From: a candidate division FCPU426 bacterium
Lineage (GTDB): Bacteria > Oederibacteriota > PGYV01 > Palsa-1178
Direction: 5' to 3'
Assembly: GCA_963840035.1 (NCBI GenBank)
Contig: CAWIXE010000002.1
Coordinates: 960,001-1,024,000 of the forward strand
DNA length: 64,000 nucleotides
The translations under genes were made by a program, and so were the position numbers. Below are positions 1-64,000 of this stretch, piece by piece (positions within the stretch are counted from its first letter, which is position 1; each line of letters opens with the position of its first letter). The notes below the pieces were generated by a model, which searched no databases, was not told the DNA's origin, and saw only the letters and a list, made by a program, of their open reading frames with translations.

Positions 1-270
1 CGCCAGGCACAGGAGCGTAAATACCGGAGTATAATATTTGCTGTTAACTCCGGATAATGCCCACTTTACAATAAGCATACCCACAATGGCCGAGGCCATG
101 CCTGTATACAGGTAGTTCGGGATAAGCGTCATCGCGCCTATGGAATCCAACATCATGCCGGCTGTGGGCGTATTTCCCTTTTGCATGGCTGATATGGCGT
201 GTATAATTCCCTGTGCGCCTATGAAGACGGAATTAATTACCACAAAAATCCCTGTTCTGTTGACTTTCAT
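1..270 (-). CDS. Partial membrane protein (runs off window start)
   Basis: ATG at 270 after a G-rich RBS; hydrophobic open frame MKVNRTGIFVVINSVFIGAQGIIHAI... continues to position 1. Confidence 0.6.
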   Translation of the reverse strand, partial: MKVNRTGIFVVINSVFIGAQGIIHAISAMQKGNTPTAGMMLDSIGAMTLIPNYLYTGMASAIVGMLIVKWALSGVNSKYYTPVFTLLCLA

Positions 271-307
271 AATAAACCCCCCCGATATTTTCGTGCTGGA
301 CGCTAAA

Positions 308-868
308 TCAAATCAGTGACAGCGTCCATTCTTTTATCTTTTCCCAGTCCCTGAAGTCCCCGAACTTTTCTATTCCCATAAAAAGTTTTGCCATGAACCT
401 CTCAAAACCGCTTTTAGGCTCGCCTATCATACCGCCAAAGACCGCTGTTGAGACAGGGGTAAAACCCACTGCCACCATTTCAGGGTAATGTCCGGCTTTT
501 TCCCTCGTGCCTTGATTTGATGAAGTGATTGTGGCGCACATGATAAAAACCGCCACGGGAACTTTGCCAAGGGCTTCCCTGTTCTTTTGAACATACGCTA
601 TGATATCGGGGTGCGGGGCGGCGCCGTGTATCGCCGAACCTAAAATCACAAGGTCATACCCCGACAAATCGCCTGACGCCTGTGAAGCCGCGGAAATTTC
701 AGCCTTGCATCCGGCCTTATCCAGAGTTTTTTTCATATACTCAGCTGTTTCTTTTGTGGACCCCATGAACGACCCGTATACCAAGTAAACTTTTTTCATT
801 TTACCTTCCTTCGCGTAGCCGGCCGGGAACAGCGCCATGGCCAAAATAATTATCAGAAATTTTTTCAT
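308..868 (-). CDS. Flavodoxin-domain protein (HemG/Flavodoxin_5-like) with N-terminal signal peptide
   Basis: VYGSFMGSTKETAE FMN loop, YDLVILGSAIH, DFRDWEKIKEW; GGAGG RBS before MKKFL at 868. Confidence 0.8.
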   Translation of the reverse strand: MKKFLIIILAMALFPAGYAKEGKMKKVYLVYGSFMGSTKETAEYMKKTLDKAGCKAEISAASQASGDLSGYDLVILGSAIHGAAPHPDIIAYVQKNREALGKVPVAVFIMCATITSSNQGTREKAGHYPEMVAVGFTPVSTAVFGGMIGEPKSGFERFMAKLFMGIEKFGDFRDWEKIKEWTLSLI

Positions 869-1260
869 AAAACCTCCGGTGAAGTATAGGTTCCATATCG
901 GCATATTTTTTATTAATAAGCTGATTCTAATTTACCTTCAGCATCATTATACACAAACACAAAACAGTTTCAACTCCGCACTTGCCGTTGATGCTGTTGC
1001 CATCATGTCCGCATTTGATTAAACAGCCGCGCAAACATCCCATATTTTTCATATTCAATGATGTTATGACGTCATTAATTCGGGTTGTATATTGCCGTCT
1101 ATTTGTCAGGTTTATAAGCTCTTTATCTTGTATTGTTTAAACATTTAACAATCATGTTATGAAACCGCGCGCCATCTGACAGAACCAAAAAACAAACCCG
1201 TCTTGCTTTGCGGCGCGTCAGGGTATATATGGGTATTAAGAAGTTCTTTTTTCCGCTCTT

Positions 1261-1288
1261 GTAGCAGGCGCATTATATGCGCCCGTAC
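1261..1288. repeat. Single GTAG-type REP-like palindrome
   Basis: gtagca-ggcgcat-tat-atgcgcc-cgtac. Confidence 0.45.
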
Positions 1289-1352
1289 GCAGTGCCGGCC
1301 GGACAAGATTATGCAGGCACAGAACAAGATCAGCCACAAAGGCCAATACAGC

Positions 1353-1390
1353 TTCACCTCACCCTACCCTCTCCTAAGAGGAGAGGGAGA
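1353..1390. repeat. REP-like palindrome, family D (ccctctcc..ggagaggg)
   Basis: ttcacctcaccctaccctctcctaagaggagagggaga; near-identical to the reverse complement of 5806-5844. Confidence 0.75.
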
Positions 1391-1439
1391 AAAAGGCTAT
1401 AAAGTGACAACGGCAATAAAAACTAAACGGAGGTGGCTT

Positions 1440-1919
1440 ATGAAAGACTTCCTGTCGGGCATTATCTCTTACTTCTTTCTCTTCATACTTGTCCCCGGTT
1501 TTAGTTTCTGCTTCCTCTCTTTATTCGCTGTTTCCCCTGTTTTTACAACCGGGCTGTTCTTCATCATTGGCGCGTGTTTTACCGTGGCTTTTGTCATTGT
1601 CGCGAGCGATTCCGCCATACGGGGCAATACCGAGGAAGCGCGGCTTGAAGAGACGCGGGAGTATCATCAGGCAATGTTTGATTTTAGCAGGCCGGAGTAC
1701 GTGCCGGGGGTGGTTCAGAAGTCCATATACACTTCAGGAAATAAGTTTGAGCTGGAGATTGGCGGCAAACAGTTTATCGCGTATATCCACAACGACGGTT
1801 CCGTATTACTCAAGAACCTTAAGTCAGGTAAGTCAAAATCCATTTCAATTATCGAACTCCGCAAACTACGCGCGCAGGAGCGTACTTATCAAGGAAGAAA
1901 AAATTTAAGCTGGGACTAG
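1440..1919 (+). CDS. Hypothetical membrane protein
   Basis: GGAGGTG RBS before ATG 1440; two hydrophobic helices then a soluble tail. Confidence 0.65.
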   Translation: MKDFLSGIISYFFLFILVPGFSFCFLSLFAVSPVFTTGLFFIIGACFTVAFVIVASDSAIRGNTEEARLEETREYHQAMFDFSRPEYVPGVVQKSIYTSGNKFELEIGGKQFIAYIHNDGSVLLKNLKSGKSKSISIIELRKLRAQERTYQGRKNLSWD

Positions 1920-1957
1920 ACGGCCAAACCGCATTATAATCTTTTTGTATTATGACA

Positions 1958-2539
1958 TTATTTAAACTCAAGCCTTATATTTGCGCCGAACTTCAGCCCT
2001 GACATGGGCACATATCTTTCGCCGTCATATACTTCCGCTGATAACAGCCTGTATCCAGCATGCGCGCCGAGTATGACAAGTCCTATATCATTGATTGAAT
2101 TCGTTACATATGTTCCGCTGAATTTCGTGGATTTTTCACGCAATACATTTACCTTAAGTTCCAGCCCGGCGTCCGCGTCAGCCACATAAGCGTTAACCCC
2201 ATTTTGCGCAGACGTTGCGCGGGCGTAGCCGTTGTACGCGCAGGCAATGATGTTGAAAGGGTCTGTTTTAGGGAAAAGCATTATGTAAGTGCCTAACATG
2301 GCCGGAATTACAAGGGTATCTTCGTTATACTGTATGCCGGTCCTTATGCCTATGCCGCAGCGTTCATTGTAGCGCACACCCAGGTCAAAATCGCCGTAAA
2401 ACCCGCCCCTGTTGTTATTTAAAACTATGCTGCCAAGATAAACATTTGAATCAATGACTGCAAAACAGCACGGAGCCGTAAAAATCAAGGCCAGAAGGAT
2501 AAAAAATGATACTTTTTGTTTGTTGCTTATCCGAGCCAT
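1958..2539 (-). CDS. Hypothetical exported protein, possible outer-membrane beta-barrel
   Basis: Signal peptide, amphipathic strands, C-terminus NIRLEFK. Confidence 0.6.
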   Translation of the reverse strand: MARISNKQKVSFFILLALIFTAPCCFAVIDSNVYLGSIVLNNNRGGFYGDFDLGVRYNERCGIGIRTGIQYNEDTLVIPAMLGTYIMLFPKTDPFNIIACAYNGYARATSAQNGVNAYVADADAGLELKVNVLREKSTKFSGTYVTNSINDIGLVILGAHAGYRLLSAEVYDGERYVPMSGLKFGANIRLEFK

Positions 2540-3322
2540 TTATCTTGTAAACTTGATGTTATCCAGACTGAATTCCTCATAAAAACTCAGGCCTGACGGC
2601 GCTATAGTATTAGTATTGATATTTACCTGGTATACATTGCCCAATACCGCCCCCGGCGTTCCGGTAAACGCTGATAAAGGTATGCTTGCGGACTGCCACG
2701 TGTTATCGCTTACGGCATTTAACGCGTAGTAAAGGGATGTGCCATACGGGTTATATATTTTAATCTCCAGTTTTAAGGCCGCAGTAGCCTTAATTTTGTA
2801 ATCAAAATTAAGATATGTCATATCAGTAATTGAAATGCCGGTTGACGTAGCGCTTGTTGTGATTGTTGCCATCAGAAGCTGCAGGTCGTAATCACCGCCG
2901 AATGAGGCTGTTCCCGTGACAGAGTAGTAATAATTACCGTTCAGCGGGCCTTTGTCAAGCCATGCCAGCCCGCCTGAAACTATATGGCTGCACGGGACCA
3001 TGCAGAAGTAATGCGTGTCGTTCACGCAGTCAGAACACGCGATCTTATTCACCGTGTCTCCGTCCTCGTAATCGTCTATCACGATTGGCCCGGGCGTATG
3101 CGTGTTTGTAACAGTCGGGGTTGCCGTGGCGGTTGAAGTCACGGTAAAGGACGGTGTGCAGGTCTGCGAAGGCGTCTGCGTAGCGGTATCCTGCTGTGTC
3201 CACGTGCAGGTAGCTGTCGCGGTATCTGACACAGACGGCGATGACGGCGAACTTTTTTTATGGCAGCTGAACATAAATACGGCCGAGATAAAGACAAGAA
3301 TGATTGAAACAACCTTTTTCAT
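2540..3322 (-). CDS. Lipoprotein with Ser/Thr/Pro linker and CIA30/CBM11-like domain
   Basis: Lipobox FMFSC; TPT-rich linker; IDDYEDGD, WQSASIPLSAF, LDNIKF motifs; GGAGG RBS before 3322. Confidence 0.7.
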   Translation of the reverse strand: MKKVVSIILVFISAVFMFSCHKKSSPSSPSVSDTATATCTWTQQDTATQTPSQTCTPSFTVTSTATATPTVTNTHTPGPIVIDDYEDGDTVNKIACSDCVNDTHYFCMVPCSHIVSGGLAWLDKGPLNGNYYYSVTGTASFGGDYDLQLLMATITTSATSTGISITDMTYLNFDYKIKATAALKLEIKIYNPYGTSLYYALNAVSDNTWQSASIPLSAFTGTPGAVLGNVYQVNINTNTIAPSGLSFYEEFSLDNIKFTR

Positions 3323-3414
3323 GAAAACCTCCCTGAATATTTTATTAATATTAAACAAATACCGGTTATTAATCAAGCACGAAATATGAGGCGCGGTTTC
3401 ATAAAATAACGCGT

Positions 3415-3822
3415 TTATTCTTCGCTTCCGGGCCTGTATTTCCTGTCATTTTTTCTCTGGCTGTTTTTACGCTTATCCCTGAGTATCATCCTTTTGATGG
3501 ATTTCGGCCTGCCGGCTTTTTTCTTTTTAAGATTCAGAGCCTCAGCCTTTGCCGCCTGCCTAGCCGCGTCCCTTTTTTTCTCTATCCGCTCAGCCATAAT
3601 TTCCCTGGCGCGTATGCGGTTAAGCCCCTGTGAGCGTTCTTCCATGCATTTAACCTCAATGTTTTCCTTAGCGCATGTAAGCCGGACAGCGGATGATACT
3701 TTGTTTACATTCTGCCCGCCTTTTCCTCCGGCGTGAATGAACTGTTCTGTCATGTCACGCTCATGAACTCCGAGCTTTAAAAGCCTCAAATTGACGGCTT
3801 CAAGACGTGATATGGGAATCAT
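3415..3822 (-). CDS. arfB: RF-1-domain ribosome rescue peptidyl-tRNA hydrolase (ArfB-like)
   Basis: GGKGGQNVNKVSSAVRL GGQ motif, ERSQGLNR, basic C-terminal tail. Confidence 0.8.
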   Translation of the reverse strand: MIPISRLEAVNLRLLKLGVHERDMTEQFIHAGGKGGQNVNKVSSAVRLTCAKENIEVKCMEERSQGLNRIRAREIMAERIEKKRDAARQAAKAEALNLKKKKAGRPKSIKRMILRDKRKNSQRKNDRKYRPGSEE

Positions 3823-4170
3823 AAGTTAAATACCTCCTATAAATTCACCCTTTTATGTTTTAAAAACAAATTATTATAACATCTTTAGGGTAAAGAAGTA
3901 ACCTGGTTTATCACCCCTCCGGGTTTAGAGCGGGCATGCGCTTTCCCCCTCAAACAATTGCTTCAGCGCAAAGACGCCTCTTCTCTCCATACCCGCATCA
4001 ACAAGGAATGAAAGCAGCTTTTTCGCGTCTTTTAAGCTGTTATCAGCCTTAAAGCTACAGAAATAGGAACTTAAGCACATTGACACAAAAAAAAATCGTC
4101 ACCAGAAGTATAAGGGATAATTTCGCATTCCGTTATGGAGTTTGGGTAAATCAGGATAATTTCAGGTTTT

Positions 4171-5034
4171 CTAGACTTTTTTCTTTCCGCTTTTTTTAAG
4201 CGGTTTTAAAATCCGCGCGGCCCTGCCGTCTTTTAGAACAGGCCGTTTGTATTTTCTCTTTATTTCAGGTTTTCTTCCCAAACAAATACCGGCAGCCAGC
4301 ATAATGACCGAGAACAAGGCAATACTAGCCGATATTATCATATTTTCCAGATATGGCGTTAATACAATTACAAGCGGAACTGACGCCAGCACAAATCCGA
4401 CCAGCGTTAAAGAAATATTCCTGATTCTAATTCCCAAACCCGCTATATACATCCCTGTTGCTGTTATAACAGTCAGAAACATGACCAGCCATGTATAATC
4501 CGTTTTAGGCTTCGTTATATTTGTGCCTTTATTCTTCACAGGCGCAAGGCTCCGCACACTCGCGTACTCTGAAAGCTTTTGTATAACAGCGAGTATTCCA
4601 TCCCCATACATTCCCTGATTGAAATACGGCGTCAAAATCTGGCTTATGCTGCCGATAGCTGAACCATCAGGCATGCCTGCGTCATTGCCGTATCCTATGA
4701 CAGCCCTCATTTCCCCGTTTCGCTTTATTACAAGCACCATTACGCCGTTATCCCTGCCATTTATTCCCAAGGCCCATCTTTTATATAAAACCTTTACAAT
4801 ATTGCCCGGGGCCTCAGTATTATTGTCGGAATTTAATGTAACCACCGCAAATTCCAGCCCATTTTCCTTATCAGCCAATTCAATCTGCTTGGTTAGGCGC
4901 TCTTCGGAGGCACTGTCTATAATACCCGCAAAATCACTGATGGGGCCTTTGGAATTAAGGTCATATATTGACTGCGCGGATATATGTGCGGAAAAAAATA
5001 AAGCAAATATCGCTGATATAAAATTCCTTATCAC
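4171..5034 (-). CDS. TPM-domain (YgcG-like) membrane protein
   Basis: ISDFAGII, WALG...DNGVMVLV, IGYG motifs plus three C-terminal TM helices. Confidence 0.85.
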   Translation of the reverse strand: MIRNFISAIFALFFSAHISAQSIYDLNSKGPISDFAGIIDSASEERLTKQIELADKENGLEFAVVTLNSDNNTEAPGNIVKVLYKRWALGINGRDNGVMVLVIKRNGEMRAVIGYGNDAGMPDGSAIGSISQILTPYFNQGMYGDGILAVIQKLSEYASVRSLAPVKNKGTNITKPKTDYTWLVMFLTVITATGMYIAGLGIRIRNISLTLVGFVLASVPLVIVLTPYLENMIISASIALFSVIMLAAGICLGRKPEIKRKYKRPVLKDGRAARILKPLKKSGKKKV

Positions 5035-5133
5035 GGCGCTCCTTTTGCGGACAAATTAAAATTTTAATTTTTGCCGGCCTTAAATTATTATAATTAAAAT
5101 AATGCAGCCGCGCACATTAATTGTTAATTGCCT

Positions 5134-5664
5134 TTAAAAAATTTCCAGCCTGTCCACACAAAGCTCCACGCTTTCATGCGGCTGGCCCAGTGTGACAAAC
5201 TGAATTTCTTTTATGGCGGTAAGGGCGGCCTTTAGCTCGACTTTACTCCCCCATCCCTGCTGCTGAAAAAGGTTCGCGTAGTGTATTTCCGTCTGGCCCC
5301 ACTGGTCAGTGGTGCGGAAGTCATTGCCGAAGTGGTTGTCGGAATCCTTATCCTTAAAATCCGGGTGCGTGGATACCAGCTTTACCCTGTACTTTTTCCC
5401 GTCGCCTTTGTGCCAGAAACGCAGCCCGTGCTTCGCGCTGATGTCAAAGGGCTTCTTTACATCCTTCGGGCTTAAATAATACCCCATACCCACAAATCCA
5501 AATTGAAATTTAACAGTGACCTTTCCGGCCATGCGCGCGCATTCACCGTCGCCTTTAACACCGGGTTTTGACATTATAAATGTTTCTCCGGAATGTGGTG
5601 TTACCTTTGAATCACCGCCCGCAGGGTTGTCATCATATGTGTACCAAAAGCCATTTTCCATCAT
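5134..5664 (-). CDS. CIA30/CBM11-like carbohydrate-binding domain protein
   Basis: WYTYDD..GGDS, GLRFWHKGDGKKYRVKL, QQGWG, LCVDRLE. Confidence 0.8.
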   Translation of the reverse strand: MMENGFWYTYDDNPAGGDSKVTPHSGETFIMSKPGVKGDGECARMAGKVTVKFQFGFVGMGYYLSPKDVKKPFDISAKHGLRFWHKGDGKKYRVKLVSTHPDFKDKDSDNHFGNDFRTTDQWGQTEIHYANLFQQQGWGSKVELKAALTAIKEIQFVTLGQPHESVELCVDRLEIF

Positions 5665-5805
5665 GTGTGTCCTCCTTATTTATGATGCATAATTATATCA
5701 TTTTTAAAGGCTTTTTTGTACCGGTCAAAATAATAGATATTTTACATAATAGTGTGTGAATTCATTTTGGCCGTTAAATATCTTTGTTATCATTATAAAC
5801 GGCTT

Positions 5806-5893
5806 TCTCCCTCTCCTCTCAGGAGAGGGGCGGGGGGAGGTGAAACCAATTGTCTTATTCCCCTCACCCTGCCCTCTCCCAAAGGGAGAAGGA
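5806..5893. repeat. Inverted pair of family D REP-like palindromes
   Basis: ccctctcctctcaggagagggg... and ccctcaccctgccctctcccaaagggagaagga. Confidence 0.8.
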
Positions 5894-6053
5894 AAAAAGA
5901 GCAAATCAATTTGCACACAATTGCTGACAGTATCAAATCATTTCGTCGCATTCGCCGCATTCATCCTTGCCTTTGCCTTCATTAAATGTTATCTTTTATT
6001 AAGTCATTCCGCGTATTATTCAGCATGCGGCACACTAAACCCAGGAGACGCTC

Positions 6054-6437
6054 ATGAAGAAGAAAGCCGCTGTTTTCACGCTTATTTTTTTCAGTTTTTA
6101 TGTACTGCCCGTTTTTGCCACGGAATTAAACTTCCCGGACTATAAGGAAACTATCTCAAAGCAGCCGCAATACGCCGGATTCGGCATAGGCGGCGAGCAA
6201 TCCCTGGAGCAAAAAGTTTCTGACGACTTCAAAAAACAGACCCAGACCGGCACCTCCGACCCTGACGCGTACATAAACGTACACCAGGAAGAGTGCCACG
6301 GTGATTGCGGCATGGAACTGGAAGGAATACTAATAATAAGCGGCATTGTCGTGGTATGCACAGTCGGATTTGTCCTGATGCTGAATTTGCTCACAGGCGG
6401 GAGCAAGGTGGAGTCAAAGGCAGGGATTAGTTTTTAA
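6054..6437 (+). CDS. Small exported/membrane hypothetical protein
   Basis: AGGAG RBS, signal peptide, one TM helix, ends AGISF. Confidence 0.65.
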   Translation: MKKKAAVFTLIFFSFYVLPVFATELNFPDYKETISKQPQYAGFGIGGEQSLEQKVSDDFKKQTQTGTSDPDAYINVHQEECHGDCGMELEGILIISGIVVVCTVGFVLMLNLLTGGSKVESKAGISF

Positions 6438-6454
6438 TAGATAACGGAGGAAAA

Positions 6455-6532
6455 GGGACACGGGGAGACAAGAGACCAGAGACAAGAGTAAACACCACAA
6501 TTCTTATCTTCTGTCTCCTTTCTCTATTCCCT
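6455..6532. repeat. 7-bp-period degenerate array with inverted partner arm (RGAGACM)
   Basis: ggagaca agagacc agagaca agagtaa ... tcttatc ttctgtc tcctttc tctattc; abuts the stop codon at 6533. Confidence 0.6.
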
Positions 6533-7990
6533 TTACTTATTCATCATATTTGTCAGGTCCTGTATTTTTCCCAGCATTTCCGCGGCTTTAATATTTGTCG
6601 GGTCAACGGCGAGGATGCTTTCGTACCATTTTTTTGCGTCCAGGTATTTACGGTTTTCAATTTCCTTCGCGCCGTTATCCATGTACTCCTTTATCTTCGC
6701 GTCTGTGATCCCCGGGTAAATTTTTTCCGCATCTTTTATCATTGCCAGGCCTATCTGCGTCATCCCTTTTAGTATATATGCCGCCGCGTCGTCGAACTTC
6801 AGCCCGGCCGCCCTGCGGTCAACGGCAAGGTGTATGTCTGACGCCAGTTTGTCCGTTTTCGGGTCGCCTTTTTTGTTTTCCTGCAGCAGTTTTACCTCAG
6901 CCTGCGCTTTATCTATTTTACCCGTGTTAAAATCATTAAGGGCTGTCAGGTAAAGCTGTCCATAAGACATCGCCTCCATGCCCTCGGTTAACCTTTCCTT
7001 ATCTTTTGAAAGGACGAATTTATCCTGTAGCAGCCTTTTTTCCCTTTCAGTCGGCACTTCCCCGAAGCGCGCCGTGACGCCGAAATTATGCACCACACCC
7101 GACGCGTTGAACGCGGCCGCGTAATCCAGGGTGAAGTTCTCTGTCGTAATGCCGCCGCCCGCAGTAAAGCTCTCGCTGTTTACGCCTCCCCTCACCGCGA
7201 TAAAATCAAAAGGCCTGAATTCCGCCCCGCCTGAATACCTTATGTATGACTGGCCTTTGCCCGCCGAAAAATCCCTGCCGTCGGAGAGAAGATTGATAAA
7301 AAGAGCATCGCCTGTAATGGCAACCCTTGAGTTTAAAAGATATAACGCCCCTCCCGCGCGCATATTCATCGGATAAAGCTCCACAGTGCTTCCTGTCTTA
7401 AGCTGCGGCTGTGTCACGTTTATCAGCGAGGCTGATGCCTTAAATACGCCGCCGAAATCATAGGAAGCGCCCGCGTCCAGGCCGAATCCGTTCGCGTTAT
7501 AAGTGTCAAAAGAGCGGGTAATGAGCTTAATCGTCATGCCAAACGAGAGCGAGCTCGTCACGGGATATGCGTACGTAAGCATGTATGCATCACTCCTGTC
7601 TGAAAAATCCCCGGTCTTGATACCCTCGCCGTTAATCCTTTCCACGCCTTCCACCCCCAGCTCAACCCTGGAAAAGGCCATCATGCCGTACTCCATGACA
7701 GGAAGGGCAAAACTTAAGACATTAAAATTTACCCCTTCTAGCGGCGACATATAATAAAAAGTAACCTCTGTATTCTTGACACAAGTTATCAGGGCAGGAT
7801 TAAAGTACGCTCCTGACGCGTCAAAGCAGTCTGCCGATGCGGAGTTTGCCATGCCGGCCGACCTTGCGCCGGAACCGCCCGAGTACAGGAACCCGCCTGC
7901 CGCGCCTCCGTCATAAGATACAGCAATCGCGGCTGCGGCCGCAGAAACAATGATACATGCCGTAAGAAATGATACGATTAATTTTTTCAT
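6533..7990 (-). CDS. PorV/PorQ (UPF0164)-family outer-membrane barrel with C-terminal TPR
   Basis: GSGARSAGMANS...DASGAYFNPALI, GFGLDAG, LDYA motifs; TPR-like C-terminus. Confidence 0.8.
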   Translation of the reverse strand: MKKLIVSFLTACIIVSAAAAAIAVSYDGGAAGGFLYSGGSGARSAGMANSASADCFDASGAYFNPALITCVKNTEVTFYYMSPLEGVNFNVLSFALPVMEYGMMAFSRVELGVEGVERINGEGIKTGDFSDRSDAYMLTYAYPVTSSLSFGMTIKLITRSFDTYNANGFGLDAGASYDFGGVFKASASLINVTQPQLKTGSTVELYPMNMRAGGALYLLNSRVAITGDALFINLLSDGRDFSAGKGQSYIRYSGGAEFRPFDFIAVRGGVNSESFTAGGGITTENFTLDYAAAFNASGVVHNFGVTARFGEVPTEREKRLLQDKFVLSKDKERLTEGMEAMSYGQLYLTALNDFNTGKIDKAQAEVKLLQENKKGDPKTDKLASDIHLAVDRRAAGLKFDDAAAYILKGMTQIGLAMIKDAEKIYPGITDAKIKEYMDNGAKEIENRKYLDAKKWYESILAVDPTNIKAAEMLGKIQDLTNMMNK

Positions 7991-7998
7991 GTCTCCCC

Positions 7999-9924
7999 CT
8001 ATCTCAAAACCGCTATTTTTCTTTTATATAACTTCGAACCAACTTCAACATGGCATATATATACCCCTGATTCCACAGTCATGCCGAAATCATTGCGCCC
8101 GTCCCACACCACTTTGTTTTCATATCCTGCCGCGGTTCCCTTGCCGCCTTCATCGCCTGCTTTTATGTCAAACTTCCTTACAATGACGGAAAACGGCGTC
8201 ATGACGGTTATTTTTACCCCGCTATTTTCAGCGAGCGTGTACCTTATCACCGTTTCCTCCGTTGCAGGGTTGAACGGGTTGGGATAACTGGTCAGGTTTA
8301 TGGCGTCATTTGACGAAGGCCGCGCGTTGTAATAAATATCAACCGAATCTATTACGGGCGATACAGTATTATCCTGGGTCGTCAGTGTCAGTTTATACCG
8401 GATGTACCTCTTATTGCCGAAAACCCCGGGCAGGGCCGCCGCTGCGGGGTCCGTAAACCATGTATTAGGCGTGCCGTCCGGGCCGATGTAATCCCATGTG
8501 GCGTTGTCATTATTTGCGGCGGCCTGGAACTTGACCGGCTGTGCGCCTGTCAAAGGGTCCTGGGACGCCGGCGACCATGACATGGATGTAAATGACGACT
8601 GCCCTTTTGTGTCAAAAGGCGGCGACCAGTAATTGCCCGACGGGACATATAAGGTGGAATAAGAATCAGACATGTAAACGAGAAGGTCCCGCGTCCTGTT
8701 AAAATCATCCCACGATGTGCCCGCGCCCGTAGTATATACAAGGTATGATTCCCTGCCGCCGAATGAAGCCGCGGTAAGCGCGTCTTCGCTGAAGACCGAA
8801 TTTTGCGACGCGTTCCTGTATATCTGCGACCCTTTTAGCGTGTAATAACCCGCGGAGCTTGAGCCGGAAGACTTGAAAAATATCCTGTAAGTGTGATTGC
8901 CCACAAAGCTGACCGGATTGATGAGCGTATAATTTATCCAGGAAAATCCAGGGAATATATTTGTTTTAGACAGGAAAATCTCGTCCGTCAGCATGACCAC
9001 CGACAGCGGGTTTGTTATATCCTGTATCACCACATGAAGGTCATCCGCCGGGGCCGCGCCGCCCGACTGCGCGTACGCCCTTACTTTGATTATGGTGGCC
9101 GGGTTTTTGACCTGGAAATCCTGGCCCACAAAAAAATTACCGTAAACGTTCGTATCCACATATGATGAATACGGGTTACCGATATAGCTAACCGGCCTGC
9201 CGGAAGCGTCCAGATAACCGCCAAGAGGGTCAAGGTATTCAAGGATGAAAACCGGCTGATTTCCGCTATTTTCCGACCAGTTCAAACCGGCGTCAATTGA
9301 CTGTAGTATCTGCTGATACGGGTCATTATGCGGATAAGTCGCAAAAAACATGTTATTAGGTGTGGTTGACCGGGGCTTGAGGTAATTTGACCCGTCAAGC
9401 CCCGAGAGCCCCTTTAAAAAGAGATGATACGGGGTATTCGCGCTCAAGACAGCGTCCGAAGTGAACGACACCCTGACATAGTAAGAACTGCCAGGCGCAA
9501 GCGTATTGTGCGCTTCATTATGTGTGCCGGGGCTCAGCCACTGGGCTATAACGGGTGAAGTGCCTCCGTAAGAATCCGCGAGTATGCCGCACTCGTATGA
9601 CCCCGTGCTTCCTATCCATTGCCCGTAGATGACCGCTGCGGTCACAGTCAAATGAAGAGGAAGCGAAAATGCCATTGCCAGCCTGTCGCCAGGGTTATAC
9701 AACAGGTAATCAGTATAACCCGCTACTATGAACCCATTGCCAGGCATGGAAAACTGGCCTGACTTCAGTTTTATGGACGCCCCGGCGCCGGTGTTTACCA
9801 CTGCCGCGGCGTTAAGCGACCCTCCGTAGAAATCCGAATCAGTGGTCTGCCTTATGACATCGGCAAAACAACTAGCCGCAAAAATCAGCGTTAAAAAAAC
9901 TCCAAACACGGTTTTAATTATCAT
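7999..9924 (-). CDS. Secreted protein with C-terminal T9SS-type-A/FlgD-Ig sorting domain
   Basis: Signal peptide; RYIRYKLTL...SPVIDSV; SYPNPFNP...WDGRND.G..V.SGVYI...KIAVLR. Confidence 0.8.
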   Translation of the reverse strand: MIIKTVFGVFLTLIFAASCFADVIRQTTDSDFYGGSLNAAAVVNTGAGASIKLKSGQFSMPGNGFIVAGYTDYLLYNPGDRLAMAFSLPLHLTVTAAVIYGQWIGSTGSYECGILADSYGGTSPVIAQWLSPGTHNEAHNTLAPGSSYYVRVSFTSDAVLSANTPYHLFLKGLSGLDGSNYLKPRSTTPNNMFFATYPHNDPYQQILQSIDAGLNWSENSGNQPVFILEYLDPLGGYLDASGRPVSYIGNPYSSYVDTNVYGNFFVGQDFQVKNPATIIKVRAYAQSGGAAPADDLHVVIQDITNPLSVVMLTDEIFLSKTNIFPGFSWINYTLINPVSFVGNHTYRIFFKSSGSSSAGYYTLKGSQIYRNASQNSVFSEDALTAASFGGRESYLVYTTGAGTSWDDFNRTRDLLVYMSDSYSTLYVPSGNYWSPPFDTKGQSSFTSMSWSPASQDPLTGAQPVKFQAAANNDNATWDYIGPDGTPNTWFTDPAAAALPGVFGNKRYIRYKLTLTTQDNTVSPVIDSVDIYYNARPSSNDAINLTSYPNPFNPATEETVIRYTLAENSGVKITVMTPFSVIVRKFDIKAGDEGGKGTAAGYENKVVWDGRNDFGMTVESGVYICHVEVGSKLYKRKIAVLR

Positions 9925-11103
9925 ACTGCCCCCTTTTTTACCGTCATCAATGTTAAAACACGGTCAGCCTCTGAAGCGGTTTTGGGCGTCAGCCCGGCAA
10001 ATTTAGCCTCTTTTAGCAGTTTGAGTCCGTTAATTGCGGCAGCCGCCAGCTTCCCGTCGGTTTCAGAAATATGTTTTAAAAGTATTTTAGCCCCGCGTTC
10101 AGAACGCACCCATCCCATGACATGAAGCGCCGCCACGCGCTGCTGCCTGTCTCCGGAAGCCATTTTTTCAAGCACCGACATACCTTTGTTTATGTCAAAA
10201 CCGGCAAGAGCCCTCGCTGCGTTTGCCGATATGAGCGCGTCCCTGTCGTATAACAGCGGTTCAAGCAGCCTGGCTGCGGCGCGCTTTTGCCCTTCGTTTC
10301 CCAGCATTTCCGCTTCCAGGATTATCAATCCTTTTGACCTGACCGCGAGGTACGGATTTTTTAACAGGCGTTCCATCTCAGCCGGCGCCTTCGATAATCC
10401 GGCTGATATGAGCGACGCCGCATACGCCGGGTCTTTCTGCGGGTTCTCCGTTTTCCTGCCGCCGGATAGGGTCCACTTTACCCTTTCGAGCTCCACGCGC
10501 TGCGAATATATATCGCGTTCACGCGCTTCCGCAAGCTTATCAAATCCGCGGAGCACGGCGAGAAAAAGTATAAGTATTCCGACCCCAAAAGCGGCGATAA
10601 GCCATGTAACCTCAGTCCTGGAGAGTGTTTCATTTCCCGTGGATGTTTCTACAGGCGGTTTATTGCCAAGGTAAGCGCCCGCCATGAATTTTACCAGGTC
10701 CTTTTGTTCCTGCTCTCCGGGAACGGCGACCGCCATCCGGCTTATACCTTTCCTCAAATGCGTCCTTCACAAAACCGTAAAGCCTGTCGACCTGCGGGTC
10801 CGCCGGGAGAAGTTGTTTCGCCTCTTTTATGTCGATAAAACTTTTTTCCACTTCATTGCCGTAAAAAAAGTCTGACGAGCGTTGAACCAGCAGCCTTGCG
10901 AGGATTTTTTTCGCCGTAACATTGTCAGGCGCGTATTTCAGGGATTTTTCCATGGATGATATGGCCTCGTCCCTGCTGCCCTGAAGGTATTCGCTGACAG
11001 ACCTGTCATAAAATATCTGCCCCAGGTTTGAGTTGTCAGCCATGGCGGGATAAGCAACCAACAACGCCATAAATAACGCGCTTAAAATGTTCTTTTTACA
11101 CAT
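9921..11103 (-). CDS. TPR + TM + HEAT-repeat protein, split by one apparent +1 frameshift near 10737
   Basis: ORFs 10660-11103 (signal peptide, TPR) and 9921-10757 (TM, HEAT: ANAARALAG, VAALHVMG) join if one base is removed from ccggatgg. Confidence 0.65.
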
Positions 11104-11284
11104 AGTAACCCCTCCCGATAAATTGAATCAGCATTTGGATGTATTAAAATAAGCGAAGTTTTAGCATTATTTAGGATGCCGGAGTTTTAGCAATTTGAGC
11201 GTGTAGGTTTGAATTTGTTACAGACTAATTATATCATATGTTTTCCCTTTTTCCAGTTAATGTCAGCCGGCAGTAAAATCCGTC

Positions 11285-11313
11285 TTGACGAAAAGTCCGT
11301 GAAAACATATACT
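11285..11313 (+). promoter_or_regulatory. Sigma70-like promoter
   Basis: TTGACG-17bp-TATACT, 43 bp upstream of ATG 11357. Confidence 0.65.
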
Positions 11314-11356
11314 TAATGGTCGTGAGGCCTTAAAAACACCAAAAATCGAGGTTATA

Positions 11357-13615
11357 ATGGTCAAAGAACATATCAAAAATAAGGTTAAAGAACAGACTGA
11401 ATTGCCGGGAAACAGGATTGTCATATGGTGCGACAGGCTAATATTCTGGCTCCTTCTTGCTACAGTTTTTATAATACCCATCTATTTTAATATTTATTCC
11501 TTTGACCAGTTCGAGATGCCCAAACTCACGCTTTTACGCCTTTTGACCTGCGCCATGCTCGCTTTATGGGCTGTAAAAACTTTTGAAACCGGCAAATTTG
11601 AATTTACCCCTACGCCGCTCGACTTCCCTCTTATCGCATGGGTTGTAATGAACATAGTGACCACAGTATCAAGCTTCGCGCCGGCTTTAAGTTTCAGGGG
11701 TGAATATGAGAATTTCGCGGGTTCGCTTTCAAACATCAACTACGTCATAATCTATTACTTAGCGGTTAATGCAGTTAAAGACAAAAAACACCTTACGGCA
11801 CTGACGTTATCCGCGATGCTCTCCGGTGTTTTTGTCACGTTATACGCAACCGCGCAGTATTTTGGCTTTGATTTCATAAAATGGAACGAAGGCTCCATGA
11901 TACAGGGCCGTTATTTCGCCTCCATGGGCAACCCCAATTTTCTGGGCGCGTTCCTCATAATGATAATTCCCTTCTATGCCGCGTATTTCATTACAAACCT
12001 GAGGTCAAAAAAGTATTCCATGCTCGTCATGCTTGGCATTATGTTCATTCTCTCATACATCGCGCTTGTGGGCACGCAGAGCCGCGGGCCGTTCCTCGGT
12101 TTCATAGCGTCAATCCTGGCACTGCTTGCGTACTGGATGTATAACCAGTACAAAGATAAATCCGTCCAGCCTGAGTTTTCCGGCAAACCTTTTAAGGATG
12201 TATTTATGGCGGGCTTCTTTTCAAATAAAAGGCTCATAGCAACCGCACTTTCGGTAATACTGGTCGCCGGCGTTTTAAGCGCCACATTCGGCAGGGACGC
12301 CACAAAAAGGATCTGGAACACATTAACGCACTTAAATGAAAGTTTTTCCACTTCCCGCCTCCATATATGGCTGCCTGCGCTGAAGATAATAAAGGAATAC
12401 CCTGTTTTCGGAACCGGGGTTGACACATTTAAAACCGTCTTCCCTAAATTTGAAGGCGTTGATTTCGCGCAGATAGACGGCGCCAATGTCTCCTCAAGGA
12501 CGGCGCATAACGAACTCTTAAACATCGGCGCGACCATGGGTTTAACTTCGCTTGGCATATACCTTCTGCTTATAACAGCTTTCCTTCTTGCCTGGATATC
12601 ATCACATAAGCGCCTGACTGACCCTGACCTTAAACTTATTTCAATGGCTGTTATTTCAGCCTTTACAGCCTACTTTGTGCAGAACCTCTTTTCTTTCGGC
12701 GTCGCTGCCATAAACACGCTTCTTTATGTACTTTTCGCCGTACAGATGTATTTATATAACAGCGGCTACGGAGTTAAACAGCGCGCCATAACCCTTCTAA
12801 AAACAGGCGGCAACGGTTTTGCCGTTGCTAAAACATTACTGCAGGCCGTTTCCATAGCCGTATTCCTGTATGCCGGTTATATGGCATACTCCATTTACAG
12901 CGCGGATGTGCACTACAACCGCGGTAAAATTTACGGCAACTACAAAAACGACTGGAAAAACGCCGTAACAGAACACATCGAATCGGTAAAGGAAGCTCCG
13001 GGAGAGGTTAAATACCCTGTTTACCTCGGCCTGGCTTATGAGAGATATGCAAATCAGATAACTGATAAACCCGCCCAGATACAATTACTGCATAAAGCCC
13101 TGGACGCGTACAGCGAAGGGGTAAAACTTAATTCCGGAAACTCCTATTACTGGGGAAACCTCGGCAGGACCTATTTCCTCCTGGCCAAGGCGGAAAACCC
13201 GTCATACCTGGAGCAGGCCATACAGAGCTACAGGACCGCCATAGAAAAAGCGCCGGTTACAGGCATCTTTTACAATAACCTGATAGAAATATATCTGGCT
13301 GTAGGCTCGATGGAGAACGCCATGCCGCTTATTCAACAGCTAACAATATATGATAAAAAGCTCGCCGCAAATTCATACTTCATGCTCGGCAACTTCTATT
13401 TTGGCAAAAGGAACCTTGCTGAAGCTGAAGTAGCCTATAGAAAATCACTCGAAATGGACCCGGACCTTACGCAGTCATATTACAATCTGGGTATTGTATG
13501 CGCGGAAAGACGCGATAAAGAATGCGTGAAGTACTGCATGGAGACATTCCTGGCGAAAGCGCCTGATACGGAGATGTCTCCGAAGGCGCGGGAGATTTTA
13601 GGGCGGTTTAGGTAG
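11357..13615 (+). CDS. O-antigen ligase/O-oligosaccharyltransferase (Wzy_C) family protein with TPRs
   Basis: SMGNPNFLG, TQSRG, R..IW...P.FGTG..TF, AHNE motifs; about 12 TM helices; C-terminal TPRs. Confidence 0.85.
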   Translation: MVKEHIKNKVKEQTELPGNRIVIWCDRLIFWLLLATVFIIPIYFNIYSFDQFEMPKLTLLRLLTCAMLALWAVKTFETGKFEFTPTPLDFPLIAWVVMNIVTTVSSFAPALSFRGEYENFAGSLSNINYVIIYYLAVNAVKDKKHLTALTLSAMLSGVFVTLYATAQYFGFDFIKWNEGSMIQGRYFASMGNPNFLGAFLIMIIPFYAAYFITNLRSKKYSMLVMLGIMFILSYIALVGTQSRGPFLGFIASILALLAYWMYNQYKDKSVQPEFSGKPFKDVFMAGFFSNKRLIATALSVILVAGVLSATFGRDATKRIWNTLTHLNESFSTSRLHIWLPALKIIKEYPVFGTGVDTFKTVFPKFEGVDFAQIDGANVSSRTAHNELLNIGATMGLTSLGIYLLLITAFLLAWISSHKRLTDPDLKLISMAVISAFTAYFVQNLFSFGVAAINTLLYVLFAVQMYLYNSGYGVKQRAITLLKTGGNGFAVAKTLLQAVSIAVFLYAGYMAYSIYSADVHYNRGKIYGNYKNDWKNAVTEHIESVKEAPGEVKYPVYLGLAYERYANQITDKPAQIQLLHKALDAYSEGVKLNSGNSYYWGNLGRTYFLLAKAENPSYLEQAIQSYRTAIEKAPVTGIFYNNLIEIYLAVGSMENAMPLIQQLTIYDKKLAANSYFMLGNFYFGKRNLAEAEVAYRKSLEMDPDLTQSYYNLGIVCAERRDKECVKYCMETFLAKAPDTEMSPKAREILGRFR

Positions 13616-13619
13616 TTTT

Positions 13620-13704
13620 AAACCTTAACCCTTATCCTTATCCTTAGCCTGTAGACCTAAAGTCTAAGAGCTAAGGTTAAGGGTAAGGGTTTAGGGTTAA
13701 GGTA
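13620..13704. repeat. 6-bp-period inverted array (TAAGGG/CCTTAN)
   Basis: aacctt aaccct tatcct tatcct tagcct ... aggtta agggta agggtt tagggt taaggt. Confidence 0.8.
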
Positions 13705-13720
13705 AATATAAAACCAACAC

Positions 13721-13754
13721 AAAAAAAAGGCGGCTTTTCAGCCGCCTTTTTTTT
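13721..13754. terminator. Bidirectional intrinsic terminator
   Basis: A8-ggcggct-tttc-agccgcc-T8 between convergent genes. Confidence 0.9.
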
Positions 13755-13766
13755 GTACATGTAATC

Positions 13767-15137
13767 TTAAAAAGCCCCTTTTGGGCTGATTTTTCTCGCT
13801 TTTTTAAATATATCCGCGGCTTCAGCTTTACGGCCCTCTTTTTCATACACAGTCGCAAGGCCTATCAACGCGTCCGCGAAATTCTCATTCAAGTCCCTGG
13901 CTTTTTTAAAGTTTTTCTTTGCGTCTTTAATTTTATCCTGCCTGAAATAAACCCATCCGATTCCCACAAACGCATCCGGATTAAGCGGGTTGACTTCTAT
14001 GGCCTTTAAGAATTCCCTTTCAGCGTCCTTTAAGCGTTCTTTTTTATTTGAGAACCACTTGTAATAAACCCAGCCCAAGCCTATGTGTATGTCAGACTGC
14101 TCCGGGTTTAATTCAATGCCTTTCATAAAGGAACGCTCGGCAGCTTCAAGGTCATCCTTGTGGTAAAGCACCCAGCCCAAGCCCGTATGTGCGTCGCCGT
14201 AATTAACATCGGTCTTTATGGCTGATTTGAATTCTTTTTCAGCGGCGTTTAATTCACTCTCGCCTAAAAGGAACATCCTGTAATATGTCCAGCCAAGGCC
14301 GACAAAAGCGTCAAGGTCGTTTTTCCTGATCTCTTTTACCTTAAAAAATTCTGTCTCAGCTTCTTCATACCTGTTTTGTTTGTAATATACCCAGCCGAGG
14401 CCAACGTATATTTCGGATTCCTGGGGTTTCAGCGTAAGGGCTTTTAAGAATGCCTTTTCAGCCGATTTATATTCGCCTTTAAGGTAATAAAGCCATCCAA
14501 GCCCCGTGTGGGCGTCAGCGTATTTCGGGTTGATGCTAAGCGCTTTTTTATGTTCCGCTTCAGCCTCGGTCATTTTACCCTGGCTTACATAAACCCCGCC
14601 GAGGCCCAGATGCGCGTCAGCGTAATGCGGCTTGATGGAAATGGCTTTTTTAAATGAGGCACCCGCTTCGTTTATCTTTTCATTATTGTAATATATCCTT
14701 CCGAGTATGATATGGGCGCTCGCGTACTTAGGGTCTTTTTCAACGGCCATTTTTATGTAAGTTTCCGCTTCATCGAGCCTTCCCATCTGGTAATATATGT
14801 CTCCAAAACAGAAATTAGCGTTGGAAAAATCAGGATTTACAGCCACGGCCTTTTTTAATTCAGCTTCAGCTTCTTTATACTTTCCTTCAGTCGCGTACAC
14901 TCTGGCAAGCGCTACATAAGCGTCCGCGTATGTTTTTTCTTCCTTAATGGCTTTTTTGGCCTCTTCTTCGACTTCTTCAAGCTGTTCTTTTGTGCCATAT
15001 ACGCTGCACAAACAAGTAGGAGGGTCCGGAGTACCGAACCGGGGGTCGTTTTTCTGCTTTTTCAGCAGTTCTTTATAGAGTTTTATGAGATTGTCTTTGT
15101 CGGGCACGTTATCCTCCGGAATATTTTTTAACTTCAA
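13767..15137 (-). CDS. Tetratricopeptide repeat protein (about 10 TPRs)
   Basis: Repeated ADAH.GLGW.YY...AE..FKKA...P units; TTG start uncertain. Confidence 0.85.
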   Translation of the reverse strand: MKLKNIPEDNVPDKDNLIKLYKELLKKQKNDPRFGTPDPPTCLCSVYGTKEQLEEVEEEAKKAIKEEKTYADAYVALARVYATEGKYKEAEAELKKAVAVNPDFSNANFCFGDIYYQMGRLDEAETYIKMAVEKDPKYASAHIILGRIYYNNEKINEAGASFKKAISIKPHYADAHLGLGGVYVSQGKMTEAEAEHKKALSINPKYADAHTGLGWLYYLKGEYKSAEKAFLKALTLKPQESEIYVGLGWVYYKQNRYEEAETEFFKVKEIRKNDLDAFVGLGWTYYRMFLLGESELNAAEKEFKSAIKTDVNYGDAHTGLGWVLYHKDDLEAAERSFMKGIELNPEQSDIHIGLGWVYYKWFSNKKERLKDAEREFLKAIEVNPLNPDAFVGIGWVYFRQDKIKDAKKNFKKARDLNENFADALIGLATVYEKEGRKAEAADIFKKARKISPKGAF

Positions 15138-15185
15138 TATATTATCAATTATATGTTAGTTTGGCAATAAGTATTTTTAGGGCGG

Positions 15186-15216
15186 ATTTTCGATTCTAAA
15201 TTTTCAATTTTCGATT
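15186..15216. repeat. 7-bp-period array (ATTTTCR)
   Basis: attttcg attctaa attttca attttcg att. Confidence 0.65.
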
Positions 15217-15251
15217 AATTACATGCTTAAGCAAAACGCCTCCATAAACCA

Positions 15252-15282
15252 TGCCTTGCGCAGCCTGAAGGATGCGGCTACC
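15252..15282. repeat. GTAG-type REP, family C (single copy)
   Basis: tgccttgcgcagcctgaaggatgcggctacc; direct repeat of 17262-17292. Confidence 0.8.
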
Positions 15283-15290
15283 AGCGTATT

Positions 15291-17189
15291 TTATTGCGCC
15301 TTATCGATACGCGAAACCCAATAATTGGCACGGTCTTTATACCCTTCCTTATTACATATCTTTACTATCAAATCCATGGTCACAGTATTAAATGGCTCGA
15401 GCAGGATGACTTTTTCAAGCATGTTAAGGGATTTTTCCGCTTCATGCAGGTTCTCATAATATATCATGGCAAGAGTTGTATATGTAAGCGCGGCTTTTCC
15501 GCCTTCTTTTATGGCTGCGGATTTATACATATCGGCCCTGATTACATCCCCGTTTTGCGCCTCGTATTCCATCATCCTGGATAATACGCTGCCAAAATAT
15601 TCTTCCGTAAAAATGTCCCTGTTTCCCCGTTGAAAAAATCCCCGGATAGAACACAGGCTCATCAGGCCGGATGTGCCCTTTTGTTTTCCTGTACAGTTGA
15701 GTATGCCATAAGGCGTTGTGGCCATTCCCGTGTTTTCCAGGACTGTAAAATCCGTATAAAAGACATTATCAGGGTCCGCTGAAATCATCAACGCTTCAAT
15801 TTCCTTTTCTCTTTTTACTGTAAGCGTGCCGGCTTTCCTGTCATTTTTGAATATATCAAGGTTAAAAAGGTTCGCGTTTGAATCATATACGCGCCTGTCA
15901 TTGTATTTGCCTTTTACCTGGCGCAGGTAGAGTATGTTAAATGCCATGGAATCGGATCCGGTAAAAATAACAGAACCAACCGGCGCTGTCCTTAACATAT
16001 TCTCAGCCCTGTCATAGGCCATGTAATATCCGCTGTTGGAATTGCGCGCCGCTGAATTCAATATCTGAAAACCTGACAGCGCGATAAAAACCAGCGGGAT
16101 AACAGCCGCCTTAAATACCGGCCTTTCCGGCAGTGACGCGACTGTAAGGTATATTCCTGCCGCGGCGGGCATAATAAGCAGCAGGTTTACAGGCAGGAAA
16201 AATACAGAATTCACCTCAGCGTAAAGCGGCGAAACCGAACCGCCGGTGAAGATAATGACAGCGGCAAGGTCAGCCGCGTAAAGAATAATGAATGTATAAA
16301 ATAATTTCACGGATTTCTTATACATGAAGTACAAACCCGGAATGACGAAAAGCAGGGCCGGCCAGTATGTTTTAAGGCAGTCGACTGCGTAGTTCAGCAG
16401 TTTAAAACCAAAAGCCGCCATAAACGGCGCCTGATGCTGCTGTTGCTGCATGTAAGGCTTCCTGAAAATATGGTTAATGACTTCACCAGCGCTGCTGATG
16501 CCTGCCCAGTCCATCACAGGATTAGCCCCTGCCCTTATGAAAAGATACGCGTAAGGTGTTATGAGCGAAAACAGGAAAAGAAAAAACGCCGTTACCAGGG
16601 ACATACCCGGTTTTTTTCCGGATATAAAAGGGATGGCCAGGATAAAAACCGCGAAAAGCAGCATGGTAGGATGAAGAACCGCAAGAAATCCCGCGGCATA
16701 ATATGACAGGAACAGGTATTTTTTTTCACTTTTTATTACGTATAACCCTGAAAAAGTCATGGCAATAAGGGCGCAAAATACCGCCATGATATAAATGCCG
16801 CCTTTATCATATGAAGATAAAAACCAGAATAAACCTGATGATGAAAATAAGAAAGCAGCCGTGACAGCTGAAAAAAATAGGTATTTGCGGTTATTTTCCG
16901 GGGCGTATTGTTTAAGAAAAAAAACTCCGGCAAAGGCCGCTGCGGCAAAAAACATAGCCCCAAGCAGGGCCGATAACAGGCCTATGCGCCATGATAAATC
17001 GCCCGGGAACGCGAGGGTGGCCAGTTTACCGGCCAGCATATATACAGGATAACCCGGAGGGTGCGCGATACCAAGCGAGGCCACGGCAGCGGATATCTCG
17101 CCGCTGTCCCCGAAAATAATGGTAGGAGGGGCGGAAGATATGTACAGGCAGATAAGAACCGCTGAAAGTAAAGCAACAATGTATTTCAT
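15291..17189 (-). CDS. DUF2723 / TMEM260-like (GT117) membrane glycosyltransferase
   Basis: GDSGE, LGIAHPPGYPVY motifs; many TM helices; C-terminal TPR. Confidence 0.85.
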   Translation of the reverse strand: MKYIVALLSAVLICLYISSAPPTIIFGDSGEISAAVASLGIAHPPGYPVYMLAGKLATLAFPGDLSWRIGLLSALLGAMFFAAAAFAGVFFLKQYAPENNRKYLFFSAVTAAFLFSSSGLFWFLSSYDKGGIYIMAVFCALIAMTFSGLYVIKSEKKYLFLSYYAAGFLAVLHPTMLLFAVFILAIPFISGKKPGMSLVTAFFLFLFSLITPYAYLFIRAGANPVMDWAGISSAGEVINHIFRKPYMQQQQHQAPFMAAFGFKLLNYAVDCLKTYWPALLFVIPGLYFMYKKSVKLFYTFIILYAADLAAVIIFTGGSVSPLYAEVNSVFFLPVNLLLIMPAAAGIYLTVASLPERPVFKAAVIPLVFIALSGFQILNSAARNSNSGYYMAYDRAENMLRTAPVGSVIFTGSDSMAFNILYLRQVKGKYNDRRVYDSNANLFNLDIFKNDRKAGTLTVKREKEIEALMISADPDNVFYTDFTVLENTGMATTPYGILNCTGKQKGTSGLMSLCSIRGFFQRGNRDIFTEEYFGSVLSRMMEYEAQNGDVIRADMYKSAAIKEGGKAALTYTTLAMIYYENLHEAEKSLNMLEKVILLEPFNTVTMDLIVKICNKEGYKDRANYWVSRIDKAQ

Positions 17190-17216
17190 AAGGCACCTGA
17201 GCATATGTATTTAGTC

Positions 17217-17294
17217 CCGGTAGCCGCAGCCTTCAGGTTGCGAAAGGCCGGCATCAGATCCTGCCTTGCGCAGCCTGAAGGCTGCGGCTGCCGG
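17217..17294. repeat. GTAG-type REPIN, family C (inverted REP doublet)
   Basis: ccggtagccgcagccttcaggttgcg ... cgcagcctgaaggctgcggctgccgg. Confidence 0.85.
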
Positions 17295-17305
17295 CATTAT
17301 GACAA

Positions 17306-19057
17306 TTAATTCCTGATAGAATCAATGAGTTCCCTTGCCGCTTCCAACGATGCCTGTGTAACGGTTTCACCGCTTAAAAGCTTTGCGACTTCCCGCAATT
17401 TATTCTGTCCATCAAGTTTTATTATCTGAGTTTCTGTCTTGCCGTCCTTTACAGCTTTTTCCACGGAATAATGCGTGTCAGAATAGGCCGCTATCTGCGG
17501 GAGGTGCGTTATGCACAACAGCTGTTTTTTAACGGAAATTTCCTTTAACTTCTTTCCTACGACCTGGGCAATTTTTCCCGATATGCCGGTATCTATTTCG
17601 TCAAAAACCATGCACGGTATTATATCCACAGCCGATAATATGTTCTTGATCGAAAGCATGATCCTGGAAATTTCCCCGCCCGAGGCTACCTTAACCAGCG
17701 GTTTTAAATCTTCTCCCGGGTTTAAAGATATCATGAATTCCACAATATTTATGCCTGTCGCTGACGGCCTGAAATTTTTACCCTTAATTTTAACAAAGAG
17801 CCCCGTGGTGTCTTCTGTTTCAGTTTCCTTAACATCCACAAGGAACCGCCCTTTGCCGATACCCAGGTCCTTAAGTTCTTCCTCTATCCTCGAGCCGAGT
17901 TCCGCAGCCTTCTTATGCCGCGTCTCCGAGAGTTTCTCGCAGATAACCGCCAGAGCCGCCATCAGCGCGTTTTTTTCCTTTTCCTTTTCTTCTATCAGGC
18001 CGCTGTTTAGCTCTATCTTCTTTTTCTCATCAGCCAGTTCAGCATGATATGACTTTAATTCGATTATCCCGCTCTTTTTATACTTTTTCATGAGGCTTTC
18101 GATAAGGCTTATCCGCTCTTCGGTTTCCTGAAGTTTATCCTTATCAAATTCAATCCTGTCCTTATATGATATAAAGAACTCCTTGATTTCCTCAAGCCTT
18201 ACGCCCGCGTCTTTGGCGAGCGCTATCTGGTCTTCCATTGCTTTTTTGTCTATCTTGGCTATCTCATCCATCTCTTCCTGCGCGCTGTAAAGAAGCGCTA
18301 TGGCGCCGTCGCCTTCCATGTCAAGCGAGGACGGCGAGAGGCTCATAATCACCGAATTAACCGATTCTTTCATGGCTTCCGCGTGCACCATCAGGTCCCT
18401 TAATCCGTTGAGTTTTTCAAGCTCGTCATCGGCTTTTAAGTCAGCCTGCTCAAGTTCGTTTAACCTGAATGAGACCATCTCAAGCCTGTCCTGTTTTTCC
18501 TCTTCAAGCTTTCGCATAGCGGCTATTTCACTGTTTATCTGGTTGAATTTTGAATACCCGTCCGAAACTTCCGACCTTAAAGGCAGGACAGCCGCGTATC
18601 CGTCGAGCAGGTCCATATGAACCTCTTCCTTTAAAAGCGACTGATGCTCGTGCTGGCCGTGTATGTCGACGAGTATCTTTCCGAGTTTTTCAAGGAACGC
18701 AAGCGTCGCGGATGAATTATTGATATTTATCTTGCCTTTTGAAGTCCTGCTGATTTCCCTCTTTATAACGAGCTCGCCGTCTGTCTTTTCAATTCCAGCC
18801 TCGTCAAGCATCATGTTTACCGCAGTCATAAGGTTTTTATTTCCCTTAATGTCAAATACCGCCTCGACTACAGCCTTATCCTCGCCGGTCCTGATGTTCT
18901 CCAGGTACCCGCGCTCGCCGACGGCGGTATTTATCGCGCCGATTATGATGGATTTCCCGGCGCCGGTCTCGCCGGTAAGGATATTAAGACCGGCTGAAAA
19001 GTCGATCTCAACATCTTTTAATAACGCATAATTTTTTATTTTGAGTGAAGCCAGCAT
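17306..19057 (-). CDS. recN: DNA repair protein RecN
   Basis: GETGAGKS, DIHGQHEHQSL, ASGGEISRIML, FDEIDTGISG, ITHLPQIAA; GGAGG RBS before ATG 19057. Confidence 0.97.
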   Translation of the reverse strand: MLASLKIKNYALLKDVEIDFSAGLNILTGETGAGKSIIIGAINTAVGERGYLENIRTGEDKAVVEAVFDIKGNKNLMTAVNMMLDEAGIEKTDGELVIKREISRTSKGKININNSSATLAFLEKLGKILVDIHGQHEHQSLLKEEVHMDLLDGYAAVLPLRSEVSDGYSKFNQINSEIAAMRKLEEEKQDRLEMVSFRLNELEQADLKADDELEKLNGLRDLMVHAEAMKESVNSVIMSLSPSSLDMEGDGAIALLYSAQEEMDEIAKIDKKAMEDQIALAKDAGVRLEEIKEFFISYKDRIEFDKDKLQETEERISLIESLMKKYKKSGIIELKSYHAELADEKKKIELNSGLIEEKEKEKNALMAALAVICEKLSETRHKKAAELGSRIEEELKDLGIGKGRFLVDVKETETEDTTGLFVKIKGKNFRPSATGINIVEFMISLNPGEDLKPLVKVASGGEISRIMLSIKNILSAVDIIPCMVFDEIDTGISGKIAQVVGKKLKEISVKKQLLCITHLPQIAAYSDTHYSVEKAVKDGKTETQIIKLDGQNKLREVAKLLSGETVTQASLEAARELIDSIRN

Positions 19058-19082
19058 AAAACCCTCCATATTCTTCATTTTA

Positions 19083-19203
19083 ACCAATATCCAATATACT
19101 TTTAGCCATTAATAATGTATCGCTTTGCGATTTAATTATAATAAACCGCGGGATTTATCCCGCGAACCTAATATATTGGCCAAATGTTTATTGGCTATTG
19201 GCT
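19083..19203. repeat. 7-bp inverted arms (CCAATAT / CTATTGG) enclosing a cgcggga-ttta-tcccgcg hairpin
   Basis: ccaatat ccaatat ... aaaccgcgggatttatcccgcg ... atattgg ... ttattgg ctattgg. Confidence 0.55.
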
Positions 19204-19207
19204 GTAT

Positions 19208-21103
19208 TTACTTTTTTATATCCAACATATCCAATATCGCCCGTTCAATCCCCTTGTCATCTATCCCGCAGTCGCGTTTTAGCTGCGACATGGAGCCGTG
19301 CTCTATGAACTTATCAGGTATTCCGAGAATTTTTGTTTTTACCTTTTCAAGCCCTGCGGCGCTTATGACGCGCATTACGCTCTGCCCAAAACCGCCCTCT
19401 ATCGCGCCTTCCTCGACGGTTATTACCTTTTTTGTCTTTTTTGCCGTTTTAATAATCGCCGCTTTATCCAGCGGTTTGGCAAACCTCGCGTCTATTATTT
19501 CAATGGATATTTTATTCTCACGTTCCAGCTTTTCCGCCGCTTTAAGCGCGTTTTCCAGGGTGGTCCCCAGGCAGATTACTGAAACATCCGTACCGGATTT
19601 TACAAGTTTCGCTTTTCCTATCCTGACCGGCGTGAATCTGATCAGGTCCTTTGATACTGCGGCGCTGCCCCTGGGAAAGCGTATCGTCACAGGCCCGTCT
19701 TTGTATATGGCCGCGGCAGCCATCATGCGCTGCATTTCCCTGTCGTTTGAAGGCGCCATGACCACCATGCCCGGGATCATCTTCATGAATACTATGTCAA
19801 ATACCCCGTGGTGCGTGGGCCCGTCCTCGCCTACCAGCCCGGCCCTGTCGAGCGCGAATACCACCGGAAGCCTGTGTATGGCCACATCGTGGATTATCTG
19901 GTCCACCGCGCGCTGAATAAACGTGGAATAAATGGCAACAAAGGGCTTAAAGCCCTCCTTGGCAAGGCCTGCCGCGAAAGTCACAGCGTGTTCTTCGGCA
20001 ATGCCCACGTCAAAAAACCTGGACGGATATAGCTGCCTGAATTTTGAAAGATTGGTGCCTTCTATCATTGCGGCTACTATGGCGATTATCTTTTTGTCAT
20101 GCCTTGCCAATTTCACCAGGGATTCGGAAAACACCTTTGAATACGGGTTCGCGCCGGTTGATTTCGCGGCCTCACCCGTTATCCTGTCGAACGGCCCCAC
20201 CCCGTGAAAAAGCGTGGGGTTTTTCTCCGCCGGAAGGTAGCCTTTCCCCTTTTTTGTGATTACATGGACAATTTTGGGGCCCTTTATATTCTTGAGTTTA
20301 GAAAAGGTATCTACAAGTTCCTTTATATTATGACCGGCGTTTATCGGCCCGAAGTACCTGAATCCAAGCTCCTCAAAAAGCGCGCCGGGCGATATCATGC
20401 CTTTTATTCCTTCCGCAATGTGTTTTAAGACATTGGCGAAAGGGGCGCCGATGGGTTGGGGCAGTTTTTCAACAAATGATTTGAACCAGTCCTGCGCCTC
20501 GTTATAGCCTTTGCCCGTTATTATCTTATTTAAATATCCCGATAAAGCCCCCACTGTCGGTGATATCGACATTTCATTATCAATCATCACTATAAGTATG
20601 TCTGTTTTTTCATGGCCGATATGATTTATAGCCTCAAACGACATGCCGTTGGCGAATGACGCGTCGCCTATAACGGCAACCACCTTATGTTTTTTTCCCT
20701 GAAGATCCCTTGCTTTGGCAAATCCCATCGCGGCAGATATGGATGTCGATGTATGGCCCGCGCCGAACGCGTCATATCTGGATTCGTCGGGTTTTAAAAA
20801 CCCCGAAATGCCCTTATACTGACGCAGCGTCTTAAAAGCGTTTTTTCTGCCCGTGAGTATTTTATGGCTGTAAGCCTGATGTCCGACATCCCATATAATT
20901 TTATCAGCGGGAGGGTCATAGACTTTATACAGCGCGATGGTAGTCTCCACCGCGCCAAGGGATGACGCCAGGTGCCCTCCTGTATGCGATACGGTCTCTA
21001 TCATATAATCGCGCACCTCACAGGCAAGCGTATCAAGTTCGGCGAATGAAAGCCCTTTGAGGTTATCGGGGCTTTTTATATTATTTAAAATAGTGTACTT
21101 CAT
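19208..21103 (-). CDS. dxs: 1-deoxy-D-xylulose-5-phosphate synthase
   Basis: GGHLASSLG, WDVGHQAY.HKILTGR, GIAEEHAVT, GEDGPTHHG. Confidence 0.98.
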   Translation of the reverse strand: MKYTILNNIKSPDNLKGLSFAELDTLACEVRDYMIETVSHTGGHLASSLGAVETTIALYKVYDPPADKIIWDVGHQAYSHKILTGRKNAFKTLRQYKGISGFLKPDESRYDAFGAGHTSTSISAAMGFAKARDLQGKKHKVVAVIGDASFANGMSFEAINHIGHEKTDILIVMIDNEMSISPTVGALSGYLNKIITGKGYNEAQDWFKSFVEKLPQPIGAPFANVLKHIAEGIKGMISPGALFEELGFRYFGPINAGHNIKELVDTFSKLKNIKGPKIVHVITKKGKGYLPAEKNPTLFHGVGPFDRITGEAAKSTGANPYSKVFSESLVKLARHDKKIIAIVAAMIEGTNLSKFRQLYPSRFFDVGIAEEHAVTFAAGLAKEGFKPFVAIYSTFIQRAVDQIIHDVAIHRLPVVFALDRAGLVGEDGPTHHGVFDIVFMKMIPGMVVMAPSNDREMQRMMAAAAIYKDGPVTIRFPRGSAAVSKDLIRFTPVRIGKAKLVKSGTDVSVICLGTTLENALKAAEKLERENKISIEIIDARFAKPLDKAAIIKTAKKTKKVITVEEGAIEGGFGQSVMRVISAAGLEKVKTKILGIPDKFIEHGSMSQLKRDCGIDDKGIERAILDMLDIKK

Positions 21104-21110
21104 GGTTTCC

Positions 21111-21578
21111 TTAAAAGAGTATGATAGGTATCAATATCCCCAGTATTATGCCAGCGGAGGCTTCAAGCGGCGTGTGCCCTAAGAGTTCCTTTAACCTTTT
21201 TTCCGCGTGGAATTTATTCCTTCCGATCTCGTCCATCATCATGTTCAGTACCTTCGCCTGCCTTCCGGCCGCCCTTCTTACGCCCATGGCGTCAGAGCAC
21301 ACCACTATGCAGTACAACAGCGCCACCATAAACACGGTGGAGCTGAATCCGGCCGTGAGGCCCACGCTCGTTGTAAGGGCTGTAACAGAGGCTGTATGCG
21401 ATGAAGGCATGCCTCCGGTGCCCACTAAAAGCCTGAAATCCCACTTGCCTGTCATGACAAGATTAATAAAAAGCTTTAAAGCCTGTGCGACGAACCAGGA
21501 TATGAAAGTAATATAAAATATCTTATTGGTTGTTATCTGAACCAGTATGTTCCATGTGTCCCTGATTGCTGCGTCCAT
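21111..21578 (-). CDS. Divergent PAP2 family protein (DUF212)
   Basis: GGMPSSH, DAMGVRRAAGRQA, LKELLGHTP. Confidence 0.93.
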   Translation of the reverse strand: MDAAIRDTWNILVQITTNKIFYITFISWFVAQALKLFINLVMTGKWDFRLLVGTGGMPSSHTASVTALTTSVGLTAGFSSTVFMVALLYCIVVCSDAMGVRRAAGRQAKVLNMMMDEIGRNKFHAEKRLKELLGHTPLEASAGIILGILIPIILF

Positions 21579-21592
21579 TTATGGCCTCCGTA

Positions 21593-22477
21593 TTAGTAAG
21601 TTCTGTCAGTAAAGAAATCCGCTATCTCCTGCAGGTCTTTTGTGTCCCCACCTATTTTACCTAAAATAACCTTCGCTTCAAGCACTAATTTTGCGGCTTT
21701 TACAGCCGAAGCTTCCAGCCCAAAAAACGAGGGATATGTGGCCTTTTTTGCCGAAATGTCTTTCCTCAATTTCTTTCCCATTTTCTTCTCATCGCCTGTT
21801 TCATCAAGCATGTCATCGACTATCTGGAAAGCCAGCCCTATCTTTTCGCCAAAAGTCTTAAACAACTTCACTTTTGCCGGGCCGGCCCCCGCTAATAATG
21901 CCCCTGATGCCACGCTGGCCCTTATTAGCGCGCCCGTCTTGCCGGCGTGAAGCTTAGCGAGTGTTTCCGCAGATATTTTCTTTCCTTCGCTGGTAATGTC
22001 TATGACCTGTCCGCCAATCATGCCTTTTACCCCGGCGCCCAGCGCTATTTCGGATATGGCGGCAAGCAGCGCCGCAGGTTTTATCTTTTCATTGCGGCCG
22101 CATAAAAGTGCGGTCTCAAAAGCCCTGTTTAAAAGCGCGTCTCCGGCGAGCACGGCTATGGCTTCCCCGAATTTTTTATGCGACGTGGGTTTACCGCGCC
22201 TTAAGTCGTCGTCGTCCATGGCAGGCAGATCATCATGAATCAGCGAATATGTATGAATCATTTCCATGGCGCACGCAAGTGGCATGGCGTCCGCGTATGA
22301 CAGCCCGCAGGCCTTAGCCGCCATTAGCGTAAGCACAGGCCTGAGCCTCTTGCCTCCCGCGAAAAGGCTGTATCTCATGGCGTCATAAATAACAGCCGGA
22401 TACTCATCCTTCTCAGAAACATAACGCGCGAGGTTTTTTTCAACAAGCGCTGCCAGTTTTTTTAGTTTTGCTTCCAT
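21593..22477 (-). CDS. ispA: Farnesyl/geranyl diphosphate synthase
   Basis: GGKRLRP, SLIHDDLPAMDDDDLRRG, FQIVDD; xseB-ispA-dxs context. Confidence 0.93.
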   Translation of the reverse strand: MEAKLKKLAALVEKNLARYVSEKDEYPAVIYDAMRYSLFAGGKRLRPVLTLMAAKACGLSYADAMPLACAMEMIHTYSLIHDDLPAMDDDDLRRGKPTSHKKFGEAIAVLAGDALLNRAFETALLCGRNEKIKPAALLAAISEIALGAGVKGMIGGQVIDITSEGKKISAETLAKLHAGKTGALIRASVASGALLAGAGPAKVKLFKTFGEKIGLAFQIVDDMLDETGDEKKMGKKLRKDISAKKATYPSFFGLEASAVKAAKLVLEAKVILGKIGGDTKDLQEIADFFTDRTY

Positions 22478-22492
22478 TAAAATGCTCCTTCA

Positions 22493-22611
22493 AGTCTCAA
22501 TGATCTCAGTAGTCTCAGTGATCTCAATAGTCAAAACAATCTAAACCGCTAAACAACACACCAGTTATACGTTCTATTTCTGCCACTCACCATCCACAAA
22601 TCACTACCCAC
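22493..22611. repeat. 9-bp-period array plus a separate 7-bp-period array
   Basis: agtctcaat gatctcagt agtctcagt gatctcaat agtc (22493-22532); ccactca ccatcca caaatca ctaccca (22583-22610) abutting the xseB stop. Confidence 0.7.
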
Positions 22612-22911
22612 TTATTTGAACAACCCTCCATCGCCTTCCTCTTCATCTTCCTCATCTACTTTTGCCTTTTTTGTTTCTTTTTCCTCTTCCCCGCCAAAAT
22701 CTTCAGTTTCATAGCCTTTCTCAGTCTTCTTTTTCAGCAGTTCTATCTTGAGCTTCTTTTCCTTGAGAATTTCCCTGCATCTCTCTATAAGTTTCATTCC
22801 CTTTTCATATAACTCTATTGAGGCGTCAAGGTCAGCCTCGCCTGATTCAAGCTTATCAACAACGGTTTCAAGCTCGTTTAAATGCCCTTCAAACCCGGTT
22901 TCTTTTTTCAT
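22612..22911 (-). CDS. xseB: Exodeoxyribonuclease VII small subunit
   Basis: FE..L.ELE.VV.KLESGE..L..SI.LYEKG; acidic tail. Confidence 0.92.
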   Translation of the reverse strand: MKKETGFEGHLNELETVVDKLESGEADLDASIELYEKGMKLIERCREILKEKKLKIELLKKKTEKGYETEDFGGEEEKETKKAKVDEEDEEEGDGGLFK

Positions 22912-22941
22912 AATAACTCCTTGTCTTATGTTTTATGCATT

Positions 22942-22972
22942 AATTGAAAATTGAAAATATTAAATTGAAAAT
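22942..22972. repeat. 7-bp-period array (AATTGAA)
   Basis: aattgaa aattgaa aatatta aattgaa aat. Confidence 0.75.
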
Positions 22973-22978
22973 CATTTT

Positions 22979-24166
22979 TTACTTGACTTCCGCGTCCAGC
23001 GTTCCTTTATACAGCCTTATTTTAATGTTTTTTGTCGCCCTGTCAGCGTCCTTAAGGATGGCTCCGTTATCATTATAAACCACGGAATAACCCTTCTTCA
23101 ATATATTTAAGGGGTTCATTATCTTCAGCTTATCCGAAATTATCTTCACTTTATCGGATGAATCCTCTATCTTCTCATCAAGTGATTTTAAAAGGCTTTC
23201 CCCGAGTTCGTCAACACGCTGGACATAATCCGTATACATCTGAAATGGCATTTTAAAGGCATAACTTTTGGCCAGCCTGTCGAGCCTTTCCTGGTACATC
23301 TCCACCATGTGCGATATGGCGCTTTTTAAGGTGGCTTCCTGGGACAAAAGGGTTTCCATGATATCTTCCCTGTCCGGCACTATAAGCTCAGCCGCGGCAG
23401 AGGGCGTGGGCGCGCGCATGTCAGATACAAAATCGGCGATAGTAAAATCAATCTCATGGCCTATGGCTGAAACAACAGGGGTTTTAGCGTCATATATCGC
23501 GTGGGCAAGGTTCTCATCATTAAAAGCCCACAGATCCTCCATTGAGCCGCCTCCCCTTGCCAGTATGATGACATCCATTCCCATGGTATCCAGGTCTGTT
23601 AAGGCCTTTATGATCTGCGCAGGCGCGTCATTTCCCTGAACCAATGCGGGATATATGAGGATTTCTACCTGGGGGTAACGCCTTGATATGATGTTTATGA
23701 TATCCCTTATTGCCGCGCCTGTGGGGCTTGTGACGATGCCGATTTTTTCAGGAAATTTCGGGATGGAGACCTTATGTTTTTCATCAAAGAGCCCCTGTTC
23801 GGCGAGCTTCTTTTTTAATTTTTCAAATTCCAGCAGCAGGTCGCCCAAGCCCGTGACCTGTATCTCGTCAGCTATGAGCTGGTACTCGCTGCGCTTGCCG
23901 TAAATGGAAACGCGGCCGGATACCGCTACTTTTTTCCCGTCTTCCAGGTTTAAACCCGCGGCTTTTTTCCTGCCGCCAAAGAGGGCTACCTTGATCTGAT
24001 TGTTTTCATCTTTCAGGGTAAAATAGATATGTCCGGAGGCCGGGTTTGAGAAGTTGGATATCTCGCCCTGTATCCATACGGTTTTTAGCTGGTCTTCCAG
24101 GATTTCCTTAACCACGGTGGTGATCTCAGAGACTGTAAACGCCCGGTCCTTTGAATCACCCCTCAT
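22979..24166 (-). CDS. xseA: Exodeoxyribonuclease VII large subunit
   Basis: GEISN, SGHIYFTLKD, RGGGSMEDLWAFN, AIGHEID, RAPTPSAAAE. Confidence 0.97.
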   Translation of the reverse strand: MRGDSKDRAFTVSEITTVVKEILEDQLKTVWIQGEISNFSNPASGHIYFTLKDENNQIKVALFGGRKKAAGLNLEDGKKVAVSGRVSIYGKRSEYQLIADEIQVTGLGDLLLEFEKLKKKLAEQGLFDEKHKVSIPKFPEKIGIVTSPTGAAIRDIINIISRRYPQVEILIYPALVQGNDAPAQIIKALTDLDTMGMDVIILARGGGSMEDLWAFNDENLAHAIYDAKTPVVSAIGHEIDFTIADFVSDMRAPTPSAAAELIVPDREDIMETLLSQEATLKSAISHMVEMYQERLDRLAKSYAFKMPFQMYTDYVQRVDELGESLLKSLDEKIEDSSDKVKIISDKLKIMNPLNILKKGYSVVYNDNGAILKDADRATKNIKIRLYKGTLDAEVK

Positions 24167-24169
24167 GGA

Positions 24170-25153
24170 TTACACCTTACGCAGATAAGCAGCGGCATCT
24201 TCAGGCAGGGTCGGGTTTATATAAAATCCGCTCCCCCATTCAAAACCGGCTACAGGTTTGACCCTTGGCATTATCTCTATATGCCAGTGGAAATGAGGCA
24301 TGTCAGCTTCCTTTAACGGAGCCGTGTGGATCATGTAATTATATGATGGCTTGTTCAGCGCCTTATTAAGCTTGGTAACCGCGTCTTTCATGATGTGCGA
24401 GAGGTCCTTTAACTGCGGCTCTGAAATTTTGTGAAAGTGGGCCGCGTGGTTTTTGGGAAGCAGCCACATCTCAAAAGGCGTCTGTGACGCAAAAGGCGTA
24501 AGGAGGACAAAGTGTTCCGTTTCCCTGACCACCCTGTCTTTCATGAGCAGTTCATTGTCAATCACATCGCAGTATACGCACCTTTCTTTAAATTCATAAT
24601 AATGCGCTCCGCTCAGGATTTCTTCATTTACTTTTTCAGGAACTACCGGCATGGCCATGAGCTGTGAGTGCAGGTGATGGGTGTTAGCCCCGGCCCTTGG
24701 GCCGCGGTTCTTGAATATAAGCACGTATTCTATCCTGGTGTCTTTCTGAAGGTCCGAAATCCTGTCCCTGTAAACCCTGAATATATCCTCAATGTGCTCC
24801 GGGGCGAGCCTGTCAAAATCCATATCGTGCCTGGGAGTATCAATGATAATTTCATTCGCGCCGGTCCCGGATATGACGTCAAAAATGCCTACTCCGTGTT
24901 TTTTAAGCTGGGTTTCAACCTTTAAATACGGGTTATTATTCGGGATGGCCCTTACTTTCCAGGACCCGTCTTTCTCGTTTATGGTATGTATGGTCTTACC
25001 CGTTTTGCCCTCGTTGCCGGGGCAAAACGGGCATGACGCTTCTTTTTCCGGAAGGTCTGCCGGTATCTTTGAATCAGTCTGGGGGTTAAAGGTCTTATCG
25101 TCGAGCGTTATAACCCATCTGTTTGTTACCGGATCTTTCCGTAATTCAGACAT
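24170..25153 (-). CDS. galT: Galactose-1-phosphate uridylyltransferase family
   Basis: MSELRKDP, CPFCPGNE, HLHSQ active site, FHWHIEI.PR...AGFEWG. Confidence 0.88.
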   Translation of the reverse strand: MSELRKDPVTNRWVITLDDKTFNPQTDSKIPADLPEKEASCPFCPGNEGKTGKTIHTINEKDGSWKVRAIPNNNPYLKVETQLKKHGVGIFDVISGTGANEIIIDTPRHDMDFDRLAPEHIEDIFRVYRDRISDLQKDTRIEYVLIFKNRGPRAGANTHHLHSQLMAMPVVPEKVNEEILSGAHYYEFKERCVYCDVIDNELLMKDRVVRETEHFVLLTPFASQTPFEMWLLPKNHAAHFHKISEPQLKDLSHIMKDAVTKLNKALNKPSYNYMIHTAPLKEADMPHFHWHIEIMPRVKPVAGFEWGSGFYINPTLPEDAAAYLRKV

Positions 25154-25555
25154 TTAGTCCTTCTTTTCTGTCTGCTTTTCTATCTGCTTATCAGCTGAAG
25201 GCTTTTCTATCTTTTTGGTGATGTACGGCCTGAGCACGTTTAACTTCGTGGATTCGCCGACACTTATCTGCACCACTTCGTCGCCCGCGTCTATCTTGGT
25301 AATGAAACCCACAACGCCTCCGGCTGTTACAACCTTATCCCCGACCTTCAGCGAAGAGAGCATTTCCGCTGTTTTTTTCTGTTCTTTCCTTGCCGGCATT
25401 ATGAACATGAAGTAAAAAATGACAAAGATTAGAACAAGCGGTAAAAACTGCATCGCAGCCGCCATTCCTGACGGTGCTTCCGCCCCTGCTCCTGCAACAG
25501 CGCCTGCTGCCGCCGGTACTGCTTCTCCTGCCGCGTACAATAATGATGCAAACAT
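25154..25555 (-). CDS. yajC: Preprotein translocase subunit YajC
   Basis: FYFMFIMP..K, L.VGDKVVTAGG..G; follows tgt. Confidence 0.92.
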   Translation of the reverse strand: MFASLLYAAGEAVPAAAGAVAGAGAEAPSGMAAAMQFLPLVLIFVIFYFMFIMPARKEQKKTAEMLSSLKVGDKVVTAGGVVGFITKIDAGDEVVQISVGESTKLNVLRPYITKKIEKPSADKQIEKQTEKKD

Positions 25556-25575
25556 GATTAAAACCTCCGTTTTTT

Positions 25576-25605
25576 ATTGACAATTGACAATGGCCAATTG
25601 ACAAT
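25576..25605. repeat. 7-bp-period array (ATTGACA)
   Basis: attgaca attgaca atggcca attgaca at; abuts the tgt stop. Confidence 0.8.
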
Positions 25606-27805
<2,200 letters not shown>

Positions 27806-27820
27806 GAAACCTCCGAAACA

Positions 27821-27908
27821 AATTTTGAATTTTCAATTTTGAATTTTAAATTGAAGGCAAAAAAACTCTTGGTTGTAATTGAAAATTGAAAATATAAAAT
27901 TGAAAATT
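27821..27908. repeat. 7-bp-period inverted array (AATTTTN / NAAAATT)
   Basis: aattttg aattttc aattttg aatttta ... aattgaa aattgaa aatataa aattgaa aatt. Confidence 0.85.
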
Positions 27909-27918
27909 AGCAGTCAAA

Positions 27919-28701
27919 TTATTTGTTGTTAAAACCCATCGACTGCGAAATCTTCTCGGCAGTCGTCTTTACCTGTTCCCCGAATTCCTTTATCTTTTCC
28001 TCGTTCATCCTTAAGGCCGGCGAAGTTATGGCAATGCACGCTATAACCCTGCCTCGGTAATTACGGACAGGTGCGGCTACAGATATCAGGTCTATTGAGT
28101 ATTCCTGGTTATCTACGGCATAGCCCAGGGTCCTTGCCTGGTTTACGGATTCCTTAAGCTTGTCCATGTTGTCTATGGTGTAAGGCGTAAATGGCTCAAA
28201 CTTCAGGGTTTTAATGATGTCATTTACCCTGTCGTCAGGCAGCGCGGATATCCATACTTTGCCCGGCGCCGAACAATGCAGCGGCACCCTCTCGCCCACG
28301 TTTGACTTAACGCCTACGCGCTCGAGTGTCTCAAGCACATCCACGTAAAGCACTTTGAACTGGTCCACTATGGCAAGCTGTATAGTCTCGCCCGTGGTCC
28401 TCCATAGCTGGCGAAGGTATGCCATGGCGTGCTGGCGTATGTCAAGTTTTGATAACACCGCGTTGCCAAGTTCAAAAAGGCGCATGCCAAGCTTGTATTT
28501 TGATGTTTCAGCGTCCTGCTCCACGTATTTCCTGAGCATCAGCGTGGTTAAAAGCCTGTGCACGGTGGATTTGTGAAGTTTGAGTTCTTTCGAAAGGGTT
28601 GTCACACCCACGCCGGTCTTGTATTCGCTCAATGTTTCTATGATGTCCAGAGTCCTCTCGACCGACTGTACCGTAGTATCATAAACCTGTTTCCGCCTCA
28701 T
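27919..28701 (-). CDS. IclR-family transcriptional regulator
   Basis: VQSVER.LDI..., LHKSTVHRLL.TL, PLHCSA.GK, GYAVDNQE. Confidence 0.95.
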   Translation of the reverse strand: MRRKQVYDTTVQSVERTLDIIETLSEYKTGVGVTTLSKELKLHKSTVHRLLTTLMLRKYVEQDAETSKYKLGMRLFELGNAVLSKLDIRQHAMAYLRQLWRTTGETIQLAIVDQFKVLYVDVLETLERVGVKSNVGERVPLHCSAPGKVWISALPDDRVNDIIKTLKFEPFTPYTIDNMDKLKESVNQARTLGYAVDNQEYSIDLISVAAPVRNYRGRVIACIAITSPALRMNEEKIKEFGEQVKTTAEKISQSMGFNNK

Positions 28702-28734
28702 TAAATATTACCTCCGTTTGTATGTTCCCTCTTA

Positions 28735-28765
28735 TATTAGTATTAGTCATTAGTAATTGGTAATT
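28735..28765. repeat. 7-bp-period array (ATTAGTN)
   Basis: tattagt attagtc attagta attggta att. Confidence 0.7.
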
Positions 28766-28778
28766 TGTTTCAAGTGAA

Positions 28779-30720
28779 TTACTCAGTTTTACTCGCCTGT
28801 ATCCTCATGGTAACTCGCCTGTTTAACTTCCTGCCTTCAGGCGTGTCATTTGTCGCGATTGGCTGCGTGTCACCCTTGCCAACCGGGGTAAATATCTTTA
28901 TATCCATGTCGAAAAGCTCGGCAAAGAACTTTACAACAGCTTCGGCCCTTGCCTGCGAGAAGCGCCATGTTATCCGCGTAGTTCTTTGACCTTCTCAAAG
29001 GCTGGCTGTCAGTGTGCCCCTCGACTATTATCTTGGTGCTTCCGTTTGATTTTATCATGTCAGCTATCTTTTGCAGGTCCTTATATACGCTTATCTTAAC
29101 GTCAGCCTTGCCGATGTCAAAAAGCGTGTCCGCGGCCAGGTTTATGACTATCTCCCTTAATATGACTTTAGTCTGGACCGATTGCGACCTGCCCCAGTTT
29201 CCTACGGTATCCATGGCGTAGAAGGTATATGTATAAATTGATGAACTTTTTGTTTCCATCATGCCAAGGTCATCTTTGCCGTCCCACTGCACCGGATACG
29301 GCTCGCCTTTGCCGCTGAATGTCTTAAATGGTTTTCCATCCGGGCCTGTGATTATGATTTTCCAGGCGCCTATGCCGTGCAGGTCGCTGGCGTTTTCAGT
29401 AAATGTGACAGGCACGCTGACCGTCTGAACCGAGCCCGGTTTGCCTGATTTTGGGGACGCGTCTCCAAACACATTAGGAGGTGTATTATCAAGGGCAAAA
29501 GGCGCGAAGTTTGACGTTGACTTTACGCCGTTTCCGTAATCAACCATGAGGGCAGCGTAATAATTGCCGTCAGGCGAAGGCATACCCATGGTGTCATATC
29601 CGTTCCAGAAGAGCCTGTTAAAGGCCTTCACGCCGAATATCCTCACGGGCTTTTTATACGCGTCATAAATTGCCATGGACGCGTTCTTAACTTTATTCTT
29701 GGCCACAACTTCCGGAATGAAGAATACGAAATCATAAATCCTGTCGTTATTCGGGGAGAACACCCTGGGCTTTGCCGCGAGTTTTACCTCGGGCGAGCCA
29801 AACCTGTATGATGCCGTAATCCTGTGCGTCGTACCCAGGTCGTCTGTTGTGTACGGGACATAGGCGTAATCAAGCGAGAAACTTCCCAGGCTTAAGCCGC
29901 CGCCGGCCGTAAGCTGCTTTATGGTGCCGCCTTTATACCCTCCGCGCAGCGAAATTACATCCATGATGGTCACTCCGCCGCCGACAAAATAATTCAGATC
30001 ATTGTCATTTACGTACTCGGCGTCAGCTTCAACGCAGAAATAACGCCCCGAGTATCCGAGCCCGCCCCTGAAAGTCATAGGCTGCAGGAATGCTTCCTTT
30101 ATATAAGTTGTTCCGGGGCCTATGTTTTTTGCCACAAGTCCGACTGACAGGCCCTTAATGAATGAAATGTCATAAACAACACCAAGGTCGAGCATAAATG
30201 ATATGGCGCTGCCGTTTGCCGCTGACGGGTCTATGGAATAATTTAAAACCTTGGCGCTGGCGCCTATGAAGAAATTCTCGGAAAATTCTTTGGCGAAACT
30301 TACTACCCCCGCAAACGAACTGGGTTCCAATGATCCGACCACATCATATCCTCCGGGCGCGCCTGATACTATTGTTTTGTCCATCTTTGAAACAGTAAGG
30401 TAATTAATGGAAAACCCGAGGTTGCCGAAGGAAAACGGGAGCAAAAGCCCGACATTTTCATCCCTTACAGACTGGAACCATTCGACGTGGGTAAAATTGA
30501 ATTCACCGAGCATAGAGCGTCCAAGCCCCGCGGGATTATAGTAAATGGAATTTAAATCATCGCCAATAGCGGTATAAGCCTCGCCAAGCGCCGCGGGCTT
30601 AGCCGGCGCCAGTATCTTAAGGAAATTATTGGCTGTGCCGCCTATTTGCGTGGCGTCTGAAAAAAGAGAGGCTGTAAGTGTAAATACAAGCAAAATTAGA
30701 AAAACTGATACTTTACGCAC
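28779..30720 (-). CDS. PorV/PorQ barrel + FlgD-Ig domains + OmpA-like peptidoglycan-binding domain; apparent +1 frameshift at about 28960
   Basis: AALGEAYTA..DD.NSIYYNPAGL; FSPNND; WDGKD; VEGHTD. Removing one base restores NMALSQARAEAV...NRRV to TAA at 28779. Confidence 0.8.
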
Positions 30721-30760
30721 TTTACCCGCCTTATGTTGAACTTTTTAACGTTATGATGAT

Positions 30761-30789
30761 ATTTTGTCAAATACAGGCTGTTTTGTCAA
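30761..30789 (-). promoter_or_regulatory. Sigma70-like promoter
   Basis: TTGACA-17bp-CAAAAT upstream of GTG 30720. Confidence 0.5.
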
Positions 30790-30937
30790 CGGAAATTTTT
30801 ATATGGAGAAAACCGGTTTCAAAAATCAGCAAAAAACGCTTATTTTCACGTTTTTATTGATGTTTAAGCGAATTGCAAGGTTTTTCACCGTAATTGCAAT
30901 TTCTCAATGCAATACAAAACTGCTGAATTATAAAATC

Positions 30938-30975
30938 AAAAACGGATGTTTTGATATTAGTCAAAACATCCGTTT
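30938..30975 (-). terminator. Probable intrinsic terminator
   Basis: 15-bp perfect stem aaacggatgttttga/tcaaaacatccgttt about 20 bp past the stop at 30996. Confidence 0.7.
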
Positions 30976-30995
30976 CCATGATTATTTAAGTAAAC

Positions 30996-33555
30996 TTATT
31001 TTATCTGAGCAATCCATATCCTTGAAGCGCCGGGTGAAGGCATCCAGAAATCACTCCATGATATATAAGCAAGCACCTGTCCGTCATTTGACCAGGCCGG
31101 TGATTCTCCATAGAACTCGTACGGCAGAAGCGTCCACTTTTCCGCTCCGATGGCGTGTACGACTTTTACGTTTGTGACCGGGTTTATGAAATACGGAGCC
31201 TGATATGTCTCGTCAAAAGCCATTCTCTTTCCCTCGTTATCCCATGTCAGGTGATTGATGCTTCCTAAGGCAGTGTAAAGGTACATCGGCTGGGTTGCGT
31301 CGCTGTTTACAACCCATAATTCCTCCATATTAATTGTCCTGTCATACCACATGGATGGAATTTCCTTCTTCTTTACTATGAAAGCAACGCGCTCAGAATT
31401 AGGCGCCCATTCTATCTCCGTAATCGCGTGCTTTCCGGTGTACATCCTGGTCTTCAAGTCGCCATTCTTATCAAGCCGCCACAGCGCGCTTTCCTTTTTG
31501 TAATTAGCCCCGGTGACGACGTACTTGCCGTCATATGACCACTTTGGCTGTGCGAGCGTCTCGCATGTTTCCTGGAATATTTTTTTGTTCTTCTTTCCAT
31601 TGGGGTTTATGGTGAATATTTTCCAGATGTTGCCTGAATCAGTGAACTCCAGGGTTACCTGCTTCCTGCCGGCTGTCAGCCAGAATTTCGACGGTGTGAG
31701 CGTCTCCCTTGAGAGGTCTTTCTGGTTGGTTGTATTCGCGTTCATAATGACGAACTTGCCTTTTTTTACATATATGACCTTTGATTCGTCCGAGTTCCAA
31801 AGCGGAAAAAGGTCTTTATCTTTCTTGCGTGTGACATCCAGCGGCCTGGCGTTCTTGCCGTCTATGTCAGCAATCTTTAAATATGTATAACTGTCTGTCT
31901 TGGTGACATACAGAAGCTTATCACCCGCAGGCGACCATAACGGCATCAGCTTGCTCTCGCCTTTCGTGATCTGGTCTATGGACTGCTCCACAGTATCGGA
32001 AACCCACAGGTTCAGCCTGTCTTTTGAATCCGGCGCGTCAAATACAAAGCGCTTGCCATCAGGCGACCATGCGGTCTTATGCGTTAAAGGCGCGCAGGCC
32101 TTATCAATGATTACATTGAAATCCGCAAGCAGCGTCTTTGGCTTTCCCACCGGCAGGTTAAGTTTGTCTTTTTCCTCGTTCTTTTTTGCAAGATATATGG
32201 CTTTTTTATCAGGATTCATCTCGAGGAGTTTTTCAGCCTCTATCTCTTCAGCGGTCATTTTAACAACAACCGTGTTTGACTCGTCATCCTCTTCTATCTC
32301 AGGTTTCTTTTCCTTCTTTTCATCCCTGCTTAAGAGGGATATCTGCAGCGACACGCCCCATATGGACCTGGGCCCGTTTTCTTCTTCGCCCGCCGTAAAT
32401 ACAAGGAAGTTACCTTTTTTATTCCAGACCGGCGGGTCTATGTATTGCGGAAGTTTAAGTTCAGCCGTTGCGGAATTACCTTCAGGGTCGGTAAGCGTCC
32501 TGAGTTTTTCTCCAAGATTATATTCTATTTTTTCCTGCTGGCTTTTTGACACAGGCAGGTTCAGATTATACGACTGCCCTGTTATTTCCGCGTTCTCATC
32601 CGGCGGCAATGTTGTCATTCCGATGGAAAGAGCGTTCATTATATTGACTGAGCCTGATTTTTTCTTTTTATCGAACATGTCAAAGGCAAATGACCATGAA
32701 TCCCCTGACCAGCTTAAGTTGGCGGGCTTGTACTTGTACGAAGGCGTAATCTTGCCGAAGGTCATGACATCAAGCGGTTTCTCGTAAAAAATAGTGGCCG
32801 CGTACGCGAAGATGGCCAGAAAAAGAAGCACTATAGTTGAAATGGCTGTTATCCTGGTAGGATACCTGTCATCGTCTTTAAGCGGGTCCTTGGTAACAGA
32901 CATCATCACAAGTATGATGGCCGCCAATGCAAGAACAAAACTTGGGATAACAAAGTAGAAAATGAAACGCAGCTGCTGCCAGGAATATGAGCACCGCGCC
33001 GATGAACATATAAATGTCGGCAAGTATCTTTTCCTTGTTTTTCCTGACGTAAATCACAAAATCAATGGTAAAGAGCACAACAAAAACGCCCAAAGCGCCC
33101 AACAAAATGTACTTGTTTATGGTCATAGAGAACCTGTTAAAGAACTCCACGCCAAACACGCCTGCCAGCACCAGAAATACCGATGCCATGATGAATTTGG
33201 AAAGGAGTGATATGTTTTGCGGGTCTTTGCTGAATTTTTTCGCTATGCTTATATCGATGAAAACCGAGATTGCCAGCGCGAGCGCGCCCAATACCGCGGG
33301 AAGCGGTATGAATTCCTGGCCTTTGACGCCGAATACTATGCCGGCGAGTCCCGCTATCATAAGGATGAATTTAAAGACCGTAAAGAATATCCTGGTATCG
33401 AGGACCGACTGCTTTAACGCCTCATCCAGGTTCTTCGGCTCAGGCTCCGCGGCCTCGGGCGCTGTTGCCTCGCCTTCCGCGGGCGCCGCCTTTTGCTCGG
33501 CCGCGTCAAGCGGGTTCGGGGTTATATCTTTTGGTCCTTTTTCATTCTCAGCCAT
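30996..33555 (-). CDS. Multi-TM membrane protein with TolB-like (PD40) beta-propeller; apparent +1 frameshift at about 32966
   Basis: ORF 32878-33567 (TM helices) joins ORF 30996-33023 (WSPDGK, WSPAGD, WSYDGK, WSNDG repeats) if one T is removed; GGAGG before ATG 33555. Confidence 0.75.
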
Positions 33556-33587
33556 GATTGCCTCCAAGTGTTGTTATATTAAATTAA

Positions 33588-33636
33588 GTGCTATGTGCCG
33601 TGTGGCGCGTGCTAAGTGGTACGTGGTACGCGGCTT
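33588..33636. repeat. 7-bp-period array (GTGSTAN)
   Basis: gtgctat gtgccgt gtggcgc gtgctaa gtggtac gtggtac gcggctt. Confidence 0.75.
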
Positions 33637-33651
33637 GCGCCGGATACCATC

Positions 33652-34572
33652 TTAGTTCATTAAAAACTTCAGCGAATAACTGCCTGCGCTGCCTTTAAAA
33701 TTAAATGAGGGGATTTTCGAATCAAGCCAGGCTTCAACACCTGTCTTTTTCCTCTCGGCGATAACAAAAGGCCTGCCTTTTATCCCGGCCATTTCAGCCG
33801 CGCCTTCTATGGCGTCGTCTATGGAACCTATCTCGTCTACAAGGCCGAGTTCTTTGGCTTCCCTGCCCGTAAAGACCCTGCCGTCAGCAATGTTCTTAAG
33901 CATATATTCTTTTATTAATGCCCTTCTTTTTTTCTCATTTTTCTCTTTTATTTTGAAAGCGGCCGCGAGTTTCTCGTCCCTGCCGATTATGACGTCATCC
34001 ACAAACTGGTTTAAAACATCCGTAATAAGCCTCTGCATTATGGCCCTGTCTTCCTCAGTCACAGGCCGTGAAAAAGAACCGGTATCCTTGTATTTTCCGC
34101 TCTTTATAGTGGTGAAATTAACGCCTACTTTTCCCATGAGTTTTTCAGCGTTCATGAAACTCATTATGACGCCGATTGAGCCGGTCAGCGTGCCCGGGTT
34201 TGCGTATATCTTATCAGCGGCTGAAGCCAGGTAATAAGCGCCTGAAGCGCCAAGCTCGCCCATGGATACTATTATTTTTTTGCCTGAAGCTTTCACCTTA
34301 TTAATCTGCCTGTAAACTTCCTGAGAAGCCGCAACACCGCCGCCAGGGCTGTCCACGCGAAGGACAATGGCCTTTACAGAGGCGTTATCCTCATATGTTT
34401 TAAGGAGTTCAAGGATGTGGGTAGTGTCGATTATTTCACCGTAAATATTGATAAGAGCCACCTTTTTAACAAGAACCGGCGCGGAAGAAGCGCCCGCGTA
34501 ATCAACAGCCTTGCCAATAACCAAAAGAACAAGAATAACCGCGCATATTATTAAAATAACACGTTTTTGCAC
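33652..34572 (-). CDS. sppA: Signal peptide peptidase SppA (36K type)
   Basis: RVDSPGG, ASGAYYLA, TGSIGV, GKYKD, GLVDEIG. Confidence 0.95.
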   Translation of the reverse strand: MQKRVILIICAVILVLLVIGKAVDYAGASSAPVLVKKVALINIYGEIIDTTHILELLKTYEDNASVKAIVLRVDSPGGGVAASQEVYRQINKVKASGKKIIVSMGELGASGAYYLASAADKIYANPGTLTGSIGVIMSFMNAEKLMGKVGVNFTTIKSGKYKDTGSFSRPVTEEDRAIMQRLITDVLNQFVDDVIIGRDEKLAAAFKIKEKNEKKRRALIKEYMLKNIADGRVFTGREAKELGLVDEIGSIDDAIEGAAEMAGIKGRPFVIAERKKTGVEAWLDSKIPSFNFKGSAGSYSLKFLMN

Positions 34573-34616
34573 TATAAAACTCCTTATATTAAATGATAAA
34601 TATAAAAATATGCTAT

Positions 34617-34645
34617 ATTTTAATAGTTTTTTGGGTTTAAGTCAA
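34617..34645 (-). promoter_or_regulatory. Sigma70-like promoter for sppA
   Basis: TTGACT-17bp-TAAAAT. Confidence 0.6.
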
Positions 34646-34719
34646 GAATAATAAAGAAAAAGCAATGGGCTATGAACTAAAGCTATGTGTACTGTTAACA
34701 TGTTCTATTTAAAGTCTAT

Positions 34720-34879
34720 GTTTGTCATTGCGAGGAGGCGTTTTTGTAATTTGCCGACGAAGTCCTTCGACTTCGCTCAGGACCATGAGCCTGTCGAATG
34801 GCAATCCCGCTGTTCCAGAAGGAGAAAACGCGATTGCTTCGTCGCCATAAGTCAACTACGGTTCCTCGCAATGACAAAC
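34720..34879. repeat. Composite REP-like element, family A (copy 1)
   Basis: 17-bp terminal inverted repeat gtttgtcattgcgagga/tcctcgcaatgacaaac; internal hairpins; second copy at 50617-50765. Confidence 0.9.
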
Positions 34880-34967
34880 TGTAAACATATTTTTTTAATA
34901 TTATAAGTATACGCCATGAATAAAAAATCATTGTATTAACTAATTGCTCATAGCTTATCGCTTAATA

Positions 34968-36824
34968 CTAAAAAGGAATTACCCCGCCCACCAGCAACTG
35001 TATATTCCCCGCCGACATTGAATCCACTCCGTCAGGAAGCGGGCTGCTCATTATGGATGTGTAGCCAATGAGCCCGTCCAGCTGGATTTTTCCCATGGCA
35101 TATCCCGCGCCAAGCGTTATTGTAAGGTCGTTTTGGTTGGGATTATCAGCGGTGCCCGGCGCCGGGCCGCTTACTCCTCCGGCTTTGGTTTTTTCAGAGG
35201 TTGTTGAAAAAGATAAACCGGCCCTTAACGCAAGCTCCCTGGAGAGCTTGTATTCACAACCGGCAGACGCTTTAATTGTGGATTTATCGTCAGTTGACTC
35301 GCCTCCGGTGTACTTCGCCCCCTGTCCGTTATTTTCAAATTTAAATTCAACGGGTATGAGCAGTGATTCTGAAAGGTTCATCGTCGTGCCGGCTGCTATG
35401 CCGAGATAGCCAAGCGATATTGTTGTGGGATCCGTATCGGTTGAACTGCTGAAATATTTATACCCCGCGCCTCCTAACTGCACGCCGAGGCCCAGCGTAA
35501 ATATTCCGAACCTGTAACGTCCCTTAACTCCGAAGTTCATAAGGGATCCGTCCTTTGCCGGGCTGTATGCAGGCAAATCAGTCGTTGTTGACGCTCCGGT
35601 GCTTATTGTCGTTACAGTCCGTTTGGATGTTGACTTTCCGCCAATCCCGGCTGTCATGCCGAACCCCGCGAGCAATTCAAGATTATCCTTTTCATAAGCG
35701 CCGGCAAGCGATACATTAACTCCTGATGCGGCAATATCCGTGACTGTCGCCACATGAAATCCCATCATCTCATATGTGTCTGTAACTTTAATATTCCGCA
35801 GGTCTATATATGTCTGCGCGCTGTTTACCGAAGGCGCGCTGTATAATGTCATGGAAGCTCCCGGCCATGGCGCGAGCGAGCTTTTATCCGAAACCATCAA
35901 TCCTGCCGTAACTTTTCCTGCCGACGCGGCTAATTCAGGGACATATGAGGCTGAAAGCCCCCACTCAATCTGGCTTGTCTCTGTTTTTGTGAGCGCGCCA
36001 AAAGCCAGGTCGCCAATTTCGTCAAACCATCCTCCGTTATAGCCGGCATATACGCCGGCTGAAAATCCGCGGAAGATCAGTCTTGAGTACTCAACCTGAG
36101 TCATAAGCACATTCGCAGGCGCCTTGACTTCCGTTGAGAATCCGCCGCCGGACATTTTTGTGGCAAGCCCTACGTTCATATAGAATAATTTCAGGTTAAG
36201 GACATCACTGTTTGTCAGCCAGTACGTGACAGCGCTATAATTCCTTACCGGATCGGCCGACAGCGGGAATCCGCCGCCGCCCAATTCAAATGTGGAGTCA
36301 ATAGGGGGTGATGACACGGACTTTGACCAGGCGCTGAAATAACCTGTTATTGCAGAGGCCAGGTTCTTTCTCGGCCTTAAAACAAGGCCCGAAGCGAATC
36401 CGGTACCGCCGTACATGTCAAAAGCCGACGACGCGTCGCGCAGTGTAAGCTCAGGGGCGCCCAGCGCAGCCATCCTGCTGTAACTGCCGTTGTAATAATA
36501 AGCGCCGCCGCCTGCCGCGCCGCGGGGTTTTAAGGAATCAATGTATTTCTTAAGAGCCGGTGATTTTTTTATTTCATATGATTTTTCCAGGTATTGCGCC
36601 GCGCCTGCCCTGTCCTTCATGGCCAGCCTGCAGTACCCCATATACATAAAAGCCGCAGCGTTTTTGGGGTTTAAAGACGCAGCGCCTTCAAAAGCCGTAA
36701 AAGCGGCTGAATACTTCTTTTGGGCATATAGCTTCGAGCCATTTTCCATATAGGTTTTTTCAGAAATACCGAACAACGAAATCGAAAACATGAACAGAAT
36801 GATTATAATTGCGTTTTTTTTCAT
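34968..36824 (-). CDS. N-terminal TPR + FadL/PorV-like outer-membrane beta-barrel
   Basis: Signal peptide, TPRs, SRMAALG hatch-like motif, Gly/aromatic strands, terminal Phe. Confidence 0.65.
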   Translation of the reverse strand: MKKNAIIIILFMFSISLFGISEKTYMENGSKLYAQKKYSAAFTAFEGAASLNPKNAAAFMYMGYCRLAMKDRAGAAQYLEKSYEIKKSPALKKYIDSLKPRGAAGGGAYYYNGSYSRMAALGAPELTLRDASSAFDMYGGTGFASGLVLRPRKNLASAITGYFSAWSKSVSSPPIDSTFELGGGGFPLSADPVRNYSAVTYWLTNSDVLNLKLFYMNVGLATKMSGGGFSTEVKAPANVLMTQVEYSRLIFRGFSAGVYAGYNGGWFDEIGDLAFGALTKTETSQIEWGLSASYVPELAASAGKVTAGLMVSDKSSLAPWPGASMTLYSAPSVNSAQTYIDLRNIKVTDTYEMMGFHVATVTDIAASGVNVSLAGAYEKDNLELLAGFGMTAGIGGKSTSKRTVTTISTGASTTTDLPAYSPAKDGSLMNFGVKGRYRFGIFTLGLGVQLGGAGYKYFSSSTDTDPTTISLGYLGIAAGTTMNLSESLLIPVEFKFENNGQGAKYTGGESTDDKSTIKASAGCEYKLSRELALRAGLSFSTTSEKTKAGGVSGPAPGTADNPNQNDLTITLGAGYAMGKIQLDGLIGYTSIMSSPLPDGVDSMSAGNIQLLVGGVIPF

Positions 36825-36881
36825 ATAAACACCTCTCCCTTTTTTTATATATTAACATGAAAAACGGGGGGTGTAAAGACC

Positions 36882-36954
36882 ATTGACAATTGTTGATTGA
36901 CGATTGACAATTAATTACTACAACAATCAAAAAAGCAATTGTCAATTGTCAATT
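36882..36954. repeat. 7-bp-period inverted array (ATTGACA / TGTCAAT)
   Basis: attgaca attgttg attgacg attgaca att ... aattgtc aattgtc aatt; the arm contains the PilZ gene's TGA stop. Confidence 0.8.
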
Positions 36955-37362
36955 ACTTTCTGGATTTAACAAATAATTCCACACCGACTCAAACTGGTTC
37001 TTGAAATATGCCTCCATGTAACGCCTTTCTTCTTCAGTCATTGCCGCGAATTCGAGGCCTATGCTGTACTGCATGCTTTCTTCGCCAAGGAATATGTGCC
37101 CGTTCCACACTACCTCGCAAACCGCGTGTATTTCCTTTCCGTCAAGGATAAAATCCACCCTTAATATGTCGCCGGGCTGGAACTTGTCATAGGTAAGGAT
37201 GCCTATGCCGCCTTCCGAGATATCATGGCCTTTGGCTTTTACAAACTGTTCATGTTCGACCGCTTCAGCGCCCATCCTTAAGATTTTGTATTTAACATCC
37301 CTGTTCATCGGAAGCCTTTGCGCCTTTCTTCTCTCTTTTAACATAAGGTCCATAGAATCCAC
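36949..37362 (-). CDS. PilZ-domain (c-di-GMP receptor) protein
   Basis: ERRKAQRL (RxxxR) and DISEGG (DxSxxG). Confidence 0.9.
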   Translation of the reverse strand: MDSMDLMLKERRKAQRLPMNRDVKYKILRMGAEAVEHEQFVKAKGHDISEGGIGILTYDKFQPGDILRVDFILDGKEIHAVCEVVWNGHIFLGEESMQYSIGLEFAAMTEEERRYMEAYFKNQFESVWNYLLNPESN

Positions 37363-37369
37363 CTCCCTG

Positions 37370-39295
37370 CTATTTTAGGATTACCATCTTTTTTGTTATC
37401 GTTTTACCCTGCGCCGATACCTTTATCAGGTACACGCCGCTTGCGGCTTTCATTCCGCGCTCATTGTCAAGGTTCCATACAACTTCGTTAATCCCCGGCC
37501 GGGTGGCCGCGGCTGTAAGGGTTTTAGCCCAGACCGGCTTATTATTGATATCGGTAATCAACATACCCGCCTCACAGCTTTCCTTTAGGGGGAACCTTAT
37601 CGTTGTAAAATCCCGGCACGGGTTTGGATAGTTATAAGTCTCTGCCGGGTCAAGGGTCTCATAACGAGATTCAACAACTATTGGCGCCGGATTTTTATCC
37701 GCAAGGACAAAAACCCTAGCGCATTTCTTGCGGGTGTCAATGGCATACTCAACGCCGCATTTCCCGCAGTAAATAATGACACCTTCCGGGAAACCCCTGG
37801 TTAAGAACAACCTGAATAAATTGTCGGCAATTACGCCAAAGTTGGACTTATTGCATCCTTTTTCAGCCATATTGAATTCGCATGATTTTATGGCATGGCC
37901 CTTTGACGGCAGTTCTATATAAATCTTTTCAAGCTTTGTAAAATGGTCATGGGACATCCTGAACCTGAAAACATGCATGCATTTAACTGCTGTCGTTGCC
38001 GGAGTTATTTCGGTTGTGGGCACTTGTGTAGGCATCACGGTTGCCGTCTCTTTAATTATTACAACCACTGTCGCTGTTTCAGTTGGTGTTTGTGTAAATG
38101 TTTCTGTATCAACAGGCGTTTCAGTAAACGTTTCAGTATTGGTTGGCGTTTCAGTAAACGTTTCAGTATTGGTTGGCGTTTCAGTAAACGTTTCAGTATT
38201 GGTTGGCGTTTCAGTGAAGATTTCAGTATTGGTTTGTGTTTCAGTGAAAGTCTCAGTATCAGCAGGAGTCTCCGTGAACGTCTCCGTGGCTGTAAATGTT
38301 TCCACAGGCAGCTGCGTCGGTTCTTCAATACGCAGTTCAAAAACAGCTACGCCTTCAGGATAGTTAAACTGCCCCGGCAACGGGCCCTTTACAGCCCCGA
38401 AACTCTTTTCAAACAGTCCATCGGAATTAAATTTCTGTACCCTGTTATTGCCGGCGTCAGCCACATATACATAACCCTCTGAATCCACTGATATGCCGTA
38501 TATGTCGCCAAACTGCCCCGCAGCCGCGCCTTTGCTTCCCCATTTTAATTCAAACGCGCCCTCGCGCGAGAACCTCTGCACCCTGTAATTATTCGCGTCA
38601 GCCACATATACCCTGCCGCTGCTGTCGATTGCGGCGGCGCGCGGGTAATTGAACTTGCCTTCCGCCGACCCTATTCCGCCGATTATCTGAAGCGCGTTGC
38701 CGAACGCGTCAAGTTTTTTAACCCTGTTATTTAAAGTATCACATACATATATCAGTCCTGTAACGGTGTCAACTGCCACACCCTGGGGGTTATTGTAGTC
38801 CATGATACCGCTGCCGGCCTTTGTTGAGCCAAAAGTCATAGCCCATGTACCGTCAGCGTTTAAGACCTGTATTCTGTTGTTTCCGGTGTCAGCCACTACC
38901 ACGCGTTCAAGCCCGTCAGTGACTATAACTGCAATGCTGTTCGGGCTGGAAAAACCGCCATTAAGCTTGCTGCTTGCCGGCCCGCCCCAGGTCCCGCGCC
39001 AGTTTCCTGAAGTGTCAAATACCTGCAGCCTGTTATTACCCGTATCAGCTACATATATAAGGCCGCTTGCCATTCCTGCCGCAATGGAACCCGGATAACT
39101 AAACTGGCTTACCCCGCTGCCTTTTGAGCCCCATGACATAATAACATTGCCGTCAAAATCCATTGATTGGATCCTGTAATTTGAGGTATCAGAGATGAAT
39201 ATCGAGCGGATTGTCTGGGCTTGTGTATTATTTGCCAGGAGTAAAAGTACTGTAAGGCTGGTCAGCGTTTGTAGGAGTGATTTTTCTGTTTTCAT
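37370..39295 (-). CDS. Secreted NHL-repeat protein with Thr-rich linker and T9SS-type-A/FlgD-Ig C-terminal domain
   Basis: Six NHL repeats (YVADTGNNRIQ); TETFTETPTN repeats; YNYPNP...WNL.N..G...ASGVYL...KKMVILK; AGGAGGTG RBS before 39295. Confidence 0.85.
   Translation of the reverse strand: MKTEKSLLQTLTSLTVLLLLANNTQAQTIRSIFISDTSNYRIQSMDFDGNVIMSWGSKGSGVSQFSYPGSIAAGMASGLIYVADTGNNRLQVFDTSGNWRGTWGGPASSKLNGGFSSPNSIAVIVTDGLERVVVADTGNNRIQVLNADGTWAMTFGSTKAGSGIMDYNNPQGVAVDTVTGLIYVCDTLNNRVKKLDAFGNALQIIGGIGSAEGKFNYPRAAAIDSSGRVYVADANNYRVQRFSREGAFELKWGSKGAAAGQFGDIYGISVDSEGYVYVADAGNNRVQKFNSDGLFEKSFGAVKGPLPGQFNYPEGVAVFELRIEEPTQLPVETFTATETFTETPADTETFTETQTNTEIFTETPTNTETFTETPTNTETFTETPTNTETFTETPVDTETFTQTPTETATVVVIIKETATVMPTQVPTTEITPATTAVKCMHVFRFRMSHDHFTKLEKIYIELPSKGHAIKSCEFNMAEKGCNKSNFGVIADNLFRLFLTRGFPEGVIIYCGKCGVEYAIDTRKKCARVFVLADKNPAPIVVESRYETLDPAETYNYPNPCRDFTTIRFPLKESCEAGMLITDINNKPVWAKTLTAAATRPGINEVVWNLDNERGMKAASGVYLIKVSAQGKTITKKMVILK
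38076..38300. repeat. Intragenic 30-bp tandem repeat (TETFTETPTN)
   Basis: ggcgtttcagtaaacgtttcagtattggtt near-perfect core with degenerate flanking units. Confidence 0.9.
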
Positions 39296-39331
39296 GTCGC
39301 TCACCTCCTTCGCAGTTCCCCTCTCATTTGT

Positions 39332-39360
39332 AATATAGCTCACAAATGATTTTTTGTCAA
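39332..39360 (-). promoter_or_regulatory. Sigma70-like promoter
   Basis: TTGACA-17bp-TATATT. Confidence 0.6.
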
Positions 39361-39471
39361 GTATTATGTTAAGTATATTGTTAGTATTTAACTAAAGTGC
39401 ACGAAAACGCCACTAAAATATGGTGAATTTTTGAAATATCGAATATTGTGTTTTTTGATTTTTTGCGTTTT

Positions 39472-41610
39472 TTAAAAATTATAGGTTAATGATATTCCCA
39501 CATTTTCCATATCCAGCATGGGCGCAAACCCTATCTTATTTTCCTTTGCTATTCTTTCGCTTCTGTTGGTATAAACCGCGTTGTAAACCGCGGTATAGCC
39601 GGGCGCGGAAGCCACATCAGCAAGATATGAAATTCCAAATAAAGCAATACCCGCATAGCGCATAAAATCCTGCGTCGTATTCCCTGTTTTTGTCCCCGGG
39701 TTGGCGAGGTATAACACCGCGCCAAGCGCTTCAACGCCTGCCAGAGTAAACGCCGTTGAATAATTTTCCGCGTAAAAATTACCCGCGCCATGCGCGAGCA
39801 GTCCGGGGCCGGCCGCTATTAAAAACGCGATGCCCGGTTCCTTTTCATCTTTCTTTTCCGTTACCTTATACGGGCTGTTCGGGCAAAGAAGCTGTTTGTA
39901 ATATTCCGAATTGACATTATCGGTATGCAGCAGCGAGCCATAAAGGTCTATGCACCTCATGACGGTGTAAACGCCGATTGCGGAATACATAAAACCCTGC
40001 GCGATCTTTTTATTATCATCGCCGGCTTTTCCGTTATAAATCATTCCCACCCCGTATGTAATGCCCGTTAAAATCGGCGTGGCAATAAGCAGCTTAAGCG
40101 CTGTCTCGTTATCGCCCGCCCACCAGTGCCCTGCTCCGGGAATAATTCCGGCGGTAAGCGAGAATACGGAAGTAAGGGCCGGGTCTTTGTATTCCACCCT
40201 TTCCTTTTCAACTTTAAGCTCCATCGTTTTTATCTTATTAAGGTACAGCTCCGCGTTCTCGGTTGCCACAAAAGGAGCCGTGACATAATCAGTCAAAAGC
40301 CCCGCCGCCATCATGCCGGCTCCTGCTGACATAAGCGCGTAATCGGATTTTTCCGTATTTTCAAATTTACCGTTGATTATGGCGCCGGCCGTGATAAGCA
40401 TGCCGCCCACTATGGTAAGCGACGAAGACGCGGGCGTCCATGTCTGCAGCCTGCTCCGCGAATAGAAATTACCGAACCCGGCGTAAAGCAGGTTTATGGG
40501 AAAAAGGTCTATGTACGAAAACATATGGGCCGAGAAAGGCGATTTAAACTCCTCATCAACATTCCTCCCCGCGTAAATCTTGTCCATACCCGCCGCGTGC
40601 GACGCCTCAAGTTTTGTGAGGTATGACGCGGTGGAAACATCGCCCGGATTATAAGACAGGTATTTTTTATAGAAAACTATTGCCTGCTCTTTATTGCCGA
40701 AAGAAACATAACAGTTGCCGAGGCGCTGATACGCCTGGTATATGCCCGCGTTGAGTTTTACAACCTCGGAATAGGCGTAGAATGCCTGCTTGTAGTTGCG
40801 CTGAGATTCCAGGGCCAGCCCTTTTTTATAATACTCCTGCGCCTTTGCCTTATTATCGTCAACCGGCGCTATTTTACCCGCTTCTTCAGCCAGTTTTTTA
40901 TTTTGTTCTTCAAGTTTTTTCGCGTTTTCCTGCTGTTTTTTCTCGCTCTCGCGCTGCTGCTCTTCAAGCTGTTTCTGAGCGTCCTTCTGCTGCTGTTCAT
41001 ACTGGCGCTGCTGTTCCTCGGTGCGTTTCTTCGCGTCCTGCTGCTGTTGTTCATACTGACGCTTCTGTTCCTCAGTACGGTTTTTGGCGTCCTGTTGCTG
41101 CTGTTCGTACTGGCGTTTCTGTTCTTCAGTACGGTTCTTCGCGTCTTTCTGCTGCTGTTCATACTGCCGTTGCTGCTCTTCAGTTCGTTTTTTTGCGTCC
41201 TGTACCTGCTGTTCATTCTTTCGTTTCTGTTCTTCAGCCTGTTTCTTAGCTTCATTTAAGCGCTCTTCATAGCGTTTCTGGCTGTCATCAGCCGCCATTT
41301 TTGAGTCTTTATTCTTCTGTTCGACAGCCTTTAACTGTTCTTCCTTTTTTGCCTTCAGCGCTTCCTGATTCTTTTTATAGGCTTCCTGCCTTGCTTTATA
41401 ATCAGCAAGCTTCTTATTATAAGCCTGCTGTGTAGCCTGCGCCACTGCCGCCTTTATCTTAGAAACTACAGGCTTTACAGTTTTGACTGGAACCGCTTTA
41501 ACCGCAGGTTTAACCGTAGGTATTGCCGTAGGCTTAACCGTAGAAGCAGCCGCTCCAAAGAGCATATTTGCCGAAGCCAAAAGCACAATTAGCAGTATAT
41601 ATTTTCTCAT
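39472..41610 (-). CDS. Exported protein: 18-aa-repeat coiled coil, TPRs, repeated hydrophobic hairpin domains
   Basis: Signal peptide; DAK.RTEEQ.RQYEQQQ repeats; TPR; three (P)GxG(H/N)(F/W)(Y/W) modules; ends ISLTYNF. Confidence 0.75.
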   Translation of the reverse strand: MRKYILLIVLLASANMLFGAAASTVKPTAIPTVKPAVKAVPVKTVKPVVSKIKAAVAQATQQAYNKKLADYKARQEAYKKNQEALKAKKEEQLKAVEQKNKDSKMAADDSQKRYEERLNEAKKQAEEQKRKNEQQVQDAKKRTEEQQRQYEQQQKDAKNRTEEQKRQYEQQQQDAKNRTEEQKRQYEQQQQDAKKRTEEQQRQYEQQQKDAQKQLEEQQRESEKKQQENAKKLEEQNKKLAEEAGKIAPVDDNKAKAQEYYKKGLALESQRNYKQAFYAYSEVVKLNAGIYQAYQRLGNCYVSFGNKEQAIVFYKKYLSYNPGDVSTASYLTKLEASHAAGMDKIYAGRNVDEEFKSPFSAHMFSYIDLFPINLLYAGFGNFYSRSRLQTWTPASSSLTIVGGMLITAGAIINGKFENTEKSDYALMSAGAGMMAAGLLTDYVTAPFVATENAELYLNKIKTMELKVEKERVEYKDPALTSVFSLTAGIIPGAGHWWAGDNETALKLLIATPILTGITYGVGMIYNGKAGDDNKKIAQGFMYSAIGVYTVMRCIDLYGSLLHTDNVNSEYYKQLLCPNSPYKVTEKKDEKEPGIAFLIAAGPGLLAHGAGNFYAENYSTAFTLAGVEALGAVLYLANPGTKTGNTTQDFMRYAGIALFGISYLADVASAPGYTAVYNAVYTNRSERIAKENKIGFAPMLDMENVGISLTYNF
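40960..41250. repeat. Intragenic 54-bp tandem repeat
   Basis: Encodes about five QDAKNRTEEQKRQYEQQQ-like units. Confidence 0.85.
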
Positions 41611-41611
41611 A

Positions 41612-42253
41612 TCAGAACCTCCACGAAAGGCGTGCGGGTATGTAATTAAGCGCCCACGCCGAAGGCCCTAAAGGGATGTACCACAACTTAACCACCTGTC
41701 TAAGGTCTGTGGCTTCAGTAAACATCACCGAGAAAGCGGTTGATAAAACCAGGTTGTCGGTAAGGTTAGCTGAAACTCCTACTTCCACAGAGGGAGAAAA
41801 GAAAGATGAAGAGGTGGTTTCAAGCACCGAGTGTATCTCCCCTGTCTCATTCCTCATAGGATAGGAGGCATTGCCGGAATTAAGTTTTTGTCTTGAGACA
41901 AAGGAAAAAGAAGGCAGCAGGTTGATAAAGAGGCTGTATCTTTCATCAATTGCGGAAGTCCTGGCCCCGAGGATTACGGCTATATTGGTTATCGCGTCAT
42001 TATATACCGTGTCAGAAAGCGTTGCGGAATCATTATAAAGCATGGGTATGTAAGTAAGCCTGCCGCCGATATAGAAGTTATTAGTGGCGTTGTAAACGCA
42101 CTGCCCTTCATATACGGGAAGGTTAATAGCCGCCGAAATAGCGTACCCAATCCCGGCCTCAACGCCGTTATCAAAACTCTTCATTTTAAAAGCCGATATA
42201 ACCGGCACAAACAGCGCCACCAAAACAATCGCTCCAATAAGTCTCTTCATCAT
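41612..42253 (-). CDS. Probable small outer-membrane beta-barrel protein
   Basis: AAGGAG RBS, signal peptide, amphipathic strands, ends RLSWRF. Confidence 0.6.
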   Translation of the reverse strand: MMKRLIGAIVLVALFVPVISAFKMKSFDNGVEAGIGYAISAAINLPVYEGQCVYNATNNFYIGGRLTYIPMLYNDSATLSDTVYNDAITNIAVILGARTSAIDERYSLFINLLPSFSFVSRQKLNSGNASYPMRNETGEIHSVLETTSSSFFSPSVEVGVSANLTDNLVLSTAFSVMFTEATDLRQVVKLWYIPLGPSAWALNYIPARLSWRF

Positions 42254-42429
42254 TTCTCCTTTTTCCCCAATAAAACAATTATATTTTATCACGTCTTACA
42301 TATATTAGTCAATTTTTAACCAAATTAGTTCCGTTTAAAAGCCCAATCGTAAATCAACAACAAACAACTTCGCAGCACTTATGCTTTTCCATTATATGCC
42401 CGCACAAGCAACAAAATAGTCAGGTTTTC

Positions 42430-42493
42430 GTAGAGACACAGCTTGCTGTGTCTCGCCTTTCAACGTCTGAGACGCAGCAAGCTGCGTCTCTAC
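42430..42493. repeat. GTAG-type REPIN, family B (copy 1)
   Basis: gtagagacacagcttgctgtgtctc-gcctttcaacgtct-gagacgcagcaagctgcgtctctac, 64 bp. Confidence 0.9.
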
Positions 42494-42548
42494 AAAAATC
42501 CGACTCATCAAGTAGTTCTTAGAATTGCCGTATTACATTTAAAAGCAA

Positions 42549-43202
42549 TTAAAAACTTGTTATGCAACGGGCTGTTTTCATAGGCGTTTTCTTTAACATC
42601 GTTTTATATTTACCATATGTCCGCCATGTTAAAAAACCCATAAAACGCAAATAATAGATTTCGCATGCCTTCAAAAACGAAAATTTTTGCACCTTATTCT
42701 TATCTGAAACCGTCATTAGCCCGACCATATTCTTTCCTATGCTTGGTTTACCCTGATATAAAAACAGCGCAAAGTATGCGATAAACATTATGAACGCTAT
42801 TATCAGATTTACAGCCATTACGAGGTCGCTTATCACAACATAGCCCCGGATAAAGCCCCACTTAAATTCGCCCGTTCTTAAGTATTCCACACTCAGCGTA
42901 ACACAGCTTGTTATCGCGCCGATTGGAATCATCAAAAAAAATGCGTCTATAATAAATGCTGCAGACTTACGTATCCATGACGGCTTTGCGTTAATTATCT
43001 TAACTTTAAAATCAATGCGCTGAAAAAAATATATGAATACAAGATAAAAAACTGCCACCAGCACGCTTTTCAGTGATGAAACGGCATATACTTTTGTAGC
43101 GCCATTGCTTGATTGTATGGATGTGGCTGAACCAGGATTTAAGAAAATAAGAGCCAAAAATATAACAGTAATTATTTTATCCCAGTTTTTAATTTTAACC
43201 AC
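42549..43202 (-). CDS. RDD-family membrane protein
   Basis: RKSAAFIID, YFALF...GKPSIGKNMVGL; AT-rich; GTG start. Confidence 0.75.
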   Translation of the reverse strand: MVKIKNWDKIITVIFLALIFLNPGSATSIQSSNGATKVYAVSSLKSVLVAVFYLVFIYFFQRIDFKVKIINAKPSWIRKSAAFIIDAFFLMIPIGAITSCVTLSVEYLRTGEFKWGFIRGYVVISDLVMAVNLIIAFIMFIAYFALFLYQGKPSIGKNMVGLMTVSDKNKVQKFSFLKACEIYYLRFMGFLTWRTYGKYKTMLKKTPMKTARCITSF

Positions 43203-43245
43203 ATCGCCTTCCTATTCATCTTTGTATTATAAGAATCACAAACCT

Positions 43246-43309
43246 GTAGAGACACAGCTTGCTGTGTCTCGCCCTTCAACGTCTGAGACGCAGCAAGCCG
43301 CGTCTCTAC
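43246..43309. repeat. GTAG-type REPIN, family B (copy 2)
   Basis: 62/64 identical to 42430-42493, same orientation. Confidence 0.9.
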
Positions 43310-43324
43310 AAAAAACAGAACAGG

Positions 43325-46147
43325 TCAGCACTTCGTCCTGCCCATGTGCTTGCACAGGTACTGCCCTGTATAGGAATTCTTCACCTTCATTATTTCTTCC
43401 GGCGAACCTACAGCTACCACATTTCCGCCTTTATCCCCGCCTTCAGGGCCTATGTCTATGATATAGTCGGAGTTTTTAACAACATCAAGGTTGTGTTCTA
43501 TTACCACAACCGTATTTCCCAGCTCAACCAGCCTGTTTAATACCGTCAGCAGTTTTTCAATATCCGCGAAATGCAGCCCTGTTGTGGGCTCGTCAAGTAT
43601 GTAAAAGGTGGAGCCTGTGGAGCGCTTGCAGAGCTCTTCGGCGAGCTTTACCCTCTGCGCTTCGCCGCCGGAGAGGGTTGTCGCCTGCTGTCCCATTGTT
43701 ATATAGCCAAGCCCCACTTCATCAAGCGTTTCAAGGACAGTTTTTATCTTGGGTACGTTGGCGAAGAACTTTAACGCGTCCTCCACCCTCATATTCAGGA
43801 CATCTGATATTGATTTATCCTTATAAAGTATCTCCAGGGTCTCCCTGTTATATCTCTTACCACCGCACTCCTCGCACGGCACATATACATCCGGCAAAAA
43901 GTGCATTTCTATCTTGATAATGCCGTCTCCGCCGCATACTTCGCACCTGCCGCCCTTGACATTAAAACTGAAACGCCCCGGTTCGTATCCGCGCAGTTTT
44001 GCTTCCTTGGTATTCGCGAAGATGTCCCTTATCTCGGTAAAAACACCCGTATATGTGGCCGGGTTTGAGCGCGGCGTCCTTCCTATGGGAGACTGGTCTA
44101 TCTCTATGACTTTGTCCACCTGCTGCCAGCCAATCATTTCCTTATAACCCGAGGGCCTTAAACCGCCCCTGTAAACCTCATACATGAGAGCCGGGAAAAG
44201 AGTCTCCGCAATCAGCGATGATTTGCCCGAGCCTGATACGCCCGTGATGCATATGAAATTACCCAGCGGGAACCTGACATTTATGTCCTTTAAGTTATTC
44301 GTTGTGGCGCCGCGGAGCTCTATGTACTTTTCCGCGCTTCTTTTTGATGTCTTTGGTATGGTTATCTTTGTCTTGTTATTTAAATATTTCGCCGTAAGTG
44401 ATGTCTTGTGTTTTAAAATATCCTCCAGCGTCCCTGCCACAACAATTTCGCCGCCATGAACGCCCGGCCCGGGGCCCATGTCTATAACAAAATCGGCCTT
44501 GACTATTGTTTCCTCGTCATGTTCGACGACTATGACTGTATTCCCGAGGTCCCTCAGCTTTTTCAGGGTGCCAAGGAGTTTTTCGTTGTCGCGCTGGTGA
44601 AGCCCTATGGAGGGTTCGTCAAGGATATAAAGCACGCCCATTAACCCCACGCCTATCTGGGTGGCAAGGTGTATCCTCTGGAATTCGCCGCCGGAGAGCG
44701 TGCCTGATTTGCGGTCCAGGGTCAGGTACGCAAGGCCGACGTTTAAGAGGAACTGCAGCCTTCCTTTTATCTCCTTGAGGATCTGCTTTGATATAAGCTC
44801 GTCCTTTTTTGAAAGTTCAATCGAATTAAAATAAGCGTAGGCCTTTTCAATGGACATGGAAGATGCTTCAACAATGGTCTTCCCGCCCACGCGCACATTC
44901 GCGGCCTCGGGCTTTAGCCTTTTGCCGCCGCATGTCCGGCATTCCTTTTCCATCATGTATTTCTGAAATATGTCGTCGCGTATCCTCTCGGTATCAGTAT
45001 CCTTATAGCGCCTTTCCAGGAACGGTATGAGCCCTTCAAACCCGCCTGTGTGCTTCCAGTCGGACGTATAACTTTTGTATTTATATTTGATGTTCTCGTC
45101 GGAACCGTATAAAATTATCTTCCTTATCTTATCCGGTAGTTTTTTAAATGGTATGCTAAGGCTGAATTTAAAATGCTCGGCTATGCCTGAAACCAGGTGC
45201 CAGTAATACCCGTCCCTGTTGCCCCACGGTTTTAAAGCCCCGTCCTGTATGGACAGTTCCTCGTTTACCACAAGCTTTTCATCCACTTCCACCCTGCTGC
45301 CTATTCCCATGCATTCCGGGCACGCGCCAAACGGGCTGTTAAACGAGAACAGCCTGGGCTCAAGCTTCTGCATTGAGAAGCCGCACTTCGAGCATGAGAG
45401 CTTTTCGGAGAAAAGCGTGTCTGTGTTTTTTTCCGAATCATTTATGATGGCAATACCCTCGCCTATTTTTACGGCGAGCTCCACAGACTGGGTTATCCTT
45501 TTCTTTTCCGCCGCGGACACGGCTATCCTGTCGACCACTATTTCCACGCTGTGTTTTTTGTTCTTTTCAATGGTTATCTTGTCTTCCACGGATTTCACAA
45601 CGCCGTCCACACGGACCCTTAAAAAGCCTTCTTTCTTAATATTCTCAAACATTTTGGAGTACTCGCCTTTTCTTCCCGAGATTACCGGGGCGAGTATGAG
45701 TATCTTCGTGCCTTCCTTCATTTCCAGCACCCGGTCAGTTATCTGCTGGACGCTTACCGACTTTATCTGGGTTCCGTCATTGGGGCAGTATGGCACGCCG
45801 ATCCTGGCCCAGAGCAGCCTGAAGTAATCGTAAATCTCGGTAATGGTCCCTACTGTGGACCTCGGGTTTGACCCGGCGCTTTTCTGCTCTATGGCGATTG
45901 CCGGCGATAGACCTTCTATGGTATCAACATCAGGCTTCTGCATCTGCCCGAGGAACTGCCTGGCGTACGCTGAAAGCGATTCCACGTAGCGCCTCTGGCC
46001 TTCCGCGTATATGGTGTCAAACGCCAGCGAAGACTTGCCGGAGCCCGATACCCCCGTTATGACAACGAGCTTGTCGCGGGGTATGCTGATATCTATATTC
46101 TTGAGATTGTGTTCCCTTGCGCCTTTGATTGTTATGAATGATGCCAC
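43325..46147 (-). CDS. uvrA: Excinuclease ABC subunit A
   Basis: GAREHNLKN, two GVSGSGKSS Walker A motifs, Zn fingers, LSGGEAQR. Confidence 0.99.
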
Positions 46148-46157
46148 TTTACACCTG

Positions 46158-46862
46158 TTATTGTAGCAGCCCTTGCGGATTGCTTATTTTCTTCTCACTT
46201 AACATGAAAAGAATTCTGTCGTACGCGTACTTTTTTGTTTCCTTATCCTTTGTGTTCTTATAGACCCAGGCCCAGTACTTTGCCGCCTCATCAGGGGTTT
46301 TGGAGACTTCATATATGTTTCCCAGCAGCCTTTCAATTATTGCGGGATGGTCGTTAAACTTCAGCGCGTCCTCCAGCAGGCTTATGTATTTAAGGGTATC
46401 CCCCTGCTTGCTGTACATGATGGCCGCCATGTAATACCTGAGTTTCCAGAACTGCGGGTTATAACGCAGCCCCTTTTGTATCACGGCAATTGCCTCGTCA
46501 TATTTTTTAAGGTTAAACGCGAGTATGGCTCCGCCGTAAGTGTAAGCGAAGGTAAAGTGCGGGTCAGCGTCAGTCATGTTGTCAATATACGTGTAGAGTT
46601 TGGTCCACCTGCCGGTCATATTGGACCTGTCGCCGTAATACTGCAGGAAGGATATGTATTCAAAATCCGCCAGCAGCGCCCTGTATCCGAAGGAAACGCC
46701 CATGATATGGTCAAACTTCTTATACGAATGCGGTGTCAGAAAATACCAGTCAGGCTGTGTGGCGAAAAGCATTTTTGCGGCGCCGGAGCTGAAAAAACAC
46801 ATTCCAGCCGCCATGATAACAGCCGATACGGCAAGCACGGACTTCCTGGCAAAAGATCCCAT
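46158..46862 (-). CDS. TPR-like membrane-anchored protein (PilG/XapA-like) partnering the ABC transporter
   Basis: [37 protein letters not shown]; start MGSFARK at 46862. Confidence 0.6.
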
Positions 46863-46863
46863 T

Positions 46864-47637
46864 TTAGAATTCCTTTTTTTCAAATATAAACGAAGCAGCC
46901 ATGAGCGTGATGGCCGCATACAGCACAGCGTAACCCAGCACAAACCCCAGATAATTGATGTTAAAGATCCCTTCGGGCGAGGATATTTTATCCTTAAGGT
47001 TAAAAAGCTCCATGTTTGGCACTATGTAATAAACCGCGTCAACCGCTGTTTTTACGACCATATCCGAACCCGCCTTTACAAGGTTCTTTAAATGTATGGT
47101 CAGGTGGCCCAGCGCGTAGAGGAACACGAGGTAAATAACGCATGTCGGGACAGACGTCGTAATCACGGAAAGAAGCAGCGCGGTCGAGGCGATAGTGGCC
47201 ACGCCCATGAAGGAATAAAACGCCGACACAATTAACCGCAGGTCCCACGGGTCCCCGCCTTTAATCGAAATGATCACCATAAGCACGATGAGCATCATCA
47301 GCACATTAATAAAAAGGGTCGCGGCGATGCCTAGATATTTGCCCACTATGTATTCATGGCGCCTGATCGGCTTGACCATAATCATGGATATGGTCTTTAA
47401 CTCTGTCTCCTCGAACATCTGGATGGTGATGGAAAGCGCCAATGTGAGGAACGCGAATATCGATATGGCAAAAAGTCCGAAATCCAGCACCATCTTCATC
47501 TCAGATTCCTGGGCAAGCGCCGATATGGCAAGAGAAAAGCCTATGGCAAAGACCGCGAATATGACAAGAATATTCAGCATCTTGTTCCTGAAGCTCTGCT
47601 TGAAGATGTATTCCGCCACAGCGAGAATCCGCCTCAT
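46864..47637 (-). CDS. ABC-2-type transporter permease (PilI/XapB-like)
   Basis: Six TM helices; E.E.KTI..I..KPI.R.EY.VGKY.G; FEKKEF end. Confidence 0.85.
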   Translation of the reverse strand: MRRILAVAEYIFKQSFRNKMLNILVIFAVFAIGFSLAISALAQESEMKMVLDFGLFAISIFAFLTLALSITIQMFEETELKTISMIMVKPIRRHEYIVGKYLGIAATLFINVLMMLIVLMVIISIKGGDPWDLRLIVSAFYSFMGVATIASTALLLSVITTSVPTCVIYLVFLYALGHLTIHLKNLVKAGSDMVVKTAVDAVYYIVPNMELFNLKDKISSPEGIFNINYLGFVLGYAVLYAAITLMAASFIFEKKEF

Positions 47638-48383
47638 TTTTCCACCCCCGCGGTCACTTTTTTAACGAAGTAATTTTCCATGGATTTATATTTCTTCATT
47701 ATGGGTTTCAACGGGCTGACGTCCACAAGCACGCCCTTATTAAGCACCGCCACCCTGTTGCATATCTTTTCCACTTCGCTTAATATGTGCGTGTTAAAGA
47801 ATATGGTCTTTCCCCTTGCGTGCAGGGCGAGTATTATGTCCCTGGTCTCCTTGTATCCGAGCGGGTCCAGCCCTGACATGGGCTCGTCCAAAAATAAAAG
47901 GTCCGGGTCGTTTATAATAGCCTGCGCCAGGCCGAGCCTTCCCTGCATGCCCTTGGAAAGCCCCTTAACCATGGTATTCGCCTTATCTTTTAACCTCACG
48001 GTATCAAGGACATCATCTATTTTCTTATTCACAGTATCAGCGGGTATGCCAAGTACCGCGGCAAAATATTCAAGGACTTCCCTGACTTTTAAATATTTAG
48101 GAAAATAAGGCAGTTCAGAGAGATACCCTATGCGCGCACGCACGCTTATATCGTCTACGGATTTGCCGAATATTTTTATGCTGCCCGAAGTCGGTTTCAA
48201 AAGCCCTAAAAGGACTTTCATAAGCGTTGTCTTACCCGCGCCATTTAACCCAAGAAGCCCGAATATCTCGCCTTTGTATACGGTAAGATTAACATCTGAG
48301 ATGGCTGTAGTCCTGTCCTTCTTCCAGAAATCAAGCGCTTTGTAAATCTTTGTCGCGTTTTTTATCTCTACAACAGGTTCCAT
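47634..48383 (-). CDS. ABC transporter ATP-binding protein (PilH/XapD-like)
   Basis: GLNGAGKTT, LSKGM, LDEPMSGLDPLG. Confidence 0.93.
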   Translation of the reverse strand: MEPVVEIKNATKIYKALDFWKKDRTTAISDVNLTVYKGEIFGLLGLNGAGKTTLMKVLLGLLKPTSGSIKIFGKSVDDISVRARIGYLSELPYFPKYLKVREVLEYFAAVLGIPADTVNKKIDDVLDTVRLKDKANTMVKGLSKGMQGRLGLAQAIINDPDLLFLDEPMSGLDPLGYKETRDIILALHARGKTIFFNTHILSEVEKICNRVAVLNKGVLVDVSPLKPIMKKYKSMENYFVKKVTAGVEK

Positions 48384-48399
48384 AATACCTCCATGAATC

Positions 48400-48492
48400 A
48401 GCTTAAAACTGAAAGCTTAAAACTGAAAATTGAGTCAAAACCGGACTTGAAATATTATTTCATTTTCAGTTTTCAGCTTTAAACTTTAAATT
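48400..48492. repeat. 7-bp-period inverted array (ARCTKAA / TTMAGYT)
   Basis: agcttaa aactgaa agcttaa aactgaa aattga ... tttcatt ttcagtt ttcagct ttaaact ttaaatt. Confidence 0.85.
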
Positions 48493-48496
48493 TGTC

Positions 48497-49309
48497 TTAC
48501 GACCCTATATGTATCGGGTCGACTATCTTCTTAATCAGCACTATGACCGACAGCGCCGTTATATAACTGGTTTTAGGGTTGCGCGGCGACGGAAGATTCT
48601 CCGATATGACCCTGAAACGGCCGAACTCGCCTTCGACTATTATTTCGTGCATATTTGAATTAATGAAAGGGTCTATGACTATCTTTACTTTTGTCCTATC
48701 CGGCCCAATTCCTGCGATGCTTAACGTGGCTGCCACGTTCACGTTTGCCGGGAAATGCACCACTGCTTCCCTTGCTGACCCGTCGAACACGACAGTTTCC
48801 GTGGTAATAGCATCAAGGTTAATCTTCATCTTTTCAAGGTATTCGTTTCCCTTAAACGCCTGCGGCGGTTTGCGGGTAATAAGCGTGACTGAAGTCAGTC
48901 CGCTGAGTTTGGCCGCGTCAAGTCCGTCAATCCCCACCACGGCGCCGGACGGGACATAAATATTTATCTTCTGTTTCCTTGCCTCCTCCACGAGGTCCAT
49001 GCAGTCGAGCACTCCTCCGGCAGAGAGGAACATGATGTCCCTTTTATGCTTTATCGCCAGCTCAAAAAAGCCCCTTACGGCGGATTTAACCGCGCATTCC
49101 ACAACCAGGTCGCAGGACTTTATGAGGTCTTCGACATCCATGAATATCGGTTTTACGCTTTTATACTTTGCGGAAAGCGCGTCAAACTTTGACTTGTCCT
49201 TGTCATAGCAGGCGTGCAAAGTAACATTTATGTCCCCTTTGTCAATGGCCATGGCTATTTCGCTTCCGATGTTACCGCACCCAATTACCCCGAGTTTTTT
49301 CGTGTCCAT
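48497..49309 (-). CDS. nadX: L-aspartate dehydrogenase
   Basis: IGCGNIG, VVECA, PSGA..G.D, RKPP, FPANVNVAA, NPKTS. Confidence 0.93.
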   Translation of the reverse strand: MDTKKLGVIGCGNIGSEIAMAIDKGDINVTLHACYDKDKSKFDALSAKYKSVKPIFMDVEDLIKSCDLVVECAVKSAVRGFFELAIKHKRDIMFLSAGGVLDCMDLVEEARKQKINIYVPSGAVVGIDGLDAAKLSGLTSVTLITRKPPQAFKGNEYLEKMKINLDAITTETVVFDGSAREAVVHFPANVNVAATLSIAGIGPDRTKVKIVIDPFINSNMHEIIVEGEFGRFRVISENLPSPRNPKTSYITALSVIVLIKKIVDPIHIGS

Positions 49310-49318
49310 TTTTTCCCT

Positions 49319-49666
49319 CTACTTTATCCTGTTATTTTTATCCACTTTCACGATGCGCGGTTTAAAGGCCGACCTTTGCCCCGCCTCGACCAATCCGTAT
49401 GACACAATGATAATGACGTCATTTTTTTCGGCGAGCCTGGCGGCCGCGCCGTTTATGCATATCTGCCCCGAACCTTTTTTTCCTTTTATGACATATGTCT
49501 CAAACCGGTTCCCGTTATTGATATTAAGGACATGCACTTTCTCATTTTCAAAAATATCCGCCGCTTCCATGAGCTTCTCGTCTATGGTAATGGACCCCTC
49601 GTATTCAAGGTGTTTATCCGTCACACTCGCGCGGTGAATTTTTGATTTCAGCATTTCTACAAGCAT
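49319..49666 (-). CDS. panD: Aspartate 1-decarboxylase
   Basis: [15 protein letters not shown] (Gly24-Ser25 when started at 49666), NGAAAR. Confidence 0.97.
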
Positions 49667-49685
49667 TGGAACCTCCATAAGGGCG

Positions 49686-49717
49686 AATTTTCAATTTTAA
49701 ATTTTATATTTTCAATT
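49686..49717. repeat. 7-bp-period array (AATTTTN)
   Basis: aattttc aatttta aatttta tattttc aatt. Confidence 0.75.
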
Positions 49718-49727
49718 AACACCGGAA

Positions 49728-50579
49728 CTACCCAGCTTGAATTATCGTATTGTCAATCAACCTGGTTTTGCCCACATATATCGCTGCCGCGATTAAAGCG
49801 CTGCCGGTTATCTTTTCGAGCGGCTTTAATGTCTTAGCGTCGACTATCTCCACGTAATCTATCTCTATGTTTGATTCCTTTAGTTTCCTTCTTATTTCCT
49901 TCTTCAGCGTATCGCAGGACTTTTCCCCGAGTTCTATCATGCTTTCCGCCATCTGCAGCGACTTATAAAGCGCCGGCGCGGTATTGCGCTCCTCAGGCGT
50001 TAAGTACATGTTCCTGGAGCTCAGCGCGAGGCCGTCCTTTTCCCTGAAAATCGGGCACACCACAACCTCGGTCTGATAGTTCAGGTCGGCGGCCATCTTT
50101 GTCAGCACTACGGACTGCTGCGCGTCTTTCTGGCCCAGGTAAAGCCTGTCGGGTTTTACTATATTAAGGAGCTTAGTCACTATGGTAGTAACGCCCTTAA
50201 AATGTTCGGGCCTTGTAATGCCGCAAAGGCATTTTGTCATTTCATTTTCGAGCGCCACGTACGTGGCGTACCCTTCCGGGTACATCATGGCGTTGTCCGG
50301 CGTAAACACGCAGTCAACTTTTTTCGACGCCTTTAGCATTTTCAGGTCCTTCTTAATGGGCCTGGGATACTTTTCAAAATCCTCGCCGGCCCCGAACTGT
50401 GAGGGATTCACATAAATGCTTACTATGACCTTTTCATTTTGCTTATCAGCTGCCTCAACAAGCGACATGTGCCCTTCATGAAGCGCGCCCATAGTCGGGA
50501 CGAACCCGATGGTATGGCTGCGTTTCTTCAGCTTTGCCGTGTATTCATGCATTTCACTTAAAGTACCGATAATTTTCAT
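49728..50579 (-). CDS. panC: Pantoate--beta-alanine ligase
   Basis: VPTMGALHEGH, RPEHFKGV, GQKDAQQ, LALSSRN, RLIDN. Confidence 0.97.
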   Translation of the reverse strand: MKIIGTLSEMHEYTAKLKKRSHTIGFVPTMGALHEGHMSLVEAADKQNEKVIVSIYVNPSQFGAGEDFEKYPRPIKKDLKMLKASKKVDCVFTPDNAMMYPEGYATYVALENEMTKCLCGITRPEHFKGVTTIVTKLLNIVKPDRLYLGQKDAQQSVVLTKMAADLNYQTEVVVCPIFREKDGLALSSRNMYLTPEERNTAPALYKSLQMAESMIELGEKSCDTLKKEIRRKLKESNIEIDYVEIVDAKTLKPLEKITGSALIAAAIYVGKTRLIDNTIIQAG

Positions 50580-50616
50580 TTCGCTCCTTATAAAATTACA
50601 CTCATTTTCTCAGCCA

Positions 50617-50765
50617 GTCATTGCGATGAGGCGCCTATTACTTCGCCGACAAAGTCCTTCGACTTCGCTCAGGGCCATGAGCCTGTCGAATGGCAATCTG
50701 GCTGTTTTAGAACTTAAACCAGATTGCTTCGTCGCCATAAATCAAATACGGCTCCTCGCAATGAC
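50617..50765. repeat. Composite REP-like element, family A (copy 2)
   Basis: gtcattgcga...tcgcaatgac ends; same internal ccttcgacttcgctcagg..catgagcctgtcgaatgg module as 34720-34879. Confidence 0.9.
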
Positions 50766-50788
50766 AGTCCTTAACATTCACGCCATGC

Positions 50789-51577
50789 TTAATAATAATT
50801 CTTTTTACCCGGGAACTTCCTGCCTCTGACGTCAGCCGAGAATTTTTTTACGGCTGTCACGGTGCGCGCCGCTATCTTTTCATATTGTTTTACAAACGAC
50901 GGCTTGAAATCCTCAAACGCTCCGAGCATGTCGTGCGTGACAAGCACCTGTCCGTCGCACCATGGCCCCGCGCCTATGCCGATGACCGGCACTTTTACAG
51001 CTTTTGTTATCTCAGCGGCTGTTTTTGCCTCTGTTTTTTCCAGGACAATCGAGAAAACGCCGGCTTTTTCCAGCTGCATGGCTTCCTGTATAAGGCGCTG
51101 CTTGTCTTCCTCTGTCCTTCCCTGCACCGGATACCCGCCGTATTTATTCACTGACTGGGGCTGAAGCCCTATGTGGCCCATGACAGGCACGCCTATGGCT
51201 ACCAGCGCCTTAACCTGCGGGATTATCTCTGCCCCGCCTTCTATTTTTACGGCGGACGCGCCTGATTCTTTCATTAACTTTCCGCAGTTCTTCAGCGCGT
51301 CTTTTACGGAAGCCTGATACGTCATGAACGGCATATCAGCCACAACCATGGTTTTTAACGCGCCGCGCTTTACCGATTTCACGTGGTAAATAACCTCTTC
51401 AAGCGTAACCGGAAGAGTGTCTTTTATCCCCTGAAAAACCATTCCAAGGGAATCGCCCACCAGTATTATATCGACGCCTGATTTTTCGAGGTATGACGCC
51501 ATCAGGTAATCATACGCGGTAAGCATAACTATCTTCTGTTTTGACTTAAGTGATTTGACGAACGGGGCGGTAAGCAT
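50789..51577 (-). CDS. panB: 3-methyl-2-oxobutanoate hydroxymethyltransferase
   Basis: MLTAYD, LVGDSLG, ADMPF, GHIGLQPQ, GIGAG..CDGQVLV. Confidence 0.97.
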   Translation of the reverse strand: MLTAPFVKSLKSKQKIVMLTAYDYLMASYLEKSGVDIILVGDSLGMVFQGIKDTLPVTLEEVIYHVKSVKRGALKTMVVADMPFMTYQASVKDALKNCGKLMKESGASAVKIEGGAEIIPQVKALVAIGVPVMGHIGLQPQSVNKYGGYPVQGRTEEDKQRLIQEAMQLEKAGVFSIVLEKTEAKTAAEITKAVKVPVIGIGAGPWCDGQVLVTHDMLGAFEDFKPSFVKQYEKIAARTVTAVKKFSADVRGRKFPGKKNYY

Positions 51578-52225
51578 TTATTTCTCCTGCCTCGGGGTGT
51601 AATAGTTTATGCCGCCTTTAATATTCAGCACATAATTTTTTATCATCTGGTAGGCCTTTTTGTCAGAGGCAAAATCCACCTCGTCAGTATTTACAATGGC
51701 AAGCGGCGCCGATGTAAACGTGGAGAAAAAGTGGTTATAGGCCTGCGTGAGGTTGTATAAGTATTCCTTGGAAACTGATTTTTCAAAACTGCGTCCGCGC
51801 TTTTTTATCCTTTCCATAAGCGTTTCAATGGAAGCCTGCAGATAAATCACCAGATCCGGCTTTGCCAGGTTGCCTTCGTTGACAACGCTGGAGTATATCT
51901 TTTCATACAGGTTAAGTTCGTTTTCATTTAGGGTGATATACGCGAATATGCGGTCCTTTTCTATAAGGTAATCCGCCACTATCTTTTTTGAAAAGAGGTC
52001 CATCTGCTTTAAGGGTTCCTGCTGCATGGCGCGGTTGACCAGGAATGTAAGCTGGGTCTGAAGGGCAAACGTGTCCATATCCTTATAAAATTTCTCAAGG
52101 AAAGGGTTATTGTCAACCTGCTCTAATACGATCTTTGCCTCAAGGTCGTCCGCAAGCATCTTGGCAAAAGTGGTCTTGCCGACACCGAGGACCCCCTCAA
52201 CCGCTATATAGTGAAAATCCTTCAT
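51578..52225 (-). CDS. Deoxynucleoside kinase
   Basis: VEG..GVGKTT, NPFLEKFY, PDLVIYL, RI.KRGR.FE. Confidence 0.92.
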   Translation of the reverse strand: MKDFHYIAVEGVLGVGKTTFAKMLADDLEAKIVLEQVDNNPFLEKFYKDMDTFALQTQLTFLVNRAMQQEPLKQMDLFSKKIVADYLIEKDRIFAYITLNENELNLYEKIYSSVVNEGNLAKPDLVIYLQASIETLMERIKKRGRSFEKSVSKEYLYNLTQAYNHFFSTFTSAPLAIVNTDEVDFASDKKAYQMIKNYVLNIKGGINYYTPRQEK

Positions 52226-52708
52226 TTACAGCTCTCCAATCTTTTTTACGGATTCGCTGAAATTGCCATTTTTTAAGAGTTCTTTTATTGTTAATTTAAG
52301 GGCCGGATGAACGAAATCCGCCGCTATTTCCGATAAAGGCTCAAGCACAAACCTTCTTGCCGCTATTTCAGGATGCGGAATTTTAAGTTTTTCGCTGTCT
52401 ATAATTATATTCTTATAAAACAATATGTCAATATCTATAATACGCTGGCCCCACCTGTCCGACCTGACCCTTCCCATGTCTTTTTCAATCTTTTTGGCGG
52501 TTTCCAGCAGTTTTTCAGGGTCAAGCTGGGTTTCCACCTGCAGGCAGATATTGTTGTAATCAGGCTGGCTTTTGACGCCTACCGGCTCAGATTCATATAA
52601 ACCTGTCTTTTTTATTATGGTAACGCCATTCTTTTCAAGAAGATGAATAGCGGTACGCAGGTTGTCCGCCCTGCTGCCAATGTTGGTCCCGAGACAAAGG
52701 TATATCAT
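52226..52708 (-). CDS. folK: 6-hydroxymethyl-7,8-dihydropterin pyrophosphokinase
   Basis: LGTNIG, R..RWG.R.IDIDIL, IPHP..RRFVLEPL. Confidence 0.95.
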   Translation of the reverse strand: MIYLCLGTNIGSRADNLRTAIHLLEKNGVTIIKKTGLYESEPVGVKSQPDYNNICLQVETQLDPEKLLETAKKIEKDMGRVRSDRWGQRIIDIDILFYKNIIIDSEKLKIPHPEIAARRFVLEPLSEIAADFVHPALKLTIKELLKNGNFSESVKKIGEL

Positions 52709-53868
52709 TACTTCTTCAGACCCACCTTTTTAAGCCTGTCTATGGCTTTCTGTATCTTATCCTCTTCCACTGTCAGCGCGATACGGAAATACCTGTCGCC
52801 CGAGAGGCCGAATCCGATGCCGGGCGTGATTACCATATCAGCTTCCTCAAGCACCTTTGTGCAGAATTCCATGGATGTGAAGCCTTCCGGCACTTTTACC
52901 CAAAGATATAGCGTGCCTTTTGATTCAAGGACATCATAACCGAGCGTCTTTAAACCGGCTGTAAAAGCGGCTGCCCTGTTGCGGTAAAGCCCGCGTATCT
53001 TAGCCGCTTCATCATCACAGTTTGCAAGCGTCCACGCGGCTGTTTCCTGTATGGCCGTAAATGTCCCCGAGTCCATGTTTTCCTTTACCTTGCCAAGCCC
53101 GTCTATGATCTTTTCCGCGCCCACGGCAAAGCCTATCCTCCATCCCGTCATGTTGTATGTTTTTGACATGGAGTAAAACTCGATTACGTGGTCCTTTGCC
53201 CCCTGTATCTGCAGCATGGAAATGGGCGGCGCCCCGAAATAAATTTCCGAATAGGGCGCGTCCTGGGCGATTATGAAATCGTACTTTTCCGCGTAAGAGA
53301 GCGCTTCCTCATAAAACTGATAATCAGCCATGGCTGATGTCGGGTTATTCGGATAGTTTAACCACATTATTTTTGTCTTTTTAAAGACATCTTCCGGTAT
53401 CAGGCTGAAATCAGGGAGAAAATTATTTTCCGCGATGAGCGGCATGACATGCGTCTTTCCTCCGGATAAAAGCGTGCCGGAAGTATAACCGGGATATCCG
53501 GGATCGGGCACAAGCACTATGTCGCCCGGATTAATGAACGCAAGCGGCAGGTGCGTGATACCGTCCTTTGCCCCTATCAGGCAGGCAACTTCCTTATCAG
53601 TGATGGCGACATCAAACCGCTTGTCCATCCAGTCAACAACAGCCTGCTTAAACTGCTTGCTTCCGCGGCCGATAGGATACTGGTGGTTCGACGCCTTTTG
53701 CACAGACTCTTTGAAGTTGTCAATGATGGCCTGCGGAGTCGGCCTGTCCGGGTCGCCTATGCCAAGGTCCAATATGTCCCTGCCCGCCTCTCGCGCGGCT
53801 TTTTTCTTCTTATCCAGTTCAACAAAGACATAGGGCGGTAAAGACTTTAGATTGTTTGAAAATTCCAT
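52708..53868 (-). CDS. dapL: LL-diaminopimelate aminotransferase
   Basis: Class I aminotransferase: LPPYVF, GIGDPD.PTP, YPNNPT, SKTYNMTGWRIG, KENMDSG; sits in the dap cluster. Confidence 0.85.
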   Translation of the reverse strand: MEFSNNLKSLPPYVFVELDKKKKAAREAGRDILDLGIGDPDRPTPQAIIDNFKESVQKASNHQYPIGRGSKQFKQAVVDWMDKRFDVAITDKEVACLIGAKDGITHLPLAFINPGDIVLVPDPGYPGYTSGTLLSGGKTHVMPLIAENNFLPDFSLIPEDVFKKTKIMWLNYPNNPTSAMADYQFYEEALSYAEKYDFIIAQDAPYSEIYFGAPPISMLQIQGAKDHVIEFYSMSKTYNMTGWRIGFAVGAEKIIDGLGKVKENMDSGTFTAIQETAAWTLANCDDEAAKIRGLYRNRAAAFTAGLKTLGYDVLESKGTLYLWVKVPEGFTSMEFCTKVLEEADMVITPGIGFGLSGDRYFRIALTVEEDKIQKAIDRLKKVGLKK

Positions 53869-53883
53869 AACGTTCTCCTTCTT

Positions 53884-53950
53884 GGTAACCGCAACCTTTA
53901 GGCCGCGATACCGGGTATATTTTGTCCGCAGGCTGAAGCCTGCGACTACC
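53884..53950. repeat. Degenerate family C REPIN
   Basis: ggtaaccgcaacctttaggccgcg ... cgcaggctgaagcctgcgactacc. Confidence 0.7.
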
Positions 53951-53966
53951 GGAATTTAATGTATAA

Positions 53967-54728
53967 CTAGCGTACGTAGTTAATAAGTCGTCCTATTTCG
54001 CCTATTTCAACTTCCACTTTATCCCCGCGTTTCATGGGGCCAATCCCCGCTGGGGTTCCGGTGCTTATCACGTCTCCCCTGTTTAAGGTCATAACTTGCG
54101 ATACAAAGCTCACTATTTTTCTCATTTTAAATATAAATTTCGACGTGTTCGAATCCTGCTTCAATTCTCCGTTTAAGTAAAGTTTTATATCCTGTTTGTC
54201 AGGATTTATATCTTTAACTATGTAAGGCCCGATCGGGGCGAATGTGTCGAACGACTTTGCCCTTGTCCACTGTCCGTCCACGCTCTGAAGGTCACGCGCG
54301 GTAATGTCGTTAAAGCACGTATACCCCAGGACGTTCATGTCCACCATGTCCTCGGAGATGTTTTTGCATGTGTTCTTGATTATTACCGCAAGCTCCGCCT
54401 CAAAATCCACGCGCGACGACATTTCCGGGTATATTATCTCGTCCATGTGGCCTATTAATGACGACGGCGGTTTCAAAAATATTACCGGTTCCTTTGGCTT
54501 GTCAGCTTTCATTTCCTTCGCGTGGTCGGAATAATTAAGCCCCACGCAAATAATCTTTGAAGGTTCGCATGGCGGCAGTATGCGCACCCTGCCGAACTCA
54601 ATGACATTGGGCATGACCTTATACTGCGTATATATGTCGCCTTCTATATCGGTAATGTTCTTGTTATTATTAACTATACCCCACTGCGCCGGACTGCCTT
54701 CTATCGAATAACGCACGAACTTAAGCAT
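53967..54728 (-). CDS. Fumarylacetoacetate hydrolase family protein
   Basis: KIICVGLNY..H, FEAEL, NDITARDLQ, AKSFDTF.PIGP, TGTPAG. Confidence 0.93.
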   Translation of the reverse strand: MLKFVRYSIEGSPAQWGIVNNNKNITDIEGDIYTQYKVMPNVIEFGRVRILPPCEPSKIICVGLNYSDHAKEMKADKPKEPVIFLKPPSSLIGHMDEIIYPEMSSRVDFEAELAVIIKNTCKNISEDMVDMNVLGYTCFNDITARDLQSVDGQWTRAKSFDTFAPIGPYIVKDINPDKQDIKLYLNGELKQDSNTSKFIFKMRKIVSFVSQVMTLNRGDVISTGTPAGIGPMKRGDKVEVEIGEIGRLINYVR

Positions 54729-54746
54729 GAAGACTCCTCAATGATC

Positions 54747-54864
54747 GGGAATGGGGAATTGGGAATGGGGAATGGCAGACATAACATCCAGCCACAAACC
54801 CAAAAACCAAATCCTTACGCCCTTTATTATTGCCATTCCCTATTGCCCATTCCCTATTCCCCAC
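54747..54864. repeat. 7-bp-period inverted array (GGGAATG / CATTCCC) with a second heptamer run inside
   Basis: gggaatg gggaatt gggaatg gggaatg ... ccacaaa cccaaaa accaaat ... ccattcc ctattgc ccattcc ctattcc ccac; abuts the dapB stop. Confidence 0.9.
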
Positions 54865-55644
54865 TTACAGCCCCAACACATCCGCCATCGTATACATGCC
54901 CGGCTGTTTGCCGGCTACAAACTTCGCCGCCTTTAAAGCGCCCATTGCCAGTGTTTCCCTGGAAAAAGCCGTATGTGATATTTCAAGCTTATCGCCCATG
55001 GAACCGAATATGACTGTGTGCTCGCCGACTATGCCTCCGGCGCGTACCGCGAAGACTCCGATTTGATCCCTGTTTCTTTCATTATTCCTGCCGTCCCTGC
55101 CAAAGACCATGTTGGCTTTCGGGTCAAGCCCTTTTTCCCTGAGGATTACTTCCGCCGTTGTTAAAGCCGTGCCTGACGGCGCGTCTTTTTTCATCCTGTG
55201 ATGGGATTCCACTATGTCAATATCATAATCTTCTTTTAATGCCTTTGTAGCCTCTTTGAGCAGCTTCCACATGACATTAATGCCGACGGAATAGTTTGAG
55301 GACAGGACTATGGGTATTTTCTTGGACGCGGTCTCAATCTCAAATAATTCATTCGCGTCAAATCCCGTAGTGCCGATCACCATGGGTTTCTTCGCCTCTA
55401 CAAGCGCTTTTATGTGGTTAAGCGTGGCAACAGGCGTGGTAAAGTCTATAAAAACATCCGTGCCCGCTACGCCGGACTTCAGGTCATCGCTGATGGTAAA
55501 CCCGTTTATGTTTCCGCCGACAGCTTTGTTTCCTTTCGCCTCAAGCAGCATGGAAATACGGAAATCATCCGGCTGCTGCGCGGCTGAAGATATAAGAGCC
55601 TGCCCCATACGGCCGGCCGCCCCGGAAATGCCTACTTTTAACAT
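54865..55644 (-). CDS. dapB: 4-hydroxy-tetrahydrodipicolinate reductase
   Basis: GAAGRMG, IDFT, GTTG, ESHHRMKKDAPSGTA. Confidence 0.97.
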   Translation of the reverse strand: MLKVGISGAAGRMGQALISSAAQQPDDFRISMLLEAKGNKAVGGNINGFTISDDLKSGVAGTDVFIDFTTPVATLNHIKALVEAKKPMVIGTTGFDANELFEIETASKKIPIVLSSNYSVGINVMWKLLKEATKALKEDYDIDIVESHHRMKKDAPSGTALTTAEVILREKGLDPKANMVFGRDGRNNERNRDQIGVFAVRAGGIVGEHTVIFGSMGDKLEISHTAFSRETLAMGALKAAKFVAGKQPGMYTMADVLGL

Positions 55645-55661
55645 AAAATCCTCCTTGTTAG

Positions 55662-55731
55662 TTCAAAGCCCAGAGACCAAAGCTCAAGTAAAACCTGACT
55701 TGGGCTTTTTAACCTTGAGCTATGGGCTTGA
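55662..55731. repeat. 7-bp-period inverted array (CYCAAAG / CTTTGRG-like)
   Basis: ttcaaag cccagag accaaag ctcaag ... cttggg ... ccttgag ctatggg cttga; ends 1 bp from the dapA stop. Confidence 0.75.
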
Positions 55732-55732
55732 T

Positions 55733-56611
55733 TTATATCTTTATCCCGTAATCCTTCATAGCTTTCTTAATCTTCTCGAGGTTTTCTCCGTCCGGAACAG
55801 TCATCGGAAGCCTGATCTCGGTCTCTACTAATCCCATTAAGGCGGCGGCTGCTTTCACCGGGATCGGGTTTGTCTCTATGAACATCGCTTTTATCAGCGG
55901 GAACATTCTGTGGTGCATGGCCTGCGCTTTCTTAATGTCGCCTTTTTCAAAAGCCGTCACCATTTCTTTTACATCCTTCGGGATAATATTCGCGACAACC
56001 GATATAATACCCTTTCCGCCTATGGCCAGCAGCGGGAGCGTGAGCGCGTCATCGCCCGAGAGCACGTCAAAATCAGGGCCGCACTGTTCTATGACTTCGC
56101 TCATCTGAGCGAGGTCTCCGCTTGCTTCCTTGACGCCTTTTATATTCGGGCATTCCTTGGCAAGCCTGGCAAGCGTTGAAGTGGCGACATTAACCCCTGT
56201 CCTGCCCAGTATGTTATAAACTATGACAGGTATCTTTACGGACTGCGAAATAGCTTTAAAGTGTTCATATAAACCCTTTTGCGTGGGCTTGTTGTAGTAA
56301 GGGTTTACCACGAGGGCCGCGTCAGCGCCCGCCTTTTCCGCCGCCTGCGTGTATTCGATGGCTTCAGCCGTGGAATTCGACCCTGTTCCGGCCATGACCT
56401 TCATGCGCTTGTTCACAAGTTTTACTGTAAGCGCGATTAAGTGTTCATGTTCTTCAGGCGTTAAAGTCGGCGACTCGCCCGTTGTTCCCGCGGGCACAAT
56501 CCCGTCAGTGCCGGCGGCAGCGTGCATTTCAATGAGCCTCTTATAAGCTTCCTCGTCGAGCTTCCCGTTCTTAAACGGGGTTACGATTGCTACGTAGGAT
56601 CCGCTAAACAT
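55733..56611 (-). CDS. dapA: 4-hydroxy-tetrahydrodipicolinate synthase
   Basis: GTTGES, PYYNKPTQ.G, YN..GRT, GVKEASG, SGDD, ETNPIPVK. Confidence 0.98.
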   Translation of the reverse strand: MFSGSYVAIVTPFKNGKLDEEAYKRLIEMHAAAGTDGIVPAGTTGESPTLTPEEHEHLIALTVKLVNKRMKVMAGTGSNSTAEAIEYTQAAEKAGADAALVVNPYYNKPTQKGLYEHFKAISQSVKIPVIVYNILGRTGVNVATSTLARLAKECPNIKGVKEASGDLAQMSEVIEQCGPDFDVLSGDDALTLPLLAIGGKGIISVVANIIPKDVKEMVTAFEKGDIKKAQAMHHRMFPLIKAMFIETNPIPVKAAAALMGLVETEIRLPMTVPDGENLEKIKKAMKDYGIKI

Positions 56612-56625
56612 GATAGACCTCCAGA

Positions 56626-56654
56626 AATTTTCAATTTTATATTTTCAATTTTCT
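56626..56654. repeat. 7-bp-period array (AATTTTN)
   Basis: aattttc aatttta tattttc aattttc; next to the dapF stop. Confidence 0.75.
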
Positions 56655-56655
56655 A

Positions 56656-57468
56656 TTACCATTTTAATGCTTCAGGACCCGCCATGCCTTCGGCTACAAC
56701 CCTTGCGTTACCTTCAAGAAAAACATCATTAATTATGCCGCCGTTATCCTTGAAATATATCGTCAGTTTTCCGCCTTTGGCAAAGAGCGTTACCGGCGAT
56801 TTTGCCACGCCGTTTAAATACAGCGCGATGCCCGCGGCTGTCGCGCCTGTGCCGCACGCGTAAGTTTCAGCTTCCACTCCGCGCTCATACGTCCTTATGG
56901 CGAATGAATTCTTGCCTGTTTTCTGGACAAAATTTACGTTTGTGCCCTTAGGGCCGAACACCCTGTGAAACCTGAGCATCCTTCCCGTCTTTGCCACATC
57001 AACTTTTTTTATATCCTTAACCGGCACCACAAAATGCGGCACTCCGGTATTCATGAAAGCGCCTTCCACTCCGCCCGCTGTAACCGCTTTTTTTATGTCA
57101 AAAGGGTCTGTCATGCCAAGTTTCACTTCTCCGTTGGGCTTTACCTGGGCCGTATGCGGCCCGTCATTGGCCATGAACTTAACCGTCGTTCCGGAGTATC
57201 CCTTCAGGTAAGAGAACCTGGAAATGCACCTCGCGCCGTTTCCGCACATGTCAGCTTCTTTGCCGTTGTTGTTATAAAACTTCATGGTAAAATCAAATCC
57301 CTTTGAAGGCTTATTCAAAAGTATAAGCCCGTCAGCGCCTATGGAAAACCTGTTAGCGCAGAGCGCGGCTATTTCCTTAGCGGAAAGTTTTATCTTCCCC
57401 TTGTAATTGTCTATCACTATAAAATCATTCCCGTTGCCGGACATCTTGGTGAAGCGCAGTTCTTTCAT
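56656..57468 (-). CDS. dapF: Diaminopimelate epimerase
   Basis: KM.G.GNDF, MCGNGARC, GVPH, YERGVE.ET.ACGTG. Confidence 0.97.
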   Translation of the reverse strand: MKELRFTKMSGNGNDFIVIDNYKGKIKLSAKEIAALCANRFSIGADGLILLNKPSKGFDFTMKFYNNNGKEADMCGNGARCISRFSYLKGYSGTTVKFMANDGPHTAQVKPNGEVKLGMTDPFDIKKAVTAGGVEGAFMNTGVPHFVVPVKDIKKVDVAKTGRMLRFHRVFGPKGTNVNFVQKTGKNSFAIRTYERGVEAETYACGTGATAAGIALYLNGVAKSPVTLFAKGGKLTIYFKDNGGIINDVFLEGNARVVAEGMAGPEALKW

Positions 57469-57481
57469 GAATTACTCCTTT

Positions 57482-57565
57482 GATATTTGATATGCGATAT
57501 CGGATATTAGATATATATCCTTCTGCCTTCAACGTTTATATCTAATATCAAATATCCAATATCAC
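57482..57565. repeat. 7-bp-period inverted array (GATATNN / NNATATC)
   Basis: gatattt gatatgc gatatcg gatatta gatat ... atatcta atatcaa atatcca atatc. Confidence 0.9.
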
Positions 57566-57573
57566 ACATGCCC

Positions 57574-58815
57574 TTAAATCTCGTTTTCAACCAGCGTATC
57601 GTAAGTCTCGCGTTTCCTTATGAGTTTGTGCTCGCTTCCGTCCACCATCACCTCAGCCGCGCGCGGCCTTGAGTTGTAATTGGACGCCATTACCATGCCG
57701 TACGCGCCTGTGGAGCGCACGCACAGGAGCTCCCCGTTTTCTATCTCAGGCATGTGCCTGTCTTTGGCGAGGAAATCCCCGCTCTCGCATATCGGGCCCA
57801 CTATGTCGCATACCTGAAGCTTCGAGCCCTTCTTTACATTTACAGGCAGTATCTTGTGGTAAGAACCGTATAATGACGGCCTTATCAAGTCGTTCATGCC
57901 GGTATCGGTTATGATGAAGTTCTTCACGCGCCCTTTTTTATTGTAAGTCACCCTGGAAACAAGCACACCAGCGTTGCCGATGATGAATCTACCCGGCTCA
58001 AGAATCAGCTTTATATCCAGCCCTTCAAGGTACGGCTTTACAGCCTTGGCAAAGACATCGGCTGTCGCCGGTTTTTCCTCGTTGTAAATTATGCCGAGCC
58101 CGCCGCCGATATTAAGGTACTGTATCCGCACGCCTTCCTTACGCAGCTGCTTTACAAACTCGACTATCTTCGTCACCGCGCTTATGTACGGTATGGGCGT
58201 TGTTATCTGCGAGCCTATATGCATATCAACGCCGATCAGATTTATGTGCTTTAACTTCTTAGCGCTCTTATAAAGCCCCAGCGCCAGGTTTATGTCTATG
58301 CCGAACTTTGATTCCTTCTTGCCTGTATTCACGTAAGCGTGCGTTAAAGCGTCGACGTCAGGATTAATACGCACCGCGATATCAGCCTTCCTTTTCATGG
58401 ACTTGGCTATATCATTTATGGCCTTTAACTCCTCCTGCGACTCCACGTTAAACATAAGTATGCCTGACTTTAAGGCGTACTTTATCTCTTCCTCGGTCTT
58501 GCCGACACCCGCGTATACTATCTTCTTGGGGTCCACACCGGTCCTTAAAGCCCTGAAAAGCTCGCCGCCCGAGACTATATCAAACCCCGCGCCTTCCTTT
58601 TTCATTTCCTTAAGTATGGCGCCGTTTGAATTGGCCTTAACCGAGTAGCATATAAGGGTATCCATACCCGCAAAAGCGTCCTTAACCTTCCTGAAATGCT
58701 CTAAAAAGGTCCTCTTGCTGTAGACATAAAGCGGCGTGCCGTACTTCTCAGCCAGCACGTTAATATCCACATTTTCCGCGTATAAAGTGTTCTTTTTGTA
58801 GTTAAAATAGTCCAT
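57574..58815 (-). CDS. lysA: Diaminopimelate decarboxylase
   Basis: YSVKANSN, DIVSGGE, HIGSQI, EPGR, GPICESGD, NYNSRPR; GGAGG RBS before ATG 58815. Confidence 0.98.
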   Translation of the reverse strand: MDYFNYKKNTLYAENVDINVLAEKYGTPLYVYSKRTFLEHFRKVKDAFAGMDTLICYSVKANSNGAILKEMKKEGAGFDIVSGGELFRALRTGVDPKKIVYAGVGKTEEEIKYALKSGILMFNVESQEELKAINDIAKSMKRKADIAVRINPDVDALTHAYVNTGKKESKFGIDINLALGLYKSAKKLKHINLIGVDMHIGSQITTPIPYISAVTKIVEFVKQLRKEGVRIQYLNIGGGLGIIYNEEKPATADVFAKAVKPYLEGLDIKLILEPGRFIIGNAGVLVSRVTYNKKGRVKNFIITDTGMNDLIRPSLYGSYHKILPVNVKKGSKLQVCDIVGPICESGDFLAKDRHMPEIENGELLCVRSTGAYGMVMASNYNSRPRAAEVMVDGSEHKLIRKRETYDTLVENEI

Positions 58816-58853
58816 TTTAAGCCTCCGTAAATGCGTAAGTGTATAGTTTAAGA

Positions 58854-58882
58854 AATATAACATAATTGCGTTTTTTAGTCAA
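58854..58882 (-). promoter_or_regulatory. Sigma70-like promoter of the lysA-dap-pan run
   Basis: TTGACT-17bp-TATATT with extended TG. Confidence 0.65.
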
Positions 58883-58900
58883 TTTATAGATATAATGGCT

Positions 58901-58932
58901 GATTCGGGATTCTGGATTCTAAATTCTGGATT
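58901..58932. repeat. 7-bp-period array (GATTCTR)
   Basis: gattcgg gattctg gattcta aattctg gatt. Confidence 0.75.
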
Positions 58933-58983
58933 AAAACATCCCAAAACAATTTTACGCTTTATTTTAAAGCAATTTCCGGAAAA

Positions 58984-59178
58984 CGGCAGACGGGAAGCTG
59001 ATTTTTGAATAAGCTAAACGGGCACATAGTCATGCTTCACCTCCTGGTATATCCCAATCAAGCCGGCCCGCCAGACCAAAAACCAACCGTCAATTATATC
59101 GCCTCAGCATCTCACATTATCACTGCAGCCTCCAGCACACCCCGTCAGCTAATTCAAAAATCAGCTTCCCGCCTGCCG
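58984..59178. mobile_element. MITE-like element or long hairpin with about 38-bp imperfect terminal inverted repeats
   Basis: cggcagacgggaagctgatttttgaataagctaaacggg ... cccgtcagctaattcaaaaatcagcttcccgcctgccg; no clear target-site duplication. Confidence 0.5.
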
Positions 59179-59197
59179 CTTCTACGTGGTCTGTCTT

Positions 59198-59230
59198 AAA
59201 AAAAAAAAGCCCGGCTTTCGCCGGGCTTTT
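59198..59230 (-). terminator. Intrinsic terminator of the SPFH gene
   Basis: gcccggc-tttc-gccgggc stem followed by a long U-tract on the minus strand. Confidence 0.9.
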
Positions 59231-59247
59231 AAATTTCAGGATTTGTT

Positions 59248-60123
59248 TTACTGCTGACCCGCCTCGACTTCGTTTATCTGCTTGAGGTCAATTATCATCC
59301 CGCTTCCATTGCCCGACATGATTTTCGGAAGTTTCCCGTCCCATTTGTCTATCCACATTTTTTTAAGCATTATCCCTGAAAGGGTTGTTTTCTGCATTCT
59401 CTGCGCTTCAGCATCGCCGCGCGCCTGGTTGATTTTCGCCTGAGCTTCAGCCTCAGCCTGCTTTGCCACATAAATGGCTTTCTTTGCGTTTTGCTCAGCC
59501 ACCTGTTTTTCCTCGATAGCCCTGTTAAATTCGTCGCCGAAAGTGAAATTCACAAGGCTCACATCAATTACAATTATCCCGTACTTTTCCATCCTGAGCT
59601 TAAAATTATTGTCTATTTCCAGTTTTAAGGATTCCCTTTCGGTTAATATGGACTCCGCGTTCTTTTTAGCCGTTGCCGCCTTTACCACTTCATTGACAGC
59701 CGGGTTCATGATATCGCCGAGCACGTCATTCTCGTCGCCGATGGTCTGGTAAATTTTGTTAACCTGCGCCGGGTCCAGCTTCCAGTTGATCGCAACCCTT
59801 GTATGGACGTTCTGCATGTCCTTTGTCGCCGCCTGAGCGTCAACTTCGGACTTTTGTATCTGTACCGTCATTTTCTTTACAGCCGTAAATATGGGGACCC
59901 TCCAGTGAAAGCCTTCATCATAAACCTTACTCATATCCACCTTACCGAGGTTAACTATAACACCCCTCTCGCCCGGCCCGATAATGACAAACGGGACAAG
60001 CAGGAAAAACACTACTACAACTACAACTCCAGCAATAAGAAACTTTACAACATTGTTTGTTTCCGGCATGTTAAACACCCCTTCTTTATTTTTGGTTAAT
60101 GGAATTTCGACTTTCCGCGCCAT
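59248..60123 (-). CDS. Prohibitin/SPFH (band 7) family protein
   Basis: One TM helix, GERGV, EGFH..P, TKDMQ.V, F..AIE.KQVAEQ, KWDGKLP; alternative start at 60070. Confidence 0.93.
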   Translation of the reverse strand: MARKVEIPLTKNKEGVFNMPETNNVVKFLIAGVVVVVVFFLLVPFVIIGPGERGVIVNLGKVDMSKVYDEGFHWRVPIFTAVKKMTVQIQKSEVDAQAATKDMQNVHTRVAINWKLDPAQVNKIYQTIGDENDVLGDIMNPAVNEVVKAATAKKNAESILTERESLKLEIDNNFKLRMEKYGIIVIDVSLVNFTFGDEFNRAIEEKQVAEQNAKKAIYVAKQAEAEAQAKINQARGDAEAQRMQKTTLSGIMLKKMWIDKWDGKLPKIMSGNGSGMIIDLKQINEVEAGQQ

Positions 60124-60194
60124 TACATTCCCTCCGTCTGAATAAAATCATATTTAAATCTTATCATGTACCGGCCAATAATCAATAATAAACA

Positions 60195-60965
60195 TTATTT
60201 TTTCACCGCCGTTATCATCCAATCCCAAGGAAAAGGCTCTTTCATCCATTTCGGCGGGGATTCAAACTCCGTATCCCAGCCATATTCCACCTTTTCAAAT
60301 TCAAGGCCGGTAAATCCGTATTTCGGGAGCATCACTTCAAGCTCCTCCTTCAGATAATGTTTTGTTGTGACGTTATCAATGTTTATCAGGCCATGGCAGA
60401 CAGAACCTTTTCTTTTATGCGTCGATCTTAATCCGTCTTCTATGGCTTGTTTACGGCTCACGCCGGTGTTTAAGTTCCATTCAAAGAGCCTGCAATTGAC
60501 ATAAAGCGACGACTCATGCGAAGGCACAACAAAAACCATACATCCGCCTTTTGCCACGCAGGCGCTGATGTTTTTTAGTATTTTATCCCGTATAACCTGC
60601 GATTCCGCAATAAGCACATTTGTACATATCCCGAACTTTACAGGCCTATTTAACGGCTTCTTTTTAGCCAGGTCTGCCTGTGAAAAATCCACATTTTTAT
60701 ATTTAGCGTACTTCTTTATCGCCTTGTCCACCAGCTGTCGCGAAAGGTCCATGGCGTATACATGTTTAAAAGAGGCAGCCAGCAGCGGAATATAAAGCCC
60801 GATACCGCAGCCAAAATCAGCGGCAGCGACACTCTTTGACGCAAATTTGTTTATGCGTTTCCTTATAACCCCGCGCATGTCGCTGTCGAGTGAGCTGAAT
60901 ATTTCTTCCTCATAGCTCTTGGCAAGCTTATCCCAGTATTTTTTATCCACTTCCGCCCCTTTCAT
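60195..60965 (-). CDS. Class I SAM-dependent methyltransferase
   Basis: DFGCGIG, AMDLS motifs. Confidence 0.88.
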   Translation of the reverse strand: MKGAEVDKKYWDKLAKSYEEEIFSSLDSDMRGVIRKRINKFASKSVAAADFGCGIGLYIPLLAASFKHVYAMDLSRQLVDKAIKKYAKYKNVDFSQADLAKKKPLNRPVKFGICTNVLIAESQVIRDKILKNISACVAKGGCMVFVVPSHESSLYVNCRLFEWNLNTGVSRKQAIEDGLRSTHKRKGSVCHGLINIDNVTTKHYLKEELEVMLPKYGFTGLEFEKVEYGWDTEFESPPKWMKEPFPWDWMITAVKK

Positions 60966-61120
60966 ATTTATTTTATGGTTTTATTATACCATTGTCAAAT
61001 ATACTTGTCTAAAACATTAATGTATAGCCGGGGTTTTATTTTCATGTTGAAAAACCGGGCAGATACTATATAATTAGAGTATATTATAAACGCTGTCAAA
61101 CATACTACCCCGAGGTGCTT

Positions 61121-61510
61121 ATGCCGGCAATTGACGACCCTGTTTCAAAGGTTAAGCTGGGATTCACCAGCGTCAATGGCAAAAGACTTTTCCGCGCCGA
61201 ACTTAACGATTACAAGGGAGAGAATTTTGACGAGCTGCTAGTTAGGGGCGGCAAATTCATAAGGAATGAACCTCCCGGTTCAGTGCTTTGTCTTTGTGTC
61301 TTTAACGACCATACGCCAATGGTCACCAATAAAAACGACATTTCCGAATATTTGAAGGCCAATAAACCCTACATAAAAGCCTCCGCAGCCTGCGGCTTTA
61401 ACAAATTCTTCACACCTATTTACAACGCTATCTTTTCCATATCCGGCAGGCAGGATATCAGGGTTTTCAGCAGTGAAAAAGAAGCCACCGACTGGCTCTT
61501 ATCACGGTAA
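61121..61510 (+). CDS. Hypothetical protein, STAS/SEC14 (SpoIIAA-like) fold suspected
   Basis: GAGGTG RBS; KPYIKASA..G and F.SEKEA.DWL C-terminal motif. Confidence 0.6.
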   Translation: MPAIDDPVSKVKLGFTSVNGKRLFRAELNDYKGENFDELLVRGGKFIRNEPPGSVLCLCVFNDHTPMVTNKNDISEYLKANKPYIKASAACGFNKFFTPIYNAIFSISGRQDIRVFSSEKEATDWLLSR

Positions 61511-61513
61511 AAT

Positions 61514-61545
61514 AAAAAGGGCGCGGTTTTACCCGCGCCCTTTTT
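61514..61545. terminator. Bidirectional intrinsic terminator
   Basis: A-tract gggcgcgg-tttta-cccgcgccc T-tract between convergent genes. Confidence 0.9.
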
Positions 61546-61555
61546 CATTTATACC

Positions 61556-63958
61556 TTAGATCATTTCGAACTTCAAAACAATCTCACCGGATACCGTGCC
61601 AAACCCTGCCTTTTCAAAGATCTTCCTGAGCGTCTCATTATCAGCGCCTTTTCCTTTATAACTTTTTACCGTTACAGACTTAACTTTGCCGTTCTCAACC
61701 CTGAGCTGTACTTCCAAACCTGTCAGCCCGTTATCCGCAAAGTACTTGTTCAGTTCATTCTTTATCTTCCCAAATACTTCAGTCTCAGCTTCATCCAGGG
61801 TATATCCGGCAGGCACACTGCCGTCGGAAATTGCGAGTGATGAGCCCGCATTTGCTGTTGCCGCATCGTCGGTAGAACTCTTATCCTTCTTCCCCCACGA
61901 ACCAAACCCCAGCTGAAGCTTTGATGACTCTTCTTTTTCTTCAGCCAAATCATACAGCGGTTCAGATGCCGGCGCGTTTGACATCATCTTCATGGCGCGC
62001 GTAGAACTTCCGCCGGAGTATCCTGAGTAATTGGCCGGAGCAGCCGCGGCCTGCAGCTGCGTCCCTACCGCATTATCGCTTACGCCTTCAGGCAGCGGGA
62101 GCGGCTGTTTTACAGTAACCACTTCGCCTGTTTCCCTGACCACTTTATCTACCGCTACAAAAGATGTGTAGGCTGTCATCAGATGGTACTTTAAGCCAAG
62201 CTCTGTCACTTCATCCTTAACATTCGCGCCCACTTTGGAGTAATCATCAAGCCTGGCCACTTTTTCGCGGGCCCAGAGGTACTTAATCGCTTCATTTCTC
62301 GGGTCCTGCTCATATCCGCCCATATTTATTACCTTTTCAAATTTTCCGTTTGCCGACATGCCGGTTACTATTATCCTGCCTGACGCGTGTTTATATTTGC
62401 CCGATATAACCAGAGGCCTCTGCGCGAAAAGGTCCGGGACTGATTCAGGTTCAACGTCATACGCGTCAAAGCCTTCATACTTTACCTTTATGTCCGTCAA
62501 TACAGGCGACTTTATGTAACTTATGAACTTATCAGCTGCTGCCTGCGCCTCGTCCTGCCCCGTTACAACGAACGGCTCGCCTTTTCCCATCCTTGCCATG
62601 CCTTCAATTAAAAACCTGTTCACGGATGTGCCGATGCCGAAAGAGAAAAAGTTTGCGCTGCCCATCTTTTTGGCCATCAGGTCAAAAACTTCCTTTTCAA
62701 CCGAGATGTAACCGTCCGTCATCGTAACAATAATGCGCGACATGCCTTCTTTTTTCGCCAGGCCTGAAGCCTTTGTAAAAGCCTCGAGTATTTCAGTGCC
62801 GCCCGAGCCTTCCTGTTTGGTTATCATCTCTATGGCTTTGTTCCTGTTATTGGATGTGGCAGGCATGGGTTTCTCAAAAAGCGTGTTTGACCCGCCGGCA
62901 AAGAACATGATATTGAAGTAGTCCTGTCCGCGCAGGTTTGAAAGTATTTCTTTAATGACTTTCTTGGATATTTCCAGCGGGAACCCGCTCATGGAGCCTG
63001 ATACGTCCATAATGAAGAGGTATTCCCTCGGAGGTATCATTGACGCTTCAACCTTTGCCGGAGGCTCTATCATGGTCAGGAAGAAGTTCTCATCCTGCCC
63101 CGGATAAAGAAGCACGCCGGTATTTATGGCATTGCCCCTGAGCGAATACTTAAGGATGAAATCCCTGTTGCCGCCGTTCTCTTCCTTGGGTGATAACGCG
63201 ACCTTCACGTTATTGCCGTCTGTAAAGTCGGTAATAATCTTGTGCGACGGCGACCATGCTTTCGCGACCATGATACCCGACTTGATATTCACGTTCATGC
63301 CGAATGTATACGGCGCAAGCTTGCCTTCGTGCTGATACGGATTAACCGTCCAGTTGTCCTTGCCTTTTAAGTCCTCAGTTGAAGACTCTCCGGTAAACCT
63401 GGGCCCCACAACCGTCGGAAAAATAAAGCCGTATTCGCCTGCGTCAGGTATGAGCGCTTCGGAATAGTAAACAGTCACTTCTACCTTATCACCGGGCATG
63501 ATGTTCGCCACGTTCATCTGGAAAACATTCGGCCTTTTCTGTTCCAGCAGCGATGCTGTCTTGCCCTGATTCTTTGCCGCTTCGTAAATCTGCCTTGCCT
63601 CTTCAGTTTTGTGGATGTCAGCTTCGATTATTCTGGTCCCTATCTGCATCCTCATGGCGTTAATCGCCGACTTGGTACCCAGAGGAAATACGTAAATCGC
63701 CTCTATGGTTTTCTTCCCGTCATTCTTATAAACCTGTTTGAGTTCGGTCTGAGCCACCATTCCCGCGATGCTCACATTAGCCGTAGTAGAAAGCAAAGGA
63801 AACCCCTCAACATCCCCCGCGCCCTGCACCAGGAAGTAAGGTGAAAGTGACTCCTTATCCTCCTTGGCAAAAAGACTAATCATGCTTAAAGCTAAAAACA
63901 CAACAACAAACAACAACACCTTAACCCTCATCCTTCCCCTTATCCTTAGCTGTTCCAT
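61556..63958 (-). CDS. Exported VIT (vault inter-alpha-trypsin) + vWA domain protein
   Basis: IEAIYVFPL, LLEQ.RPNVF, DVSGSMSG MIDAS, TDG, LWAR, YTSFVAVD; AGGAGG RBS before ATG 63958. Confidence 0.92.
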   Translation of the reverse strand: MEQLRIRGRMRVKVLLFVVVFLALSMISLFAKEDKESLSPYFLVQGAGDVEGFPLLSTTANVSIAGMVAQTELKQVYKNDGKKTIEAIYVFPLGTKSAINAMRMQIGTRIIEADIHKTEEARQIYEAAKNQGKTASLLEQKRPNVFQMNVANIMPGDKVEVTVYYSEALIPDAGEYGFIFPTVVGPRFTGESSTEDLKGKDNWTVNPYQHEGKLAPYTFGMNVNIKSGIMVAKAWSPSHKIITDFTDGNNVKVALSPKEENGGNRDFILKYSLRGNAINTGVLLYPGQDENFFLTMIEPPAKVEASMIPPREYLFIMDVSGSMSGFPLEISKKVIKEILSNLRGQDYFNIMFFAGGSNTLFEKPMPATSNNRNKAIEMITKQEGSGGTEILEAFTKASGLAKKEGMSRIIVTMTDGYISVEKEVFDLMAKKMGSANFFSFGIGTSVNRFLIEGMARMGKGEPFVVTGQDEAQAAADKFISYIKSPVLTDIKVKYEGFDAYDVEPESVPDLFAQRPLVISGKYKHASGRIIVTGMSANGKFEKVINMGGYEQDPRNEAIKYLWAREKVARLDDYSKVGANVKDEVTELGLKYHLMTAYTSFVAVDKVVRETGEVVTVKQPLPLPEGVSDNAVGTQLQAAAAPANYSGYSGGSSTRAMKMMSNAPASEPLYDLAEEKEESSKLQLGFGSWGKKDKSSTDDAATANAGSSLAISDGSVPAGYTLDEAETEVFGKIKNELNKYFADNGLTGLEVQLRVENGKVKSVTVKSYKGKGADNETLRKIFEKAGFGTVSGEIVLKFEMI
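63918..63950. repeat. 6-bp-period array (same family as 13620-13704) inside the VIT gene's signal peptide
   Basis: acctta accctc atcctt cccctt atcctt agc; encodes LRIRGRMRVKV on the minus strand. Confidence 0.6.
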
Positions 63959-64000
63959 ATATTTCCTCCTTTTTCCGGGCGTTCGCCCTGTGTTTTGTGC

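Follow-up and report, generated by a model that had tools for sequence, protein, structure and literature searches.

Inverted arrays of 6-9-nt units at gene junctions of a candidate division FCPU426 bacterium and their possible tie to a TIGR02436 gene cassette

Array sites in the window

The window (the whole stretch of DNA analysed, 64,000 nt of contig CAWIXE010000002.1) holds 20 array sites between positions 6464 and 63950, comprising nine same-family inverted pairs, one hybrid and ten single arms. This agrees with an earlier sequence-only reading, which noted some 20 arrays of common geometry built from different units. Period-7 arrays occupy 17 of the 36 intergenic segments, where 100 shuffles yield 0.12 on average and 1 at most; no array of period 5, 8, 10 or 11 is present in these segments. 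Six of nine sites submitted to folding have z < -2.8 and three are weak (z -1.2 to -1.7). No Rfam match and no tRNA were found within the window, and searches of it returned neither a TIGR02436 gene nor another candidate for the cognate enzyme, which the same reading had reported missing there.

An inverted pair of the GAGACAR family (family 5) lies at 6464..6529 with convergent genes on either side (fold z -2.8). The 6-nt CCTTAT family (family 12) forms the pair 13621..13702 (z -6.5), which begins 5 nt past the stop of 11357-13615 and is followed by a distinct terminator-like hairpin. The ATTTTCA family (family 24) contributes an inverted pair at the junction of an IclR-type gene and a GH5 gene (27820..27908; weak fold, z -1.4), a single left arm 6 nt past the xseA stop (22942..22972), and single right-type arms located 3' of a REP-like hairpin (15186..15216), at the panC/panD junction (49686..49717) and overlapping the dapF stop (56625..56657). 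These single arms, like those given below, are on the minus strand. The hybrid at 22493..22612, also on the minus strand, combines a 7-nt left arm of family 15 on the xseB stop (22583-22612) with a 9-nt right arm of family 9 ahead of the ispA ribosome-binding site (22493-22532). The ATTGACA family (family 26) is represented by a single right-type arm that overlaps the tgt stop ahead of yajC (25576..25606) and by an inverted pair whose left arm overlaps the stop of 36949-37353 (36878..36954; z -4.0). A single left-type arm of the ATTACTA family (family 6) is found 5' of the IclR-type gene (28742..28768), and a right-type arm of the GTGGTAW family directly past the sppA stop (33586..33633); its family, number 16, is common to the cassette at G000:C2:519599-520107. 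Further inverted pairs mark the junctions nadX/ABC gene (ACTGAAA, family 20; 48400..48493; z -3.1), dapB/FAH (GGGAATN family; 54744..54864; z -3.4), dapA/dapB (AGCCCAA, family 11; 55660..55729) and lysA/dapF (GATATTN, family 14; 57479..57566; z -4.0). A single right-type arm of the GATTCTR family (family 22; 58901..58932) lies 5' of lysA, past a terminator and a long hairpin.

Some sites qualify the earlier description. The right-type arm of a 6-nt family at 63919..63950 makes up, with 13621..13702, the two 6-bp arrays that had been announced. Most sites are intergenic as described, and this one is not because it falls within the opening codons of ORF 61556-63958. Spacers of 10-60 bp had been read between arms, from which the degenerate AGCTATG-type arms (34664-34689 and 34946-34965, within 34664..34965) depart with a spacer of ~256 nt around a long REP-like hairpin. 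CTATTGG, listed among the units, corresponds to a weak array of 2-3 units directly past the dxs stop codon (19174..19204, minus strand). These last two sites are under the census threshold. Intergenic heptamer arrays are known in cyanobacteria as STRR, similar in this to the TAACTGA repeats, and the GGGAATG and ATTGACA units presumably resemble STRR1 and STRR2.

Census, arm anatomy and turnover

A periodicity scan of the whole genome places period 7 far above shuffled controls and above periods 6, 8 and 9, as anticipated: 507 of 2096 intergenic segments carry such arrays, with 3.4 expected from five dinucleotide shuffles, while the counts found and shuffled are 36 and 2.2 for period 6, 16 and 1.8 for period 9, and 7 and 2.8 for period 8. 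By location, 756 period-7 arrays are intergenic and 47 coding. Arms of 22 families, 1127 in total, are present at 665 of 1866 gene junctions (~36%), a census that leaves out four single-pair families and relies on a custom hexamer gene caller that misses some small genes and misplaces some starts.

Co-directional junctions hold 258 same-family pairs, 166 left-only and 71 right-only arms on the mRNA strand (p 6e-10), 30 hybrids and 0 cases of plain right-left order. Both arms are of one family at 258 of 288 two-arm junctions against 24 expected, and adjoining armed junctions have a family in common 78 times against 49±6; the pair statistics are partly circular because pairs were used to define families and polarity. 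Arms are nearly as frequent at divergent junctions (40 of 129), where there is no stop codon, as at co-directional ones (576 of 1613). In 406 of 498 cases the first arm starts no more than 10 nt from a stop codon (15 of 144 for the REP-like repeats of the same genome), and it still does so in 35 of 46 roomy junctions, where 4.5 are expected. There is no preference for the stop-codon sequence (TAA at 261/412 against 995/1613) and no target-site duplication at pairs, whose flanking direct repeats measure 2.87 against 2.91±0.05 nt. The 5' side of spacers is rich in A and their 3' side rich in T. A gene-less spacer family of 12 members is present in either orientation, at 12 loci. In 12 of 15 cases the two arms have a terminator between them, which simple unit insertion does not predict. 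Information content is 1.37 bits/nt for doublets against 1.31 and 1.23 for singlets (p 2e-5), a difference that may stem from the training of the profiles on doublets.

Each arm is a run of tandem units with a repeated core, not a short imperfect palindrome, and has up to five invariant cores irrespective of a period of 6, 7 or 9. Median arm length is 29 nt at period 6, 32 nt in the largest period-7 family and 40 nt at period 9. In that largest family, 177 of 217 arms have five cores and three have six; arms of families 5, 11 and 17 end at 3-4 cores. Five-core arms lack any core mismatch in 180 of 193 cases, and none of the 193 is a perfect repeat where 7-9 are expected. Identical neighbouring units number 69 against 122.8±7.0 expected, and 11 of 12 families have fewer of them than the average within-arm shuffle. 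Right arms, once reverse-complemented, have the profile of left arms (nine families, family 16 being left out, give p 0.007 at the lowest among 43 position tests). Family 16 deviates from strand symmetry, likely as a result of a 14-copy run. Paired arms are identical in 0 of 32 pairs and are not mirror copies (1.03 against 0.90 units, p 0.20). An RRYY core is only partly shared across families (45 of 61 units, 28 expected), and the arms show no evident adenine-specific variation.

Junctions change rapidly. Genomes whose proteins are 93% alike differ in the family found at one junction, and three junctions have arms in one member of a pair of genomes 88% alike but none in the other. Relatives have other families or none at the dapA/dapB junction, and the lysA/dapF junction is devoid of arrays in the 14 relatives having both genes, so that the empty and family-swapped states envisaged from the sequence are both seen. 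A metagenome search with DapB gave nothing closer than 80%.

The TIGR02436 cassette

The genome has eight TIGR02436/PF05635 matches above the curated cut-off, 0 of them in the window. Four of these genes are enclosed, three between arms of families known from gene-less arrays; families 16, 1 and 21 flank the enclosed genes with the polarity that they have in gene-less arrays. An inverted repeat encloses 25 of 32 non-tRNA-clade TIGR02436 genes of the lineage and 5 of 150 control small genes, a count that left out 19 tRNA-clade rows, three degenerate rows and the two halves of a split gene. The statement in the sequence-only reading that such genes often sit between arms is thereby supported. 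Cassettes are found in mRNA operons or past tRNA genes, those enclosed in this genome between protein genes. They share with the gene-less arrays the stop-proximal placement, and their A-rich leaders and T-rich trailers resemble gene-less spacers. All six rows of one protein clade (support 100/97) have 8-nt arms, and the genus supplying four of these rows has 8-nt gene-less arrays in all three of its genomes.

Solved structures exist for PF05635 proteins, for which we know of no function. The dN/dS ratio is 0.03-0.14 in three armed gene pairs, and residues Q41, S48, N52 and E78 of the four-helix-bundle protein are conserved. Its structure model matches 2gsc (TM 0.88) and Avd (TM 0.76), and its PF22296 (Avd) match (E 1.8e-5) scores below the cut-off of that family. 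The available text of PMC4990558 describes 2gsc as a homopentamer, and the cassette protein is predicted from the model to fold like this pentamer.

The link between arms and cassette is uneven. For the largest family, the 56 gene rows scanned yield no cassette enclosed in the family's own polarity, and 120 loci of other taxa only two nearby genes, both of opposite polarity; 10 of the 22 families match no arm of an enclosed cassette. Across 16 related genomes, arms and cassettes correlate weakly (rho 0.50, p 0.048), a value inflated because some sampled contigs were chosen for holding cassettes. Besides TIGR02436 and IS30, long-range arm pairs embrace housekeeping genes only; these were rejected as cargo, being flanked by two independent elements.

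Origin of the arrays

A fixed-polarity arm-spacer-arm anatomy, a five-core ceiling, placement at stop codons, fast turnover of junctions and like arms round a gene characterise the arrays. We favour, at a probability of about 60%, the reading that they are REPIN-like non-autonomous palindromic DNA elements tied to the TIGR02436 cassette, whose product is predicted to form a core-reading ring of five subunits. Elements made of two inverted arms, each with no more than five short cores spaced 6-9 nt apart, would spread in gene-less form as non-autonomous partners of the cassette. One protomer would contact one core, and what is recognised would be DNA, or the recognition would at least be strand-symmetric. 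The arms that are copied may be those that retain five cores without becoming perfect repeats, and insertion is probably steered by the end of translation instead of target sequence. Cutting and joining, for which family searches of the genome identified no catalytic enzyme, could be achieved by the four-helix-bundle protein itself or by a host enzyme that it recruits, by analogy with Avd serving a reverse transcriptase. Since 98 of 124 spacers have no partner and identical arms are but mildly enriched across the genome (148 against 88±26 pairs), recent copying of whole elements is only a possibility.

The arrays might instead be the remains of cassettes that inserted and then lost their gene, a candidate raised by the sequence-only reading; gene-less forms would then be immobile. 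Families, polarity and stop-proximal placement as in cassettes, the base composition and mostly unique sequence of the spacers, and internal stops in five of 58 gene matches in relatives are in its favour. Yet 665 armed junctions face four enclosed genes, none of the 1866 junction sequences holds a gene remnant (best non-gene E 0.28), and a gene-less spacer family is dispersed at 12 loci. Of 15 junctions filled in relatives (a sixteenth was left out, the relative's gene being a degenerate homologue), six are armed here, by eye with other families; as this is at the level of the 36% background, the filled/empty matching was dropped as evidence. We consider footprints unlikely. DUF559 has three genes in the genome, one filling a junction where a relative has a cassette, with unrelated repeats. 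Slightly less credit goes to a host RNA element, in which arms would be retained as 3'-end hairpins (terminators, stabilisers, RNase III sites) or as regulator binding sites. The tight placement at stops, the excess of left-only arms and the good folding of several pairs speak for it, as do Xanthomonas repeats that are mostly transcribed, some with transcript ends (available part of PMC4692102), and RNase III cutting of the Coxiella IVS stem at a heptamer (available part of PMC4990558). The structure-recognised RNA of the earlier reading is nevertheless not supported, given mismatches without G·U bias (G·T 124 and A·C 105 in 138 pairs, 32 and 33 in 23 cassettes) and arms that are not mirror copies, to which add the non-conservation of orthologous junctions and the existence of at least 22 unrelated families. 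An intrinsic terminator was rejected as well, only 26 of 265 pairs being followed by five or more T within 8 nt and 169 of 258 pairs filling tight operon junctions.

Another mobiliser (RAYT, IS30 or a host enzyme) could make or move the arms, the four-helix-bundle gene being a passenger that uses safe sites. The genome has eight Y1 transposase matches and 17 IS30 copies, and its largest family is without cognate cassette. However, 0 of the 8 Y1 genes has arrays within -500/+900 nt, three adjoining GTAG-type repeats; two IS30 groups insert inside arms (7/7) with a 2-bp duplication and hence came later; arm period follows protein clade; and GxxExxY, whose genes elsewhere in the phylum have by eye similar inverted arms, is missing from this genome and from 24/24 genomes of the order. 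We judge this option a little weaker still. Polymerase slippage, proposed for heptamers by Mrazek et al. 2007 (as cited in the available part of PMC4679880), is highly improbable: a few long perfect runs like the 14-copy arm indicate a secondary role for it after a run has become perfect, but the avoidance of identical neighbours, the 193 five-core arms of which none is perfect, the ceiling of five cores and inverted partners of the same family speak against it as the origin. The earlier argument from constant period and arm size against ordinary slippage is thus upheld. A MITE of an IS family was discarded on the non-identity of paired arms and the missing target-site duplication, and a 23S rRNA intervening sequence on location outside rRNA genes and the negative Rfam result in the window.

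The preferred REPIN-like reading draws on REPIN-RAYT systems, which in the accessible text of PMC3337134 also have inverted doublets with unique spacers, singlets, several families per genome, family-fixed orientation, intergenic location and a small gene flanked by its own repeats. They are single palindromes flanking an HUH transposase, whereas tandem 6-9-nt units with a five-core ceiling flank TIGR02436 here; hybrids number 30 here and none among the SBW25 REPINs of that text, and arms hug stop codons far more than the REP-like repeats of their own genome. The Xanthomonas GGGAATC and Nostoc GGGGA(C/T)T repeats, with 70 inverted heptamer pairs in Xcc, are mostly of four units near or overlapping stops (PMC4692102, in part), and the pair 54744-54864 fits the Xanthomonas GGGANTN consensus. 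They are read there as G-quadruplexes of one family, with no tie to a gene in that text; G-quadruplex formation is not a general explanation because the largest of at least 22 families here has no G-runs. The ORF-bearing 23S IVS of Coxiella (PMC4990558, in part) has the same protein family (S23p/PF05635) inside an inverted-repeat stem with heptamers 5' of the ORF, but here gene-less forms exceed cassettes by more than 100 to 1 and there is no sign of RNA-helix selection. TAACTGA repeats of Beggiatoaceae, Cyanobacteria and Bacteroidetes are intergenic arrays of 2-6 copies whose distribution is patchy and looks horizontal, through a mechanism not known to that source (PMC4679880, in part); they are described as perfect direct repeats of one word 5' of start codons, in contrast to the degenerate, paired arms of many families found here. 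Avd (PDB 4dwl, 8ubb), an accessory protein of a nucleic-acid-rewriting element in the excerpted PMC10053308, has the fold of the cassette protein; unlike Avd systems, this genome gave no PF00078 reverse transcriptase match and its arms show no evident adenine-specific variation. Our literature search found no description of this arm-cassette system.

More tentatively, at rather less than even odds, the arrays may be an undescribed class of mobile DNA without known transposase, in which a pentamer counts five cores per arm, word and period are specific to the protein clade, and gene-less hairpins are planted behind stops; arms would be rebuilt unit by unit from a small vocabulary in place of faithful copying. 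The 1127 arms in 22 families suffice to reject slippage as their origin and allow a rule to be stated, at most five cores whatever the period, which joins the origin of heptamers and the function of PF05635 into one binding question. In most prokaryotic genomes rich in repeats, heptamers outnumber other long simple repeats according to the available part of PMC4679880, and REPIN-like elements tied to the cassette would likely explain this long-noted excess of 7-base repeats in bacteria. If the more tentative reading is true, both bacterial heptamer repeats and ORF-bearing rRNA intervening sequences would have their source in that class of mobile DNA.

Anatomy of the arrays

The genome (G000) comprises 3.46 Mb in three contigs (C1 to C3) and is 98% complete. 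Housekeeping genes occupy the window (G000:C2:960001-1024000), almost all of them on the minus strand: lysA-dapF-dapA-dapB, pan genes, uvrA, tgt-yajC, xseAB, dxs and recN. The sequence-only reading had described a system of about 20 arrays in this stretch. Twenty sites are counted, with nine same-family pairs of inverted arms, one hybrid pair and ten single arms, and period-7 arrays are found in 17 of 36 window segments versus 0.12 in shuffles. The signal extends genome-wide (507/2096 segments versus 3.4 in shuffles), with weak enrichment at periods 6 and 9 and barely any at 5, 8 and 10 in this segment scan. The arrays are real and present throughout the genome.

Clustering of 175 inverted pairs gave 26 families, from which periodic profiles were built with a threshold at which 0/300 shuffled and 110/300 real junctions score. 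The census, restricted to the 22 families represented by two or more pairs, yields 1127 arms covering 9% of junction DNA and 665 armed junctions out of 1866. The 576 armed co-directional junctions hold 258 same-family pairs, 166 left arms only, 71 right arms only, 30 hybrids and 51 stacked arrangements, and none has the plain right-left order. The spacer between arms has a median of 23 nt, with an A-rich 5' end and a T-rich 3' end. A 12-member spacer family, which spans two arm families and occurs in either orientation (C1:775830, C1:780259, C1:689105, C3:38659, C3:39172 and seven more), has a palindromic TATTATAATA core that could serve as a two-way -10 box. Whole elements of a 6-nt family are stacked in tandem at G000:C1:370600-371300, resembling a BIME array.

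Arms are capped at five cores. Period-6 arms have a median length of 29 nt and period-9 arms one of 40 nt, with 32 nt for the largest period-7 family; among the 217 arms of that largest family, 177 have five cores and three have six, while arms of families 5, 11 and 17 are shorter than the five-core norm. The cores are nearly invariant (no core mismatch in 180/193 arms), with linkers drawn from a small vocabulary.

Some repeats lie in coding sequence. A 6-nt-family arm at window 63919-63950 is translated within the first codons of ORF 61556-63958, and about 20 further period-7 arrays lie deep inside putative called genes elsewhere, like the pair at G000:C1:988353. The tandem repeats in the coding sequence of two surface or secreted proteins (window 38115-38278 and 40951-41271; periods 30/60 and 54/108) bear no relation to the arms. 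The membrane-protein ORF at window 32928-33560 (minus strand) starts upstream of a tolB-like gene and is possibly frameshifted or fused; plus-strand ORF 33065-33655 looks spurious.

Placement, neighbors and turnover

The first arm begins within 10 nt of a stop codon in 406/498 cases, against 15/144 for REP-like repeats of the same genome, and of 46 pairs in roomy junctions 35 adjoin the stop versus 4.5 expected. Neither a preference for a particular stop codon nor a target duplication at the arms was found. The arming of 40/129 divergent junctions speaks against a strict stop-codon rule, as do terminators positioned between the arms in 12/15 cases.

GTAG-type REP-like hairpins are found at window 15255-15290, 17205-17305, 42380-42480, 43240-43315 and 53869-53966, and RAYT-like genes with such repeats occur elsewhere in the genome. 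A REP-like element is located between the arms in 8 of the 13 two-arm junctions that hold one. A long GTCATTGCGAG-type hairpin is present in two copies (window 34690-34880 and 50600-50770), one of them enclosed by a degenerate heptamer pair.

The genome has 17 IS30 copies. Two groups are inserted at a core inside heptamer arms in 7/7 cases (five clear, two with degenerate arms): group a at G000:C2:388087, C2:169442, C2:1276793 and C1:417165, and group b at C3:228238, C3:54916 and C2:827247. Insertion generates a 2-bp duplication and preserves the 7-nt register on both sides; these IS30 groups are secondary colonists of the arms. The remaining two groups (G000:C2:187820, C2:585706, C1:160179, C2:940520 and six group-d copies, e.g. 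C1:231511) contact arms in 1/10 cases; their long direct repeats measure about 15 bp, and by eye they seem to lie just upstream of promoter-like sequences.

Orthologous junctions are not static in relatives, empty and family-swapped states both being seen. The dap junctions of 16 relatives are mostly short, their arrays, where present, belong to a different family, and none carries a TIGR02436 gene. The arm family at FAH-dapC differs between two genomes that are 93% alike, and in a pair that is 88% alike three junctions bear arms in one genome but not in the other. The pattern of the largest family has 129 matches in this genome and, among 40 relatives searched, seven spread over two genomes elsewhere in the order and none in seven genomes of the same taxonomic family; it is also present in distant phyla.

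Four-helix-bundle cassettes

The sequence-only reading had suggested that TIGR02436 genes often sit between such arms, and this association is borne out. In the lineage, 25 of 32 such genes outside the tRNA-associated clade are enclosed by an inverted repeat, versus 5 of 150 control genes. This genome has eight TIGR02436 matches: four enclosed by inverted arms, three located after tRNA genes and preceded by repeat hairpins, and a long form without arms. Three of the enclosed genes bear arm families 16 (GTGGTAW), 1 and 21 in the polarity of gene-less elements. Cassette proteins of this genome are encoded at G000:C2:519718, C1:780744 and C1:786298. The tRNA-following genes (G000:C2:73399, C3:492520, C2:1127095 and relatives), whose hairpins are upstream of the gene and not around it, form a separate clade with a tRNA upstream in 14/19 rows versus 0/37 other rows; it also occurs in genomes whose sampled DNA has no arrays. 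One protein clade has 8-nt arms in 6/6 rows, matching the 8-nt gene-less arrays of the genus that supplies four of these rows; 8-nt arms are found outside this clade too. Three armed gene pairs have dN/dS values of 0.03-0.14. The protein's structure model (pLDDT 95) matches 2gsc, 2rld and the DGR accessory protein Avd. Both solved structures of the family have five chains, and 2gsc is a homopentamer according to PMC4990558.

At least two relatives share a degenerate TIGR02436-like gene without arms at a single conserved junction (L049, L039, L147), where this genome has other small genes (G000:C1:446911-447761). At G000:C2:1647905-1648596 (L282), a DUF559 gene accompanied by CCCTCTCCC-type hairpins fills a junction at which the relative G001 has a four-helix-bundle cassette; it is a parallel gene-plus-repeat system at that site. 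Ten GxxExxY genes from the phylum's other orders were viewed by eye (L268-L277); most have inverted repeat arms on their flanks, and the period of these is often close to 9.

Origin of the gene-less elements

Ordinary slippage, already argued against from the sequence, predicts the opposite of what is found: adjacent identical units are depleted (69 versus 122.8±7.0 expected), perfect-repeat arms number 0 versus 7-9 expected, and the identical-neighbor count lies below the shuffle mean in 11/12 families. The arrays are not slippage products, and such an origin is extremely improbable. The sequence-only reading had also offered a structure-recognized RNA element; a host RNA element is quite unlikely. 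The two arms of a locus do not mirror each other (1.03 versus 0.90 of four units, p 0.20); overall identity within a locus is slightly raised in the largest family (0.871 versus 0.856, p 0.011), with no such rise in seven other families. Arm-arm mismatches have no G·U bias (G·T 124 versus A·C 105; 32 versus 33 in cassettes), and the left arm profile equals the reverse-complemented right one in 9/10 families. Together these features suggest strand-symmetric reading of each arm as a series of sites rather than as an RNA helix.

The proposal that the arrays are footprints of lost cassettes is unlikely: spacers contain no gene remnants, and of 15 junctions that relatives have filled, 6 carry arms in this genome, which is the background rate. 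Mobilization by another factor is very doubtful. Several results weigh against the reading favored below: the largest family lacks an enclosing cassette of its own polarity, no reverse transcriptase was found in the genome, and RAYT-type genes do not lie beside the arrays. The arrays work like REPIN-RAYT systems, yet fall outside their membership; they share a gene family with rRNA intervening sequences, but are not such sequences. The literature searched, with few subscription journals, holds no link of dispersed heptamer arms to TIGR02436 outside the Coxiella IVS. Since REPIN spacers are likewise unique, according to PMC3337134, the 98/124 unique spacers are compatible with mobility and do not demonstrate recent copying.

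We favor, with a probability of about 60%, the hypothesis that the gene-less arms are REPIN-like non-autonomous elements that would spread when served by the four-helix-bundle cassette, whose putative pentamer is predicted to read the five cores of an arm.

Follow-up and report, generated by a model that had tools for sequence, protein, structure and literature searches.

We interpret the repeats that fill the open junctions of the lysA–dap–pan–nadX operon as recent, repeated insertions, six of the eight belonging to a heptamer class whose members are probably gene-less kin of four-helix-bundle cassettes, spread by a process that likely sets an arm 0-12 nt past a stop codon. That the repeats spread as tolerated or selfish elements is very likely. 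The operon is not special; it samples densely a process that runs throughout the genome.

Repeats at the operon junctions

Coordinates follow the numbering of the whole analysed stretch of 64,000 nt (the window), and all genes of the operon lie on the minus strand. Genes were called with a custom script. The NCBIfam models identified lysA, dapF, dapA, dapB, dapL (NF006756), folK, panB, panC, panD and nadX above cut-off, and the fumarylacetoacetate-hydrolase-family (FAH) and ABC ATPase genes gave family matches only, below the equivalog cut-offs. The gene that we take to be dnk found no match in the NCBIfam search at 1e-20. No terminator-like sites were found in the operon junctions, and Rfam gave no match in the operon at gathering scores. 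The genes (except the ABC ATPase gene) and junction elements are, in the direction of transcription:

58854..58882, minus: predicted sigma-70-like promoter upstream of lysA (10 of 12 consensus positions, extended -10)
57574..58815, minus: lysA, diaminopimelate decarboxylase (TIGR01048, 516.8 bits)
57479..57569, minus: lysA/dapF heptamer hairpin, ATATTTG family (arms about 57538-57569 and 57479-57514; dG -27.9, z -3.9)
56656..57468, minus: dapF (TIGR00652)
56626..56657, minus: dapF/dapA lone right arm, main AATTTTC family, touching the dapF stop and 14 nt from the dapA start
55733..56611, minus: dapA (TIGR00674)
55663..55732, minus: dapA/dapB heptamer hairpin, AAAGCCC family, degenerate, limits set by eye (z -1.4)
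54865..55644, minus: dapB (TIGR00036)
54744..54861, minus: dapB/FAH heptamer hairpin, AATGGGG family (arms 54835-54861 and 54744-54775; dG -52.5, z -3.3)
53967..54728, minus: FAH-family gene (NCBIfam matches below cut-off)
53882..53950, minus: FAH/dapL GTAG-type REP dimer (REPIN-like), beginning 16 nt past the stop
51578..53868, minus: dapL-folK-dnk, with no repeat at their junctions
50789..51577, minus: panB (TIGR00222)
50616..50766, minus: panB/panC composite TGTC-tagged palindrome, beginning 22 nt past the stop
49728..50579, minus: panC (TIGR00018)
49687..49717, minus: panC/panD lone right arm, main AATTTTC family, 10 nt past the stop
49319..49666, minus: panD (TIGR00223; start from the custom-script gene calls)
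48497..49309, minus: nadX, aspartate dehydrogenase (NF009830, TIGR03855)
48402..48493, minus: nadX/ABC heptamer hairpin, AAAACTG family (arms 48463-48493, 3 nt from the stop, and 48402-48433; z -3.0)

The 12 gaps measure 105 (lysA/dapF), 44 (dapF/dapA), 88 (dapA/dapB), 136 (dapB/FAH), 98 (FAH/dapL), -1 (dapL/folK), 0 (folK/dnk), 0 (dnk/panB), 209 (panB/panC), 61 (panC/panD), 9 (panD/nadX) and 113 nt (nadX/ABC). A preliminary description had stated that every open junction holds a repeat and that the others overlap or span at most 10 bp. Both statements are borne out, with a repeat in all eight open gaps and none in the four of -1 to 9 nt; the first is partly circular, since it was insertion that opened these junctions. 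The same description called the repeats nearly all different, which applies to seven families: dapF/dapA and panC/panD carry lone right arms of the same one, so that the eight elements (six of the heptamer class, including these two arms, and two REP-type dimers) are not all distinct. It also placed the arrays 0-10 bp from the upstream stop; this describes the six heptamer elements (-2 to 10 nt), and not the REP-type dimers. Fold z-scores lie between -3.0 and -3.9 for five elements, and the two lone arms yielded no hairpin on folding.

Similar intergenic regions occur elsewhere in the genome for all eight open junctions, 7-146 for seven of them (panC/panD 146, dapF/dapA 129, nadX/ABC 35, FAH/dapL 29, dapA/dapB 19) and 2 for dapB/FAH, whose AATGGGG family is rare (5 arms genome-wide). 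The lysA/dapF arms recur at 3 other loci around different loops. The panB/panC element resembles a CGTC-type REP dimer with an inner stem, and 150-nt copies of it are found elsewhere at 70-85%. In DNA run X1 the contigs were fragmentary; one contig, about 90% alike, carried 146 other letters across FAH/dapL. We also considered the arms as creators of the operon stop codons, an idea rejected since the C-termini of dapF, panC, lysA and nadX end within a few residues of those of relatives; the position of the dapF stop is common to most relatives, and the arm therefore did not create it.

A comparison with relatives reveals that the gene order is kept, with no array at any junction in 11 of the 19 loci from relatives. 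Where free of arrays, the relatives' gaps at the seven ancestral open junctions are short (medians 11-32 nt), and their dap junctions hold other families in 1/19, 2/19, 4/17, 1/16 and 3/17 cases. No junction of a relative resembles those of this genome (best score 24), and dapL/folK, folK/dnk and dnk/panB carry a repeat in 0 of 14-15 relatives each. Two rows were dropped from this comparison (L021, dnk frameshift; L037, run of N), and the array detector used for the relatives missed one visible 8-nt array (L024). Among the 17 loci that came from a DapB scan of metagenomes, identity did not exceed 80%. Because order is conserved while the gaps are short and array-free or filled by other families, the repeats represent recent, repeated insertions and not conserved stoichiometry signals; the earlier suggestion that they tune gene stoichiometry finds no support in this synteny check.

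Placement of the arrays across the genome

Arrays of period 7 are predominantly intergenic, with 663 intergenic and 44 coding occurrences in the whole genome. At a score of 10 they were found in 490 of the 2019 intergenic regions of at least 20 nt, as compared with 1-3 in shuffles, and the control periods 4, 5, 8, 10 and 11 gave 1-12 intergenic arrays. About 22 heptamer families coexist, many of them AT-rich, and arm length peaks at 31-32 nt (about 4.5 units). Terminal inverted repeats delimit 155 heptamer hairpins. Partner arms belong to the same family in 15/16 convergent and 121/139 co-directional junctions, against a chance fraction of 0.11. The loops are unique, with similarity in 3 of 903 main-family pairs (6/28 and 2/45 in two minor families), and no target-site duplication was detected (mean flank repeat 3.46, null 3.46). 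Such copies without shared loops differ from those of an element that moves whole, a point against their reading as kin of the cassettes. Removal of the repeats leaves a median residual gap of 45 nt. The median of repeat-free gaps is 16 nt overall and 36 nt among those of 11-120 nt. The genome contains three GIY-YIG matches; no GxxExxY/PF13366 genes were found in it.

The first array begins within 12 nt of the stop in 305 of 491 co-directional array junctions. A genome-wide survey of distances to the stop, which the preliminary description had proposed as a check, shows that the arrays are not randomly placed: under a null of uniform placement over the free space, promoters there being included as allowed, 89 of 204 co-directional junctions with at least 100 nt of free room are docked in this way against 15.1 expected, as are 25/27 convergent junctions with at least 40 nt free (8.3 expected) and 66/98 roomy lone arms (8.3 expected). 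Placement is also polar, the outer end of the arm lying within 12 nt of a stop in 319 arms and the inner end in 14 (727 of 799 arms were classified). REP motifs of the same genome are rarely docked (11/61, 4/57, 10/70, 4/51, 0/6 and 0/37 within 12 nt). Relative to the first arm, terminators lie downstream 51 times and upstream 21 times, the corresponding values for REPs being 5 and 13; those of paired arms lie inside the loop in 13 cases and after the element in none. REPs and arms in the same gaps thus constitute a clean internal control, in which only the arms dock on stops and precede terminators. The proposal that insertion is targeted to, or filtered for, the post-stop position accordingly stands, and genome-wide the bias looks like more than filtering.

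The claim that arrays end just before the next ribosome-binding site (RBS) fared less well. The last arrays of roomy junctions are close to the start in 21/204 cases against 14.8 expected, and only start-facing lone arms show an excess (27/71 against 9.7); the array end near the RBS is mostly a matter of geometry.

Four-helix-bundle cassettes and the origin of the insertions

The genome encodes eight four-helix-bundle proteins (TIGR02436/PF05635); no cassette lies within the window. Inverted arms similar to those of the operon enclose such genes at sites that are empty in relatives; of the 8 in this genome, only 4 are enclosed. Flank complementarity exceeds the 95th percentile of controls at 22 of 35 four-helix-bundle loci (one of 36 was skipped for its short flank). 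At pyrC/carA the cassette occupies 544 nt; in relatives the two genes are adjacent in 13 of 19 cases, with gaps of -4 to 47 nt. In two families the cassette arms match gene-less hairpins, and across 25 relatives the number of four-helix-bundle genes correlates with array density (rho 0.65; 5-77 kb per genome, the genomes being related). None of the five heptamer families of the operon was seen enclosing a four-helix-bundle gene in the same polarity in this genome. In other phyla, 0 of 80 loci with main-family arms had such a gene within 700 nt, a weak result because arms outnumber cassettes by about 200:1 here. Host genes wrapped by one family in the manner of the cassettes were also considered and rejected (4/24, P 0.10). 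Taken together, the heptamer elements are quite probably tied to the cassettes. A literature search, covering main texts and few subscription journals, returned no paper in which four-helix-bundle genes and heptamer arms are connected. Bacterial heptamer repeats have long been orphans, as has the "23S rRNA intervening-sequence" family of four-helix-bundle proteins; in this genome, filled and empty sites link the two.

The simplest alternative is that insertion is random between genes and survives where harmless, the short gaps of operons forcing a position between stop and RBS. Ancestral gaps of about 10-30 nt with the RBS inside them agree with this, as do the near-null start proximity of last arrays in roomy junctions and a repeat-free operon of 22 junctions, recognised by eye as a ribosomal-protein cluster. 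We nevertheless consider filtering alone unlikely: 74 of the 204 roomy junctions crowd sharply between -4 and +9 nt from the stop, convergent junctions, which have no promoters, are docked, and REPs, subject to the same filter, are mostly undocked and lie behind terminators where arms lie ahead. It is distinctly unlikely that the hairpins are kept by selection as signals for mRNA processing, stability or stalling that set enzyme ratios. Five of the eight elements do fold with z at or below -3.0, and the operon ranks with the fullest of the tight runs (9 of 220 windows); in E. coli, translation is reported to fall where a REP lies within 15 nt of a stop, according to the available text of PMC12306157, and RNase III cuts the stem of an ORF-bearing intervening sequence (IVS), according to that of PMC4990558. 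The junctions are, however, unconserved, two of the eight elements are lone arms without a hairpin, and repeats occupy 61-76% of all co-directional gaps of at least 70 nt. Moreover, the number of mismatches is slightly higher between paired arms than in random pairs (4.44 against 4.05, P 0.009), C-to-T changes that preserve G-U pairs are nearly absent, and the accessible part of PMC4692102 saw no regulatory role for similar arrays. Any effect on mRNA, be it RNase III cuts, stability or ribosome stalling, is likely a side-effect and not the reason for the presence of the repeats.

Local birth of the arrays by polymerase slippage and folding back, with no mobile element involved, appears very unlikely. 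Heptamer over-representation and the slippage idea are published (cited in PMC4679880 and PMC4692102, as far as their accessible text goes), a few long perfect arrays exist in the genome, and unique loops without target duplication fit this origin. It is at odds with the fixed arm length and the same-family pairing, with the absence of perfect main-family arms (0/183 against 10.4 expected), and with identical imperfect arms at up to 11 sites and near-identical ones across many phyla. A fold-back origin, with the second arm copied from the first, was likewise rejected, the partners not being copies of each other.

For the preferred reading, insertion of gene-less kin of the cassettes, we can offer a specific mechanism only tentatively, and consider it less likely than not: a pentamer acting on single strand past the stop. 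An Avd-like four-helix-bundle protein (homolog structures 2GSC and 2RLD have 5 chains) would bind an arm of about 4.5 units, in the form of single-stranded RNA or DNA, and act at the point of transcript exit from the ribosome. The arms would be joined in by an enzyme of the host or one supplied in trans, for which a Y1/HUH-type is the best guess, and purifying selection would clear insertions in genes, RBSs and promoters. The FAH/dapL and panB/panC dimers would be ordinary REPIN- and CGTC-like passengers. A bolder and rather unlikely form is a transposase-free marking of gene ends, in which the pentamer reads the arm with one unit per subunit, and arm pairs are written around host 3' UTR DNA past stops, guided by the end of translation; the arms would then bracket a host terminator rather than insert as one pre-formed unit. 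If true, this would account for the heptamer repeats of bacteria, assign a function to the 23S-IVS proteins, an orphan family, and establish a class of mobile DNA that is guided by translation. A direct test of whether mobile elements are able to locate reading-frame ends is now possible.

Comparison with known systems

The two REP-type dimers are best compared with REP/REPIN-RAYT systems and CGTC REPs (PMC3733652, available text). FAH/dapL is a GTAG REP/REPIN, a tagged short palindrome in an inverted, multi-copy dimer, with 90 motif matches, none genic. The panB/panC element is a possible CGTC-type REP; it is a TGTC-tagged dimer with further copies, and its loop is enlarged. The genome has eight Y1 transposase matches, two flanked by other GTAG palindrome families and one with a single related motif nearby. 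The heptamer elements resemble REPs in having many gene-less copies beside few gene-bearing ones. Unlike REPs, they have no adjoining Y1 gene and dock far more tightly on stops; lacking a GTAG/CGTC tag or short palindrome, and with arms of tandem heptamers, they are not REPs or REPINs. They share terminal inverted repeats with MITEs, without the target-site duplication and common internal sequence of these.

The Avd protein of diversity-generating retroelements is an S23-like pentameric barrel that binds an RNA stem-loop, according to the accessible part of 10.1101/2023.10.23.563531. Such a retroelement was rejected here: no reverse transcriptase was found (0 PF00078 matches, genome 98% complete), and bases other than adenine vary in the arms too.

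The closest counterparts are the heptameric repeats of Xanthomonas (GGGAATC) and Nostoc (PMC4692102), for which stop-proximity is already published, and the TAACTGA repeats of Beggiatoaceae (PMC4679880). As far as those texts go, they share with the elements described here a 7-nt unit in about four copies, intergenic and often inverted pairs, strand polarity tied to stops and starts, positions near or overlapping stops, and no functional class of host gene. Each of those papers concerns one unit, read as a G-quadruplex or regulator site, whereas about 22 families coexist here, and the tie to cassettes of the four-helix-bundle kind, with sites both filled and empty, does not appear in their accessible text. 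With the ORF-bearing 23S rRNA IVS of Coxiella and Leptospira, which carry S23p (PMC4990558, available text), only the cassettes, 4/8 in this genome and 22/35 overall, share a PF05635 gene inside an inverted-repeat stem. They are not located in a 23S rRNA helix; they lie between protein genes past stop codons, with heptamer arms and hundreds of gene-less copies.

Repeats at the junctions of the operon

The operon, on the minus strand within window positions 48400..58932, has the gene order lysA-dapF-dapA-dapB-FAH-dapL-folK-dnk-panB-panC-panD-nadX-ABC. Eight of its 12 junctions are gaps of 44–209 nt and every one bears a repeat, as claimed in the preliminary description; the other four gaps span −1 to 9 nt. 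These repeats are real, and comprise heptamer arms (arrays of 7-nt units, mostly 31–32 nt long), hairpins of inverted arm pairs around a loop, and short palindromes (REPs).

Repeats at the open junctions of the operon (minus strand)
lysA/dapF, dapA/dapB, dapB/FAH, nadX/ABC (4 junctions): heptamer hairpins
dapF/dapA, panC/panD: lone right arms of one common family
FAH/dapL: GTAG REP dimer
panB/panC: TGTC-tagged composite palindrome

The types are mixed, and the repeats are nearly all different, as had been proposed; two junctions share a family. The heptamer elements lie close to the position given earlier, 0–10 bp behind the stop codon (−2 to 10 nt), and the REP types begin at 16 and 22 nt. 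An Rfam search of the operon gave no matches. A perfect (12/12) sigma-70 consensus within folK (window 52404-52431, minus strand) is possibly an internal promoter for dnk-panBCD-nadX. Upstream of lysA, a further heptamer arm (58901-58927) directly precedes a promoter-like site; the same region holds an element of 200 nt whose inverted ends are 42 nt long (58981-59181). In read run X1, a contig of roughly 90% similarity has 146 different letters at the FAH/dapL junction (53868-53992). Elsewhere, the window holds another copy of the panB/panC composite element, together with two GTAG REP dimers and tandem repeats of 30-nt and 54-nt period (among 38052-38321, 40874-41305, 42430-42503, 43246-43319 and 34720-34879).

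A comparison with 19 loci of the same family and order (two rows were dropped and one 8-nt array was missed) revealed that the gene order is kept while the junction elements are not. At the seven open junctions that are ancestral, gaps free of arrays have median lengths of 11–32 nt; the stop codons occupy ancestral positions. Arrays occur at the relatives' dap junctions in 1/19, 2/19, 4/17, 1/16 and 3/17 cases, none of them like those of the source genome (best score to its junction, 24), and at the pan junctions in 0/15; 11 of the 19 loci have no array at any junction. The nadX and ABC genes are adjacent in just two of eight relatives. The junctions are thus open through the entry of elements, which happened separately in several lineages and speaks against a conserved tuning of gene stoichiometry, a role suggested earlier that is not supported. 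Units of 8 nt occur in some relatives (loci L024, L031, L032, L051, L054 and L060), both in the arrays at junctions and around four-helix-bundle genes, and the unit is therefore not strictly 7. Right arms in L054, L060, L129 and L130 seem to enter the downstream reading frame, giving N-terminal codons. In locus L021 (6016-6655; genome G006), an early stop interrupts dnk, possibly through a frameshift or an assembly error.

Placement of arms across the genome

We called 2876 genes with our own script, with approximate start positions. Period-7 arrays number 663 in intergenic and 44 in coding DNA, and occupy 490 of 2019 intergenic regions, compared with 1–3 in shuffles. The arms form about 22 families, with a length peak at 31–32 nt. 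Some repeat is present in 61–76% of co-directional gaps of at least 70 nt. The operon is near the top of a continuum and is not unique, because 122 of 1240 overlapping 12-junction windows (9/220 among tight operons) also reach at least eight repeats; a 22-junction run, identified by eye as a ribosomal-protein cluster, contains none.

The first array lies within 12 nt of the stop at 305 of 491 co-directional array junctions. Under uniform placement, which leaves out promoters in free space, 15.1 such arrays would be expected at the 204 junctions with at least 100 nt of free room (observed, 89), and 8.3 at the 27 convergent junctions with at least 40 nt free (observed, 25). For REP motifs of the same genome, which may begin inside their own element, the distance to the stop is at most 12 nt at 11/61, 4/57, 10/70, 4/51, 0/6 and 0/37 junctions. 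Despite nulls that ignore promoters, the convergent junctions and the REPs as a control point to a positional mechanism acting in addition to selection, and post-stop targeting, as proposed earlier, is supported. Among 727 of 799 arms with classified polarity, the outer end touches the stop in 319 cases (inner, 14) and the start in 164 (inner, 28). Arms precede terminators in 51 cases and follow them in 21, versus 5 and 13 for REPs; stop and terminator are a median of 45 nt apart when an arm is present, and 23 nt when it is not. The idea that arrays end just before the next ribosome-binding site fares less well (21/204 versus 14.8 expected), with an excess among start-facing lone arms (27/71 versus 9.7).

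Arm pairs and four-helix-bundle cassettes

Paired arms share a family at 15/16 convergent and 121/139 co-directional junctions (0.11 by chance), whereas their loops are unique (3/903 pairs similar) and no target duplication was found at the elements. For the 117 stop-docked pairs, a terminator is in the loop in 13 cases and within about 120 nt past the partner arm in none, the scanned lengths being similar. On these grounds, arms that may bracket host DNA fit the anatomy better than a single pre-formed unit. Main-family (AATTTTC) arms were matched with a pattern that demanded one canonical unit and tolerated up to 7 mismatches; they are distinct in 134 of 183 cases, with no perfect arrays (10.4 expected). 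Partner arms have somewhat more mismatches than arms paired at random (4.44 versus 4.05, P 0.009). The 31-nt pattern of this family is spread over many phyla with a polarity opposite to that of the source genome: the partner precedes the arm in 18 of 80 loci (L168-L247) and follows it in none, versus none and 20/28 here. A four-helix-bundle gene lies within 700 nt in 0/80 of these loci (a positive control was run).

Inverted arms enclose four of the genome's eight TIGR02436/PF05635 four-helix-bundle genes, and across the phylum 22 of 35 such loci have flank complementarity above the control 95th percentile. The pyrC/carA cassette measures 544 nt here, and the corresponding gap in 13/19 relatives is −4 to 47 nt. 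Both fmdB and glmU are present in 13 of the 19 relatives, none of which has the fmdB/glmU cassette; in two of them the genes overlap. The sites of relatives' cassettes are occupied here by overlapping genes, a REP or an other-family hairpin. Genomes with more four-helix-bundle genes tend to have denser arrays (rho 0.65 over 25 genomes, with 5–77 kb covered in each and kin not independent). No same-polarity cassette with arms of the operon's own families was seen; this, like the 0/80 result in other phyla, counts against a link between arms and cassettes. The gene at C2:73399, which is not arm-enclosed, has an upstream hairpin and the same upstream neighbour as in L057, L059 and L068; it is possibly a domesticated, vertically inherited copy.

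Mechanism and comparison with known repeats

Position, polarity, pairing, recency and cassette association of the arms are shown by the analysis. The elements probably spread as tolerated or selfish DNA. A pentameric four-helix-bundle protein may recognise the arms, nucleic acid left single-stranded behind the stop may be used, and a putative enzyme would join the arms in. Five chains are present in each of the homologs 2GSC and 2RLD; Xcc0516 has been reported to be a homopentamer, and Avd, of diversity-generating retroelements, to be a pentamer binding an RNA stem-loop (10.1101/2023.10.23.563531). The genome has eight Y1 matches; no reverse transcriptase was found in it. Effects of the junction elements on mRNA are plausible by analogy with REPs at most 15 nt from a stop, which reduce translation (PMC12306157), and with the stems of 23S rRNA intervening sequences (IVS), which RNase III cleaves (PMC4990558).

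Four-unit heptamer arrays that are stop-proximal and strand-polar, with inverted pairs, are described in PMC4692102, where no regulatory role was found; TAACTGA arrays lie close to starts (PMC4679880), and GTAG and CGTC REPs are defined in PMC3733652. No link of heptamer arrays to four-helix-bundle genes was found in the literature covered, which was incomplete, and the tie to IVS-type cassettes is apparently unpublished. The heptamer repeats of the operon are of the same kind as the known heptamer intergenic repeats, and represent a variant probably tied to IVS-type four-helix-bundle cassettes.
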